In this document: positions 1 to 64,000 of the stretch, piece after piece
Position numbering within the stretch: position 1 is the stretch's first letter
How the letters are laid out: every line of letters begins with the position of its first letter
DNA from: Octopus vulgaris
Taxonomy: Eukaryota
DNA: 64,000 nucleotides
Assembly (NCBI GenBank): GCA_951406725.2
Contig: OX597820.1
Coordinates: forward strand, 19,902,001-19,966,000
Reading direction: 5' to 3'
Position numbers and translations under genes: made by a program
Notes under the pieces: generated by a model
Told to the model about the DNA's origin: nothing
Seen by the model: only the letters and a program-made list of their open reading frames with translations
The model's database searches: none

Positions 1-853
1 GGTGTGCAAGAGAGACGTTTGCGCTGGTATGGTCATGTGGCGAGAATGGATGAAGATAGTTGTGTGAAAAAGTGCCACACCCTAGCGGTTCAGGGAACCT
101 GTGGAAGAGGCAGACCCAGGAAAACTTGGGACGAGGTGGTGAAGCACGACCTTCGAACTTTAGGTCTCACTGAGGAAATGACTAGAGACCGAGACCTCTG
201 GAAGTGTGCTGTGCGCGAGAAGACCCGGCAGGACAAGTGAGTCCATAACCCGTGGCCTTCTACATGGGATGGAGCCGGCCTACGTATGCATACCTTCCCT
301 TCTTGGGACACAAAACTCTACTTGTGAAGACGTGTTGAGGCAAGTGAGGATCAGAATCGAAATCGATCAATGGAAATTGCGGATGTGCTACCAGTGCCGG
401 TGGCATGTCAAAACTCTGCTTGTGAAGACCCGTTGAGGCAAGTGAGGATCAGAATCGAAATCGATCAATGGAAATCGATCAATGGAAATTGCAGATGTGT
501 TACCAGTGCCGGTGGCATGTAAGAGAACTTTCCGTTTCGCGACCGTTGCCAGCACCGCCCCGTTTCGTGTCCGTTGCCAGCCTCACCTGGCCCTCGTGCC
601 GGTGGCACATAAAAAGCACCATCCGTTCGTGGCCGTTTGCCAGCTCTGTCTGGCACCAGTGCGGGTGGCACGTAAAAAGCACCCACTACACTCACGGAGT
701 GGTTGGCGTTAGGAAGGGCATCCAGCCGTAGAAACACTGCCAGATTTGACTGGGCCTGATGAAGCCTTCTGGCTTCACAGACCCCAGTAGAACCGTCCAA
801 CCCATGCTAGCATGGAAAACGGACGCTAAACGATGATGATGATGATGATGATG
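1..853 (+). mobile_element. 3' end of an RTE-clade LINE: ORF C-terminus, 3' UTR and (GAT)n tail
   Basis: RRLRWYGHVARMD...GRGRPRKTW...DRDLW is the typical RTE C-terminus; stop at 240; UTR has an internal ~98 bp tandem duplication (311-520); ends in (GAT)n. Confidence 0.85.
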
Positions 854-931
854 CTCTATGTTTCTTTCAATTATTTCTTTCACACACACACACACACAGA
901 AAGGAAATATGCACATACAGACAGAAAGAGT

Positions 932-973
<42 letters not shown>

Positions 974-1069
974 GACAGAGCGATTACAATTTATCAATTG
1001 AACATGACTGACATAAACGCTTTCTCTCTCCTCATAAGCATAAAGAGAAATGTGCTCAGACACATAATG

Positions 1070-1335
1070 GAGGAGAGAGAGAGAGAGTGGGGGATAGGAG
1101 AGAGAGGGTGGGGGTAGGAGGGAGAGGGTGGAGAGAGAGGTTAGGAAAGACAGAGGAGGTAAGAGAGAGAGGGCGGGAGAGAGAGGGTGGGAGAGAGAGG
1201 GTGGGAGAGAGGGTGAGGGAAAGAGAGGAGTTAGGAGCGAGAGAGAGGAGGTAAGAGGGAGAGAAAGAAAGGGGTTTGGAGAGAGAGAGAAGAGATAAGA
1301 GAGAGAGAGAGAGAGAGTGGAGAGTGAACAGGAGA
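1070..1335. repeat. GA-rich polypurine low-complexity tract
   Basis: Degenerate (GA)n/(GGGA)n. Confidence 0.8.
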
Positions 1336-1562
1336 AACATTGAAATGTCTGATGTCAAACACATCAGTGCCGAATCAGCAATGCCGAAGAGGCTGTGCCA
1401 AAATGTCTCATATAAAAAATAATTGCTCCTACAAACAACAGAAAAGACCTTATAACCTTTGAACAGGCAAATCAAATATTTACACAATTCACCCTATTAA
1501 AACACTGTTGCTTATTAGTATTAATAGTATTAATTCTCAAGAATTCTTAATATTGGTCCCAT

Positions 1563-1950
1563 TCTTTTATTCTTTTACTTGTTTCAGCCATTTGACTGTG
1601 GCCATGCTAGAGCACCACCTTAAAGGGTTTTAGTTGAAGAAACCGACCCCAGCACTTGCTCTTTGTAAGCCTAGTACTTTTTGTAATGGTCTCTTTTACT
1701 GAACTGCTAGGTTACAGGGACATAAACACACCAACATCGGTTCTCAAGCAATGGTGTGGGGACAAACACAGACACAAAGACACACACACATAAATACATA
1801 GACGCACACATATACGATGGGCTTCTTTCAGATTCTGTCTACCAGACCCACTCACAAGGCTTTGGTTGGCCAGTGGCTATAGTAGAAGACACTTGCCCAA
1901 GTGGGGATTGAACCCGGAACCATGTGGTTGGGAAGCAAGCTTCTTACCTG
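1563..1950 (-). mobile_element. tRNA-derived SINE family 2 (head TGGCTGTGTGGTAAG, internal CA/TA microsatellite); related copies near 3130-3537(-), 3540-3962(-), 14625-14955(+), 15140-15298(-), 19570-19735(+), 23968-24332(+), 36228-36622(-), 39793-40000(-), 41100-41537(+), 44185-44575(-)
   Basis: Dispersed near-identical copies with a B-box-like GGTTCAGTCCC and shared ggcaccttgggcaagtgtcttctactatagc core. Confidence 0.8.
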
Positions 1951-2029
1951 TGTCTATGTTAATAAAATTAAAACTGAATAAATATTCAATAATAAATCTC
2001 TGAGCGAGGTATAAACAGTAGCTGCACGA

Positions 2030-2661
2030 CATTGTGAAGTATATTTGCCCCTTAAATGTGGCTAACCCTTAAGGGTGGTTGCTACTGTAGCTTGTAGCCC
2101 CAGGATGACGCCTCCTCCAGCTGGCTATCGACACACTTTCTGTGCCCTACAGAAAGTGTGTCAATAGCCAGCTGGAGGAGGTATCCTCCTGTGGCTAACC
2201 CTTAAGGGTGGATGCTACTGTAGCTTGTAGCCCCAGGATGATACCTCCTCCAGCTGGCTATTGACGCACTTTCTGTGCCCTACAGAAAGTGTGTCAATAG
2301 CCAGCTGGAGGAGGTATCCTCCTGTGGCTAACCCTTAAGGGTAGATGCTACTGTAGCTTGTAGCCCCAGGATGATACCTCCTCCAGCTGGCTATTGACGC
2401 ACTTTCTGTGCCCTACAGAAAGTGTGTCAATAGCCAGCTGGAGGAGGTATCCTCCTGTGGCTAACCCATAAGGGTAGATGCTACTGTAACTTGTAGCCCC
2501 AGGATGACGCCTCCTCCAGCTGGCTATTGATGCACTTTCTGTGCCCTACAGAGAGTGTGTCAATAGCCAGCTGGAGGAGGTGTCCTCCTAGGGCTACAAG
2601 CTACAGTAGCATCCACCCTTATGGGTTAGCCACATTTAAGTGGTAAATATACTTCACGATG
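2030..2661. repeat. Foldback/MITE with 4 tandem 133-bp internal hairpin units inside long terminal inverted arms
   Basis: Units start at 2057, 2190, 2323 and 2456; 2581-2661 is the reverse complement of the left end. Confidence 0.88.
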
Positions 2662-2698
2662 AATATATATTCTTTATCAAAATTTGCAAGAGAAATAC

Positions 2699-2936
2699 CT
2701 GATGAATCTCCTGCAGTATGATCAATTGGTGGTTCCAGTTTAGTTCTTCTGTAGTGTCCTGTTCTGATGACCCAATTCATACTATGGCCTATAGTAAGAC
2801 GGTTGTTAAACCAGCCACAGAAACCTTCTTCAAAGTTACAGGAAGCTAACGGTTCACAAGCTGTTTGAGAAACTTTGACATCGTCCAGAGCAATAATAAC
2901 TCTACTGTTGTAACCACGAATACCTTCGAACAAGAC
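2699..2936 (-). CDS. MAM gene exon 21 (MAM8 C-part plus MAM9 N-part)
   Basis: VLFEGIRG...[28 protein letters not shown]...[11 protein letters not shown]; 238 nt, phase 0-1. Confidence 0.9.
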
Positions 2937-3331
2937 CTGGTTAAAAAAAAAAAATAGAAAAATAAAATAGCACAAACGAATATTAATATACCTTAGCATC
3001 TCAGTATGTTTCTTTTCCTCTCCCTCACCTCTCTCTGTCTTTGTCTCTCGCTCCTTCGCTCCCTCTCTCTCTTTCTCTCTCTCTTTCTCTTTCTCTCTCT
3101 CTCCTTCTTTGTACATGTTTCATAGATTTACTCTCTTTACTTGTTTCAGTCATTTGACTGTGGCCATGCTAGAGCACCGCCTTTAGTCGAGCAAATCGAC
3201 CCCAGGACTTATTCTTTGTAAGCCTAGTACTTATTCTATCGGTTTCTTTTGCTGAACTGCTAAGTTATGGGGACGTAAACACACCAGCATCGGTTGTCAA
3301 GCGATGCTGGGGGGACAAACATATACACACA

Positions 3332-3377
<46 letters not shown>

Positions 3378-3764
3378 TACGACGGGCTTCTTTCAGTTTC
3401 TGTCTATCAAATCCACTCACAAGGCTTTGGTCGGCCTGAGGCTATAGTAGAAGACACTTGCCCAAGGTGTCACGCAGTGGGACTGAACCCGGAACCATGT
3501 GGCTGGTAAGCAAGCTACTTACCACACAACCACACCTCTCTATTTTTCTTACTTGTTTCAGTCATTTGACAGTGGCTATGCTGGAGCATCACCTTAAAGG
3601 GTTTTAGTTGAAGAAATCGACACCAGAACTTACTCTTTGTAAGCCTGGTACTTATTCTATCAGTTTCTTTTGCTGAACCACTAAGTTATGGCAATGTAAA
3701 CAAACCAACAGCGGTTGTCAAGCGATGGTGGGGCAACAAACAAAGACACACAAATACATAAAAA

Positions 3765-3803
<39 letters not shown>

Positions 3804-5899
3804 AATATGATGGGCTTCTTTCAGTTTCTATCTTCCAAATCCATTCACAAGGCTTTAGTTAGCTCAAGGCTAGAGTAGAAGAGACTTGCCCAAGGTGCCA
3901 TGCAGTGGGACTGAACCCGGAACCATGTGGTTGGGAAGCAAGCTTCTTACCACACAGCCATAATTTTGTTTACATTTGTTTTTGTTACTGGACTTTGGTC
4001 ATGGTGGGGTTCCACTTTGAAGGGTTTAGCCAAACAAACTGATCTCAGGAATTGAAAATAAGCTCCACTCACTCATGCATAATGTAACTGAGATACATGT
4101 AGGTTCCAATACAAGTCTTTATTGCAAGGAAACTCTGGTTGGTGACTGCTTATGACAACCATCAAAATCAAGAAGGAAGCATTTGGCTTGATTTGCTAAA
4201 AATAACAGCCATATCTTCCTTAAATCATACCATACCAGCTTATATAAGCACAGGATGCAGTAAATAAAGTATTCCCCAAAACATGATGTTCATGCCTGGA
4301 ATGACTTTGATCAGAAGTATGCTGTATCAAAGTTGACCTGGGGTTAAACAATAATGACAGCAATAGCAATGACAACAACAACAACCTTTCTAATCTTGGC
4401 ACAAGGCCTGACATTTTGAGGGGAGGGGCAGTCTCATTTACATCAATCTCAGTGCTTGGCTGATTCTTTATTCTATTGACTCTAAAAGGATGAAAAGCAA
4501 AGTCAACCCTGCTGCAAACATCTGACCACCTCTCTCGAAATTGCTGGCCTTGTGCCAACATTTGAAACCAGTGTTAACCCTTTAGTGTTCATATTACTCA
4601 GACAAATGTAATGCTTATCTGTTGACATTGTTTTGAATTAATCATGACTTATCTTGTGGCTTTGAGATTTTGATGATGTGATTGTTTATTCTTACAATGA
4701 CATTGTAGGGTAGGTGTGAGAGGCCAGTTATGGCCAGTTTGCTCATAAAATGGGTAGAACATTTTGGCCTGATATGGCCAGTTTAAAAGCAAAATGCTTA
4801 AGTTAACAACACTAGCATACTTAGAGTTTATGCCGCCCAGGGTGACCCTTCCATTTGCTGCCCCCTGACCCCACAAAAAAACACATATTACCTACAGCAA
4901 TAACCTACAAGAGGATTAAAAGTGCTGCCCCTTTAAAATTGCTGCCCTTTTAAAAGTGCTGCCCCATTAAAAGTGCTGCCCAATTAAAAGCACTGCCCCT
5001 TTAAAAGTGCTGTCCTGTTAAAAGTGCTGCCCCATTAAAAGTGCTGCCACTTTAAAAGTGCTGCCCCTTTAAAAGTGCTGCCCCTTTAAAAATGCTGCCC
5101 CTTTAAAAGTGCTGCCCCTTTAAAAATGCTGCTCCTTTAAAAGTGCTGCCCCATTAAAAGTGCTCCCCTTTAAAAGTGCTGCCCCATTAAAAATGCTGCC
5201 CCTTTAAAAGTGCTGTCCCATTAAAAGTGCTTCCCATTTAAAAATGCTGCCCCTTTAAAAATGCTACCCCTTTAAAAGTGCTACCCCTTTAAAAGTGCTG
5301 CCCCTTTAAAAGTGCTGCCCCATTAAAAATGCTGCCCCTTTAAAAGTGCTGCCCCTTTAAAAGTGCTGTCCCATTAAAAGTGCTTCCCCTTTAAAAATGC
5401 TGCCCCTTTAAAAATGCTACCCCTTTAAAAGTGCTACCCCTTTAAAAGTGCTGCCCCTTTAAAAGTGTTGCCTGGGACGGACTGTCTCCCCCTCCAACCA
5501 ACTAAGCTAGGGATTAAGAAACTTCTAATATGCACTTTGAAATGTTTTGTAACGCTTACCTGGAATGGTGTCTGGGAATTGATTGAAACTGTAGCTAAAC
5601 GCCAATGAGGTCCTTGACTGGTCTGAATAGACCAAAGTCTAGTTGTTATTTTGTTATTTTGGTACAAATAGACATTTATTTTATCCTCATATGTTCCATC
5701 CATGTAGTACCAAAATGATAAGCAGCGCTCTGTTTGGGTTGCTGGATATTGTGGTGTGTATAAGTGAGCATGGTCATCTTTTGTATGCTTTTGCATATTA
5801 AGGTACATATAATGGCCTGAAATTGAGAAAAATAATTGAGAAAAATAAATAGCGCATGTCCGTAAATTGTCTTTACTACTACTACTACTACTACTACTA

Positions 5900-5939
<40 letters not shown>

Positions 5940-7580
5940 GTCGTCGTTGTTGTTTAATGTCTGTTTTCCATGCTAGCATCTGTTGGACGGTTCGACCGGG
6001 GATCTGGGAAGCCAGGAGGCTGCACCAGGTTCCAGTCTGATCTGGCAGTGCTTCTACAGCTGGATGCCCCTTCCTAACGCCAACCACTCTCTGAGTGTAG
6101 TGGGTGCTTTTTACGTGCCACTGAATTTGAAGAATTCAGGGGAAAATGAAAAATAATGGTAACTCAGCAGAGTTTATTGGAAAGCATAGGCAAACAAATA
6201 AAGTTTTATTAGAAACATCTGAACACGTCTATGTGGATCTCATTGGTTGCATCGAACACATCTAGGTGATACAATACAATAAACTGTGGAAATTGTATTT
6301 GCCAAGAAAGTGCATGGTTTAGTGGTTACAGCATTGGGCTCACAATCATGAGGTAGTGAGTTCAATTCCCAGACTGAGCTGTGAGTTTTGTTCTTGAGCA
6401 AGACACTTTATTTCTCATTGCTCCAGTTCACTCAGCTGTAGAAATGAGTTGCGATGTCACTGGAGCCAAACTGTATCGGCCCCTTTGCCTTTCCCTTGGA
6501 TAAAATTGGTGGCGTGAAGAGGGGAGGCTGGTCTACATGTGCGACAGTTGGTCTTCTATAAAACAACCTTGCCTGGACTTGTGCCCAAGAGGGTAACTCT
6601 CTAGGTGTGATCCCATGGTCATTCATGACCAGAGAGGGCTTTTACTCTAAGTTAGAGGGACATAAACAAACCAACACAGGTTACCAAGTGGTGATGGGAA
6701 GGACAGACAGATACGAAGACACACAGATACGTACACACATATATACACACACATATTTACAACGTACTTCCACACAGTTTCTGTCTACCAAATTCAGTCA
6801 CAAGGCATTATTTGGTCTGGGACTGTAGTGGAAGACAGTTGCCCAAGGGATTGAACCTGAAATGACATGGATGCAAAGCAAGCTTCTTAACCACACAGCC
6901 ATGCATCAATTAGGGTCAGTGTTACCCTCGAGGCAATCAAGCTAATTACTCAGAGAGTGCCGAACAATTTTCTGGGCAACATAAAAATTTCTTAACTCAC
7001 TTAAAAATATGAAACCTCAGCAAAGGAGAGGTCACATTTGGAACAGGGGAAGATGGAGGACAAGATTAGTGAGGGGAATGGTGTGGAAGACGAGAAGGTC
7101 ATATGGTGCTATGACCTGTCACATGATTTGGTGTGAAAGAATAAAAATTTTGTCAGATAGCAAAATTATATGACGATGTATATGATAATAAAACTAGATT
7201 TAGTTCATCACAGTATAGTGATCCATAATAATGTTGGTAGATTTAGTTAAATTTATCTTTGAACTCCTCTGCATTAAGATTTTTTTGTTCCTTCTCGAGC
7301 CATGCCCGGCTCATAAGGGCCGGTTTCCCGGTTTCCTTGGCGTATAGATTCTCCACCTGGACGGGACGTCGGTCCGTCGCAGGTGAGCTGCAAGATGCAG
7401 GAGGAAAGCGTGAGAGAATGTTGTGGCGATAGAGTCAGCAGAAGTTTGCCATTACCTTCTGCCAGAGCTGTGTGGAGCTTAGGTGTTTCGCTCATAAACA
7501 TACGCATCGCCCAGTCTGAGATTTGAACCCACGATCCATCGACTGCGAGTCCACTGCTCTAACCACTAGGCCATGTGTCT

Positions 7581-7617
<37 letters not shown>

Positions 7618-7700
7618 TACACACACACACACACACATAAGTATATATTATGTTCTGAGTTCAAACATACATACATGGGGCACTCGTCTGTAAAAGTACT

Positions 7701-7750
<50 letters not shown>

Positions 7751-10700
7751 TGATGCCCCGATACATGAGCAAATCTGCTCCCAGAGACCACCCGCACTAA
7801 GATGTGAAATTTTTTGCACTAAGATGTGAAATTTAAGATCTCTATCCTGATGATAGAGGCTCATCTTATCCAATGTTAATTGCGTCCATACTCCCCCATA
7901 CTGATAATAAAACTATAGATTTCTTGTATACAAGTTAATCATAACTTTTCATCTGTATTTTATAGCAGGTAGTAGCTAGAAGAATGCACAGAAAACGACT
8001 GTCAAAGGGTGTGTACAATGTAGGGATGAGAAAAGGAGATATATGTTGTTGGGCTAGGAAAAGGGAGTGTTTGTTTGAAGTGTATATTGTACACAGGGTT
8101 GGATTGAGACCCAAGAGACCCTAAGCACTTGAAAAATTTTGGTGTCCCCTTGTATATGTAATTCAAAGTATAAACAATGATAAACCATAAAATAAATTTT
8201 TGTGTTTCAAAATGAAACAAAACTAACAGTAAGATGGAAAATAATGTTTAATTTTGTATACTTCCACTTTATTTGTATTTGATAAATTTTTACAGCTTTC
8301 AAAATTGCAAAGTCTTTGATTAGATTCTCACTATGAACACTTTGAAATTACATTTCTGATCATATAAACCACTTTGAATATCAGTTTAGCAAGCTTAAAA
8401 TGATTTCATTTTGTGCCATAAACTATTTACCATTTCTGTGATGCCCAACTTTCCTTGATGCTGTGTGTATCTGCTTATTTTGCTTAATGGTTAATCCAGC
8501 ACTGATTATAGGGCTAGAAAAATTGGGTTGCTCATTGTAGAACTACAAGAAGCAGCATTCATTGTAGGATTAAGAGAGGGGAGAACATATTATAGGGCTG
8601 GGAGAAGGGGGTCAGATAATATAGGATTTACCAAGGGTGCTGACCATCTTAGCACTAATCCTGGCATCAATGGATTATGATAGAATATAGAATTGTTAAA
8701 ATTTATTACTCAGCTGTGTTCTTCCAGTTGAAGAGCTGCAATATCTGGACACATCATAAGACTTGTATCCTGGAGTCACTGGTTGTTTCCAGTTTTCCAA
8801 TAGATACAGCAAACTAGCTTGTTAAGAAAATCTCTATTAGAGATGAAAGCAGTATTTATACCGAGATGTAATGATGTTTATCACCACATGGTGTTCTATA
8901 AGAACAGATGATACTGCTATTTTAACCCCGGGAGGACATCTCCTCCAACTGGCTATCAAGTGCACTTCACACTCGATATATATTGCAAGCAGGGAGAAAA
9001 CTCACCACTATTCTAGCTTAGAGACCACCACATCACATGATTTCAATCTTATTTTGATCATCCTCGATGATGGATACTCATCTGCTAGACATAGCAGTAA
9101 TTTACCCCAGCTTACAATATATATGGCAATAAATATAGACACACTTATTCAGGTAACCCAACCTAGGTTGACCAAGTTCAGACCTGTGTCCAAGTGGCGT
9201 TCTACTGACCCTGCTGGTCACTTCTTTTCAACCAGAGCCATCTAGATACTTTCTTAGCAGCCTCTACACTGTTCTCGATGGCAGTTCTTCATTTCTGTTA
9301 TTCACAGAGTTCTAACTGATCTTAGGAAACCATGGGCTTTACATGAGTTTAGTTTACATATTGCTTTGAAAAATAACTTTCTAATAAATATTAACTAAAG
9401 TTTCTTATAGGATTAATTCAATAAATAATCAACAAAAACTTCATTTATGAAATAAAGTTGAACAGAAAAGAGCAAAATAGTAAACTCAGATAATCACCAT
9501 AAAATGACTTGTATGTATGGTCACTTTGTGGTCCACTACGACGAGCTGTTGAGCGAGAACCTCTTGTCCAGTTGAATTTATCAGTTGTACCTTGTTCAAA
9601 GCCACATATATCAACCTCTTCAAAGTCACATTCATCTGAAAGAAAAAAAAAACAAAAAAAACAGAGTAATTTTTGTTTATGCACACACTTCTGAACAAAC
9701 ATTTTTATAGTGTGTGCACTGCCTTGTTTTAGATAGGGATTACTTCATAGGGTTTTGAAAACAGACATTTTTTTTCTCCTGGTAAGATTAGTAATGTGGT
9801 AAATTTATGTTAAGCAAAAATATCAAAGAGAAGATAATTTTTTGTACAATTATACCTATTTCTTTACTACCCACAAGGGGCTAAACACAGAGAGGACAAA
9901 CAAGGACAGACAAACGGATTAAGTCGATTATATCGACCCTAGTGCATAACTGGTACTTATTTAATCAACCCTGAAAGGATGAAAGGCAAAGTCGACCTCG
10001 GCGGAATTTGAACTAAGAACATAGCTGCATACGAAATACTTATTTCTTTACTACCCACAAGGGGCTAAACACAGAGAAGACAAACGGATTAAGTTGATTA
10101 TATTGACCCTTGTGCATAACTGGTACTTATTTAATCGACTCCGAAAGGATAAAAAGCAAAGTTGACCTCGGCGGAATTTGAACTCAGAACGTAGCGGCAG
10201 GTGAACTACCATTAAGCATTTCGCCCGGCGTGCTAACGACTCTGCCAGCTCACCGCCTTGTTTAGTACAAGTATGTACAGAAAGAATTATAATTATTATT
10301 ATTATTATTATTATTATTTTTATTAAAGTAGTAAGCTAGCAGAATCGTTAGCATGCCAAGTGAAATGCTTAGTGGTATTTCATCTACTGCTACATTCTGA
10401 GTTCAAATTCCACCAAGGTTGACTTTGCCTTTTAGGGTTGATAAATTGAGTACCAGTTGCATACTGGAGTCGATCTAATTGAATGGCCCCTCCCCCCAAA
10501 TTTCAGGTCTTGAGTAGAAAAGATTATTATTATTATTATCATTATTGTTATTATTATTATTGTTATTTATCATTATTACTATTATTATTAAGGTGACAAG
10601 CTGGCAGAATCGTAAACAATGCTGGGTGAAATATTTATCAGTATTTCATCTGCTGCTACGTTCTGAGTTCAAATTCTGCTGAGGTTGACTTTACCTTTCA

Positions 10701-13700
10701 TCCTTTCAGGGTTTGGATAATTCACCTTTGGAAACATGGGTGTTTCGTTCAACATCCTTAAACAAGCCTTATTCAGGGATCTTTTGGGAGGGATGGGCTA
10801 CTCGACCAGAAGAAAATTCTAACTGGGCCCCACCTGCAAGGTCATGCGCTGTTTATCTTGATATGAGATCACCATGTCATGCACATATGTTTGTGATGCA
10901 TGTGCCTAGTCTACCCTTATCAGACGGGTAATCATGATGGGTATACTGGGCTTTGTATATTTTACCCCAGTGTCACTTTGATAGCATGTACTGCTCTCTC
11001 TCTCTCTCACACACACACAACAACAACAACAACAACAACAACTATTATTATTATAATTACTATTATTATTATTAGTAATCCTTTCTATTATAAGCACAAA
11101 GCTTGAAAATTAGTAGGGAGAGGGCTGGTTGATTACATTGATCCCAGTACTCAACTGGTACGTATTTCCTCAACCCTGAAAAAAAATGAAAGGTAAGTCA
11201 ACCTTGGTGGAATTTGAACTCGGTATGTAAAGACGGATGAAACACCACCAAGTATTTTTGTCCGCTGTGCTAATGATTCTACCAGCTTGCTGTCTTCACC
11301 ATGTTAATACTAATAACAACAGCATACATAGTTTAGTATGGAAACATATTGTTTAGTATGTTTCCATACTAAACTATGAAAGAAAGAGAATACAAATAAT
11401 ATTCTTGAAAAAAAGGTAAAAACTGATAGAGCTTATGTCAAAGAATTTTCACCAACAATATTGATTTACAGCATTCTGTTTTCACTGCAGTGGGTCAAAT
11501 TAGCAGAAAATTTTATATTGATTGCACATTCTTAATAATACCATTGGCAATTTTTTGAGCTATAAGGACGAAAATAACTTGGGAAACCAGTGTCTTTTTA
11601 TTTTGTTGGTGACTTAATATACTTATTGTGTCTGGGGAGAGTCATTCTCTTTTAGTGCCTTATTAATTTAACACACTCACTGGCAGTGGCGGACTAGCCA
11701 GGTTGCCAGCTTGCCCAATGGCAAGTGGGCCCCTGCGTCATTAGAATCCATAATTAGGGGCCCATGTTAGTATCTAAGAGGCCCATCCCCTCAAGTTTGA
11801 AAAGTTTTTATTCACTCCTGGAAGAATGTATTAATTATTTCAGCCTGGCTATGTTTGTAGACAATTGTAAAGAATACTTTTAACAAAAAGAAAAATTAAA
11901 TTATAGCATTGTATTTGCAGGCTGACCCCCTTGTAGTTGCAGGTGGACACCCGTAGTCTCCTGGCAACCAATATTTTTAGACCCAGTCTGCCACTACTCA
12001 CCGGTCTGATTTCCACTCATTTTCTTATTTATTTTTACTAAAATTTTTGTTGCGTCTTGCAAATCTTAGGGAAAATAAATAAGTAAATGAGTGGAAATCA
12101 GACTGTTGAGTGTGTTAAATTGATGAAGCACCAAAAGAGAATGACTCTCCCCAGACAGTAAAATATGCTTCAACACACGAATTCACATAAAGAATCTTGC
12201 AAACCAGATACAAAAACGAAATTAATATATTTAGATAAGTATTAATTCAAAATAACAATTTTGCACAGGATTGCTACATAAAAGAATGATATTCTGACAG
12301 ACTTCAAGCATTTTAATATATTCTTTTCTACTCTAGGCACAAGGCCCATTTTTGGGGAGAGGGCCAGTCAATTAGATCGACTCCCGAAAGGATGAAAGGC
12401 AAAGTTGACCTCAGCATTTTAATACATTAGTAAAGCATGTATTAAATCAATAGCAATTTCTATTTTCATGAATTTGCTACAATAGACAATGTGTTTTTTT
12501 TTGGTTTCTTGTAAATTCTGAATGACCAGAGCACAAAACAATAACTGGTGCCCTTGTTATGGAGCAGTAATTATGAACTTGGTAGACCAAATATGGCTAT
12601 AGTTATAATTATATTGATGGGCTTTCATTTATCAAATCCATTCATGAGACTTTAACCAGCTTTGAGTTATTAGTATAAGGTACTTTGCCCAAGGTGCCCC
12701 ACAGTGAAACTGAACCCTAAGCCACATGATAGAGAAGCAGACTTCTTAACCCCACAGCCATGCCTGTACCAATGTAAATATGATATTTTACATCAGATAA
12801 AACTTGGTCTTCTGCCAGTTGGCTCAGCTTGAAGAATCAGTTTTCTGATTCTTTTCTCCGATGTTCTAATCATGTCTGCAGTCTCAGAGCTGGAGTGGAG
12901 GCATGTGACTCAGTGGCTAGGGTATCGGACTCATGATCATAAGATTGTGGTTTCAATTCCTGGACTGGGTGACACATTGTGTTCTTGAACAAAACACTTC
13001 ATTTCAAATTGCTCTAGTCCACTCACCTGGCAAAAATGAGTAATTCTGTGACAGACAGGTGTCCTGTTCATGTGGGGAATATATATGCCATGAAACCAGG
13101 AACTGGCCAGTGTGAGTCGGCATGACTTGAGAAGGTAACTTTACCTTTTGTGGAGATGCTTGGCTTAGTGGTTAGAGCAGTGCTTTTCAAACTTTTTGCT
13201 GGAGCGGAACCCCAAGGAAACATTCCACTGGCTCGAGGAACCCCTGTGCAATAATTTAATAGTCTTATGCACACATATCTGTGCAGGAGACTTAAAAATT
13301 ACTGCCAATTTTAGCAGTTTTGTAACTTCTTGCGGAACCCCTGGACTGTACTGGCGGAACCCTAAGGTTCTGCAGAACTCTGGTTGAAAACCACTGGGTT
13401 GGAGTGTTAAACTCATGATTATAAGATTGTGGTTTCGATTCCTGGACTGGGCGACGCATTGCATTCTTGAGCAAAACATTTCATTTTGCATCACTCCAGT
13501 CCACTCAGCTGGCAAAAATGCATAATCCTGAAATGGACCAGTGTCCCATCCAGGTGGATAATTTATATGCCATGGAAACAAAAAAACTGGCCTTTACGAG
13601 TTGATGTGACTTGAGAAGGTAACTTTGCTTTACTTCTCAGAGTTGTAAACTTTTAATGCAGAGAAGCAGCAACTAGACCCAGAGACACTCTCTGATCCCT

Positions 13701-15071
13701 GAGTTACACACCCTGTCTCAGTTAGTCATGCTTGGGAATCCAGCAAGACAGGCTAATGATGGTTGCTTCTAATAGGACCCTACGGAGGAGTTGCCTGAGG
13801 ATCTTGCTCCGATTACCCTGTCAGGAGTAGTATTCAGATAGTAATAGTGGTGAAGATGGATGGACAGACAGACAGACAGACAAAAACTTGTTATTAATCA
13901 ATAATAAAAGACATACTTATTTCAGGGCAGCTGCCAATCAGTATTTTGATGTCATCTAATGCAATGCCATAGTAACCATGGTTACGAATAGCTTCAAAGT
14001 AAACCTGTGGAAACAACAACAGCAATTTATTAGAGAAAAACATCCAAAACTATTGATCAATAAGAGCTTCATATTAACGCTTTAGCATTCAGATTACTCT
14101 GTCAAATGTAAGGCTTATTTTATTCCCACTGTTTTGAATTCCTCCTCCTCCTCCTCCTCCTCATCCTCATCCTCATCACCACCACCACCACCACCACCAC
14201 TACCGCTGTCACCACCACCACTCTCCCCCACCAGCACCAGCACCACCGCTGCCGTAACCACCATTTAACGTCCGTTTTCCATGTTGGCATGGGTTGGACG
14301 GCTTAACATGAGCTGGCAAGGCCAGGGTCTGAACCAAGTTCCGTAGTCTGTTTTGCCCTAGTGGATGACCTTCTTAACGCCAACCATTTTACAGAATATA
14401 CTGGGTGCTTTCTTTGTGGCACCATTGCCAGTGATTTTTTTTATGCGACCCCATCACCAGTGCCTTTTATGTGGCACCAGCACCAGTGGTTTTTACATGC
14501 AGTAGCACCAGTGCTTTTTTGCATGGCACTAATTATCTTGTTGCTTTGAAATTTAATGATATGGCTGTTTATTTTCAGAATAGCATTATATGTTTGAATT
14601 GTATGTATGAATGACATTGTATAGATGCAGGAGTGGCTGTGTGGTAAGTAGCTTGCTTACCAACCACATGGTTCCGGGTTCAGTCCCACTGCATGGCACC
14701 TTGGGTAAGTGACTTCTACTATAGCCTCGGGCTGATCAAAGCCTTGTGAGTGGATCTGTTAGACGGAAACTGAAAGAAGCCTGTTGTATATATATGTATA
14801 TGTATATATATGTGTGTATGTGTGTCTGTGTTTGTCCCCCCCAACATCGCTTGACAACCAATGGTAGTGTGTTTACGGCCCTCGTAACTTAGTGGTTTGG
14901 CAAAAGAGACCGATAGAATAAGTACTAGGCTTACAAAGAATAAGTCCTGGGGTCGAAATTTCCTCAAGACAGCTGATGAAGGCTGGAAGGTATATCAGCT
15001 TAACAACAAACAAGATGAGGATAAATATCCGTCAAATGTAAATAATGTATATACAAAAATATATATATATT

Positions 15072-15123
<52 letters not shown>

Positions 15124-18100
15124 CATATATATACAAGATTAATCTTCTTTCAGTTTCTGTCTACCAAATCCACTCACAAGGCTTCGGTTGGCCCAAAACT
15201 TTAGTAAAAGACACTTGTCCAAGGTGCCATGCAGTGGGACTGAACCTGGAACCATTCGGTTGGGAAGTAAACTTCTTACCACAAAGCCACACCTGTGCCA
15301 ATTTATTCACATTGTTTTGAACTAATCATGCATTGTTTTATATCTCCATGTTTCCGATGGTATGAGTACTTATTTTTAGAATGACATTGTTGGATAGGTG
15401 TGAGAGGCCAGATCTGGTCAGTAAGAGCATAAAACAGGTAGAATATTTGGTCCAGATACGGCCAGTTTAAATACTTTAGGGTTAGACTTACCTTGTTTGA
15501 TTTTTCTGGGTTCGCAACATCGATAGAAGCATGCAACCAATAGTAGCCCTGTGTTCCAGATCTTGTCCATATGGGTGGTTTCTTCTCGCCATTGTTATGA
15601 ACATAGACATTCAACTGACCAAAGTTGGTAATTCTCATGTAATACCAAAATGTGATGCAGATAGGTCTTGTGATATGAATGTCAGTGCTGATAAACCTGG
15701 CTGTTCTGTTAGTGGTGCTCTGTGAGTTGTTCAGAAGAAGATAATGTCCTGAAACATAAAACATTGTTCTTCATATAATGCAGAAGCAACAACATTTGAC
15801 TACCGTAAATCCTCGAGTATAATCCGCATTTTTCCCCCAAAATTTAAAGGTCAAACTCCCTAGTGCGTACTATATACGAGGTTAAAAATGAAAAATATTT
15901 TCTAAGCAATGTCCGAGTCTCTATTTGTTGTCCGGCAATGTTTATTCAGATGCATTTTGTGATGTCGGGTGCGAAAATACCTTAAGCTAAACCTGAAAGC
16001 AATGAAGTCATAAAAGAACCATCCATAACTTACAGTAAGCAACATTTATTAAACATTTATTAAACGTTATTACTGTTATTTCTTTTTTTTCTGCAAACAA
16101 AATGCACAAAAAAGCTACACGTTTGCATTATGTTATATATACAATAATAATAAAGGACGTTACTGTATACAGTTTTACAAACCAAGGACGTTATATAGAC
16201 CTCCTAAGTTAGTGAAGGGGTGCGTATTATACACAAGGTTTAGGTTTTTCAGAGGTACAGCCCTCTAAAAATCCCCTGCGTATTATACTCAAGGGCGGAC
16301 TATACTCGAGGATTTATGGTAATTGCTTTTTATTTGTTTTCTTTTTCTTTTTCTGTTTTTTTTTTCCCTGAGGATGATGTATAGCAGTGGTTCCCAAAGT
16401 TTTTCGGGCTGCCGCCCTCCTTGACACTTGAGCCACATTCCCATCGCCCCTCCCCCACCACTCAGCACCACAAATGTAGACCACTTTCTGTAGAAAATTC
16501 AAAACAACTGTATTTCACAAATAAAACTTGACCTAATTAATCCATTGCTTTTTTGGGAGTGGGTGGGTAGGGAAGTGTGTGTGTGTGTATGGGGGGGTTT
16601 ACATCCCTGCCCTCCCCTACATTGGCCACCCCATTATTGCCCCACTTTTCTTCAACGTCTCGCTTAATGTTTCTGCCGCCCACACGGGTGGGGCAGTGCC
16701 ACCCACTTTGGGGACCACTGATGTATAGCACTGTACACACACACACACACACACACACACATGCATACGACTTAAATGCAAATATTACAATGCAGTGTTG
16801 CACCACTTGCATGCAAGCCTATAAAAAAACAGACTGCTGTTGCTGATAGTGATGATGGTGACAATGAAAATGATGATGACAATGACAACAAGGGAGATGA
16901 TGATGATGATGATGATGATGATGACGCTAATGACAATAATGATATGGTGATGATGACGATGATGATGACAACGATGACGATGATGATGACAACGATGATG
17001 ATGACAACAATGACAATGATGACAACGATGATGATGAGGCCAACGATGACGATGATGAGTATGATGATGATGACAACGATGATGGGACAATACTGATGAT
17101 TGATGACAACGATGATGATGACGATGACGACAACAATATGATGACAGCGATGCTGTAACACTGTCATAGACTATGACAATGATCATGATGAAAATGATGA
17201 CAATAATGATAATGATGATGATGACGGTGATGATGATGATGATGATGATAAGGGTGAGGATAATGATGACGATGATAATAATAATAATAATGATGATGAT
17301 GATGACAGATGAGTTAGCATCTACTGAAATGGAAATAAAAACAAGATTATTAGTCAGCACTTCTTCAGTTTGAAAGATCAGGTCATCCCATAAGTCCCGT
17401 CCGATTTTACCTTTTTTAAAATTGAATGAAATTTAAAAGTATTTTAGAATGTCTAATGAAATTAAAAATTATTTTTATGCATTTGTGTACATTTAAACTA
17501 ATTAAATATTATTTTACAGAATAATAGAATTAAAATGTCTTCCTTTCTAACATGGAAGTATCCAAAGAGCATTTGAATTCTTTATGAGTACAAAAAAGGA
17601 AACTCTGCAGCTGAAGCGACTCGAAACATACACTCAGTTTATGGGAAAGAATGCTTGAATGAAAGAACTTGCAGAAGATGGTTTGCAAAATTTAGAAGTG
17701 GAGATTTCAGCCTTGAAGATGAAGATCAAACAGGACATCCAGTTGAGTTTGATAAGCTCCTTGAGGCATTACTTGAAGAAAATCCTGCATTATCAGTTGA
17801 GGAATTGGCAATAAAGCTTAGTTCAAACCATACAACTGTTCATTGTCATCTTCAACAACTTGGAAAGGTTCCTAAACTTGGAAAATGGGTGCCTTATGAA
17901 TTGTCAGAAAGCAAATCTCAAGTTGGCATGTGCTCTTCTCTCCATTCTCATGAACTCATTTCACCCTTTTTGGATAGACTTGTAACTGGTGATGAAAAAT
18001 GGATCTTCTATCGAAATGTTAAATGTCGTAAATAGTGGCTTGGTAAAAGGGAAAAAATTCATCTACAACCAAGAAGGGAACTTCATGGGAAAACGGTTCT

Positions 18101-20870
18101 TCTCTCTATCTGATTGTAAAGGAGTAATTCACTTTAAATTGTTACCACCTAATGCAACAATCAATGCTCAAGTCTACTGTCAGCAATTAGAGCTGACAAT
18201 GCGTGACCCCACACTGCAAAGATCACATCACAGAAGATCGAAGAGCTTGGTTGGGAAAAAATTCCCAATCCACCTTATTCTCCTGACCTTGCTCCTTCAG
18301 ACTACCATTTGTTTCGTAGTTTACAGAATCATTTGGGGGACATAACTTTCGCAAGCCAGGAGGAGGTCGAAACTGACATTTAAGAGTTCTTCGCTTTGAA
18401 ACCAAAAGAGTTTTATATTGATGGGATTAAAAAGCTTGTAAATAGATGGAAGGAAGTTATAGATAATCAGGGAAAGTACATTGATGATTAAATTTCAATT
18501 AAATATAACATTTGATCACTTGCTTTCTTTATTCAAAATTCAGACAAAACTTATGGGATGACTTGATATAAGAAATAAAGCTAATAAAATAATATTTGTC
18601 AATAGTCTTACCAAAATGATTGCCTAGCGTGTGATCACTGCGGGGTCCACCTCTCTTGTAGATAAATACTCCATAACTGATCATAAATTCAGCATTTGTT
18701 GTGGAATCTATCTGCCAACCACACAAACCATATTCGAAAGTGCACTGGAAGAAGATATCTGAACAAAGAAAGCACCAAATATGGTTATCAGTAAAAAAAA
18801 ACAAAACATTATTTTATTGTATAGTAATATATATAAAGTTTTGTGCCCTTGCTAGTTGAGACAACTATATGAATGGTGCTTTTTATGTGCCACTGGCATG
18901 GGAGCCAGTCAGGTGGCACTGGAATTGACCATGCTCGAATGGTGCTTTTTACGTGCCACTGGCATTGACCACATATAAAATTGTGTGCCCTTGCTTGTTG
19001 AGACAACTATAAGCAGCAACTATATGTGTTGGTGAGAGAAAAGGCATCCAGCCAAAACAAAAAAATACTGCCTAAGAAAATAAAGAACAAGACAACAAAA
19101 ACTGTTCAACTCATGCTAGCATGGAAAAGCAGCAGTAGAACATGGATGAAGGTGCTGTTGCAGCTTGATGATAATTATGATACATATAAATGATTACTAG
19201 TGGAGGCGCAATGGCCCAGTGGTTAGGGCAGCGAACTCGCAGTCATAGAATCGCGGTTTCGATTCCCAGACCGGGCATTGTGAGTGTTTATTGAGCAAAA
19301 ACACCTAAAGCTCCACAAGGCTCTGGCAGGGGGTGGTGGCGATCCCTGCTGTACTCTTTCGCCACAACTTTCTCTCACTCTTTCTTCTGTTGGTCTGCTC
19401 ACTTAGCCAGTAGGGTGGCATTATTTGAAGGTTAAAAACAATGCGAAGTGCATTGTGACCAGCGATGTGTAGCAACATCTGATAGCCTGGTCAGTCACGG
19501 TAATCAAGGTGATAAATGATTACTATATATAAACACTACAATGCTAAAATGTTGATTAATTATCTCTGATGCATGGCAGTGGGGTAAGAAATTTGCTTCT
19601 CGATCACATGGTTCTGGGTTCAGTCCCACTCCATGGCACCTTGGGCAGGTGTCTTCTACTATATCCTCAGGCTGACCAAAGCCGAGTGAGTGAAATTTGG
19701 TGAACGGAAACTGAAAGAAGCCTGTCACATATCTTTTATCTTTTACTTGTTTCAGTCATTAGACTGTGGCCATGCTGGGACACAGCCATGAGGAATTTTT
19801 AGTCAAACTAACCAATCCCAGGACTTATTCTTTTGTTAATCCTGGTACTTATTCTATCGTTCTTCTTTGCCAGACCTCTGTTGGTGTGTTTATATCCCCA
19901 TAGCTTAACAGTTTAGCAAAAGAGACCAATCAAGTAAGCACCAGGCTTAGCAAAACAATTAAGTACTCTGGTACTTAATTTTTTTTTTTGATAAGCCTTG
20001 TACTTAAACCAGGGGTTGGTTCATTCAACTAAAAATTATTCAAGGCAGTGCCCCAGCATGGTCGCAGTCTAATGACTGAAACAGTCAAAGGATAAAAGAC
20101 TGCACTTATGACAATGCTGACAATTAGAGAATGATGTCAACTGTGTTATTATATTCTTTGGTAAAGCAGTCCCTTTAGGAAAAGGGCCGGGAAAGAACTT
20201 ACGTTAATGAAGGGAATGAGGTGATTTGCCACAGCTGCTTGTAAGCTGAGGATTTAGCATGGCTTACTGGACATTGAGCTTCTCTTGAGGACAGTAGTTT
20301 TTAATATCTGAGGCAAAATACACACACATTCACACATATACACACACATGCATACACACAAATATATATATATTTTTTTATGGCTGCCCCCTCGTTATCG
20401 AGTATGGCCATTGCACGAAGCTTCACTGTTACTGGTGCTGTGATCGAATGTGACTTTTTAGCCCAGCTAAAGATCTACAATGTCTTGTACAAAATTGGCA
20501 ACTAAAACCTTTACTGGTAATAGCCGGCTGTAGTTGTAACTGGGCTTCATGTACCTTTGCATGTCGTTTAAGTCCTCCTGCCGAATTACACTCTCTTCCA
20601 CATGCCCGACAGATATGATTAGTATGGTGTGTTACACCACCACCAGTGGCCAGGTTGTCACTCATCTGTCTCGTTTTATGACTACGAAGATGACTCATGA
20701 GTCCAGCTTTACTGAGGCAGGGTCTTGCACAGACATTGCATGTCAGAATCAAAGGAAGACCCTTCCCTTCTGGAAGTGTAACAGCGATGCCCTTACTGAC
20801 ATCCCTCCTTACTTTCTCATACACATGCATGCACACACATACACACATGCATGTAAAAATATACACATAT

Positions 20871-20917
<47 letters not shown>

Positions 20918-21643
20918 GGAGATGTACTCGCATAGCAAGTGATTTGATCTGAGATCGTGTGCTGAAACGAAAACAATTGCAGCGTGGAAGGTGTTTGTAA
21001 GCCATTTAAGAAACACACAAAAGTCGTTTGATTCACTTCAACATTTAAGTTTAATTTGTCAAAATATTTTCATCGCTAAAATCCGCGACCTGTTCACTGA
21101 CAAAAATCCGTGCTGCAGCACGGATTTTGACAAATTAAACTTAGATGTTGAAGTGAATCGAACGGCTTTTGTGTGTTTCTTAAATGGCTTACAAACACCT
21201 TCCATGCTGCAATTGTATATATATATATATATAAAATACAAAATGGGACAAGAACGCAAAACATCCGGACAGTTAGGTGATACAAAAAGGGACAACAAAA
21301 CATCCAGATAGACGATACAAAAAAAACAAGGACAGGTCATTCGAAGCCTTTTATCCTCAGTCAAGAACTGGATCATCCTCACAATTTCGGTTGATTAATC
21401 TTGAGATTGCTCCAATCTGGCCAGCCCCAAGGAAAAACTAAGCTAAGAGCATTAGATTCCTTGGAAAAAAGCATCGAATGTATACAAAAATAAGGATGGA
21501 AAAACAGACGATGTTACACGAATATAAATACAAAAGTACAATAAAAATAAAAATAATAACAGGACATAACAACAGGCGTCTTTCGACTGGGGATGAATTG
21601 AATTCAGCTGGCGTGTGTGGAAATGAAGCCTTATGGCAGAGGG

Positions 21644-21729
<86 letters not shown>

Positions 21730-24104
21730 GCAGCATGGAAGCTGTTTATAAGCCATTTAAGAAACACACAAAAACCGTTAGATTCACTTCAACATTTAAA
21801 TTTAATTTACCAAAATATTTTCATTGCTTTGAGACCAGAATTTTGTCAGTGAACAGGTCGTGGTCTCAAAGCAACAAAAATATTTTGTGATGTGATGTGT
21901 TGTGTGGTATGGTGTAGTGTGGTGTGATGGTGTTGGGAGGTGGGGGAGGTGAGAGTGGGGAAAGCACAGGTGGGGGTGTGGGTTATATATATACATATAT
22001 ATACATACATATATATATATAGAAAGAGAGAGAAAGAGTGAGAGAGAGAGAGAGGTGGGGAGAGAGAAAATAAGAAAAATATTAAAACATCTGATGTCAA
22101 ATAAGTCAGCATCAAACCAGCAATACCAAATAGGCAGTACCAAAAATGGCTGTGCCAAGAAAACCCTGTGCCAAAACGTCTCCTACCCATGAGTCAAAGA
22201 ATTAGATATGGAAATAATGATCTTCTGGGTACTTACTACAAACATTAAGTACACTAAGTACATAAAGTAAATTCTTTTAGTGTTTTACAACAACTCACCT
22301 CTTTTAACTGGTGCCACAGTTGTAGTTGGTACTGTAACTATTGACTCACATGTTCCATTCTGGAACCTAATGTCATCCAATGCAATATCACTGGTATACG
22401 TCTTGCCCCGAACTCCTTCAAATATGATTACATACGTTGTTGGTGATATGATTGTGAAGTTGCCAAGTAGCCAGATGTTACCTTGGTTTCCACTTAGATG
22501 CCAAATTGTCCTGTTTGATTGACTGTTCTTATAGAAGACATTCAGGTCTCCCATACCTTAAATACCAAAGAGAAAAAAAATAAGTAGAAAAGAAAGAAAA
22601 GAAAAAGAAATATGATAAGAATGACAGTTTATCACAGTTAACAGGAAGCTGAAAGGGTAAACTTGGGTTGCTACACCTGACAGAAAAAGCTGGCCTCCGT
22701 GCCAGTGGCACGTAAAAAGCAGCATCCGATCGTGGCCGCTTGCCAGCCTCGTCTAGGATGTAAAAAGCACCCACTACACTCACGGAGTGGTTGGCATTAG
22801 GAAGGGCATCCAGCCGTAGAAACATTGCCAGATCAGACTGGGCCTGGTGCAGCCTTCTGGCTTCCCAGACCCCAGTTGAACCGTCCAACCCATGCTAGCA
22901 TGGAAAGCGGACGCTAAACGATGATGATGATTAAATGAAATACACTGGCTTTATTTGAATTAATTAATTTTGACAAATGTTGCCTCTCACAATATAGAAA
23001 CATTTCTCATGGCGCCAGCAGACAAAATGGAAAAGGCATTGTCCTGGAGTATGGTGAAGGAGATAATAATAATAATAATAATAATTGTGTACAGTGCTCA
23101 GGTGCACTACAACTCATCTAAAGTGTATATATAATCAGGTGTAGTTTCGGCGGATTTCGGAAAGCATGAGGGCCTTAAAAGATGCAGTGTCATGGCAGTC
23201 AACAACTGATGCAGGCAGTTTATTCCATGCTTCAGCAACTCTGAGCGTGAAAAAATGTTTCCGAAAGTCATGGGAGCTGTATTGTTTTCTGACTTTGTAG
23301 GCATGTCCACGTGTGTTAGACACATGGAGATCAAAAAGGTGTTCAGTGTTGTTGTTGGTGAGGTGGTTGATAACTTTGTGGGTGTTTACCAAGTCCGTCG
23401 CCAAACGCCGGAGCTTCAGTGAATCCATGCCCAGGGAAACAAGGCGCTCAGAATATGTTCCAGAATATGTGCTGGAACAACCCCTCTGACTCACAGGACT
23501 CACACTTGCAGATAGCCATCTCTGCCCTAATAGCAATGAACATGGATATGGTCTGGGGGCTGAGGACTCTGGAGGCTTGACCATAAACCTGTCTGAGAGT
23601 GACTGATACCTTGACAGTTTAAATAGTTAAAAAAACTAAACATCATACCAAGAAAAACACAAGCAGGTATTGTCACAATAATCCTTCTTTCTGTGGGCCT
23701 TCAACTTCTGATGGGGTCACTGGGTGCTGTTATGTTATAGGGTACATTTTGGGTATTTTAATCCTTGTTGGGCCCATCCCTCTCTATGACCACCCACAGC
23801 TAATTCTTCCAGAGAAATTGAAGAGTCAACATTAGTGATGGATCTTTACCATTTATCTTTTACTTGTTTAAATCCCTGAACTGTGGTCATGCTGGGGCAA
23901 CCCACTTGAAAGGTTTTGGAAAATAAACTGCCACCAGTACTTATGTTTCTTTTAAAGTTGGTACTCATAGCCTCGGGCCGACCAAAGCCTTGTGAGTGGA
24001 TTTGGTAGATGGAAACTGGAAGAAGCCTGTCGTATATATGTATATATGTATATATGTATATATGTATATATATATTATATAAATATATACATATATACAT
24101 ATAC

Positions 24105-24136
<32 letters not shown>

Positions 24137-24331
24137 GTATATGTTTGTATGTCTCTGCTTGTCCCTCCAACATCGCTTGACAACCAATGCTGTTGTGTTT
24201 ATGTCCCCGTAACTTAGTGGTTCGGCAAAAAGAGACCAATAGAATAAGTCCTGGGGTCGATTTGCTCGACTAAAGGTGGTGCTCCAGTATGGCCGCAGTC
24301 AAATGACTGAAACAAGTAAAAGAATAAAAGA

Positions 24332-24389
<58 letters not shown>

Positions 24390-27300
24390 CTGTGTGTGTG
24401 TGTATAGTTTTACATACCTTTTCCATACATATGATACCAGAAAGATACACATGTTGCATTAGTTGGCTCATTTTCCCAGCTACTAAGCCAAGCCCTGTCA
24501 TTCTCATTTCGATTAAATCGTGTATCAATGTACATATAATGACCTGAAATAAACCAGATAAAAATAATATATGATAATACATTTGTTTTGTACTGGGAAT
24601 TCATGCCAACTCTGAAGAGTGCAGGGTTACATAATTGAGCAGTTACCTAACATCCTGTTGAACCGCTAGTGCAAAACTGATAGGTAAGATCAACCACAAT
24701 GGATATATAATACTATACATTTTGATAACATATAAATACAATATTTCATATCTAATTATTATGCTGTAAGATATATATAAAAATTCCCAATCTTCTACAT
24801 CTATTACTCTATATTACTAACAGTCTTTCTGTATTTTTCTCCTCATTGTTGGCATTTACATTATCATAAATGGTAAGATGAAATCAAAGTTACTGGATAT
24901 AAGGGAAATAGCTAATACCAGGGAATAGAACCATTGTTACAAAATCTAACAATTATTAGTGACAAAAGCAGTTTTAATACCAAAAAGGCAATCTTTATAT
25001 CTGACTTAATGTGGATGTTCTCTTAGAATACTGTTTACTATGGTATTCACCTTGAGAGGACCTCTGATATGGCTGCATGGTGCATTAAAGCACACACGTA
25101 TATATCGTTGGCAGACAAGAATTGTCGGCTATGGGTGCCAGAATTGCTGGATCATGTGATTTTGACATACTGTGACTCCTCAGTGTCAGTCATCTGCTAG
25201 CTACATACCAGCCAAATCTCTCTGTCAATGATATATTAAATTTCAGTGACTTCACTGGCTCTGATGTCACAAATAGCTAGCAGGTTCATTAACTAGCAAT
25301 GATTAGAAATAGAAGCAGCACTAATAGCAAATGGTATTACAATATCCAATCACCAGCAGAGCTTATATTCAACTGTGTTCTACTGTGCCACTATCATTAT
25401 AATGGGTGTAATTAATATTTTTCCATAGAGGTAAAATACCTGTGTTCTCACACACACACAGAGGTCGAAGAAAATTTCAACAAAGTAAATGGAACTTTGA
25501 CCCAACTCAACAATCCAAGAGGTTCTGAAGAGAAAAATTAAATAAAGTCACACCCACACACACACAGACATTCTCTCTCTCTTTCACACACACACGTGTG
25601 CACACACACACGTGCGCACACACACACACACATGTACACACACAAACACATGCACACTCTCTGCCTCTCTCTCTTTCACACACACACATACACGCACACA
25701 CACACACTCTCCCTACACAAATACACACATTCTTTCACACTCTCTTTCATACAGACACACATATTCACACACACTCTCTCTCATACACACATGCACTCTC
25801 TTTCATACACACATGCACACTCTCTCTCTCACACACACAGAGAGGGGAGGGAACAATAGGCAGGTGTATTAGTTTGACGCTCAAGAAGAATGGAAAAGTC
25901 TTTCATGTTTCGGGCCTACACTCTTTTTACAGAGGGAAGTGTAGTGGGAATATATGTTCAGTATCAAGTACTGATATGTCAGCATGTATATTATTAGCAA
26001 CAATATAAATGGCTCTAACTCTAATCGACTAAGAAGCAAAGATCAGGGTTAGCAAGCTGTTTTTATTAACGGAACGCTTGACATTCTAGAAACTTCCAAG
26101 AAAAATGCTAAGCTTCTTGAATAATTAAGAATTATGTCTCATGACACAGATGCTTCGAGAAACTTAGCAAAGGGAGGTTGCTCTATAAACCTTCATGCAT
26201 GATATATCATTCAACTATTTTGCTACAGACTACTACAGGAGAAAATATAGCTCGTTTAAAGAACTTGTTTTTTGAAAACTAAAATCTAAATACTGAGATC
26301 ACATTCAACAAGATTACAAGTTAACAACAGCAATTTATAATTAATATTTGAGATAATTGTTAAAGATAAAATGGATAATTAAAAGGAGAACAAAAAATTC
26401 CTGCACAACTTACCTGAAGGAGAATTTGTGGTGTGATCTTCTGTAGGCCCTGAAACAAAACTCTGTTTGGAACCACTGAATACAATCCAATCAAAATCGT
26501 CCCCATACACATTGGTGAAACCACACATCCCCTGCTCAAAATCACACAAGCCCTGTGGATCACAGGGGCCTGGCAGGTGTTCTATGTCATCCACAGCAAT
26601 GATTTCTGAATGACCACCGTCTTGCACACTTTGGAATGTCAGCTGAAACAAGAGGAACAAAAACTCGTTTTGGAGATTGTTATGAAAGAATATCTACTTT
26701 ACTGCACCATTTGTCCCTTTCTAGTGATCCCAGTGACCCAGTGAATTCCACCACCCATTTTGTAATGCTACACCTGGAGTTGCTCTCCTTAAAAAAACTG
26801 TCACAAAAGCAACATCTGTTGTAATAAATATTGATTTCAAATTCTGGTACAATTTTGGCCAGCGATTTTGGGAGAGGGGTTAAGTCGATTATGCTGACCC
26901 CAGTGTTCAACTGGTACTTATTTTATCGAACTCTGAAAGGACGAAAGGCAAAGCTGATCCTGGCAGAATTTGAACTCGGAACATAAAGATGGATGAAATG
27001 CTGCTCAGCAGTTTGCCCAGAGTGCTAACAATTCTGACAGCTCACTGCCTTTGCTGCCTGAAATATCAATTGGTTAAACCCTAAAACAAGAGAACCTTCC
27101 AGCAAGGCTGTAAAGTTATGATTTTATATTTCTTTCATTGGAAGTTTTTTGTCAAACTATTTTAATTACTTTGTGTCTGAAGGTTCTTGTTAATTTACTT
27201 CCATCAAGGCTAGTGTAGTTCAAGGTTTGGTTATCACACTAATAAAGTTCCTTTTTCTGTTTGCCTCTTGTTTCCTTTTACTGAGCACATACCCTCCTAT

Positions 27301-30300
27301 TCTGGCTAAAGAAGTTGCCTGATCATCATTGGCATTAACTTGTATCTGGGTAGTTATATACCTATCTCTTTACTACCCACAAGGGGCTAAACACAGAAAG
27401 GACAAACAAAGACAGACAAATGGATTAAGTCGATTATATCAAACCCAGTGCATAACTGGTACTTATTTAATCGACCCCAAAAGGATGAAAGGCAAAGTCG
27501 ATCTCGGTGGAATTTGAACTCAGAACGTAGCAGCAGACGAAAAACCTGTTTCCTTACTAACCACAAGGGGCTAAACACAGAAGGACAAACAAGGACATCA
27601 GTTTGGCTGTGGAGGAGGCAGAGGAGGCTGCCTCAGGGTGTTTGTGGATCAGGGAGTGTGATTCCTGGAAGGGATAATGCTACCAGGGGTAGTGCTAACA
27701 GGAAATAAGGTGGTTGGGTCACCTAGGTAAGGGTGTCTGATGTTGAAAGACATGAAACACCTAATAACCCCAGGGAACAGAGTACATCATTGATGATGTA
27801 TTCAGGTACTTTGCTGAATGATATAGGAAAAATGTTCAAGAAATTGAGGGATTACTACTTTGCCTGGAAGCAGGAGAGGATTGGCGCCAAGAAAGGGATC
27901 TGGCCATAGCAGACTTTACTCCAACTGCTCTTGTGTGACACATGTAAACAGGGGAAGGCAGATGTTTAAATGATGATGATGATGCAAAACATTAGGGAGT
28001 TATAATCTGTTGGTAACAACTAGATTCTCTTATTTTCTCCCAGAGCACAAATGATTTGAGAGGAAATATTTGTCTTAGAGGAATCAGATGTAATGTGCAT
28101 GCATTGAGAATATGACAACTGGCTAATGATGTGTCAAACGATCCAAGTTTAACCCTTTTGTTACCAACCCAGCTGAAACCGGCTCTGGCTCAGTAGTACA
28201 AATATCTTGTTTTCATAAGTTCTGCATTAAAATCTTCCACCAAACCTTAGTCACAATTAATGTTCCTAACACTAGCTTAATGATAACTAAGTTATTTTAC
28301 TAAATTCTTTGTTATATTTAAAATTAATTGAAAGAAACACAGAGCATCTCAACAGAATCATGGTAACAAAAGGGTTAAAATATATAATAGAGAAACAATT
28401 CTTAACCCTTTTGATACCAACCTGGATGAAACCATCTCTGGCTCTAAGTACAAATGTCTTGTTTTCATAAGTTCTGCATTAAAATCTTCCACCAAACCTT
28501 AGTCACAATTAATGTTCCTAACACTAGCTTAATGATAACTAAGTTATTTTACTAAATTCTTTGTTATATTTAAAATTAATTGAAAGAAACACAGAGCATC
28601 TCAACAGAATCATGGTAACAAAAGGGTTAAAATATATAATAGAGAAACAATTCTTAACCCTTTTGATACCAACCTGGATGAAACCATCTCTGGCTCTAAG
28701 TACAAATGTCTTGTTTTCATAAGTTTTGAATTAAAATCTTCCACCAAACCTTAGTCACAATTAATGTTCCTAACACTAGCTTAATGATAACTAAGTTATT
28801 TTACTAAATTCTTTGTTATATTTAAAATTAATTGAAAGAAACACAGAGCATCTCAACAGAATCATGGTAACAAAAGGGTTAAAATATATAATAGAGAAAC
28901 AATTCTTAACCCTTTTGATACCAACCTGGATGAAACCATCTCTGGCTCTAAGTACAAATGTCTTGTTTTCATAAGTTTTGAATTAAAATCTTCCACCAAA
29001 CCTTAGTCACAATTAATGTTCCTAACACTAGCTTAATGATAACTAAGTTATTTTACTAAATTCTTTGTTATATTTAAAATTAATTGAAAGAAACACAGAG
29101 CATCTCAACAGAATCATGGTAACAAAAGGGTTAAAATATATAATAGAGAAACAATTCTTAACCCTTTTGATACCAACCTGGATGAAACCGGCTCTGGCTC
29201 AGTAGTACAAATATCTTGTTTTCATAAGTTCTGCATTAAAATCTTCCACCAAACCTTAGTCACAATTAATGTTCCTAACACTAGCTTAATGATAACTAAG
29301 TTATTTTACTAAATTCTTTGTTATATTTAAAATTAATTGAAAGAAACACAGAGCATCTCAACAGAATCATGGTAACAAAAGGGTTAAAATATATAATAGA
29401 GAAACAATTCTTAACCCTTTTGATACCAACCTGGATGAAACCATCTCTGGCTCTAAGTACAAATGTCTTGTTTTCATAAGTTTTGAATTAAAATCTTCCA
29501 CCAAACCTTAGTCACAATTAATGTTCCTAACACTAGCTTAATGATAACTAAGTTATTTTACTAAATTCTTTGTTATATTTAAAATTAATTGAAAGAAACA
29601 CAGAGCATCTCAACAGAATCATGGTAACAAAAGGGTTAAAATATATAATAGAGAAACAATTCTTAACCCTTTTGATACCAACCTGGATGAAACCATCTCT
29701 GGCTCTAAGTACAAATGTCTTGTTTTCATAAGTTTTGAATTAAAATCTTCCACCAAACCTTAGTCACAATTAATGTTCCTAACACTAGCTTAATGATAAC
29801 TAAGTTATTTTACTAAATTCTTTGTTATATTTAAAATTAATTGAAAGAAACACAGAGCATCTCAACAGAATCATGGTAACAAAAGGGTTAAAATATATAA
29901 TAGAGAAACAATTCTTAACCCTTTTGATACCAACCTGGATGAAACCATCTCTGGCTCTAAGTACAAATGTCTTGTTTTCATAAGTTTTGAATTAAAATCT
30001 TCCACCAAACCTTAGTCACAATTAATGTTCCTAACACTAGCTTAATGATAACTAAGTTATTTTACTAAATTCTTTGTTATATTTAAAATTAATTGAAAGA
30101 AACACAGAGCATCTCAACAGAATCATGGTAACAAAAGGGTTAAAATATATAATAGAGAAACAATTCTTAACCCTTTTGATACCAACCTGGATGAAACCGG
30201 CTCTGGCTCAGTAGTACAAATATCTTGTTTTCATAAGTTCTGCATTAAAATCTTCCACCAAACCTTAGTCACAATTAATGTTCCTAACACTAGCTTAATG

Positions 30301-32678
30301 ATAACTAAGTTATTTTACTAAATTCTTTGTTATATTTAAAATTAATTGAAAGAAACACAGAGCATCTCAACAGAATCATGGTAACAAAAGGGTTAAAATA
30401 TATAATAGAGAAACAATTCTTAACCCTTTTGATACCAACCTGGATGAAACCATCTCTGGCTCTAAGTACAAATGTCTTGTTTTCATAAGTTTTGAATTAA
30501 AATCTTCCACCAAACCTTAGTCACAATTAATGTTCCTAACACTAGCTTAATGATAACTAAGTTATTTTACTAAATTCTTTGTTATATTTAAAATTAATTG
30601 AAAGAAACACAGAGCATCTCAACAGAATCATGGTAACAAAAGGGTTAAAATATATAATAGAGAAACAATTCTTAACCCTTTTGATACCAACCTGGATGAA
30701 ACCATCTCTGGCTCTAAGTACAAATGTCTTGTTTTCATAAGTTTTGAATTAAAATCTTCCACCAAACCTTAGTCACAATTAATGTTCCTAACACTAGCTT
30801 AATGATAACTAAGTTATTTTACTAAATTCTTTGTTATATTTAAAATTAATTGAAAGAAACACAGAGCATCTCAACAGAATCATGGTAACAAAAGGGTTAA
30901 AATATATAATAGAGAAACAATTCTTAACCCTTTTGATACCAACCTGGATGAAACCGGCTCTGGCTCAGTAGTACAAATATCTTGTTTTCATAAGTTCTGC
31001 ATTAAAATCTTCCACCAAACCTTAGTCACAATTAATGTTCCTAACACTAGCTTAATGATAACTAAGTTATTTTACTAAATTCTTTGTTATATTTAAAATT
31101 AATTGAAAGAAACACAGAGCATCTCAACAGAATCATGGTAACAAAAGGGTTAAAATATATAATAGAGAAACAATTCTTAACCCTTTTGATACCAACCTGG
31201 ATGAAACCATCTCTGGCTCTAAGTACAAATGTCTTGTTTTCATAAGTTTTGAATTAAAATCTTCCACCAAACCTTAGTCACAATTAATGTTCCTAACACT
31301 AGCTTAATGATAACTAAGTTATTTTACTAAATTCTTTGTTATATTTAAAATTAATTGAAAGAAACACAGAGCATCTCAACAGAATCATGGTAACAAAAGG
31401 GTTAAAATATATAATAGAGAAACAATTCTTAACCCTTTTGATACCAACCTGGATGAAACCATCTCTGGCTCTAAGTACAAATGTCTTGTTTTCATAAGTT
31501 TTGAATTAAAATCTTCCACCAAACCTTAGTCACAATTAATGTTCCTAACACTAGCTTAATGATAACTAAGTTATTTTACTAAATTCTTTGTTATATTTAA
31601 AATTAATTGAAAGAAACACAGAGCATCTCAACAGAATCATGGTAACAAAAGGGTTAAAATATATAATAGAGAAACAATTCTTAACCCTTTTGATACCAAC
31701 CTGGATGAAACCGGCTCTGGCTCAGTAGTACAAATATCTTGTTTTCATAAGTTCTGCATTAAAATCTTCCACCAAACCTTAGTCACAATTAATGTTCCTA
31801 ACACTAGCTTAATGATAACTAAGTTATTTTACTAAATTCTTTGTTATATTTAAAATTAATTGAAAGAAGCACAGAGCATCTCAACAGAATCATGGTAACA
31901 AAAGGGTTAAAATATATAATAGAGAAACAATTCTTAACCCTTTTGATACCAACCTGGATGAAACCATCTCTGGCTCTAAGTACAAATGTCTTGTTTTCAT
32001 AAGTTCTGAATTAAAATCTTCCACCAAACCTTAGTCACAATTAATGTTCCTAACACTAGCTTAATGATAACTAAGTTATTTTACTAAATTCTTTGTTATA
32101 TTTAAAATTAATTGAAAGAAACACAGAGCATCTCAACAGAATCATGGTAACAAAAGGGTTAAAATATATAATAGAGAAACAATTCTTAACCCTTTTGATA
32201 CCAACCTGGATGAAACCATCTCTGGCTCTAAGTACAAATGTCTTGTTTTCATAAGTTTTAAATTAAAATCTTCCACCAAACCTTAGTCACAATTAATGTT
32301 CCTAACACTAGCTTAATGATAACTAAGTTATTTTACTAAATTCTTTGTTATATCTAAAATAAATTGAAACACAGAGCATCTCAAAATAAATGCAGTAACA
32401 AAAGGGTTAAGGAACCTGCCAGATGGAGAGAGAGAGAGAGAGAAAGAGTGAGAGAGAGAGAGAGAGAGAGTAAGAGAAAGAAAGAGATGCTGGGTGCTCT
32501 TCCTAACACCAACCACTCCAAGAATGTAGTGGGTGCATATTATGTGCCACTGACACGGGGGCCAGTCAGGTGGCACTAGTATTGACCCTGCTAGAATGGT
32601 GCTTTTTACATGTCACTGACACAGGTTCCAGTCAAGCAGCACTGGCGTTGGTCATGACAACAATGTGTGTATATATAT

Positions 32679-32735
<57 letters not shown>

Positions 32736-33041
32736 AGTTGTTTGTTTGTTCCTTCTCGAGCCACGCCTGGCTCATAAGGGCCGGTTTCCCGATTTCCTTG
32801 GCATATAGGTTCCCCACCTGGATGGGACGCCGGTCCATTGCAGGTGAGCTGCAAGATTCAGGAGGAAAGAGTGAAAGAAAGTTGTGGCGAAAGAGTCAGC
32901 AGAAGTTCGCCATTACCTTCTGCCGGAGCTGTGTGGAGCTTAGGTGTTTCACTCATAAACACACACATCGCCCGGTCTGAGATTTGAACCCGCGATCCCT
33001 CGACCGCAAGTCTTCTGCTCCAACCACTAGGCTATGTGCCT

Positions 33042-33081
<40 letters not shown>

Positions 33082-36000
33082 GATGTAAAAAGCACCCTTC
33101 GAGTGTTGGGCTTCATGGAGGCAATGATGAATGGCTGAAACCTTTGGCATTATCATATTGTGCTTGAGAAGAAGACCCATCAAGCCAAGTAAAATTGCAG
33201 TTGTGGCAGATACTGGGGTCACACAAATGGCATCCATGCTGGTGCCATGTAAAACCATCAATTACACTCTTGGAGTGGTAGGTATTAGGAAGGGCATCCT
33301 GCCATAGAAACCATACCAAATCAGACTGCTGCCTTCCAGCTTACCAGCCCTGGTCAAACCGTCCAACCTATGCCAGCATGGACAATGGATGTTAAATGAT
33401 GATGATGATGATATACATAAACATAAAAATATATGAATAATAACAAAGGGTAAAATTAATTAATTAAGAAGTAATCAATAATTTCACCAAGTAGAATTCG
33501 GCATGACAAAAGGACCATTTCATGGTAAACTTAAGTTATACTTAATAATACTTAATAAAGCAAATCTTTGCTGAACCCTAATTATTAAGTAAAAATATAT
33601 GTTAAGGCGGTGAGCTGGCAGAAACGTTAGCATGCTGGGCGAAATGCTTGGCGGTATTTCGTCTGCGTTACGTTGTGAGTTCAAATTCTGCCGAGGTCGA
33701 CTTTGCCTTTCATCCTTTCGGGGTCGATAAATTAAGTATCAGTTACAAACTGGGGTCGATGTAATCGACTTAATACCTATGTCTGTCCTTGTTTGTTCCC
33801 TCTGTGTTTAGCCCCTTGTGGGTAATAAAGAAATAGATATTTCGTCTGCCGTTGCATTCTGAGTTCAAATTACGCCGAGGTCAACTTTGCCTTTCATCCT
33901 TTCGGGGTCAATAAATTAAGTACCAGTAACGCACTGGGGTCGATATAATCGACTTAATCCGTGTGTCTGTCCTTGTTTGTCCTCTCTGTGTTTAGCCCCT
34001 TGTGGGTAGTAAAGAAATAGGTATTTCGTCTGTCTTTACGTTCTGAGTTCAAATTCCGCAGAGGCCAACTTTGCCTTTCATCCTTTCGGGGTCGATAAAT
34101 TAAGTACCAGTTATGTACTGGGGTCGATATAATCGACTTAATCCCTTTGTCTGTCCTTGTTTGTCCCCCCACCTATGTTTAGCCCCTTGTGGGCAATAAA
34201 GAAATAATAAACATAAAAATATATACTTACTTCTATATATCTATATATAAATATAATAATTATTATTTGAGGGAATATTAATCCTAACTTAGAGAAAAAA
34301 ATTCAAATTAGAAATACTAAATCAAATTTCACACAATATAATATATATATAAAAATTAGAAAAAAATCACCTTTTATATATAAATATAAATACCTTATAA
34401 GTTACTCCCAGTTGCTGCAATGGAACAACAATGTTTGCATGGCCTTGCCACCATTCTTTTCCTTGGTTTCCAGTACGTTCCCATACTTGCCGTTTAAAAA
34501 AGCCTGTTTTAACATACAGCTGAAGTGCACTGCTATTCTGTACATTCATGTTGTACCAAAATCTTAAACATGATTGGGAAGCAGGCGGGAAAGGCGGACT
34601 TGTCAGACGAGCAATTTTTGTTCTCCTTCTTCCGTATCGGGAGGAAGATGCATAGACGTAGTGACCTGAGAGAGAGAGAGAGAAAAAAAAAAGAGAAATT
34701 GTAATTTGATTAAAGAAGAAAGACAACAGATAATGAAGAGAGAGAGAGCTTCTAACAATGAGAAAAATGGAATTTAAATAACCTTTATATATTTCAGGTA
34801 CAAAGGCCCGTCATAGGAAGTTAATAGATTAAAGGTATGTAAATTTATAAGGTGGCGAGCTGGCAGAAACATTAGCACGGCGGGCGAAATGCTTAGCTGT
34901 ATTTCGTCTGCGGCTACGTTCTGAGTTCAAATTCCACTGAGGTTGACTTTGCCTTTCATCCTTTCGGGATCAATTAAATAAGTACTAGTTACGCACTGGG
35001 GTTGATATAATCGACTTAATCTATTTGTCTGTCCTTGTTTGTGTTCTCTGTGTTTAGCCCCTTGTGGGTAGTAAAGAAATAGGTATTTCGTCTGCTGCTA
35101 TGTTATGAGTTCAAATTCCGTCGAGGTCGACTTTGCCTTTCGTCCTTTCGGGGTCGATTAAATAAGTACCAGTTACGCATTGGGGTCGATATAATCGACT
35201 TAATCCGTTTGTCTGTCCTTGTTTGTCCTCTCTGTGTTTAGCCCCTTGTGGGTAGTAAAGAAATAGGTATGTAAATTTATGCAGATCCTGTCATGTTCAT
35301 TATCATATAGATAATGACTCCACTTTTGCAACATTCAACATGGTGGGATCTAAGTAAACTTTGATATCCTTAAAACATTTATTTCTTATACTGGGCCTTT
35401 GTGCTTGAAATATATAACTTAACTTACCCTTTATGCATTGTTAGAAGCCCTCTGTTTTCCTTATTAGTTACTTTACTTATACATACATACATACATACTA
35501 CTTGCATGCATACACATGTACAGACAGACAGATAGATAGACAGACAGACATAAGAATATACCTATACTAAACTATTGAGGAATCTACGGCTTCTCTTTGC
35601 AGATTACAAGTTCAGGTTTATACCTGTAATTATTGGGACAATGGGATATGTAACACCAATCATGACAAATTAGGCATCTCAAAACCAGAAAGGAGAAAGC
35701 TGATTTGAAGACTACAGATCCAATCCATCACTGGAACTGTAAAGATCTGTAAAACTTTCCAGAAGTTTATCATTTAAATATATATGAGCATATTTAGACA
35801 TACAACTATATGCTCAAGAATACACATTATTATTATTATTATTATTATTTCCTTTGCACAGCTTCTAACACTGGAGATGTACTGCAGTGTCAGCTGTTTA
35901 CTACCAGTGAACTAAAGTAATACCTCTTATTTTTCGAGCACCTTCCAGAGTATTCGAGCGGTCCCAAGCAGTGCTGTTTTCTGCAAGTGTTCCACCCTTA

Positions 36001-37044
36001 TTGCAGCCCCTAATTGTTCCATGTACTTCTCAAGATTTTTACTCACTATTCCCAGCGCTCTGACAGTTATCAGTACTACTACCACCCTTTCCATTGACCA
36101 CAACTGCTTAACCTCCCAAGCCAATATGTCATATCTCTCGACTTTTCTTTCTTCCTTATTGCATACCTTGTTGTCAGCTGGGCATGCTATATCTATGATC
36201 CAGCATAGTTTACCCTCCTCCACCATCAATCATTTGACTGTGGCCATGTTGGAGCACCGCCTTTAGTCAAGCAAATCGACCCCGGGACTTATTCTTTGTA
36301 GGCCGAGTACTTATTCTGTCGGTCTCTTTTGCCGAACCTCTAGGTTATGGGGACGTAAACACACCAGCAACTGTTGTCAAGCGATGTTGGGGGAAGAAAC
36401 ACAGATACACAAACATACACACACACACATACACACACACACATGTATATATACAGATATACGACAGGCTTCTTTCAGTTGCTGTCTACCAAATCCACTC
36501 ACAAGCCTTTGGTTGGCCCAAGGCTATAGTAGAAGACACTTGCTCAAGGTGCCATGCAGTGGGACTGAACCCGGAACCATGTGGTTCGTAAGCAAGCTAC
36601 TTACCACACAGCCACTCCTATGATTATTATTATTATTATTATTGTTGTTGTTATTTTTATAACCATTATATGTAATATTAGTTTGCAGGGATTTTGTTTT
36701 GAGATTTGGTGACAACAGCATCATTCCCTGAATCTCAAAAATCTTTCTACGATTTTTTGCAAAATGCAGGATTCTACTTTTCTGCAGGTTGACACTGCAA
36801 GTCTCAATTCCAATATCCTTCAACCGTTTAGATGGCTGTGTGGGTGTTGTAGCCTCCCAGGTAGTATATTATTATTAGCGGAATTCCTCCTGGCTTGTTC
36901 TGAGTTCAAATTCTGCTGAAGTCAATTTTGTCAGTAATTTCTTCAGGGTCAGTAAAATAAGTACCAGGTGAGGACAATGATCAATGGAATTGACTAGGCC
37001 CCTCCCCACAAATTTCTGGCCTTGTGCCTATAGTACAAAGAATG

Positions 37045-37091
<47 letters not shown>

Positions 37092-40000
37092 CATTTTTAT
37101 TATTATTATTATTATTATATGTTTGTACTGAAGGTGGTGAGCTGGCAGAATTGTTAGCATGCCAGGTGAAATTCTTGGTGGTACTTCATCCATCTTAACG
37201 TTTCAAATTCTGTCGAGGCTGACTCTCCTTTTGGGACTGATAAATTAAGTACCAGTGAAACACTGGGATCAATGTAATCGACTCGCCCCTCCTCTCAAAT
37301 TGTGCCTATAGTAGAAAGGATTATTGTATGTGTGAGTTTAGGTGTGTAGTTGTGTGTATTTTCATTGAAATACCTGATTTTGTTCCAGTAGTATGGTCAG
37401 GAATTTGGCTGAAATAAGTTGATTTTTTCCACAAGTTTGTCAGTATAGATTCAATTGTCCAGCCACATGTATCCACTTCAAAATCACATGAACCTGCATT
37501 AGATAATACAAATAAATAAATAAATGTAAATAAAAACATGAAATTGTTAAGATTACTTCAGGAGTTAACAGTCATATATTCAGCCAACCCTTCAAAATTG
37601 TTGTCCCTCTCATCATACTTCTATTCAATTTTCTTTTAACAGAAAAAAAAAATATGGACAAAGAATCAATTAAACCCAAATGTATATGTGCATACATACA
37701 TATATTTATAAAAAGGAAAAAAAAACCCAACAAACAAAAGCAGATGCACCACTGAAACATCACCACTTTGACCATCCAAATTGAGAGACTTAATGTAAGT
37801 TAAGATTATCTGTAGTTAAAAACAGTAAATATTAATTGAAGAGTCACTCAATATCTCTAAGTAGAGTGTTGTATTTAATTTTTACAAAAAAAAGATTGAT
37901 TAGTGACTTCAAAATTTTAGCTTCATTGCTTTTGTTAAGTAAACATGCAATCCAGAATCTGAGAAGCCTGGGCTTTGGTTTGCATCAGTGAATATAAATC
38001 CCAATAAAGGCAAAAGTGCTGTAAAAGAAGCAACAATGAAACAGAAGTACAGCTTTTATGTATTCTGCCATGAGGGAAGGAAAGGACTTTCGGTATTCTC
38101 AATATAAAAACCTTTTTGTAAAATAAACAAGAAATCTTGACAAAGGGCCTTTGTGTTCAAAACATTATAAACCCCTTTCTTTTCCTCATGGTGTAATACA
38201 CTGGCTTCATATTTTTGTTTCGTCTGGCCCCCGTGTCGGTGGCACGTAAAAGCACCATCCATTCGTGTCCGTTGCCAGCTTCGCCTGGCCCCGTGCCGGT
38301 GACACGTAAAAGCACCATCCGTTCGTGGCCGTTTGCCAGCTCTGTCTGGCACCTGTGCGGGTGGCACGTAAAAAGCACCCACTACACTCACGGAGTGGTT
38401 GGCGTTAGGAAGGGCATCCAGCCGTAGAAACACTGCCAGATCTGACTGGGCCTGACGAAGCCTTCCAGCTTCACAGACCCCAGTTGAACCGTCCAACCCA
38501 TGCTAGCGTGGAAAGCAGACGCTGAATGATGATGATGTTGTTTGCTCATCATATTTTGCTTTTATCTTGGAATTAAATATTTTTTTTTATCAAGAATTAA
38601 CAACAAATTAATTTCTCATAATTTTAAATGAATATTTAATTAACATGAAAAAAAACATACGTGGATGAGGACAACCATTGGTATCCATGAAAATATCATC
38701 AACTGCCACCATTCCTGTTGATCTACCATTTGTAACAAATTCAATGTACAGCTGAAACAAATATAATAAACACATTTCTAAACTGACAAAACTAAATCTG
38801 ATAGAAACCATTTTTGTTTTTTCTGTTTTGTAGATGTCAGTAGTTTTAAAAAGTTATGCTACCAATAAATAGGGTAAGAATATATTGCCAAAAAATATTA
38901 CATCTTTCTCTCTTTCTGTGCAGAGGATTAACAACAAATAGGGAAAAATGATCCAGCATATATGTTCTAAAGGGAAAAACATTAAATCTGTAATATTAAG
39001 AGAAAATTTGAAAAGAGAGTTGTACTTTTACCTTATCATATAAATTGAAAATTCTGCTAACAAATAATAGTGAAATAAAGTTCAAAAGTCAATGATATAT
39101 TTATTGGTAAATTAAGAAATTTTTATGGTAACAAACTGTATAAATGAACTAAGTTAACTGTATTGTATTTAAAGTCTATATATAATGAGTACCCACACAC
39201 ACACATACACACACACAAACATTCACACACACGCACATGAGCACACATGTGCACACACACACCCATACACACACACGTGCACACACACATGCACATACAC
39301 ACGCACACACACATACGCCAATTCGCACACACGTACATACACACACACACATACATGCACATACACACAAACATTTACACACACTCACAGACACACACAC
39401 GCACATGAGCACACATGTGCACACACACACCCATACACACACACACGCGCACACACACATGCACATACACATGCGCACACACATACGCACATTCGCACAC
39501 ACGTACATACACACATACACATACATGCACATATACACAAACATTCACACACACGCACAGACACACACATGCACATGAGCACACATGTGGACACACCCAC
39601 CCACATGCACACACACACACACTCACACACACATGCGCACACACACACATGCACATACACACATTCATACACATGTGCACACACATACACACATTCGCAC
39701 ACACGTACACACACACACACACAGTACACACATGCACAAATATAAGTCTAATAATATCGAAACAGTTAAAATTGTGAAAACAAAGAATTGGTATTCTTTT
39801 ATTCTTTTATTTGTTTTAGTCATTTGACTGTGGCCATGCTGGAGCACCGCCTTCAGTTGAACAAATCGACCCCAGGACTTATTCTTTGTAAGCCTAGTAC
39901 TTATCCTACTGGTCACTTTTGCTGAACTGCATTGGTTGTCAAGCGATGGTGGGGGGACAAATACAGACACACAACACACACACACACACACAGACATGAC

Positions 40001-40149
40001 GGGATTCTTTTTATGTTTCAAGGAAGGACCTTCTTCAGAAACAGAGACAGAGGAAAGTCCAACATAAGAGGAAGATGGAGGAAAAAAATCGCGAACAATC
40101 CACATGTAGTTATATATATATATGCATGCACATATATATATATATATGC

Positions 40150-40201
<52 letters not shown>

Positions 40202-40715
40202 CAAAGTGTACAGTATTATATATCCATCATGGCAGATCTTACCAACCAGTTTCATGCTAGGGGTACAACAGAGTGTTAGGTAACGATCCGATTATATAAC
40301 CCTACACTCATCAGAGGTAGCTGATATGGAATGAAATATCACTCTATTGACAGATATACAAGTGCATCTTTTTCTTGACTTATGGACTTTTGGATAACTT
40401 ATGTGTATATATGTATATATGAGGGTCCCAGCTGATACAATCAACGGAACAGTCTGCTCATGAAATTAACGTGCAAATGACTGAGCAATCCACAGACATG
40501 TGTACCCCTAACGCAGTTCTTAGGGAGATTCAGCGTGACATAGAGTGTGACAAGGCCGGCCCTCTGAAATACAGGTACAACTCATTTTTGCCAGCTGAGT
40601 GGACTGGAGCAATGTGAAATAAAGTGTCTTGCTCAAGGACACAACATGTCACCGGGAATTGAACTCACGACCTTACAATCGTGAGCCAAATGCCCAAACC
40701 ACTAAGCTATGTGCC

Positions 40716-40753
<38 letters not shown>

Positions 40754-41263
40754 ATATATGCATACACACACACTGGATTTTTTTCCTTTTTTCCATTTAC
40801 CAAATCCCTAATTCTACTCACAGGGCTTTGATAGCTCAGAGCTATATCGGATGACACTTGCCCAAGGTGCAAGATAGTAGGATTGAAACAAAAACCACAT
40901 GGTTGGGGAGCAAATTTCTTGACTATACAACCACTCCAGCACCTCAAAATATCAAAATACATAGATAAATAATATAAAACTTGCTGCATATAGTTGAAAA
41001 CCTAAGTGCAAAAATGAAACAGAATTTGATTTGGCTAATAGGGATCATTTAGAATGAAAACTGGGCTTAAATGTGGAATGTCTTAAAAGACAAAGAAATA
41101 GGCATAGGAGTGGCTGTGTGGTTAGTAGCTTGCTTACGAACCACATGGTTCCGAGTTCAGTCCCACTGTGTGGCATCTTCGGCAAGTGTCTTCTACTATA
41201 GCCTCGGGCCGACCAAAGCCTTGGGAGTGGATTTGGTAGATGGAAACTGAAAGAAGCCTGTTG

Positions 41264-41332
<69 letters not shown>

Positions 41333-44300
41333 TTGTGTGTCTGTGTTTGTCCCCCCAACATCACTTGGCAACCGATGGTGGTGTGTTTACATCCTCGTAA
41401 CTTAGCGGTTTGGCAAAAGAGACTGATAGAATAAGAACTAGGCTTACAAAGAATAAGACCTGGGGGTCGATTTGCTCAAATACAGGCGGTGCTCCAGCAT
41501 GGCCACAGTCAAATGACTGAAACAAGTAAAAGAGTAAACAACACATATCTTACCATGAAGTTATAATCATTTTCAACATTCAAATGAGCATAATTCCATT
41601 GGTTTTCTTGAGAGCCTCGCTTAGTCCAGATTAATACTTTACGACCGAATTTTGTCATGTATACATTCAAAGTACCTATGTTGGATCCATACATATAGTA
41701 CCAGAAAGACATGCAGTTGCCACCAGTTGATGTCGGTGCCAAAAGTGTTGTGTGTATCATAGCATTGCTGCCTTTTTTACTCTGGAAACTTTTGATATAG
41801 ATATATGACCCTACAAAAGTGAAATAAACAATGAGAAAATGAAATATAACGAACTTTATTTATATATTACAGTAGAGTATATGAAAATGTGTATGTAATT
41901 ATGTTACTCATTTGTGAATGAAATTGATGGGTAACAACGCTTGGTACTACAGCCTGGTGTTACAGCAAGCAAATGCTGGCCTCTACAAATGCAGCTGGAC
42001 TCAATAAATGCAACTGGCCCTAATAAATGCAGCTGGCCTAAATAAATGAAGCCAGCCTCTACCAGTGCAGCTGGCCCCTACAAGTGCAGTTGGTCCCTAC
42101 AATTGTAGCTGGTCTCTACAAGTGTAGCAGGTCTCTACTAGTGCAGCTGGCTTCTACAAGTGCAGCTGACTTCTACAAGTGCAGCTAGCCCTACATGTGC
42201 AGCTTTCTACCAGTGAAGCTGGCCTCTTCAAGTGCAGCTGGTCATTATAAATGCAGGTGATATCTACAAGTGCAGCTGATCTCTACAAGTGCAGCTAGTG
42301 TCTATCAGTGTAGCTAGTATCTATGAATGCAGCTGCTGGTCTCTACAATTGCAGCTGGTCTCTATGAGTGCAGCTGGTCTCTACCAGTGCAGCTGGTCTC
42401 TGCAAGTGCAGCTGGTCTCTGCAAGTGCAGCTGGTCTCTACAAGTTTAAGTGACCTCTACAAGTGCAGTTGACTCTGATAAATGCAGTTAGTTTCTATTG
42501 ACAGATGGCAATAGCCTCAATGGCAAATACTGCCTGCTTCTACAAGTGCAACTGACTTCTCTGACAAGTGCAGCTGACCTAAGGAAAGGTTCTGACTCAC
42601 ATCTTTATCCATTTTAGCAGATTTTTCCTTTTGTAATGAAACTTTTCAGAATGTTTAATTTGTCTGAAGAGGGACAAAATTGTGACTCTATTAATTAACT
42701 CATCTCATTAATTGATAAATCTAAGGAGGAAGTATAGTGCAATAACCTTTTCAGACCTTCCGACCATATTGAAAAAGAATGGCTTGGTGATGTCAATTCA
42801 TTCTTGCATGTTAGTCTTTAGAAGAAAAACATGGGTGGTTGTAAAGTGTTATGATGTAGGTATACACGTCTGGTGTAAAATGGTATTACACAAATAAATA
42901 GTTTGTTGTGGTTATCTAAAAATAACCTATCACAGAAATATATGTTAACACAGCACACACTCCATACTACTTGAATGTAGGTACAATATTCAGTATCCAC
43001 TGTTCAAATACCGACTGTTAAACCAACACACGGTCAAACTAACACCATCAACTACCCCTGCTGACAATTCACTCAGTTCTTATTTATTGTAATCTGTTAG
43101 TCCACATTCAGTTATGTGGGGGTGTTCAGGATTCTCCCATAGCAAAAAGTAATTCAGATTTCAGGAAAATTATAGTATATGAATTGATGTAGGTCAGATA
43201 AATCACTTACTGGAAAGTAATAAAAAAAAAAGCCAAAGTTTTATTTTGAATTAAGTTCTTAGTGCTTAAAAAAATAAAAAAAAATAATGGAAAATATAAG
43301 AATTCACCTGATCCTGTACGTGGTTTAATACGTTTATAATATCCAGCCAGAGTCCAGTTAAAATCTGATTTTGAATCAAGATACCATTGGCAGAAGCTCA
43401 TGTCAAAAGAACAAGACACCTCCTGGAGTTCTGTACAAAGAAAGAAGGGAATTTAAAATTTGGAAAAAAAAAGTCATCTGTTTTGGTTTTCAAAGGAATG
43501 GTAATCATCATCATTATCATCATCATCACCATTTAACATCTGTTGTCCATGTTTGTTGTTTGTTCTTTCTCAAGCCATGCCTGGCTCATAAGGGCCGGTT
43601 TCCCGTTTTCCTTGGTGTATAGGTTCCCCACCGGGACAGGATGCCAGTCTGTCGCAGGTGAGCTGCGAGATGCAGGAGGAAAGAGTGAGAGAAAGTTGTG
43701 GCTAAAGAGTCAGCAGAAGTTCACCATTACCTTCTACCGGAGCTGTATGGAGCTTAGGTGTTTCGCTCATACACACACACACATCGCCCGGTCTGAGATT
43801 TGAACCGACGATCCCTCGACCACGAGTCTGCTGCTCTAACCACTAGGCCATGTGCCTCCACTGTTGCTCATGTTGGCATGAATTGGATGGTTTGACCAGG
43901 GCTGGCAAGTTGAGGGGCTGCACAGACTCCAGTCTGATTCAACATGGTTTCTATAGCTGGATGTCCTTCCTACAGCCAACCTCTCTGAGAGTGTAATATT
44001 TTTCTAAATAATTATAAGGAATATTCTATTTCCTCGGGTGATGATTCACTGCTAATATTGTTTAATTGGTGTATTTTGTTCGTTTTCTTTTGTTTTTTTT
44101 TAATGTTTTTATAATGTTGTACAACTGATATTCTTTGGATGGGTATAGACATGCTTTAAAATCTTTTTTAATTGAATCACAAGCACTGGACTGTGGTCAG
44201 GCTGGGGCACTGCCTTGAAGGATTTTAGTTGAACAAATTGAGCCCAAGACTTATTGTCCTCTTTAAATCTGGCACTTATTCTGTTGGTCTCTTTTGCTAA

Positions 44301-47300
44301 CCTAAGTTACTAGGATATCAACAAACCAACACAGGTTGTTAAGCAGTATGTGGGGGACAAACAGACACAAAACATACACACAAACACACTCACACACACC
44401 TATCTGTCTGTCTGTCTAAACATGAAGGGCTTCCACACAGTTTTCATCAGCCAGATTCACTCACAAGGCAAGTCAGCTTGGGCCTATTGTAAAAGATGCT
44501 TGCCCAAGGTGATGTGTTGTGGGACTGAACCCAAAGTCATGTGGTTGTAAAAGTGAGCTTCTTAACCACACAGCCGTTAATATTCACATGCTCCACCATG
44601 AATCCAAAATTTATAGAAACTAGTCTCATTACAGCAGAATATGTTTCAAATCATTTCTAGATGAAATGAAATATCCATCGTCTGTGACAGAACTGCCATA
44701 ATAGTGAAACATAGACACTGATAAAGAAATTATCAAATGGGATAAATGGATGCTACACAAGGATGCTACGAATGGCCCTGAATGTGAAATGTCACCACCA
44801 CCACCACTACCACCATCATCATTATCACCATCATCATTTAATGTTCCCTTTCCATGCTAGCATGAGTGGGACGGTTTCACAAGAGACAGCCAGGCAGAAG
44901 CCTGCACCAGACTTCTGATTGTTTTAGCAGGATCTTTACAGCTGGATGCTCTTCCTAATACCAAACACTCAGCAGAGTGGACTTAGTGCTTTTTACATGG
45001 TCCGAGCACAGGAGAGGTCAGTAGCGCTTTCCACATGGTACAAGCACAGGTGAGAACAGTTTTGGCAAGGTTTTTACAGCTAGATGCCCTTCCGAACACC
45101 AATCACTTTACAGTGTAGACTGGGTGCTTTTAGGTGGTCCCTGCACTGATAGGGTCACCAAGTACTTGCAAAAAAAAAAAAAAAAAAAAAGAAGCTACAT
45201 ATGAAAAATGAATGCTTTCATGGAGACCTGTTGAAAGTTAGTGAGAAGATCAAGCAAAAATGGCTGTGACAATCTGGTCACTGCATACGCCACCGTGAAT
45301 TGAAGGCACTGAAATTAGTTTTGTAGAACCCACTTTATGGTGATGTAAGGAGAGTAAAACATTATCACACCTATATTGATAACCTCTATTATGCCCAGGA
45401 TATTAATCATCTGGAAGCCGTTCAGTGACGTGCAACCAAGATAATACCCTCCATCAGGTATTTGCCATATTCTGAACGCCTTACTTCCCTGGGCATGGAT
45501 ACATTGAAACTCCGACATCTGGTAGCTGACTTGGCAGACACCCATAAAATTATTAACCATCTTACAAACAATAACTCTGAGCACCTTTTCAAGCTCCACC
45601 TGTCTAACACCCGTGGACATGTTTACAAAGTCAGGAAATAGCACAGCTCCCATGACTTTCGGAAACATTTTTTCACGCTAAGAGTTGCTGAAGCATGGAA
45701 CAAATTACCAGCATCAGCTGTTAGTTGTCGGAGCACTGCATCCTTCAAAACTTCCATGCTTCCTGAGATTCGCCAACACTACACCTGATTTTCTCCCCTC
45801 CATACACACGCAAGCATGTATCTGACTCATACACTGTTCACTTTCCAGACATTTGTACATTACTGCATATGCTTTATATGCACTATTGACAAGTTGTGGT
45901 GCACCTGAGCACTGTATACAATAATTTCATTATATTAAGTTGATTGCAGACAATGGTCTAGAATGTATCCAGGACCCTGTGGCAATGATGATGAATATTA
46001 CCTCCCTTGCTAGTAAGTAAATTGCTGTTAAATTGTCCAGTGAATAAGGCTTACCTGATTTTTGTGGATCGGCATAGATTGGTTTGATTGAACAGGATTC
46101 TTGAGAAATAGAAATATCATCTATAGCAATGTCTCCATAACTTCCATTCCCTCGAATTGCTTCAAAAATTAACTGGAAAAAAGAAGAATTAAAAAATTTT
46201 AAATACACTGACTTATCTTATTTTTTTATTGAAGTAAAATCACATCATTAATTAATACACCATTGATTATAAGACCAGCAAGAAGCTCATTAACCCATTA
46301 GCATTCAAATTATTTTGTCAAATATATTGCTAATTTATTCAAATTGTTTTAAATTTATTATTCACTATCAGGTGTCTTGGGGAAATTTTGAACCTGAGTT
46401 CTCATTCCTAAGGTATTTTTCAATGTTGTTATTATTATTATTATTATTATTATCATTATTATCATTATCATTATTATTATTCAGATCACTGCTTGGAATC
46501 GAACTCAGAATCTTGGGGTTCGTAGCCTGTGCTCTTAACCACTACACCATATGCCCGTGGCGTAGTGGTTAACAGCACGGGCTACTCACCCCAAGATTCT
46601 GAGTTCTATTCCAAGCAGTGACCTGAACAATAACAATAATAATAATAATAATAGCAACAAAAAATACCTTAGGAATGAGAACCCAGGATCGAAATTTCCC
46701 CAAGGCACCTGAAAAAGGCTGGAGGGTATATCAGCCGAAACATTGTGTTAATAACAAACAAGATGAGGACAAATATCCGTCGAATGTAAATTCATTTTAT
46801 TTGGTTAAAATGTTCAACTTGAGTAAGATAGATAAAAAAATAAGTCTGTATTTATAGCAAATGACTGTCTCCCAGTTTTCAACACAGATAGCGCACAATG
46901 CATCTGGTGTGGAATTTTAAAAGATTAGCCACGCCAGTGTTTTCTGGCATAAGATCTGGTCATCAAATCTAAGTAGAGATTTCAAACTTAAAATCTTCAA
47001 AGCCACAGTTGAACCAATTCAACTATATGGCTCAGAAACCTGGACATTATCAAAGAAGCTTGAGAGGCGGTTGGATGGAACTTACACTCGCCTCCTTATG
47101 AAAGCTCAAAATCTCTCGTGGAAGCGTCATCCAACCAAAGTACAAATATATGGGAAATTACCACCTGTATCATCTCTTGTGAAAGGTAGAAGAGTCCAGT
47201 TTGCTGGACATTGTTGTAGAGCTGAAAACGAGGTAATTTCTACTCTTCTCCTCTGGAAGCCATCTGCTCGCGATACCAGAGGGCGCACACTCTCCTACCC

Positions 47301-50300
47301 TGATGTAATCTTTAGGGATACAGGCATCCAGCAACAGGGCCTCCATAATGCTATGATGGACTGTGAAGTCTGGTGTAACATAGTAAATTCCATTGTCTTG
47401 ACCACGGTTGAATAATGATGATGATGATGTTTTCTGGGTTTTTGTTGAATGATGGAGAATGAGAGGAAAGTAAAGATAAAGAATAGAGATAGAAGTGTTG
47501 GCCTCAAGGGGATTTGCAGAAAAGTGTGTGAATTGTGAAAATGGCTTGTAGTGGCACAAGCAGTCAGCGCCATATTGGATGAGATCTTGCGACAGCTATT
47601 GCCTTCTCCGAGATTGGAGCGAGACTTCACCTGCATCCATTTGCCATGTGCGAGATCACAACAAGGCTTGCAATGGAAAACTGTATATAAGGGAAAACTC
47701 GATTCAGACTTGCCTCTTTTGGTGCCACTTCACAGCAGTGCTGGCTGAATACCTATTTCTTTATTACCCACAAGGGGCTAAACACAGAGGGGACAAACAA
47801 GGACAGACATAGGTATTAAGTCGATTACATCGACCTCAGTGCGTAACTGGTACTTAATTTATCGACCCTGAAAGGATGAAAGGCAAAGTCGACCTCGGCG
47901 GAATTTGAACTCACAACGTAACGGCAGACGAAATACCTCTAAGCATTTCGCCCGGTGTGCTAACGTTTCTGCCAGCTCGCCGTGCTGGCTGAATACCACA
48001 ACTGGCTGGGCCTGTCTGCATGTTATACCTCCAGAGGCAATTTGCGGCCCGCACTATCGGAGCTACTACACAACGCACACAGCTAAAGATGGTTGCTGAG
48101 AGCAGCACACTTCACCTATGCTGTGAAACTTGTAAATAAAACCATTTGTAAATAGCATTTGTACTTGAAGTCATCTCTCTTCGCCTGTCAGAAGCCTGAA
48201 CTATATGAAAAACCAAAAGATGATGGAAGAAGACGATATTCTTCTGATATTGTAAACCTTGCCTTCCATTATAAGCTTAAATGAAAAGAGTGGAGGCGCA
48301 ATGGCCCAGTGGTTAGGGCAGCAGACTCGCTGTCGTAGGATCGCGGTTTCGATTCCCAGACCGGGCATTGTGAGTGTTTATTGAGCGAAAACACCTAAAG
48401 CTTCATGGGGCTCCTGCAGGGGGTGGTGGTGAATCCTGCTGTACTCTTTCACCACAACTTTCTCTCACTCTTTCTTCCTGTTTCTGTTGTACCTGTATTT
48501 CAAAGGGCCAGCCTTGTCACACTCTGTGTCACGCTGAATCTCCTCGAGAACTACGTTAAGGGTACACGTGTCTGTGGAGTGCTCAGCCACTTGCACGTTA
48601 ATTCCACGAGCAAGCTGTTTCGTTGATCGTATCAGCTGGGACCCTCATCGTCATAACCGACGGAGTGCTCCTTTTTTTTATATGAAAAGACTTATATTGA
48701 GTATGTGGCTGTAGGCTGAAGAAAACAGCTAAGAGGGGAAGAGGGAGAGAGAGAGTGTGAGAGAAACGAGATAGGGAGAGAGAGGGAGAGAGAGGGAGTG
48801 AGAGGGAGAGAGAGAGTACTTGACCTTGACAGTCAGGGTGATCCTGGATTTAGGGAGTTCTCTGTGTGGAATTACTATGATTTATATAACAATGGTGCCA
48901 AGTTTTGGTGGAGAGAAGAAGAAGAAGAAGAAGAAGAAGAAGAAGAAGAAGAAGAAGGGATGATGATGACAATGATGATGATGGTGATACTGGTGATGGT
49001 GATGATGATGGTGGTGGTGGTGATAATGGTGGTGTGATGATGATGATGATAGTAGTGATGGTAATGATGAGAACAACAATGATGACGATGACAATGATGA
49101 TGACGACGATGATGATGATGATACTCATGATAATAAGATGGAAGAAGAAGAAGAAGGTAATGATCTTGATGACGATGATGATGACGATGACGATGATGAT
49201 GATGATGACGATGATGATGATGATGACGAATGATAAAGATGAAAGATATATTCTGATGTTGAAAGTTTTAGAAAATGAAGCAACTTTACCTGATGACTCA
49301 TGCCAGTGTATTTCGGATCTATATACACTTGAGCACTAAACCATTTCTGTCCCTGGTTGCCATTCACAGTCCAAATGAAGGCAGCATCATAGTGGCGCAA
49401 AAAGCCAAAAGACTTTCGCACCAAAACATTCAAAGCATTTACATCCTTTCCATACATCTGGTACCAGAATTTCAAGCAGCCTGGTTTCTTATTTGCTGAT
49501 AAATGCTCACTGAGAAGGTGAGCTACATCTCCTGGACGAATTGGGCTGCTAGAGTCTATGTACATATAGTGTCCTTTAGCGTTGTTATAGGTGTGGTCAT
49601 ATATAGGACCAGTCTGATCTGTTAAGGTGAGTCCTTGACCGATAACCCAATCAAAGTCATCCAGCTTGTCATTTCTCCAATTGCAGGGACCATTTTCAAA
49701 ATCACAGAAACCTGAGTAGTTGAAAAAAATATTTTATATATGTGTATATAAAATAGTGGAATTATATAATTAGAAAAGGGTTAAAAATATTTTAATTACC
49801 AATAAAATAAACTAAGCACCTGTTCATTCATACACATCTTATGGTTCAATCAAAGAGTATGTGAGGAAAGATTGGCCAGTGTCATCATTGAAATGTCAAC
49901 ATTTGCATGTTTGCATGCTTTGTTTGTTCCTTCTTGAGCAACACCTGGCTCATAAAGGCCGGTTCTCCGGTTTCCTTGGCATATAGGTTCCCCACCTGGA
50001 CGGCACGCCGGTCCATCACAGGTGAGCTGTAAGATGCAGGAGGAAAGAGTGAGAGAAAGTTGTGGCGAAAGAGTTCGCCATTACCTTATGCCAGAGCCGA
50101 GTGGAGCTTAGGTGTTTCACTCATAGACACATACATTGCCTGGTCTGAGATTCGAACCCACGATCCCTTGACCGCGAGTTTGCTGCTCTAACAACTAGGC
50201 CATGTGCCTCCACGTGAGCTTGCATAGGTCTGATGGAATTCATTAAAGCAGATTTTTCTATAGCCAGATGCTCTTTCTGTTGGTAACTTTTTCCAAGTAA

Positions 50301-50452
50301 GATAATATTCTAGTTTTCCTAGGCCTGGCATGTTTTCATGGAAGACTAGAAGTGAATGCCACCATTTGTGTGATGGGGACTCTCGCTTACAACCATGTGA
50401 TGTCAAGACAAAGAGGCACAACTCCCCCCCATTATATATATGTATGTATGTA

Positions 50453-50530
<78 letters not shown>

Positions 50531-50848
50531 GAGGCGCAATGGCCCAGTGGTTAGGGCAGCGGACTCGCGGTTGGAGAATCGTGGTTTCGATTCCCAGACT
50601 GGGCATTGTGTGTGTTTATTGAGCGAAAACACCTAAAAGCAGCACGAGGCTCTGGCAGGGGGTGGTGGGGACCCCTGTTGTACTCTTTCACCACAACTTT
50701 CTCTCGCTCTCTCTTCTTGTTTCTTGAGTAATGCTGTGGTGGACTGGTGTCCCGTCCAGCTGGGGGGATCACATACGCCACAGAAACTGGGGAACCGGGC
50801 CCATGAGCCTGGCTAGGCTCGAAAAGGGCAACGAAGATGAACGGACAG

Positions 50849-50927
<79 letters not shown>

Positions 50928-53900
50928 ACAGTCTTCTTTCAGTTGCTGTCTGCTGAATTCACTTACAAGGCTTTGGTCAGCTTACAGCCATAACAGAAGA
51001 TCCTTTCCAAGGGTACCATGCAGTGGAACTAGATGCAAAGCTATGAGCACATATTGCATTTACAAATTACATCTAATTACATTTTACTGATGGACAATGC
51101 TGCTCGTATCTCTGCAGATGACCTGGATTTCATCCCCATTGCCAGAGCACAACTTGTGCACTCAGCTCACTCTGAAGAAATTAACAATGCTGGTGCCACG
51201 TAAAATGTACTGGTGCTGGAGCCACATAAAAAGTACTAGTGCTCATGCCATGTAAAAAACACTGTTGCTGGTTCCATATAAAAAGTACTGGTGCTGGAGC
51301 CACATAAAAAGTACTAGTGCTCATGCCATGTAAAAAACACTGTTGCTGGTTCCATATAAAAAGTACTGGTGCTGGAGCCACATAAAAAAGTACTAGTGCT
51401 CATGCCACGTAAAAAACACTGTTGCTGGTTCCATATAAAAAGTACTGGTGCCGGAGCCATGAAAAAAGTACAGGCATTGGACATCACATAAAAGCACTGG
51501 TGATGGTGGCAAGTACAAAGTACCGGTGCTGGTGTCACATAAAGAGTACTGGTGATGGTGTCACGAAAAGTACTGGTGTTGGAGCCACATAAAAAGTGCT
51601 GGTGCTGGCACCATGTAAAAACACTGTTGCTGGTGCCATGTAAAAAGTACTGGTGCCGGAGCCATGTAAAAAGCACTGGCGTTGGTGTCACATAAAAGCA
51701 CTGGTGATGGTGCCATGTAAAAAACACTATTGCCGGAGCCATGTAAAAAGCACTGGTGATGGAACCATGTAAAAAGCACTGGCGTTGGTGTCACATAAAA
51801 GCACTGGTGATGGTGCCATGTAAAAAGCACTATTGCCGGAGCCATGTAAAAAGCACTGGTGATGGAACCATGTAAAAAGCACTGGCGTTGGTGTCACATA
51901 ATAAGCAAACCAAAAAATAAAACAAAACAGAATAAAAAAAAATGTACCTGGTGTTTGACATGATCCATTGGTTTGGAAAACATCATCAATGGCAATGTCA
52001 CCTCTAAAGCCTTTTCCTGATATTCCTTCAAATATGACCTGAGGAAAATATATCAAAAGAAGAGGGATATGAATGGAATATTTTAAAGGTTTTCTATTTT
52101 GGCACAGGGCCAGCAATTTTTAAGGAAGTGGTTAAGTTGATTACATTGACCAGTGTCGAAGTGGTATTTATTCTATGAAGGCGGCGAGCTGGCAGAAATG
52201 TTAGCATGCCAGGCGAAATGCTTAACAGTATTTCGTCTGTCTTTACGTTCTGAGTTCAAATTCCACCGAGGTCAACTTAGCCTTTCATCCCTTCGGGGTT
52301 GATAAATTAAGTACCATTTATGCACAGGGGTCGATGTAATCGACTTAATCCCTTTGTCTGTCCTTGTTTGTCCACTCTGTGTGTAGCCCCTTGTGGGTAG
52401 TAAAGAAATAGGTATTTATTTTATCAACCCTGAAAGGATGAAAGGCTAAGTTGACCTTGGTAGAATTTGTCCCCAGAATACAAAGAGCTGGAAGAGACTA
52501 AGAATTTCGCTAAGCATTTTGTCCAACAGGCAAATGATTCTACCAGCTCTCCACCTAATGGAAAAATATAATTTTGTTTCTTTCTACTCTAGGTACAAGG
52601 CTTGAAATTTTGCAGGAGGGGGCTGGTCGATTACACTGATCCCAATGGTGAACTGGTACTTATTTTACCAACCCTGAAAAGATGAAAGGCAAAGTCAACC
52701 TTGGTGGAATTTGTCCCTAGAATACAAAGGGCTAAAAGAAATGCTGCTAAGCATTTTGTCCAACTTGCAAACAATTCTATCGGTACTCCACCTTATGGAA
52801 AAATATAATTCTATTTATTTCTATACGCACAGGGCCTGAAATTTTGGTGAAGGGGGTTAGCCAGTTACAACTCCAATGTTCAACAGGCACTTATTTCATG
52901 GGTCCTGAAAAAATTAAAGGCAAAGTCGATCTCCCCTAAATTTGAACCCAGAACATGAAGAAGGGGTACAAATGCTGTTAAGCATTTGTCTGACTTGTTA
53001 ACGCTTCTACCTGTTTGCTACCTTATGAAAAATACAAGGAAAAAGTAAAACACCAAGGAAAGGAAGACATTCAAGTGAAGACAATATCTTAGTCTCCTAA
53101 AGCAGTGAGCTGGCAGAAATGTTAGCACGCCAGGCAAAATGCTTAGCTGTATTTCGTCTGTCGCTATGTTCTGAGTTCAAATTCCGCTGAGGTCGACTTT
53201 GCCTTTCATCCTTTCAGGCTCAATAAATAAAGTACCAGTTTCACACTGGTGTCGATGAAAACGACTTAATCCCTTTGTCTGTCCTTGTTTGTTCCCTCTA
53301 TGTTTAGCCCCTTGTGAGCAGTAAAGAAATAAATATCTTAGTCTCTTTAGGCAGTGAGCTGGCAGAAATGTTAGCATGCTGGGCAAAATGCTTAGCAGTA
53401 TTTCATCTGCCATTACGTTCTGAGTTCAAATTCTGCTGAGGTTAACTTTGCCTTTCATCCTTTCGGGGTTGATAAATTAAGTACCAGTTGCATACTAGGG
53501 TCGATCTAATTGACTGGCCCTTGCTCTCCAAAAATTTCAGGCCTTGAATCTAGAGTAGAAAACTATATCTAAGTCTCTTTTCAATCATGGTTAACTATGG
53601 ATTTTGTGGTTTTGCTCCTGGAAAGTTCTTCACCATGGCATAGATTTGGATAAGGGTGTTTTGTGGAGATTAGGGGTTCTTAGTCTTCCTTGTTCTATGG
53701 CCCAGCTCAAGTCCCATGAAAATGGTAATGCCAATGCAACTTAGCACACGTGTTATTGCACAGGTACCACATTCAGAACACAAAGAACTGGAACAGATAC
53801 CTCAAGACATTCTGTTTAATGTTTAAATAGTTCTGTCTATCCCAAACCCTCCCAGATTGGTGCTTTTTGTTTTATCACCCACCAAAATAATAAAAGTTAA

Positions 53901-55424
53901 TGTTGGTCTCAGCAGGAACCCAGAGTATAAGGAATTGGAATCAAGACACAGAGTTGAAAATTTTTGGTAAGTGTATTTCACTTTTAGAAATGAGATTTTG
54001 AGACATTTGTAGTTATGGTGGTAGTCGTAGTGGTTGTGGTGGTGATGGTGGTGGTGGTGGTGGTGGTAGTGGATGGGTCAAAATGGATTAGTGATGGAGG
54101 TATTGGAATGACAGCTCATGGGTTGTGAGTGCAAATAAGTCAATACATTTGTTTGTGTCCCATAACAAGACCTTCGAACTGATGCACACCTTCATCACTC
54201 TCACAGCTGAGAACAGGGCACCAATTGTTCATAGAATATTATTTGTAATAGCTGGCCATCTTATCATGTCAAAATCTGGACTTAAAATCTCGAGAGATGA
54301 AACTAAATTCAAAAACACATTTTGTCCATCATTCTTCTATGTCAATTTTCCCTTTAAACTTATAGCAGACAAATAATATTGCTTATAGCTTACCGTATAG
54401 TTACCATGTGCAGCAAGTGTTACTGTGCCTTCAATCCAATTAGGGCCTTGGGAATGTTCCATGTTCCACAGTGGGGATTTTAATTCATCAAATTGGTTTC
54501 CAAACGCCTGATATATATTTAGTGTATTGATATCTTCACCATACATAAAATAATAGAAATGTAAGCACGTTGGTGTGTCAGTATGATACATAGGACTAAT
54601 CAGCTGGGCTGTTTGGTTCACTTTCTTGGATGAGGTTTCAATGTAGAAATAATGTCCTGATGGAGTTCCCATGGTGTGATCCGCAGTTGGCCCGGTTCCT
54701 GAGCTTTGTGTCCTTCCATGGTGCCAGGTCCATTCAAAGTCAGCGTTCTTGTTATGAGTATAATTACATTTGTCCTCTGATTCAAAATCACAGAATGTTG
54801 GGTTATCTGGATAAGGAAATAAAAGTTTTATCTCAGCTTTCTTGAAATAAACTCTGGCTTTATACAAACACACACACATACTTGTATATGATGTCTCGTG
54901 AAATTATGGGAGGAAATCTCATAAAACTCAACAATTTAGTTAAAAATGGAGAAGAGAAGATGTTAAAATATATAACAGAATTGAAATTCTCTTATACATT
55001 TTAACATTTTCTCTTCTTTATTTTTAACAAAATTGTTGAGTTTTCTGGGATTTCTTTTCGTAATTTCACACCAGATATACAAGTATTATTTTCATATTTG
55101 CAAATTTACACAAATAAGCTACCAGCAAAATATGAAGAATCACTATTAGAAATCTATTTTGGAAACCTTCAAATTAAAGGACGAATCTAATTCAACCTTT
55201 ATACACACAAACACACACACACACACACACATGTATATATGTGCAGGTGGCATGTAAAAAGCACCCACTACACTCACGGAGTGGTTGGCGTTAGGAAGGG
55301 CATCCAGCCGTAGAAACACTGCCAGATCTGACTGGGCCTGACGAAGCCTTCCAGCTTCACAGACCCCAGTTGAACCGTCCAACCCATGCTAGCATGGAAA
55401 GCGGACGCTAAATGATGATGATGA

Positions 55425-55499
<75 letters not shown>

Positions 55500-56188
55500 C
55501 TCAAAGTAAGCCACAAGTATATCCGATGTAATGTGGTACAATCGTTTCATGCTACTTCATTTTATTAAACACTGTAAGTATTACATCAGTTTTAAAATGT
55601 CGAGCAATCTTCAGCCACTTATAGAAATTTTCTATAATTTTATAGAAATTTTCTATAAGTGGCTGAAGATTGCATGACATTTTAAAACTGATGTAATACT
55701 TACAGTGTTTAATAAAATGAAGTAGCATGAAACGATGGTACCACATTACATCGGATATACTTGTGGCTTACTTTGATTATAATCACCCCATGGATTTATA
55801 TGGATAATACCATACAAAATTCTGGTGCCTTTGACTTAAGTACCATATTCATATGAATCTAAATTTTGCTGAACTTATATATATAAGAATTAAGATATAA
55901 ATCCAAATTAGGCAATCATACTCATACAGTTATAAATTCGACTTAAAATGCATATTCATACACATATTAATACATATTGATACACATACATATTTAAAAA
56001 AATATTTATAAAACATAAATATATATAAATTTACATAAAAATACATGTAAATAAAACCCATATGGAAGAAAATGTGAGAAAAAGAGAACTAATTTGTGTT
56101 TACATCTTAATTCTTATCTTTTGTCATGGGTTCAACCCGAGCACTTCTTAAGCAGCTCTATATTTTTTGTAAGGAAGATCAATAATAT

Positions 56189-56245
<57 letters not shown>

Positions 56246-56778
56246 CTCACAGAGGCAATGACGAAAAACCAAGACCTCTGGAGATATGCTGCGACTGCGA
56301 AGACAAATGAAGTGAGTTCATGGCTCACAGGACGGCCTGCTGTGCTTACCTTGGATCGTAGGGTGACCTGCTGTGCTTGAGGAAATCTATTGAGTCAAAT
56401 ACATCAACATCAAAATAAAAATCAAATGGAAATTGAAGTTGTGATACCCGTGCCGGTGGCATGTAAAAAAACACCATTCGAATGTGGCCGATGCCAGCAC
56501 TGCCTTGACTGGTGTCTGTGCCAGTGGCACATAAAACGCACCAACCAATCATGGACATTACCAGCCTCCTCTGGCCCCTGTGCCGGTGGCACGTAAAAAG
56601 CACCCACTATACTCACAGAGTGGTTGGCGTTAGGAAGGGCATCCAGCTATAGAAACACTGCCAGATCAGACTGGAGCCTGGTGCAGCTTCCTGGATTCCC
56701 AGATCCCAGTCGAACAATCCAACCCATGCTAGCATGGAAAACGGACGTTAAACGATGATGAAGATGATGATGATGATG

Positions 56779-56824
<46 letters not shown>

Positions 56825-58632
56825 AAAATCTCTAGTTAGTTTGATTTACTAACAATATATCTTTACTCTTATAAATCTATGTGTTTACAAAGACTGCATT
56901 TTTCTGGAAAAAAGCAGTGTCCATAGAGACATATGGATTTACCAATGTGAAGATAAACTGTTGTTAGCAAAATAAAAGTAACTGGAATTTATATACAGTC
57001 ATGAAGGTTAGCCGGGATTAATAACTGGTACATGTGATTAAGGTGCTCACTAGGATTCTATATCCCTACCACATATTTTTCAATTCAATTCAATTTTTAT
57101 TGGCTCAAAAACCAAAAGCAAGGCCATGTAGGGGGACAGGGAGTTATGTACAGGGAGGGTGGTCATACAAAGAGTTCAGGCTATTTCTGGTCAAGAGAGA
57201 CTTTGAACTGAGCAGTCGTTGACATCGTCACTATCTCATCTGGCAGCTTATCCCAGGGATCTGCAACCCGGACGGAGAAAGCCCCTCTCCTTCGATTGAG
57301 ATGAAATCGTTGTAGATAGAGCATTTTGGAGTGACCCCGCAGCCCACGCTCTGGAGCAGGATTGAAGAACAGCTTTATTGCTTCAGCTACTTTATGTACC
57401 GCCTTTAAAAGCAATATACATACATAAATACATACATACATGATGGCTGCCCCCTCGTTATCGAGTATGGCCATTGCACGAAGCTTTTCTGTTATTGGTG
57501 CTGTGATCGAATGTGACTTTTTAGCCCAGCTAAAGATCTACAATGTCTTGTACAAAATTGGTAGCTAAAACCTTTACCGGCAATTGCCGGCTGTAGTTGT
57601 AACTGGGCTTCATGTACCTTTGCATGTCGTTTAAGTCCTCCTGCCGAATTACACTCTCTTCCACATGCCTGGTAGATATGACTAGTATGGTGTGTAACTA
57701 ATCTGTCTCGCTTTATGACTATGAAGATGACTCTTGAGTCCAGCTTTACTGAGGCAGAGTCTTGCACAGACACTGCATGTCAGTATCATAGGAAGACCCT
57801 TCCCATCTGGAAGTGTAACAGTGATGCCCTTCCTGACATCCCTCCTTACTTTCTCATGCGCAACTTGAGATTTCTCAAACATACATACATATATACATAC
57901 ATACATACATATATGATGAGGAATGTTACAGATATCTAGGGGTAGATGTAAACATCTTACAATGGCACCTGTAAGAAAACATGTGTCACTAAAGAATATT
58001 ACTACCAAATAAAGAAAATTAGGACCTCATAGCACTTTGCATTCAATACAACAATGGCCCACGATGCGTTTGCAGTGCCAGTACTCATACCTATTTCTTT
58101 ACTACCCACAAGGGGCTAAACATAGAGGGGACAAACAAGGACAGACAAACGGATTAAGTCGATTACATTGACCCCTGTGTGTAACTGGTACTTATTTAAT
58201 CAACCCCGAAAGGATGAAAGGCAAAGTCGACCTTGGTGGAATTTGAACTCAGAACGTAACGGCAGACGAAATACCACTTAGCATTTCGCCGGGTGTGCTA
58301 ACGTTTCTGCCAACATTTGGGCTGCTTGATTGGATGCTTGATGAGATCTGAGCCACTGATGTGAAAACCCCAAAATACTAGTGAACACATAATTTCCACG
58401 TAAACTGTGATGTAGACCACCTCTACCTAAAACAAAAACAAAGTGGCAGAGGCTTAACATGGATCAAAAATGCCTTTGAATGTTGTATCATATCCCTTCA
58501 GCAACATCTTTTAACCACCAAGTGTTAAAGTGCATCCCATGACCAAGTTTGCATACATGAGGCTGATAACATTATAAGACTTAGAAGGCAGCTCCTTGAG
58601 CAATATTACTAAATAGTGGCTTGTCTCTAAAT

Positions 58633-58701
<69 letters not shown>

Positions 58702-61552
58702 GCATTTATATGTGTATATCATCATCATCGTTTAACATCTGCTTTCCATGCTAGCATGGGTTGGACGGTTTGACTGAGGGCTGGCAAACCAGATGGCTGC
58801 ACCAGGCTCCAGTCTTGATCTGGCAGAGTTTCAATAGATGGATGCCCTTCCTAACGCCAACCACTCGAATCTTGTTACACATGCCATCAGCACAGGTGCC
58901 AGTAAGGTGATGCTGGTAACGATCACGCTCGAATGGTGCTTTTTACATGCCACCGGCACAGAAGACAGTTAGCCGCTCTGGCAACGATCACACTCGGATG
59001 GTGCTCTTAGCACCCTACTAGCATGGGGCTTAAGTGCCAGTAAGGTGACGCTGGTAACGATTACACTCGAATGGTGCCTTTGATGTGCCACCGGTACGGA
59101 AGTCAGTTAGCTGCTCTGTCAATGATCATGCTCGTATGGTGCTCTTTGCAACCCGCTATCACAGGTGCCTGTCATCGAATTTCACTTTGATTTTGATTTC
59201 GATTTTGATATATGTATATATGTATATATATTGTATGAAAATCTAGGATAAGGTTTTGATTCTTGGCTATGAATCCAAGAAATGATTTCGTGCATACATA
59301 TGGACAAAAATTGTATTTTTCTACTTAGACTGGAAAACATGAGAGAGAACGTAAAGGAAAAAAAGGCAAGGAGGTGAATGAGACTTACTTTCATGACAAG
59401 CCCCCAGTGTAAAGCGGATGTCATCAAGTGCAATAAAATCTCGATAATTAATTCCACCGACTGCTTCAAATGTGATCTAAAATAAAAAGAAAATTAGACT
59501 CAGTGGATAAGGTTATAGAAGTTTGTTCAAACGAAGCCTTTTTGAATGCAAAACATTGATTTAATTGACCCAGCAGCTACTTCGCTGTCATAAAACATCA
59601 TTATTTATATAACTACATTATCTTTCGTGTGGAGGCGCAATGGCCCAGTGGTTAGGGCAGCGGACTCGCGGCCGTAGGATCGCGGTTTCGATTCCCAGAC
59701 CGGGCATTGTGAGTGTTTATTGAATAAAAACATCTAAAGCTCCACGAGGCTCCAGCAGGGGGTGGTGGAGAACCCTGCTGTACTCTTTCGCCACAACTTT
59801 CTCTCACTCTTTCTTCCTGTTTCTGTTGTACCTGTATTTCAAAGGGCCAGCCTTGTCACACTCTGTGTCACGCTGAATCTCCCTGAGAACTACGTTAAGG
59901 GTACATGTGTCTGTGGAGTGCTCAGCCACTTGCACGTTAATAAATGAGCTGCAACGTTACTGGTGCCAAGCTGTATTGTCCCCTTTGCCTTTCCCTTGGA
60001 TAACATCGGTGGTGTGGAGAGGGGAGTCTGGTATGCATGGGCGACTGCTGGTCTTCCATAAACAACCTTGCCCAGACTTGTGCCTCGGAGGGTAACTTTC
60101 TAGGTGCAATCCCATGGTCATTCATGACCGAAGGGGGTCACACACACATTATCTTTTGTAAAGGCACATGGCTCAGTGGTTAGAGCACCAGGCTCAAAAT
60201 CATGAGGTAGTGAGTTCTATTCCTGGACTGGGCTGTGTGTTGTGTTCTTGAGCAAGACACTTTATTTCATGTTGCTTCAATTCACTCAGCTGAAGAAATG
60301 AGTTGCGATGTCACTGATACCAAGCTGTATCAGCTTTTGCCTTTTCCTTGAATAACATCGGTCACATGTAGACGGGAGGCTGGTATGCATGGGTGACTTC
60401 TGGTCTTCCATAAACAAGATTGTCCAGACTTGTGCCACTTTATTTCATGTGGCTCCAGTTCACTCAGCTGTAAAAATGAGTTGCGATATCACTGGTGCTA
60501 AGCTATATCGGTCTTTGGTCTTTCCCTTGGGTAACATCAGTGGCATGGAGAAGGGGGGGCGGGCTGATACGCATGGGCAACTGCTGGTCTTCCATAAACA
60601 ACCTTACCCAGATTTGTGCCTTAGAAGGGAACTTTCTAGGTGCAATCTCATGACCAAAGGGGTTTTTTACCCTCTCTTTATATACGAGGTCTGAACTGTT
60701 GCCATAGTAACGAAGCTAAAGCACACAGAGTAAAGCTACTCAGCACAGATTGACCTTGGACTCTGCTGTGCATGTGCACTAAATTTTAACGTTCTAGCTC
60801 ACTTCAATGTTTACAGCAATGCTTGGAAGGAATGTGTGTAGTATGTGATCGCCGCATTGATCATCATCATCATCATCATTATCATTGTTTAACGTCTGTT
60901 TTCCATGCTAGTATGGGTTGGACAGTTCGACCGGGGTCTGAGAAGTCAGGAGGCTGCACCAGGCTCCAGTCTGATCTGGCAGTGTTTCTACAGCTGGATG
61001 CCTTTCCTAACGCCAACCACTCTGTGAGTGTAGTGGGTGTTTTCTATGTGACACCGGCACAGGTGCCAGGGGAGGCTGGAAACGGCAACGATTGGTTGGT
61101 GTGTTTTATGACACCCCCCCCTACTCATAGGCTTATGCAAAATTGCAGAAAGTGTATGGAGAGGAGTGTATGAGCTGCACACAAGTGTATGAGTGATTCA
61201 GATGTTTCCAAGATGGCCAAAATATGTTGATAGTGATGAACGTTTTGGGAGACCTGCAACCAGCAGAACTGAGAAAAACATTGCAGATGTATGTGCATCT
61301 CTGAGGGGAAATTGTCGAATCATCATTTGTGAGTTATCAGAGGATGTGCAGATTAGATATGGTTCAGATCAGTCCATTATCACTGAAGATGTGGGTATGA
61401 GACACGTGTCTGCCAAGTTTGTGCCCAAACTGCTTTCAGCTGACCAAAAAGACACTCGGGTTTCAGTTGCCTAAGATCCCCTTAATTGTGTCAAGAATGA
61501 TGAACATTTTTGGAAAACTTCATGCAGGCCTCTGAGCAGGTGTGTATGTCTA

Positions 61553-61600
<48 letters not shown>

Positions 61601-63879
61601 CGTGTATGTGTGTATCTGTGTCTATGTGTTTATGTTGTGTTTGTCCACCACCACCACTTAACAACCAGTGTTGGTTTGTTCACATCCCCATAACTTAGCA
61701 GTTCAGCAAAACACAAGTCTTTAAAAAAAACAAAGTACTGTAGTCGATTTGTTCGACAAAACCCTTCAAGATATTGCTCCAGCATAGCCACAATCAAATG
61801 TTTGAAATGAGTAAAAAAAAGAGAAAAAAAAGAGGAAAGATTGATAATTTAAAATTCTATAGTCTTACCTTATAATTAGTTTTATATGCACTCTTATCCA
61901 TGTGAATAAAAGCTTGTCTCCATAAATTGCCCTGGTCACCTGTTTTCACCCATAATTTTTTGGTAGTTGTTCCTTGTGTGACATTTACTTGTAGCTGATT
62001 CACATAGGCTCCGTACATGTGATACCAAAAGTTCAGACATCGTGTCTGAGAAGGAGGGATGCTTGGACCAACAATACGTGCCTTTGAGTAAGATTTAGAG
62101 CGCCACGATCTCTTTGACAGAATATACCAGCCGTCTTCTGAGGATATGAAATATTATATATAACATCATTTAAAAAAATGGAAAAACAATTGACCTTCAT
62201 AGGAATTAGACTCTGCATTCTGAATTGTACAGAAATGTTATCCTGTACAAATATACATATACATTTGTACTCAGTGGTTAGAGCGTTAGGCTTACAATCA
62301 TGAGGTAATGAGTTCAATTCCTAGACCGAGCTGTGTTGTGTTCTTGAGCAAGACACTTTATTTCACATTGCACCAGTTCACTCAGCTGTAGAAATGAGCT
62401 GTGATGTACTGGTGCCAAACTGTATCAGACTTTGCCTTTCCCTTGGATAACATCGGTGATGTGGAGAGAAAAGGCTGATATGCATGGGTGACTGCTGGTC
62501 TTCTATAAACAAACTTGCCTGGACTTGTGTTTTGGAGGGGAACTTTCTAGGTGCAATCCCATGGTCATTCATGACCAAAGAGGGTCTTTACCCTTGGCAT
62601 AGAGAGGGGAGGCTGGTATGCATGGGTGACTGCTGGTCTTCTATAAACAACTTTGCCTGGACTTGTGCTTTGGAGGGGAACTTTCTAGGTGCAATCCCAT
62701 TCATGACCGAAGGGGGTCTTTACTCTTTTACCTTATCTTTAAACATTTAACCCTTTAGCATTCAGATTATTCTGTCAAATGTAATGCATGCTTATTCGCA
62801 TTGTTTTTAATTTAATCATGCATTATCTTAAAGCTTTGTGATTTCAACCTTGGGAATGTATATTTCAACAACGACATTTTACCAATGACATTGTTGGGTA
62901 GGTGTGAGAGGCCAGACTGACCAGTTTCAACATAAAACAAGTAGAAAATTTTGGGCCTGTTATGGACAGTTTGTACTCTAAAGGGTTAATACAATGTATA
63001 TACATATACAAACACACATTTACTCGCTACATAAAATGTATGTATGCCATAATACTTTTCTTCCTTAATTCAGTACAAGGCCAGCAGTTTGAGAGGAGAG
63101 GCAATTCATTACACTGACCCCAGTATTTGACTGGTACTTTTCTCACAAAAGCAAAAGGTATCATCCAATTTGAGTGTAGTAAGGCCACAGTACTAGTACC
63201 ACCTGAATTAATAAAGGCGAAAGAGGGGAAGACCATTTATTTCAGATGTGTATCATGCAAAACCCGAGGGGCTGAAATAGTGTCCGTTAGTCATGCTGAG
63301 AAGGCCCTCAGAGACATTTTAATATATGTGGCTCATATACAGAGAAGGAGGCAGTTTGCCAGATTGAGGTCCTCTTTAAAAGTGAGGACCTTGCGCAAAG
63401 ACATGCAGTGTCACCCCGGTGGACTGAATAGTCCTCTATCCCAACTGCTTCTCAAAGAGAACCATGAAGATCAGAGTGAATGGCGTACCAGCAGGCGTAA
63501 ATGTCTTTTGGATTGTCGCTTGTGTGGTTCAAGACCCAGGGTCACGTGTGGAGGTGAAAAGGAGCAACAGAGAAATATTATAGAAGTATTGATATGGACT
63601 AATGGCAGGCTGATGGCACAACAATGGATTGAAAGGGAGAAAGAGATAGAGAAAGATAGAGACTGTAATGAGAGAGATATGACCAATTTAAATGCTAAAG
63701 AGTTAACTTAATATATTATTGATTAACACACTTACTTGTTCCAGAGGTATGGTCTGTTGTTGGGCCACTCTTATAGTGTCCCGATGGGCCTTGAGCTCTA
63801 GCCCATTTGAAATCGGCTTTAACATCATTAGTCCAAGAACACATATCTTTTTCAAAAGTGCAGTCGTATTGAGTTGGTG
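2699..63879 (-). CDS. Partial multi-exon gene for a large tandem MAM-domain extracellular protein (MALRD1/MAM-LDLa or zonadhesin-like); 21 exons, 8 complete plus 1 partial MAM domain; extends beyond both window edges
   Basis: Repeated MAM motifs (CxFExxxCxW, GPxxDHT, GHYMY, CxxFWYxMYG, QGxxW, IxFEG, IA(I/L)DD(I/V), terminal C) in 21 exons with AG/GT boundaries. Lengths sum to 4146 nt and all splice phases match. Confidence 0.93.
4574..4806. mobile_element. piggyBac-type MITE (degraded); better-preserved copy at 62747-62989, fragments near 14074, 15300-15485 and 46289
   Basis: TTAACCCTTTAG...CTAAAGGGTTAA ends with TTAA target site in the 62.7 kb copy; shared interior. Confidence 0.7.
4916..5470. 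repeat. ~18-bp minisatellite (TTTAAAAGTGCTGCCCC-type), ~30 copies
   Basis: Direct tandem repetition. Confidence 0.92.
5560..5816 (-). CDS. MAM gene exon 20 (MAM8 middle)
   Basis: GHYMYL...[10 protein letters not shown]...[13 protein letters not shown]...PFQ; 257 nt, phase 1-0. Confidence 0.9.
6310..6645 (+). mobile_element. tRNA-derived SINE family 3 (ggctcagtggttagag head); related copies near 12895-13150, 13150-13630, 40420-40720(-), 60160-60670, 62268-62725
   Basis: A-box TAGTGG/CAGTGG and B-box GAGTTCAATTCC; shared gagcaagacactttatttc...ctcagctgtagaaatgag body. Confidence 0.75.
7286..7584 (-). mobile_element. tRNA-derived SINE family 1 (gtggaggcgcaatggcccagtggttag head, possibly tRNA-Arg-related); copies near 19200-19505(+), 32740-33044(-), 43556-43862(-), 48290-48680(+), 49922-50213(-), 50528-50835(+), 59629-60140(+)
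   Basis: A box TGGCCCAGTGG / TGGCCTAGTGG, B box GGTTTCGATTCC / GGTTCAAATC; many dispersed copies. Confidence 0.8.
9498..9635 (-). CDS. MAM gene exon 19 (MAM8 N-part)
   Basis: [25 protein letters not shown]...[12 protein letters not shown]; 138 nt, phase 1-1. Confidence 0.9.
9855..10260 (-). mobile_element. SINE family 4 (ggcggcgagctggcagaa head; central gcctttcatcctttcggggtcgataaattaagtacc, Nin/Deu-like domain), here dimeric; other copies near 10325-10715, 27360-27600(-), 33604-34210, 34848-35270, 47754-47981(-), 52177-52420, 53098-53565, 58088-58312(-)
   Basis: Repeated dispersed copies with B box GAGTTCAAATTCC; the 47.8 kb copy has a 16-bp TSD gtgctggctgaatacc. Confidence 0.8.
11629..12157. 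mobile_element. Palindromic (hairpin) MITE interrupted by a nested hAT MITE
   Basis: tgtctggggagagtcattctctttt... mirrors ...aaaagagaatgactctccccagaca; the arms continue across the insertion. Confidence 0.8.
11684..11996. mobile_element. Non-autonomous hAT-type element
   Basis: TIR CAGTGGCGGACT / AGTCTGCCACTA; 8-bp TSD ctcactgg / ctcaccgg. Confidence 0.78.
13178..13396. mobile_element. hAT (Charlie-like) MITE inserted in a SINE head
   Basis: TIR CAGTGCTTTTCAA / TTGAAAACCACTG; 8-bp TSD ggttagag / ggttggag. Confidence 0.82.
13917..14004 (-). CDS. MAM gene exon 18 (MAM7 C-part)
   Basis: [29 protein letters not shown]; CAG/GTATG; 88 nt, phase 0-1. Confidence 0.9.
15492..15748 (-). CDS. MAM gene exon 17 (MAM7 middle)
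   Basis: GHYLLL...ARFIS...CITFWYYM...[14 protein letters not shown]...NK; 257 nt, phase 1-0. Confidence 0.9.
15801..16321. mobile_element. Non-autonomous Tc1/mariner-pogo-type DNA element
   Basis: TIR TACCGTAAATCCTCGAGTATA / TATACTCGAGGATTTATGGTA with TA ends and subterminal repeats. Confidence 0.82.
16385..16720. mobile_element. hAT-type MITE
   Basis: TIR CAGTGGTTCCCAAAGT / ACTTTGGGGACCACTG; perfect 8-bp TSD atgtatag. Confidence 0.88.
16845..17310. repeat. Degenerate (GAT/GAC/AAT)n trinucleotide tract
   Basis: Low-complexity triplet repeat that produces the spurious poly-D/M/I ORFs. Confidence 0.9.
17377..18567 (+). mobile_element. Nearly full-length mariner transposon with a dead transposase (~17552-18491)
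   Basis: TIRs atcaggtcatcccataagt / acttatgggatgacttgat; motifs [44 protein letters not shown]; frameshifts and stops. Confidence 0.92.
18612..18758 (-). CDS. MAM gene exon 16 (MAM7 N-part)
   Basis: [18 protein letters not shown]...[12 protein letters not shown]; 147 nt, phase 1-1. Confidence 0.9.
20380..20820 (-). mobile_element. Retroelement 3' fragment encoding three C2H2 zinc fingers (probably a LINE C-terminus); second copy at 57440-57878
   Basis: [64 protein letters not shown], stop, short 3' UTR, simple-repeat tail. Confidence 0.75.
20973..21216. repeat. Inverted-repeat element resembling Penelope inverted pseudo-LTRs; third arm at ~21726-21888
   Basis: 20973-21065 is the reverse complement of 21124-21216; central palindrome aaaatccgtgctgcagcacggatttt; flanked by (TA)n. 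Confidence 0.8.
21055..21104 (-). ncRNA. Putative minimal type I hammerhead ribozyme with variant core GUGAACA (G3-C8)
   Basis: uuuguca-GUGAACA-g-gucgc[ggauuuua]gcgau-GAAA-a[ua]UUU-ugacaaa: 7-bp stem I, 5-bp stem II, palindromic mini stem III. Confidence 0.5.
22299..22556 (-). CDS. MAM gene exon 15 (MAM6 C-part plus Thr-rich linker)
   Basis: GMGDLNVF...NQGNIW...[43 protein letters not shown]; AAG acceptor, GTGAG donor; 258 nt, phase 1-1. Confidence 0.9.
22690..22932 (+). mobile_element. 5'-truncated RTE LINE 3' UTR copy; others near 5900-6122(-), 14260-14530(-), 33090-33412, 38215-38538, 44820-45150(-), 55240-55428, 56245-56780, 58718-59180(-), 60860-61110(-)
   Basis: Same aaaagcacccactacactcacggagtggttggcgttaggaagggcatccagc...(GAT)n sequence as 670-853. 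Confidence 0.85.
23062..23470 (-). mobile_element. CR1-clade LINE 3' end
   Basis: YSERL..LG...LRR...DL...TRGH..K...[15 protein letters not shown]; (ATT)n tail. Confidence 0.85.
24418..24543 (-). CDS. MAM gene exon 14 (MAM6)
   Basis: [42 protein letters not shown]; 126 nt, phase 1-1. Confidence 0.9.
24606..24690 (+). ncRNA. Degenerate hammerhead-like motif (same family as 40238-40320)
   Basis: CTGAAGA at 24612, long stem II, AAAAC in place of GAAAC; homologous to the reverse complement of 40190-40320. Confidence 0.35.
25550..25840. repeat. CA/CT-rich low-complexity tract
   Basis: Degenerate dinucleotide repeats. Confidence 0.8.
26414..26642 (-). CDS. MAM gene exon 13 (MAM5 C-part plus MAM6 N-part)
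   Basis: LTFQS...[29 protein letters not shown]...[12 protein letters not shown]; 229 nt, phase 0-1. Confidence 0.92.
28149..32410. repeat. Tandem array of 17 units of 252/253 bp; each unit is a piggyBac-type MITE plus a 23-bp spacer
   Basis: Each unit begins TTAACCCTTTTG and ends CAAAAGGGTTAA, followed by aatatataatagagaaacaattc; starts at 28149, 28402, 28654 ... 32186. Confidence 0.95.
34394..34665 (-). CDS. MAM gene exon 12 (MAM5 middle)
   Basis: GHYVYASS...[22 protein letters not shown]...GNQGKEW...TYK; 272 nt, phase 1-0. Confidence 0.9.
35590..35790 (+). mobile_element. Degraded 3' end of a restriction-like-endonuclease (RLE) non-LTR element
   Basis: [14 protein letters not shown]...[12 protein letters not shown] resembles the RLE C-terminal IPVIIGxxG motif. 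Confidence 0.5.
35827..36225 (-). mobile_element. R4/Dong-like non-LTR retrotransposon 3' end (RLE domain)
   Basis: IIDIACP.D......E..K...Y..LA.E...LW...LG.V...[13 protein letters not shown]; ends in (AAT)n. Confidence 0.8.
36622..36860 (-). mobile_element. Degraded R4-like RLE element 3' end
   Basis: [16 protein letters not shown]....RK; ends in (AAT/AAC)n. Confidence 0.45.
37374..37493 (-). CDS. MAM gene exon 11 (MAM5 N-part)
   Basis: [39 protein letters not shown]; 120 nt, phase 1-1. Confidence 0.9.
38661..38751 (-). CDS. MAM gene exon 10 (MAM4 C-part)
   Basis: [30 protein letters not shown]; 91 nt, phase 0-1. Confidence 0.88.
39190..39740. repeat. CA-rich complex microsatellite with internal ~170-bp duplications
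   Basis: The gcacatgagcacacatgtg landmark recurs at ~39233, 39401 and 39571. Confidence 0.85.
40007..40043 (-). ncRNA. Degenerate minimal hammerhead-like motif
   Basis: uguuu-CUGAAGA-agguccuuccuu-GAAAC-AUA-aaaag; weak stems. Confidence 0.35.
40238..40320 (-). ncRNA. Putative Penelope-type hammerhead ribozyme with an extended stem II
   Basis: cuaccu-CUGAUGA-guguagggu...accccuagcau-GAAAC-ug-GUU-gguaag. Confidence 0.5.
41554..41810 (-). CDS. MAM gene exon 9 (MAM4 middle)
   Basis: GSYIYIKS...[19 protein letters not shown]...[11 protein letters not shown]...FM; 257 nt, phase 1-0. Confidence 0.9.
41971..42580. repeat. ~19-bp minisatellite (TCTACAAGTGCAGCTGGTC)n, ~30 diverged copies
   Basis: Direct tandem repetition. 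Confidence 0.88.
43308..43430 (-). CDS. MAM gene exon 8 (MAM4 N-part)
   Basis: [40 protein letters not shown]; 123 nt, phase 1-1. Confidence 0.87.
44690..45310 (+). mobile_element. Old RTE LINE remnant interrupted by a younger RTE 3' UTR insertion
   Basis: ET.TL...[14 protein letters not shown] before the insertion, HMKNE..GDL..VSEKI...GHCIRH after it. Confidence 0.5.
45375..45935 (+). mobile_element. CR1-clade LINE 3' end (same family as 23062-23470)
   Basis: [16 protein letters not shown]...NTRGH...[17 protein letters not shown]; shared 3' UTR gtgcacctgagcactgta. Confidence 0.85.
46055..46172 (-). CDS. MAM gene exon 7 (MAM3 C-part plus linker)
   Basis: [39 protein letters not shown]; 118 nt, phase 0-1. 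Confidence 0.9.
46368..46795. mobile_element. Head-to-head foldback of an element with a tRNA-like head, (AAT)n and a hammerhead motif
   Basis: 46368-46552 is the reverse complement of 46558-46712; the arms contain GGCGTAGTGGTTAA and GAGTTC(G/T)ATTCC boxes; the right arm continues into a hammerhead motif. Confidence 0.7.
46704..46749 (+). ncRNA. Minimal hammerhead motif (mutated copy); sister copy at 14968-15000
   Basis: ggcac-CTGAAAA-a-ggctg[gagggtatat]cagcc-GAAAC-ATT-gtgtt; the 14973 copy keeps CTGATGA and the left arm keeps gacacCTGAT. Confidence 0.5.
46945..47430 (+). mobile_element. RTE-clade LINE 3' end
   Basis: [19 protein letters not shown]...LDGTYTRLL...[10 protein letters not shown]; (GAT)n tail. 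Confidence 0.85.
47444..48210 (+). mobile_element. Possible solo LTR interrupted by a SINE
   Basis: TG start, TATATAAG (~47684), AATAAA (~48135); SINE with 16-bp TSD inside; ends not confirmed. Confidence 0.3.
48915..49240. repeat. (GAA)n/(GAT)n/(GGT)n tract ~50 bp from the exon 6 donor
   Basis: Triplet low-complexity repeats. Confidence 0.88.
49290..49711 (-). CDS. MAM gene exon 6 (MAM3)
   Basis: [21 protein letters not shown]...GPIYDHT...GHYMYIDSS...[10 protein letters not shown]...NQGQKW...SHQ; 422 nt, phase 1-0. Confidence 0.92.
51188..51900. repeat. ~24-bp minisatellite (GCCATGTAAAAAGCACTGGTG-like) with 72-bp higher-order repeats
   Basis: Tandem repetition; triplet blocks recur at ~51207, 51285, 51362 and at 51660-51900. 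Confidence 0.88.
51948..52038 (-). CDS. MAM gene exon 5 (MAM2 C-part)
   Basis: [30 protein letters not shown]; 91 nt, phase 0-1. Confidence 0.9.
54394..54806 (-). CDS. MAM gene exon 4 (MAM2)
   Basis: [15 protein letters not shown]...[19 protein letters not shown]...[10 protein letters not shown]...QGPNW...NYT; 413 nt, phase 1-0. Confidence 0.92.
54880..55085. repeat. Imperfect ~200-bp palindrome (old foldback)
   Basis: cttgtatat...gtgaaatta...aaaactcaacaattt..ttaaaaat mirrors atttttaacaaaattgttgagtttt...taatttcac...atatacaag. Confidence 0.7.
55533..55618 (-). ncRNA. Putative type I hammerhead ribozyme (sense to the host pre-mRNA)
   Basis: gugg-CUGAAGA-uugcu...agcau-GAAAC-gauu-GUA-ccac. Confidence 0.6.
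55659..55744 (+). ncRNA. Putative type I hammerhead ribozyme (mirror copy)
   Basis: gtgg-CTGAAGA(55663)-ttgca...agcat-GAAAC(55729)-gatg-GTA(55738-55740)-ccac. Confidence 0.6.
57140..57385 (-). mobile_element. CR1-like LINE 3' end (second family)
   Basis: LRGHSKML...[17 protein letters not shown]...FKVSLD. Confidence 0.75.
57440..57878 (-). mobile_element. Second copy of the three-C2H2 retroelement fragment (frameshifted)
   Basis: High similarity to 20380-20820; an indel splits the ORF. Confidence 0.75.
59389..59476 (-). CDS. MAM gene exon 3 (MAM1 C-part)
   Basis: [29 protein letters not shown]; TAG acceptor, GTAAG donor; 88 nt, phase 0-1. Confidence 0.9.
60680..61530 (+). mobile_element. 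Degraded mariner fragment interrupted by an RTE tail
   Basis: TACGAGGTCTG end; DER.GRP.TS...ELSE...[22 protein letters not shown]. Confidence 0.75.
61869..62137 (-). CDS. MAM gene exon 2 (MAM1 middle)
   Basis: [11 protein letters not shown]...[30 protein letters not shown]...[12 protein letters not shown]...YK; 269 nt, phase 1-0. Confidence 0.9.
63736..63879 (-). CDS. MAM gene exon 1 in window (MAM1 N-part)
   Basis: [47 protein letters not shown]; CAG acceptor, GTAAG donor; 144 nt, phase 1-1. Confidence 0.9.
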
Positions 63880-63953
63880 CTGTAAAATTGTAAAAAATAT
63901 AAATAGTTATTAATATGTGTATGGGTGTGTTTATGGGTGTATGTTTTTATGTG

Positions 63954-63998
<45 letters not shown>

Positions 63999-64000
63999 CT

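What the first reader, a model, noticed from the sequence alone, without database searches (positions are those of the whole stretch)
14968..55776. Several families of Penelope-type hammerhead ribozyme motifs inside the introns of one gene
Seen: about ten motifs with stem I - CUGANGA - stem II - GAAA - tiny or palindromic stem III - NUH - stem I topology. They lie at 14973, 21055(-), 21842, 24612, 25900(-), 40007(-), 40238(-), 46704, 55533(-) and 55659, and fall into 4-5 unrelated sequence families, mostly inside inverted repeats or next to (TA)n. Known: Penelope-like elements carry minimal type I hammerheads in their often inverted pseudo-LTRs, thought to cleave as dimers. Inference: this genome has several non-autonomous ribozyme-bearing retroelement families, and sense copies could cut this pre-mRNA co-transcriptionally.
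Basis: partly seen in the sequence, partly recalled or inferred. Interest (0 to 1): 0.8.

Follow-up and report, generated by a model that had tools for sequence, protein, structure and literature searches.

The report
Octopus retroelement hammerheads with altered cores
The ten motifs are short, mostly decayed end-pieces of six Penelope-type jumping-gene families in the introns of an octopus gene, and they are unlikely to cut that gene's RNA, but two of the families, present in thousands of copies, carry hammerhead-ribozyme folds with altered core letters whose cutting activity is untested.

Summary
All ten motifs are at the stated places, in introns of a minus-strand multi-MAM gene of an octopus. 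They form six families (A-F). Each family was traced to the 3' end of a Penelope-like element (PLE) ORF ending in a GIY-YIG nuclease, so these are stubs of coding PLEs, not separate non-autonomous elements. No window copy passes my hammerhead descriptor, and five have lost core nucleotides. Of three near-intact sense copies, two are buried in inverted-repeat hairpins and one is predicted to misfold, so cutting of the pre-mRNA is unlikely. PLE hammerheads are known (Cervera 2014). Beyond that: family D has a swapped G3-C8 core pair (6,459 exact matches, none with C3-G8), where clade relatives carry C3-G8 or U3-A8. It also has a G3·G8 lineage (223). Family E has U6 for A6 (19,213 vs 802). D stubs often start with an extra G, as expected for cDNA of a capped, uncleaved leader. 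I found neither core variant in print, but the key paper (Lünse 2017) was not available. This scan noted G3-C8 motifs before in other genomes. Cleavage is untested.

The parts
14968..15007 (+). Family B minimal-hammerhead remnant (Penelope/Poseidon-like PLE end); GAAAC box deleted; antisense to host gene
21055..21104 (-). Family D motif: 7-bp stem I, GUGAACA core (G3-C8), G9.1, 5-bp stem II (closing pair G·U in this copy), palindromic AAUAUU, U17; sense to host
21118..21210 (+). Inverted arm of the family D insertion; on the pre-mRNA it is predicted to pair with the cleavage site and stem I 3' strand of the 21055 motif
21806..21836 (-).
21842..21890 (+). Family D motif, older loop-II type, G12>A, truncated; antisense
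24610..24688 (+). Family A type I motif with long loop II (Hydra-like PLE end), G12>A; antisense
25900..25936 (-). Family E motif (family core CUGUNGA, U6), 5' box mutated in this copy; sense
40008..40042 (-). Family F minimal hammerhead, boxes intact but stem II closure and stem III broken; sense
40238..40316 (-). Family A motif, core intact, G·U at 10.1-11.1 and in stem III; the only sense copy with an intact core and no covering hairpin; predicted to misfold
46704..46749 (+). Family B minimal hammerhead, G8>A and G16.2>A; inverted piece of the same element at 46368-46560; antisense
55533..55618 (-). Family C motif (Hydra-like PLE end), identical to the family majority across the fold, U·U at 10.1-11.1; sense; one arm of an inverted repeat
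55659..55744 (+). Family C motif, core intact; opposite arm of the inverted repeat; antisense
2658..63934 (-). Host gene: many-exon MAM-domain gene (MAM and LDL-receptor class A domain-containing protein-like); at least 15 exon-like stretches

Best explanation
The ten motifs are 100-250-base end-pieces of six Penelope-like retroelement families, each joined elsewhere in this genome to a GIY-YIG nuclease gene, that landed in introns and are likely decaying there without cutting the host RNA. Shown: linkage to PLE ORFs, fixed 3' ends, frequent inverted partners, and the per-copy damage. Inferred mechanism: the element is transcribed from its pseudo-LTR; its protein starts reverse transcription at one of two internal sites just inside the ORF start and copies back to the RNA 5' end, so most insertions are only the short leader that holds the hammerhead, often with an inverted second piece, in AT-rich or (TA)n targets. 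For family D the leader seems capped and uncleaved when copied, since stubs span the cleavage site and often start with an extra G. Family D's motif is a hammerhead homologue with the 3-8 core pair swapped to G3-C8, and family E's has U6. Both would be slow, dimer- and protein-dependent ribozymes at best, and cleavage is probably not required for spreading.
For: Linkage: B, L057/L046 align from the EN tail through the motif. D, L276/L277/L278 are continuous from RT motifs through GIY-YIG to the motif; 1,025-codon frame in L410. C, L279/L280. A, L287/L305/L307 and L349. E, L345 has two direct copies around RT and EN remnants. F, L353/L361/L365. Inverted partner within about 500 nt: A 14/29, B 17/29, C 8/28, D 26/29, E 3/29, F 2/29. 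3' ends cluster at two positions in A, C and D, like the two RT start sites and 'tail' of PAc (PMC11167929). D stubs: 88 of 93 copies do not reach the upstream UTR; 16 of 22 junction copies that reach the leader start have a G where the element has C or T (10 of 14 by my hand count after removing those an inverted arm could explain). D homology: clade relatives (about 46-47% protein identity for L440, L441) carry, just before the repeated ORF start, C3-G8 (L441, L444, L456, L460) or U3-A8 (L440) with the same G9.1 insertion and mostly U17. The sister family in this genome has C3-G8 with a compensatory change in stem II. Counts: G3-C8 6,459, C3-G8 0, G3·G8 223, G3·A8 49; E U6 19,213 vs other bases 802, with position 7 free. 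Core positions vary less than other non-CpG positions among copies found without the motif in the query (52/1498 vs 783/13238, P=6e-5). Folding argues against host cleavage.
Against: No cleavage, expression or RNA-end data were obtained. The cap-G signal is weaker in the pattern-selected subset under a stricter parse (4 of 7). Core conservation is significant in A, E and F but not in C or D, and base composition is not controlled. Pfam scores for the PLE pieces are weak: GIY-YIG 22.5 bits against a cut-off of 22.6, RVT_1 24.9 against 29.6, and 3 of 5 pieces had no hit. Copy counts include passengers: 8 of 30 sampled older D loci sit inside one other repeat of about 1.5 kb. Equilibrium folding does not model co-transcriptional folding or proteins.
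Confidence: 0.88

Rival explanations
1. One or more sense copies self-cleave the MAM-gene pre-mRNA during transcription and affect its output.
For: Three sense copies keep their family core (21055, 40238, 55533). 21055 folds correctly when taken alone (stem I 0.47-0.75, stem II at least 0.96), and a truncated sense copy at 21806-21836 could in principle supply a palindromic partner. Conserved intronic hammerheads exist in amniotes (PMC6155905 passages).
Against: Inverted arms that are transcribed first remove stem I in 21055 and the whole fold in 55533; 40238 misfolds. Minimal PLE hammerheads showed no monomer activity and low dimer activity (PMC4209133); PAc needed its protein. Orientation is 5 sense, 5 antisense, with damage in both.
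Confidence: 0.07
2. The families are non-autonomous ribozyme-bearing SINE/retrozyme elements that amplify as short units.
For: Most copies are short and ORF-less. One D stub is amplified inside another repeat of about 1.5 kb (8 of 30 loci). Retrozymes are proposed to derive from PLEs (bioRxiv 10.64898/2026.07.22.740005).
Against: Every family continues into a PLE ORF. No tandem arrays: a same-strand second piece in 0-1 of 28-29 loci for five families; D's 21 of 29 appear to be pieces of the inversion junctions. 5' junctions differ from copy to copy.
Confidence: 0.05
3. The variant cores of D (G3-C8) and E (U6) are catalytically dead or irrelevant; the fold is kept for protein binding, promoter or leader function. 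This rivals only the catalytic part of the best explanation.
For: A G3·G8 lineage, a pairing that abolished cleavage in PAc, exists at 223 sites with distinct junctions, far above the G3·A8 background of 49. Catalytic mutants did not impair PAc insertion in vitro. The sister family has C9, and family C has U·U at 10.1-11.1. A6C gave under 0.1 per min in a natural variant (PMC3088659).
Against: D keeps a Watson-Crick 3-8 pair in the great majority of copies and in the youngest subfamily; engineered C3G/G8C partly restores cleavage. E keeps every other core letter while position 7 varies freely.
Confidence: 0.4

Closest known systems
Minimal hammerheads (min-HHR) in pseudo-LTRs of metazoan Penelope-like elements (Cervera and de la Peña 2014, PMC4209133)
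   Same: Type I topology, extra nucleotide at 9.1, G10.1-C11.1, palindromic 15.1-16.1, thousands of dispersed single motifs from truncated PLEs, opposite-strand pairs, several families per genome, U3-A8 variant already described.
   Different: Family D has G3-C8 and family E has U6; neither fits that paper's CUGANGA descriptor or is mentioned in the parts I read. A and C have 36-50-nt stem II extensions. Octopus is not mentioned in the one supplementary file that could be searched.
PAc (Poseidon of Anolis carolinensis) leader and hammerhead (Frangieh et al. 2024, PMC11167929)
   Same: Hammerhead next to the ORF start in the pseudo-LTR; two 3' end classes ('tail'); AT-rich targets; uncleaved RNA as template.
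   Different: There G3-C8 is an engineered rescue mutant; here it is the natural state of a young family. The extra 5' G on stubs is not described in the parts read.
Natural hammerhead core variants (Perreault et al. 2011, PMC3088659)
   Same: Covariation at the 3-8 pair (U3-A8) and a change at A6 (A6C) found in nature.
   Different: Those were rare; the passages read list U3-A8 and A6C, not G3-C8 or A6U. Here the variants are family-wide at thousands of sites.
Non-LTR retrozymes of metazoans (PMC7761336; bioRxiv 10.64898/2026.07.22.740005)
   Same: Type I hammerheads in short non-coding repeats related to PLE pseudo-LTRs.
   Different: Retrozymes are tandem and ORF-less; these are dispersed or inverted stubs continuous with PLE ORFs.

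Membership tests
EN+ Penelope-like element | ORF with RT followed by C-terminal GIY-YIG nuclease upstream of the repeat | tested here: met
   RT and EN seen for A, D, E; EN tail continuous with the motif for B, C, F, with a PLE RT piece next to a B copy. Pfam scores sub-threshold.
EN+ Penelope-like element | Pseudo-LTR organisation: 5'-truncated copies, inverted partners, optional 3' tail | tested here: met
   direct repeats around RT-EN in L345
EN+ Penelope-like element | Clade placement (Hydra for A, C; Penelope/Poseidon for B; Neptune/Nematis type for D, E, F) | tested here: inconclusive
   Read by eye from cysteine-linker motifs described in PMC8557442 passages; no tree against reference elements was built.
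Minimal/type I PLE hammerhead | CUGANGA box | tested here: not met
   Met for families A, B, C, F; not met for D (GUGAACA) or E (CUGUNGA). D keeps a Watson-Crick 3-8 pair.
Minimal/type I PLE hammerhead | GAAA box, U16.1-H17, stems I and II | tested here: met
   All six family majorities; stem I is only 2 bp next to the core in A.
Minimal/type I PLE hammerhead | G10.1-C11.1 closing pair | tested here: inconclusive
   Met in A, B, D, E, F; family C has U·U, while a relative of C in L189 has G-C.
Minimal/type I PLE hammerhead | Palindromic or tiny stem III | tested here: met
   ACGU in B, E, F; AAUAUU in D; palindromic in 30 of 69 C copies; 3-bp stem in A.
Minimal/type I PLE hammerhead | Stem covariation | tested here: met
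   Between families, read from descriptor output: stem I of E vs F, stem II and 3-8 pair of D vs its sister and metagenome relatives. No formal covariation statistic was computed.
Minimal/type I PLE hammerhead | Self-cleavage (dimer or protein-assisted) | not testable with these tools
   needs an in vitro assay
Non-LTR retrozyme | Tandem ORF-less monomers each with a hammerhead | tested here: not met
   ORF linkage for all six families

The most novel reading that the evidence does not exclude
Octopus PLEs use natural G3-C8 and U6 hammerhead cores as working, protein-assisted ribozymes at tens of thousands of sites that CUGANGA-based searches cannot see. The G3·G8 lineage of family D is a preserved intermediate of the compensatory swap. 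The extra 5' G shows that most PLE stubs are complete copies of the capped, uncleaved leader.
Probability: 0.3. Interest if true: 0.62.

Novelty: new variant of a known kind. Interest (0 to 1): 0.42.

Why it matters
The role of PLE hammerheads is an open question (PMC8557442, PMC7761336 passages). Family D offers a natural test set: a young element with an open 1,025-codon frame, a swapped core pair, an older lineage with a mismatched pair that still spread, and relatives with C3-G8 and U3-A8. E versus its sister F gives a natural U6/A6 pair. If these cut, hammerhead censuses of animal genomes miss very large classes; if not, that is direct evidence that PLEs keep the fold without catalysis.

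Tried and rejected
Rfam scan: no hammerhead model among 102 matches at E<=5. A GIY-YIG Pfam search of the genome was dominated by another PLE family; only 6 of its 30 loci matched families C-F, apparently as neighbouring insertions, and none matched A or B. An EN near A locus L029 was rejected as A's partner because it is not continuous with the motif. Two D copies 3.6 kb apart (L241) flank repeats and another element's remnant, not a PLE ORF. tblastn found no PLE protein remnant in the window. Sequencing runs: no RNA holder listed; no reads were laid, so expression and RNA ends stay open. Direction of the G3·G8 / G3-C8 change is unresolved: divergence 0.043 vs 0.032, P=0.09 (7 truncated copies dropped); the tree has 141 columns, includes position 8 itself, and shows 4 changes of the label. 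A spliced short exon as the source of the extra G was considered: no shared sequence extends 5' of that G and no matching donor was seen. The count of the passenger repeat is uninformative because the pattern lacked one base of a T run. Literature searches for natural G3-C8, A3-U8 or A6U cores and for octopus PLE hammerheads and for a cap-derived G in PLEs listed no such report. Lünse et al. 2017 (PMC5785218) and Arkhipova et al. 2017 (PMC5850863) were not held and may describe such variants; supplementary file 1 of PMC4209133 could not be searched.
Full report
Setting. The window is G000:C7:19902001-19966000 in a 2.8-Gb genome of 227 contigs. A protein labelled Octopus vulgaris by its source is encoded in this genome at 100% identity, so the host is an octopus. 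A many-exon MAM-domain gene runs on the minus strand across the whole window: 9 of 9 exon ORFs tested hit Pfam MAM, the named homologues are 'MAM and LDL-receptor class A domain-containing protein 1-like', and 15 exon-like stretches are all on the minus strand. All ten sites are outside these stretches. That they belong to a single gene is inferred from strand and domain order; no transcript was seen. Sense copies are therefore the five minus-strand ones.

Observation. Each site was found where stated. Genome searches with six of the sites gave 40-74 matches each from the 40 candidates scored out of 1,110-1,899, and alignments define six families. I wrote a descriptor that allows any Watson-Crick 3-8 pair and any base at position 6. 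It finds 0 hits in the window and one hit in 6 of 30 shuffled windows. With slightly shorter stems allowed, family majority sequences pass in 5 of 6 cases, against 0, 1, 3, 15, 1 and 0 of 2000 shuffles for A-F. Among fetched copies, 2/68, 14/50, 4/69, 64/123, 21/89 and 16/79 pass the stricter setting (these sets include the window's own copies and some sister-family copies). So the families are real hammerhead folds and the window copies are worn. Five have lost core letters, one has broken stems, and four keep their family core.

What the families are. Walking upstream joined every family to a PLE ORF. B follows a GIY-YIG tail without a cysteine linker (L057, L046). D is continuous with RT motifs, a cysteine linker and GIY-YIG in three loci; L410 holds a 1,025-codon open frame with the motif about 1 kb downstream, and 150 EN matches were listed, many at 94% identity with no stops. 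C (L279, L280) and A (L287, L305, L307, L349) follow nucleases with the cysteine pattern described for the Hydra clade (PMC8557442 passages). E lies as two direct copies around RT and EN remnants in L345. F follows a similar EN tail. Clade names are read from motifs only, and Pfam support for the pieces is weak. Copies have fixed 3' ends and often an inverted partner, as described for PLEs. This removes the 'non-autonomous' reading, though one D stub rides inside another repeat (8 of 30 sampled older loci).

Family D core. The motif has a 7-bp stem I, GUGAACA, G9.1, a 5-bp stem II closed by G-C, GAA, the palindrome AAUAUU and U17. Alone, the window copy folds into stems I and II. It lies just before the repeated ORF start, whose first residues resemble those of the sister family and of L441. 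Of 36 metagenome loci with related proteins, 5 gave a same-strand descriptor hit downstream of the ORF: four with C3-G8 and one with U3-A8 and C9; all five have G9.1 and three have U17 (one further opposite-strand hit was treated as chance; many loci lack a 3' flank). The sister family in this genome (about 52-54% protein identity) has C3-G8, C9 and a compensatory change in stem II. Hence D is a hammerhead homologue with the 3-8 pair swapped. Exact 19-mer counts: G3-C8 6,459, C3-G8 0, G3·G8 223, G3·A8 49, other bases at 3 with C8 190. Within the older loop-II types, C8 is 2,366 and non-C8 207 (my hand tally of the first 100 listed: 48 G, 39 T, 13 A). G8 copies have distinct junctions and older loops, so a mismatched master probably spread; whether it preceded or followed G3-C8 is unresolved. 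Other PLE 3' ends in this genome show U3-A8 (L244, L189, L192) and, by eye, A3-U8 (L201), so all four Watson-Crick forms may occur here.

Family E core. The majority is CUGUCGA with A9.1, a 4-bp stem II and the palindrome ACGU. U6 matches number 19,213 with all four bases seen at position 7; other bases at 6 number 802, mostly C in the listed rows. Its sister F has A6 and a compensatory change in stem I.

Selection. In 151 copies of five families found without the motif in the query, non-CpG core positions differ from the family majority in 52 of 1,498 cells against 783 of 13,238 elsewhere (P=6e-5); this holds in A, E and F but not in C or D. It fits constraint on the core while subfamilies diverged and gives no sign that cores are destroyed faster after insertion; genic context was not separated.

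How the stubs arise (inferred). In PAc, reverse transcription starts at two sites inside the ORF start, unprocessed RNA is the main template, the hammerhead cuts only with protein, and C3G/G8C partly restores cutting (PMC11167929, main text parts 1-2 of 4). D stubs end at about +121 or +148 from the core and start mostly 7-32 nt upstream of it; 88 of 93 do not reach the upstream UTR. Of 22 junction copies reaching the leader start, 16 have a G where the element has C or T (P=1.4e-7 against 20%); 10 of 14 after removing those explained by an inverted arm (hand count), and 4 of 7 in a stricter parse of the pattern-selected loci. An extra G opposite the cap is known for other retroelements (recalled, no call). 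These stubs span the cleavage site, so their templates were uncut.

Host pre-mRNA. With its upstream inverted arm, 55533 loses all three stems and 21055 loses stem I (probability 0.00); 40238 has stems I and III at 0.00 and stem II at most 0.16 in three context lengths. Minimal PLE hammerheads had no monomer and low dimer activity (PMC4209133, text parts 1-2 of 4). Cutting is unlikely. Long intronic hairpins as RNA-editing substrates would be a more plausible effect (inference from recalled cephalopod biology; untested).

Literature seen: PMC4209133 parts 1-2 of 4 and passages of supplementary file 2; PMC11167929 parts 1-2 of 4; bioRxiv 10.64898/2026.07.22.740005 part 1 of 5; passages of PMC8557442, PMC3088659, PMC6765202, PMC8495972, PMC6962438 (235 Rfam hammerhead hits in giant squid), PMC6155905, PMC3884650, PMC7761336. 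Not held: PMC5785218, PMC5850863. Searches listed no report of natural G3-C8 or A6U cores, of octopus PLE hammerheads, or of a cap G in PLE stubs. Earlier notes of this scan report G3-C8 motifs behind PLE-like RTs in other genomes and a similar stub-rich window; I did not test them.

Verdict. The finding as framed is a new instance of a known kind, and its most striking inference is unlikely. The family-wide core variants, the mismatched lineage and the capped-leader signature make it a new variant with a cheap decisive test. Interest 0.42.

Noticed in passing
L201 / L243 (G000:C4:866512-869775), 3' of a GIY-YIG ORF: Hammerhead-like motif with an A3-U8 core pair and a short stem II; seen by eye in one locus and below my descriptor's stem-length setting.
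   Followed up: no
L244:3753(-), L189:737(-), L192:2668(+): The abundant 781-codon PLE family and its relatives carry a U3-A8 hammerhead, the variant already described for Schistosoma.
   Followed up: partly
L434, L435 (about 550 nt 3' of a 1,312-codon ORF): A very young sister family of D (many copies at 99% identity) has C9 in place of A9 and a non-palindromic stem III; L440 from a metagenome also has C9.
   Followed up: partly
L510, L511, L521-L524, L526, L535: An inverted D stub is carried inside a repeat of about 1.5 kb with shared ends, seen at 8 of 30 sampled loci on contig C1; carrier unidentified.
   Followed up: partly
window 55533-55744: Family C has U·U at the 10.1-11.1 position in about nine of ten copies, whereas a relative in L189 has G-C; possibly a weakened master element.
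   Followed up: partly
window 28149-32410: Tandem array of 16.9 copies of a 252-nt unit, 97% alike, inside an intron.
   Followed up: no
window 2057-2596: Tandem 133-nt unit (4.1 copies) containing a hairpin that gives sub-threshold Rfam microRNA matches.
   Followed up: no
window 17577-18345(+), 61193-61474(+): Mariner-like transposase remnants, recognised by eye from ORF translations.
   Followed up: no
window 23135-23626(-), 35916-36266, 46921-47415(-), 57181-57537(-): Non-LTR retrotransposon (LINE) C-terminal remnants, recognised by eye.
   Followed up: no
window 20429-21037(-), 57492-58026(-): Repeated fragment encoding C2H2 zinc-finger-like motifs, probably the end of a LINE family.
   Followed up: no
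L110, L116, L410, just 5' of the D motif: A branch-point, pyrimidine-tract, AG-like sequence ends where most D stubs begin; it could be a splice acceptor, an initiator, or both.
   Followed up: partly
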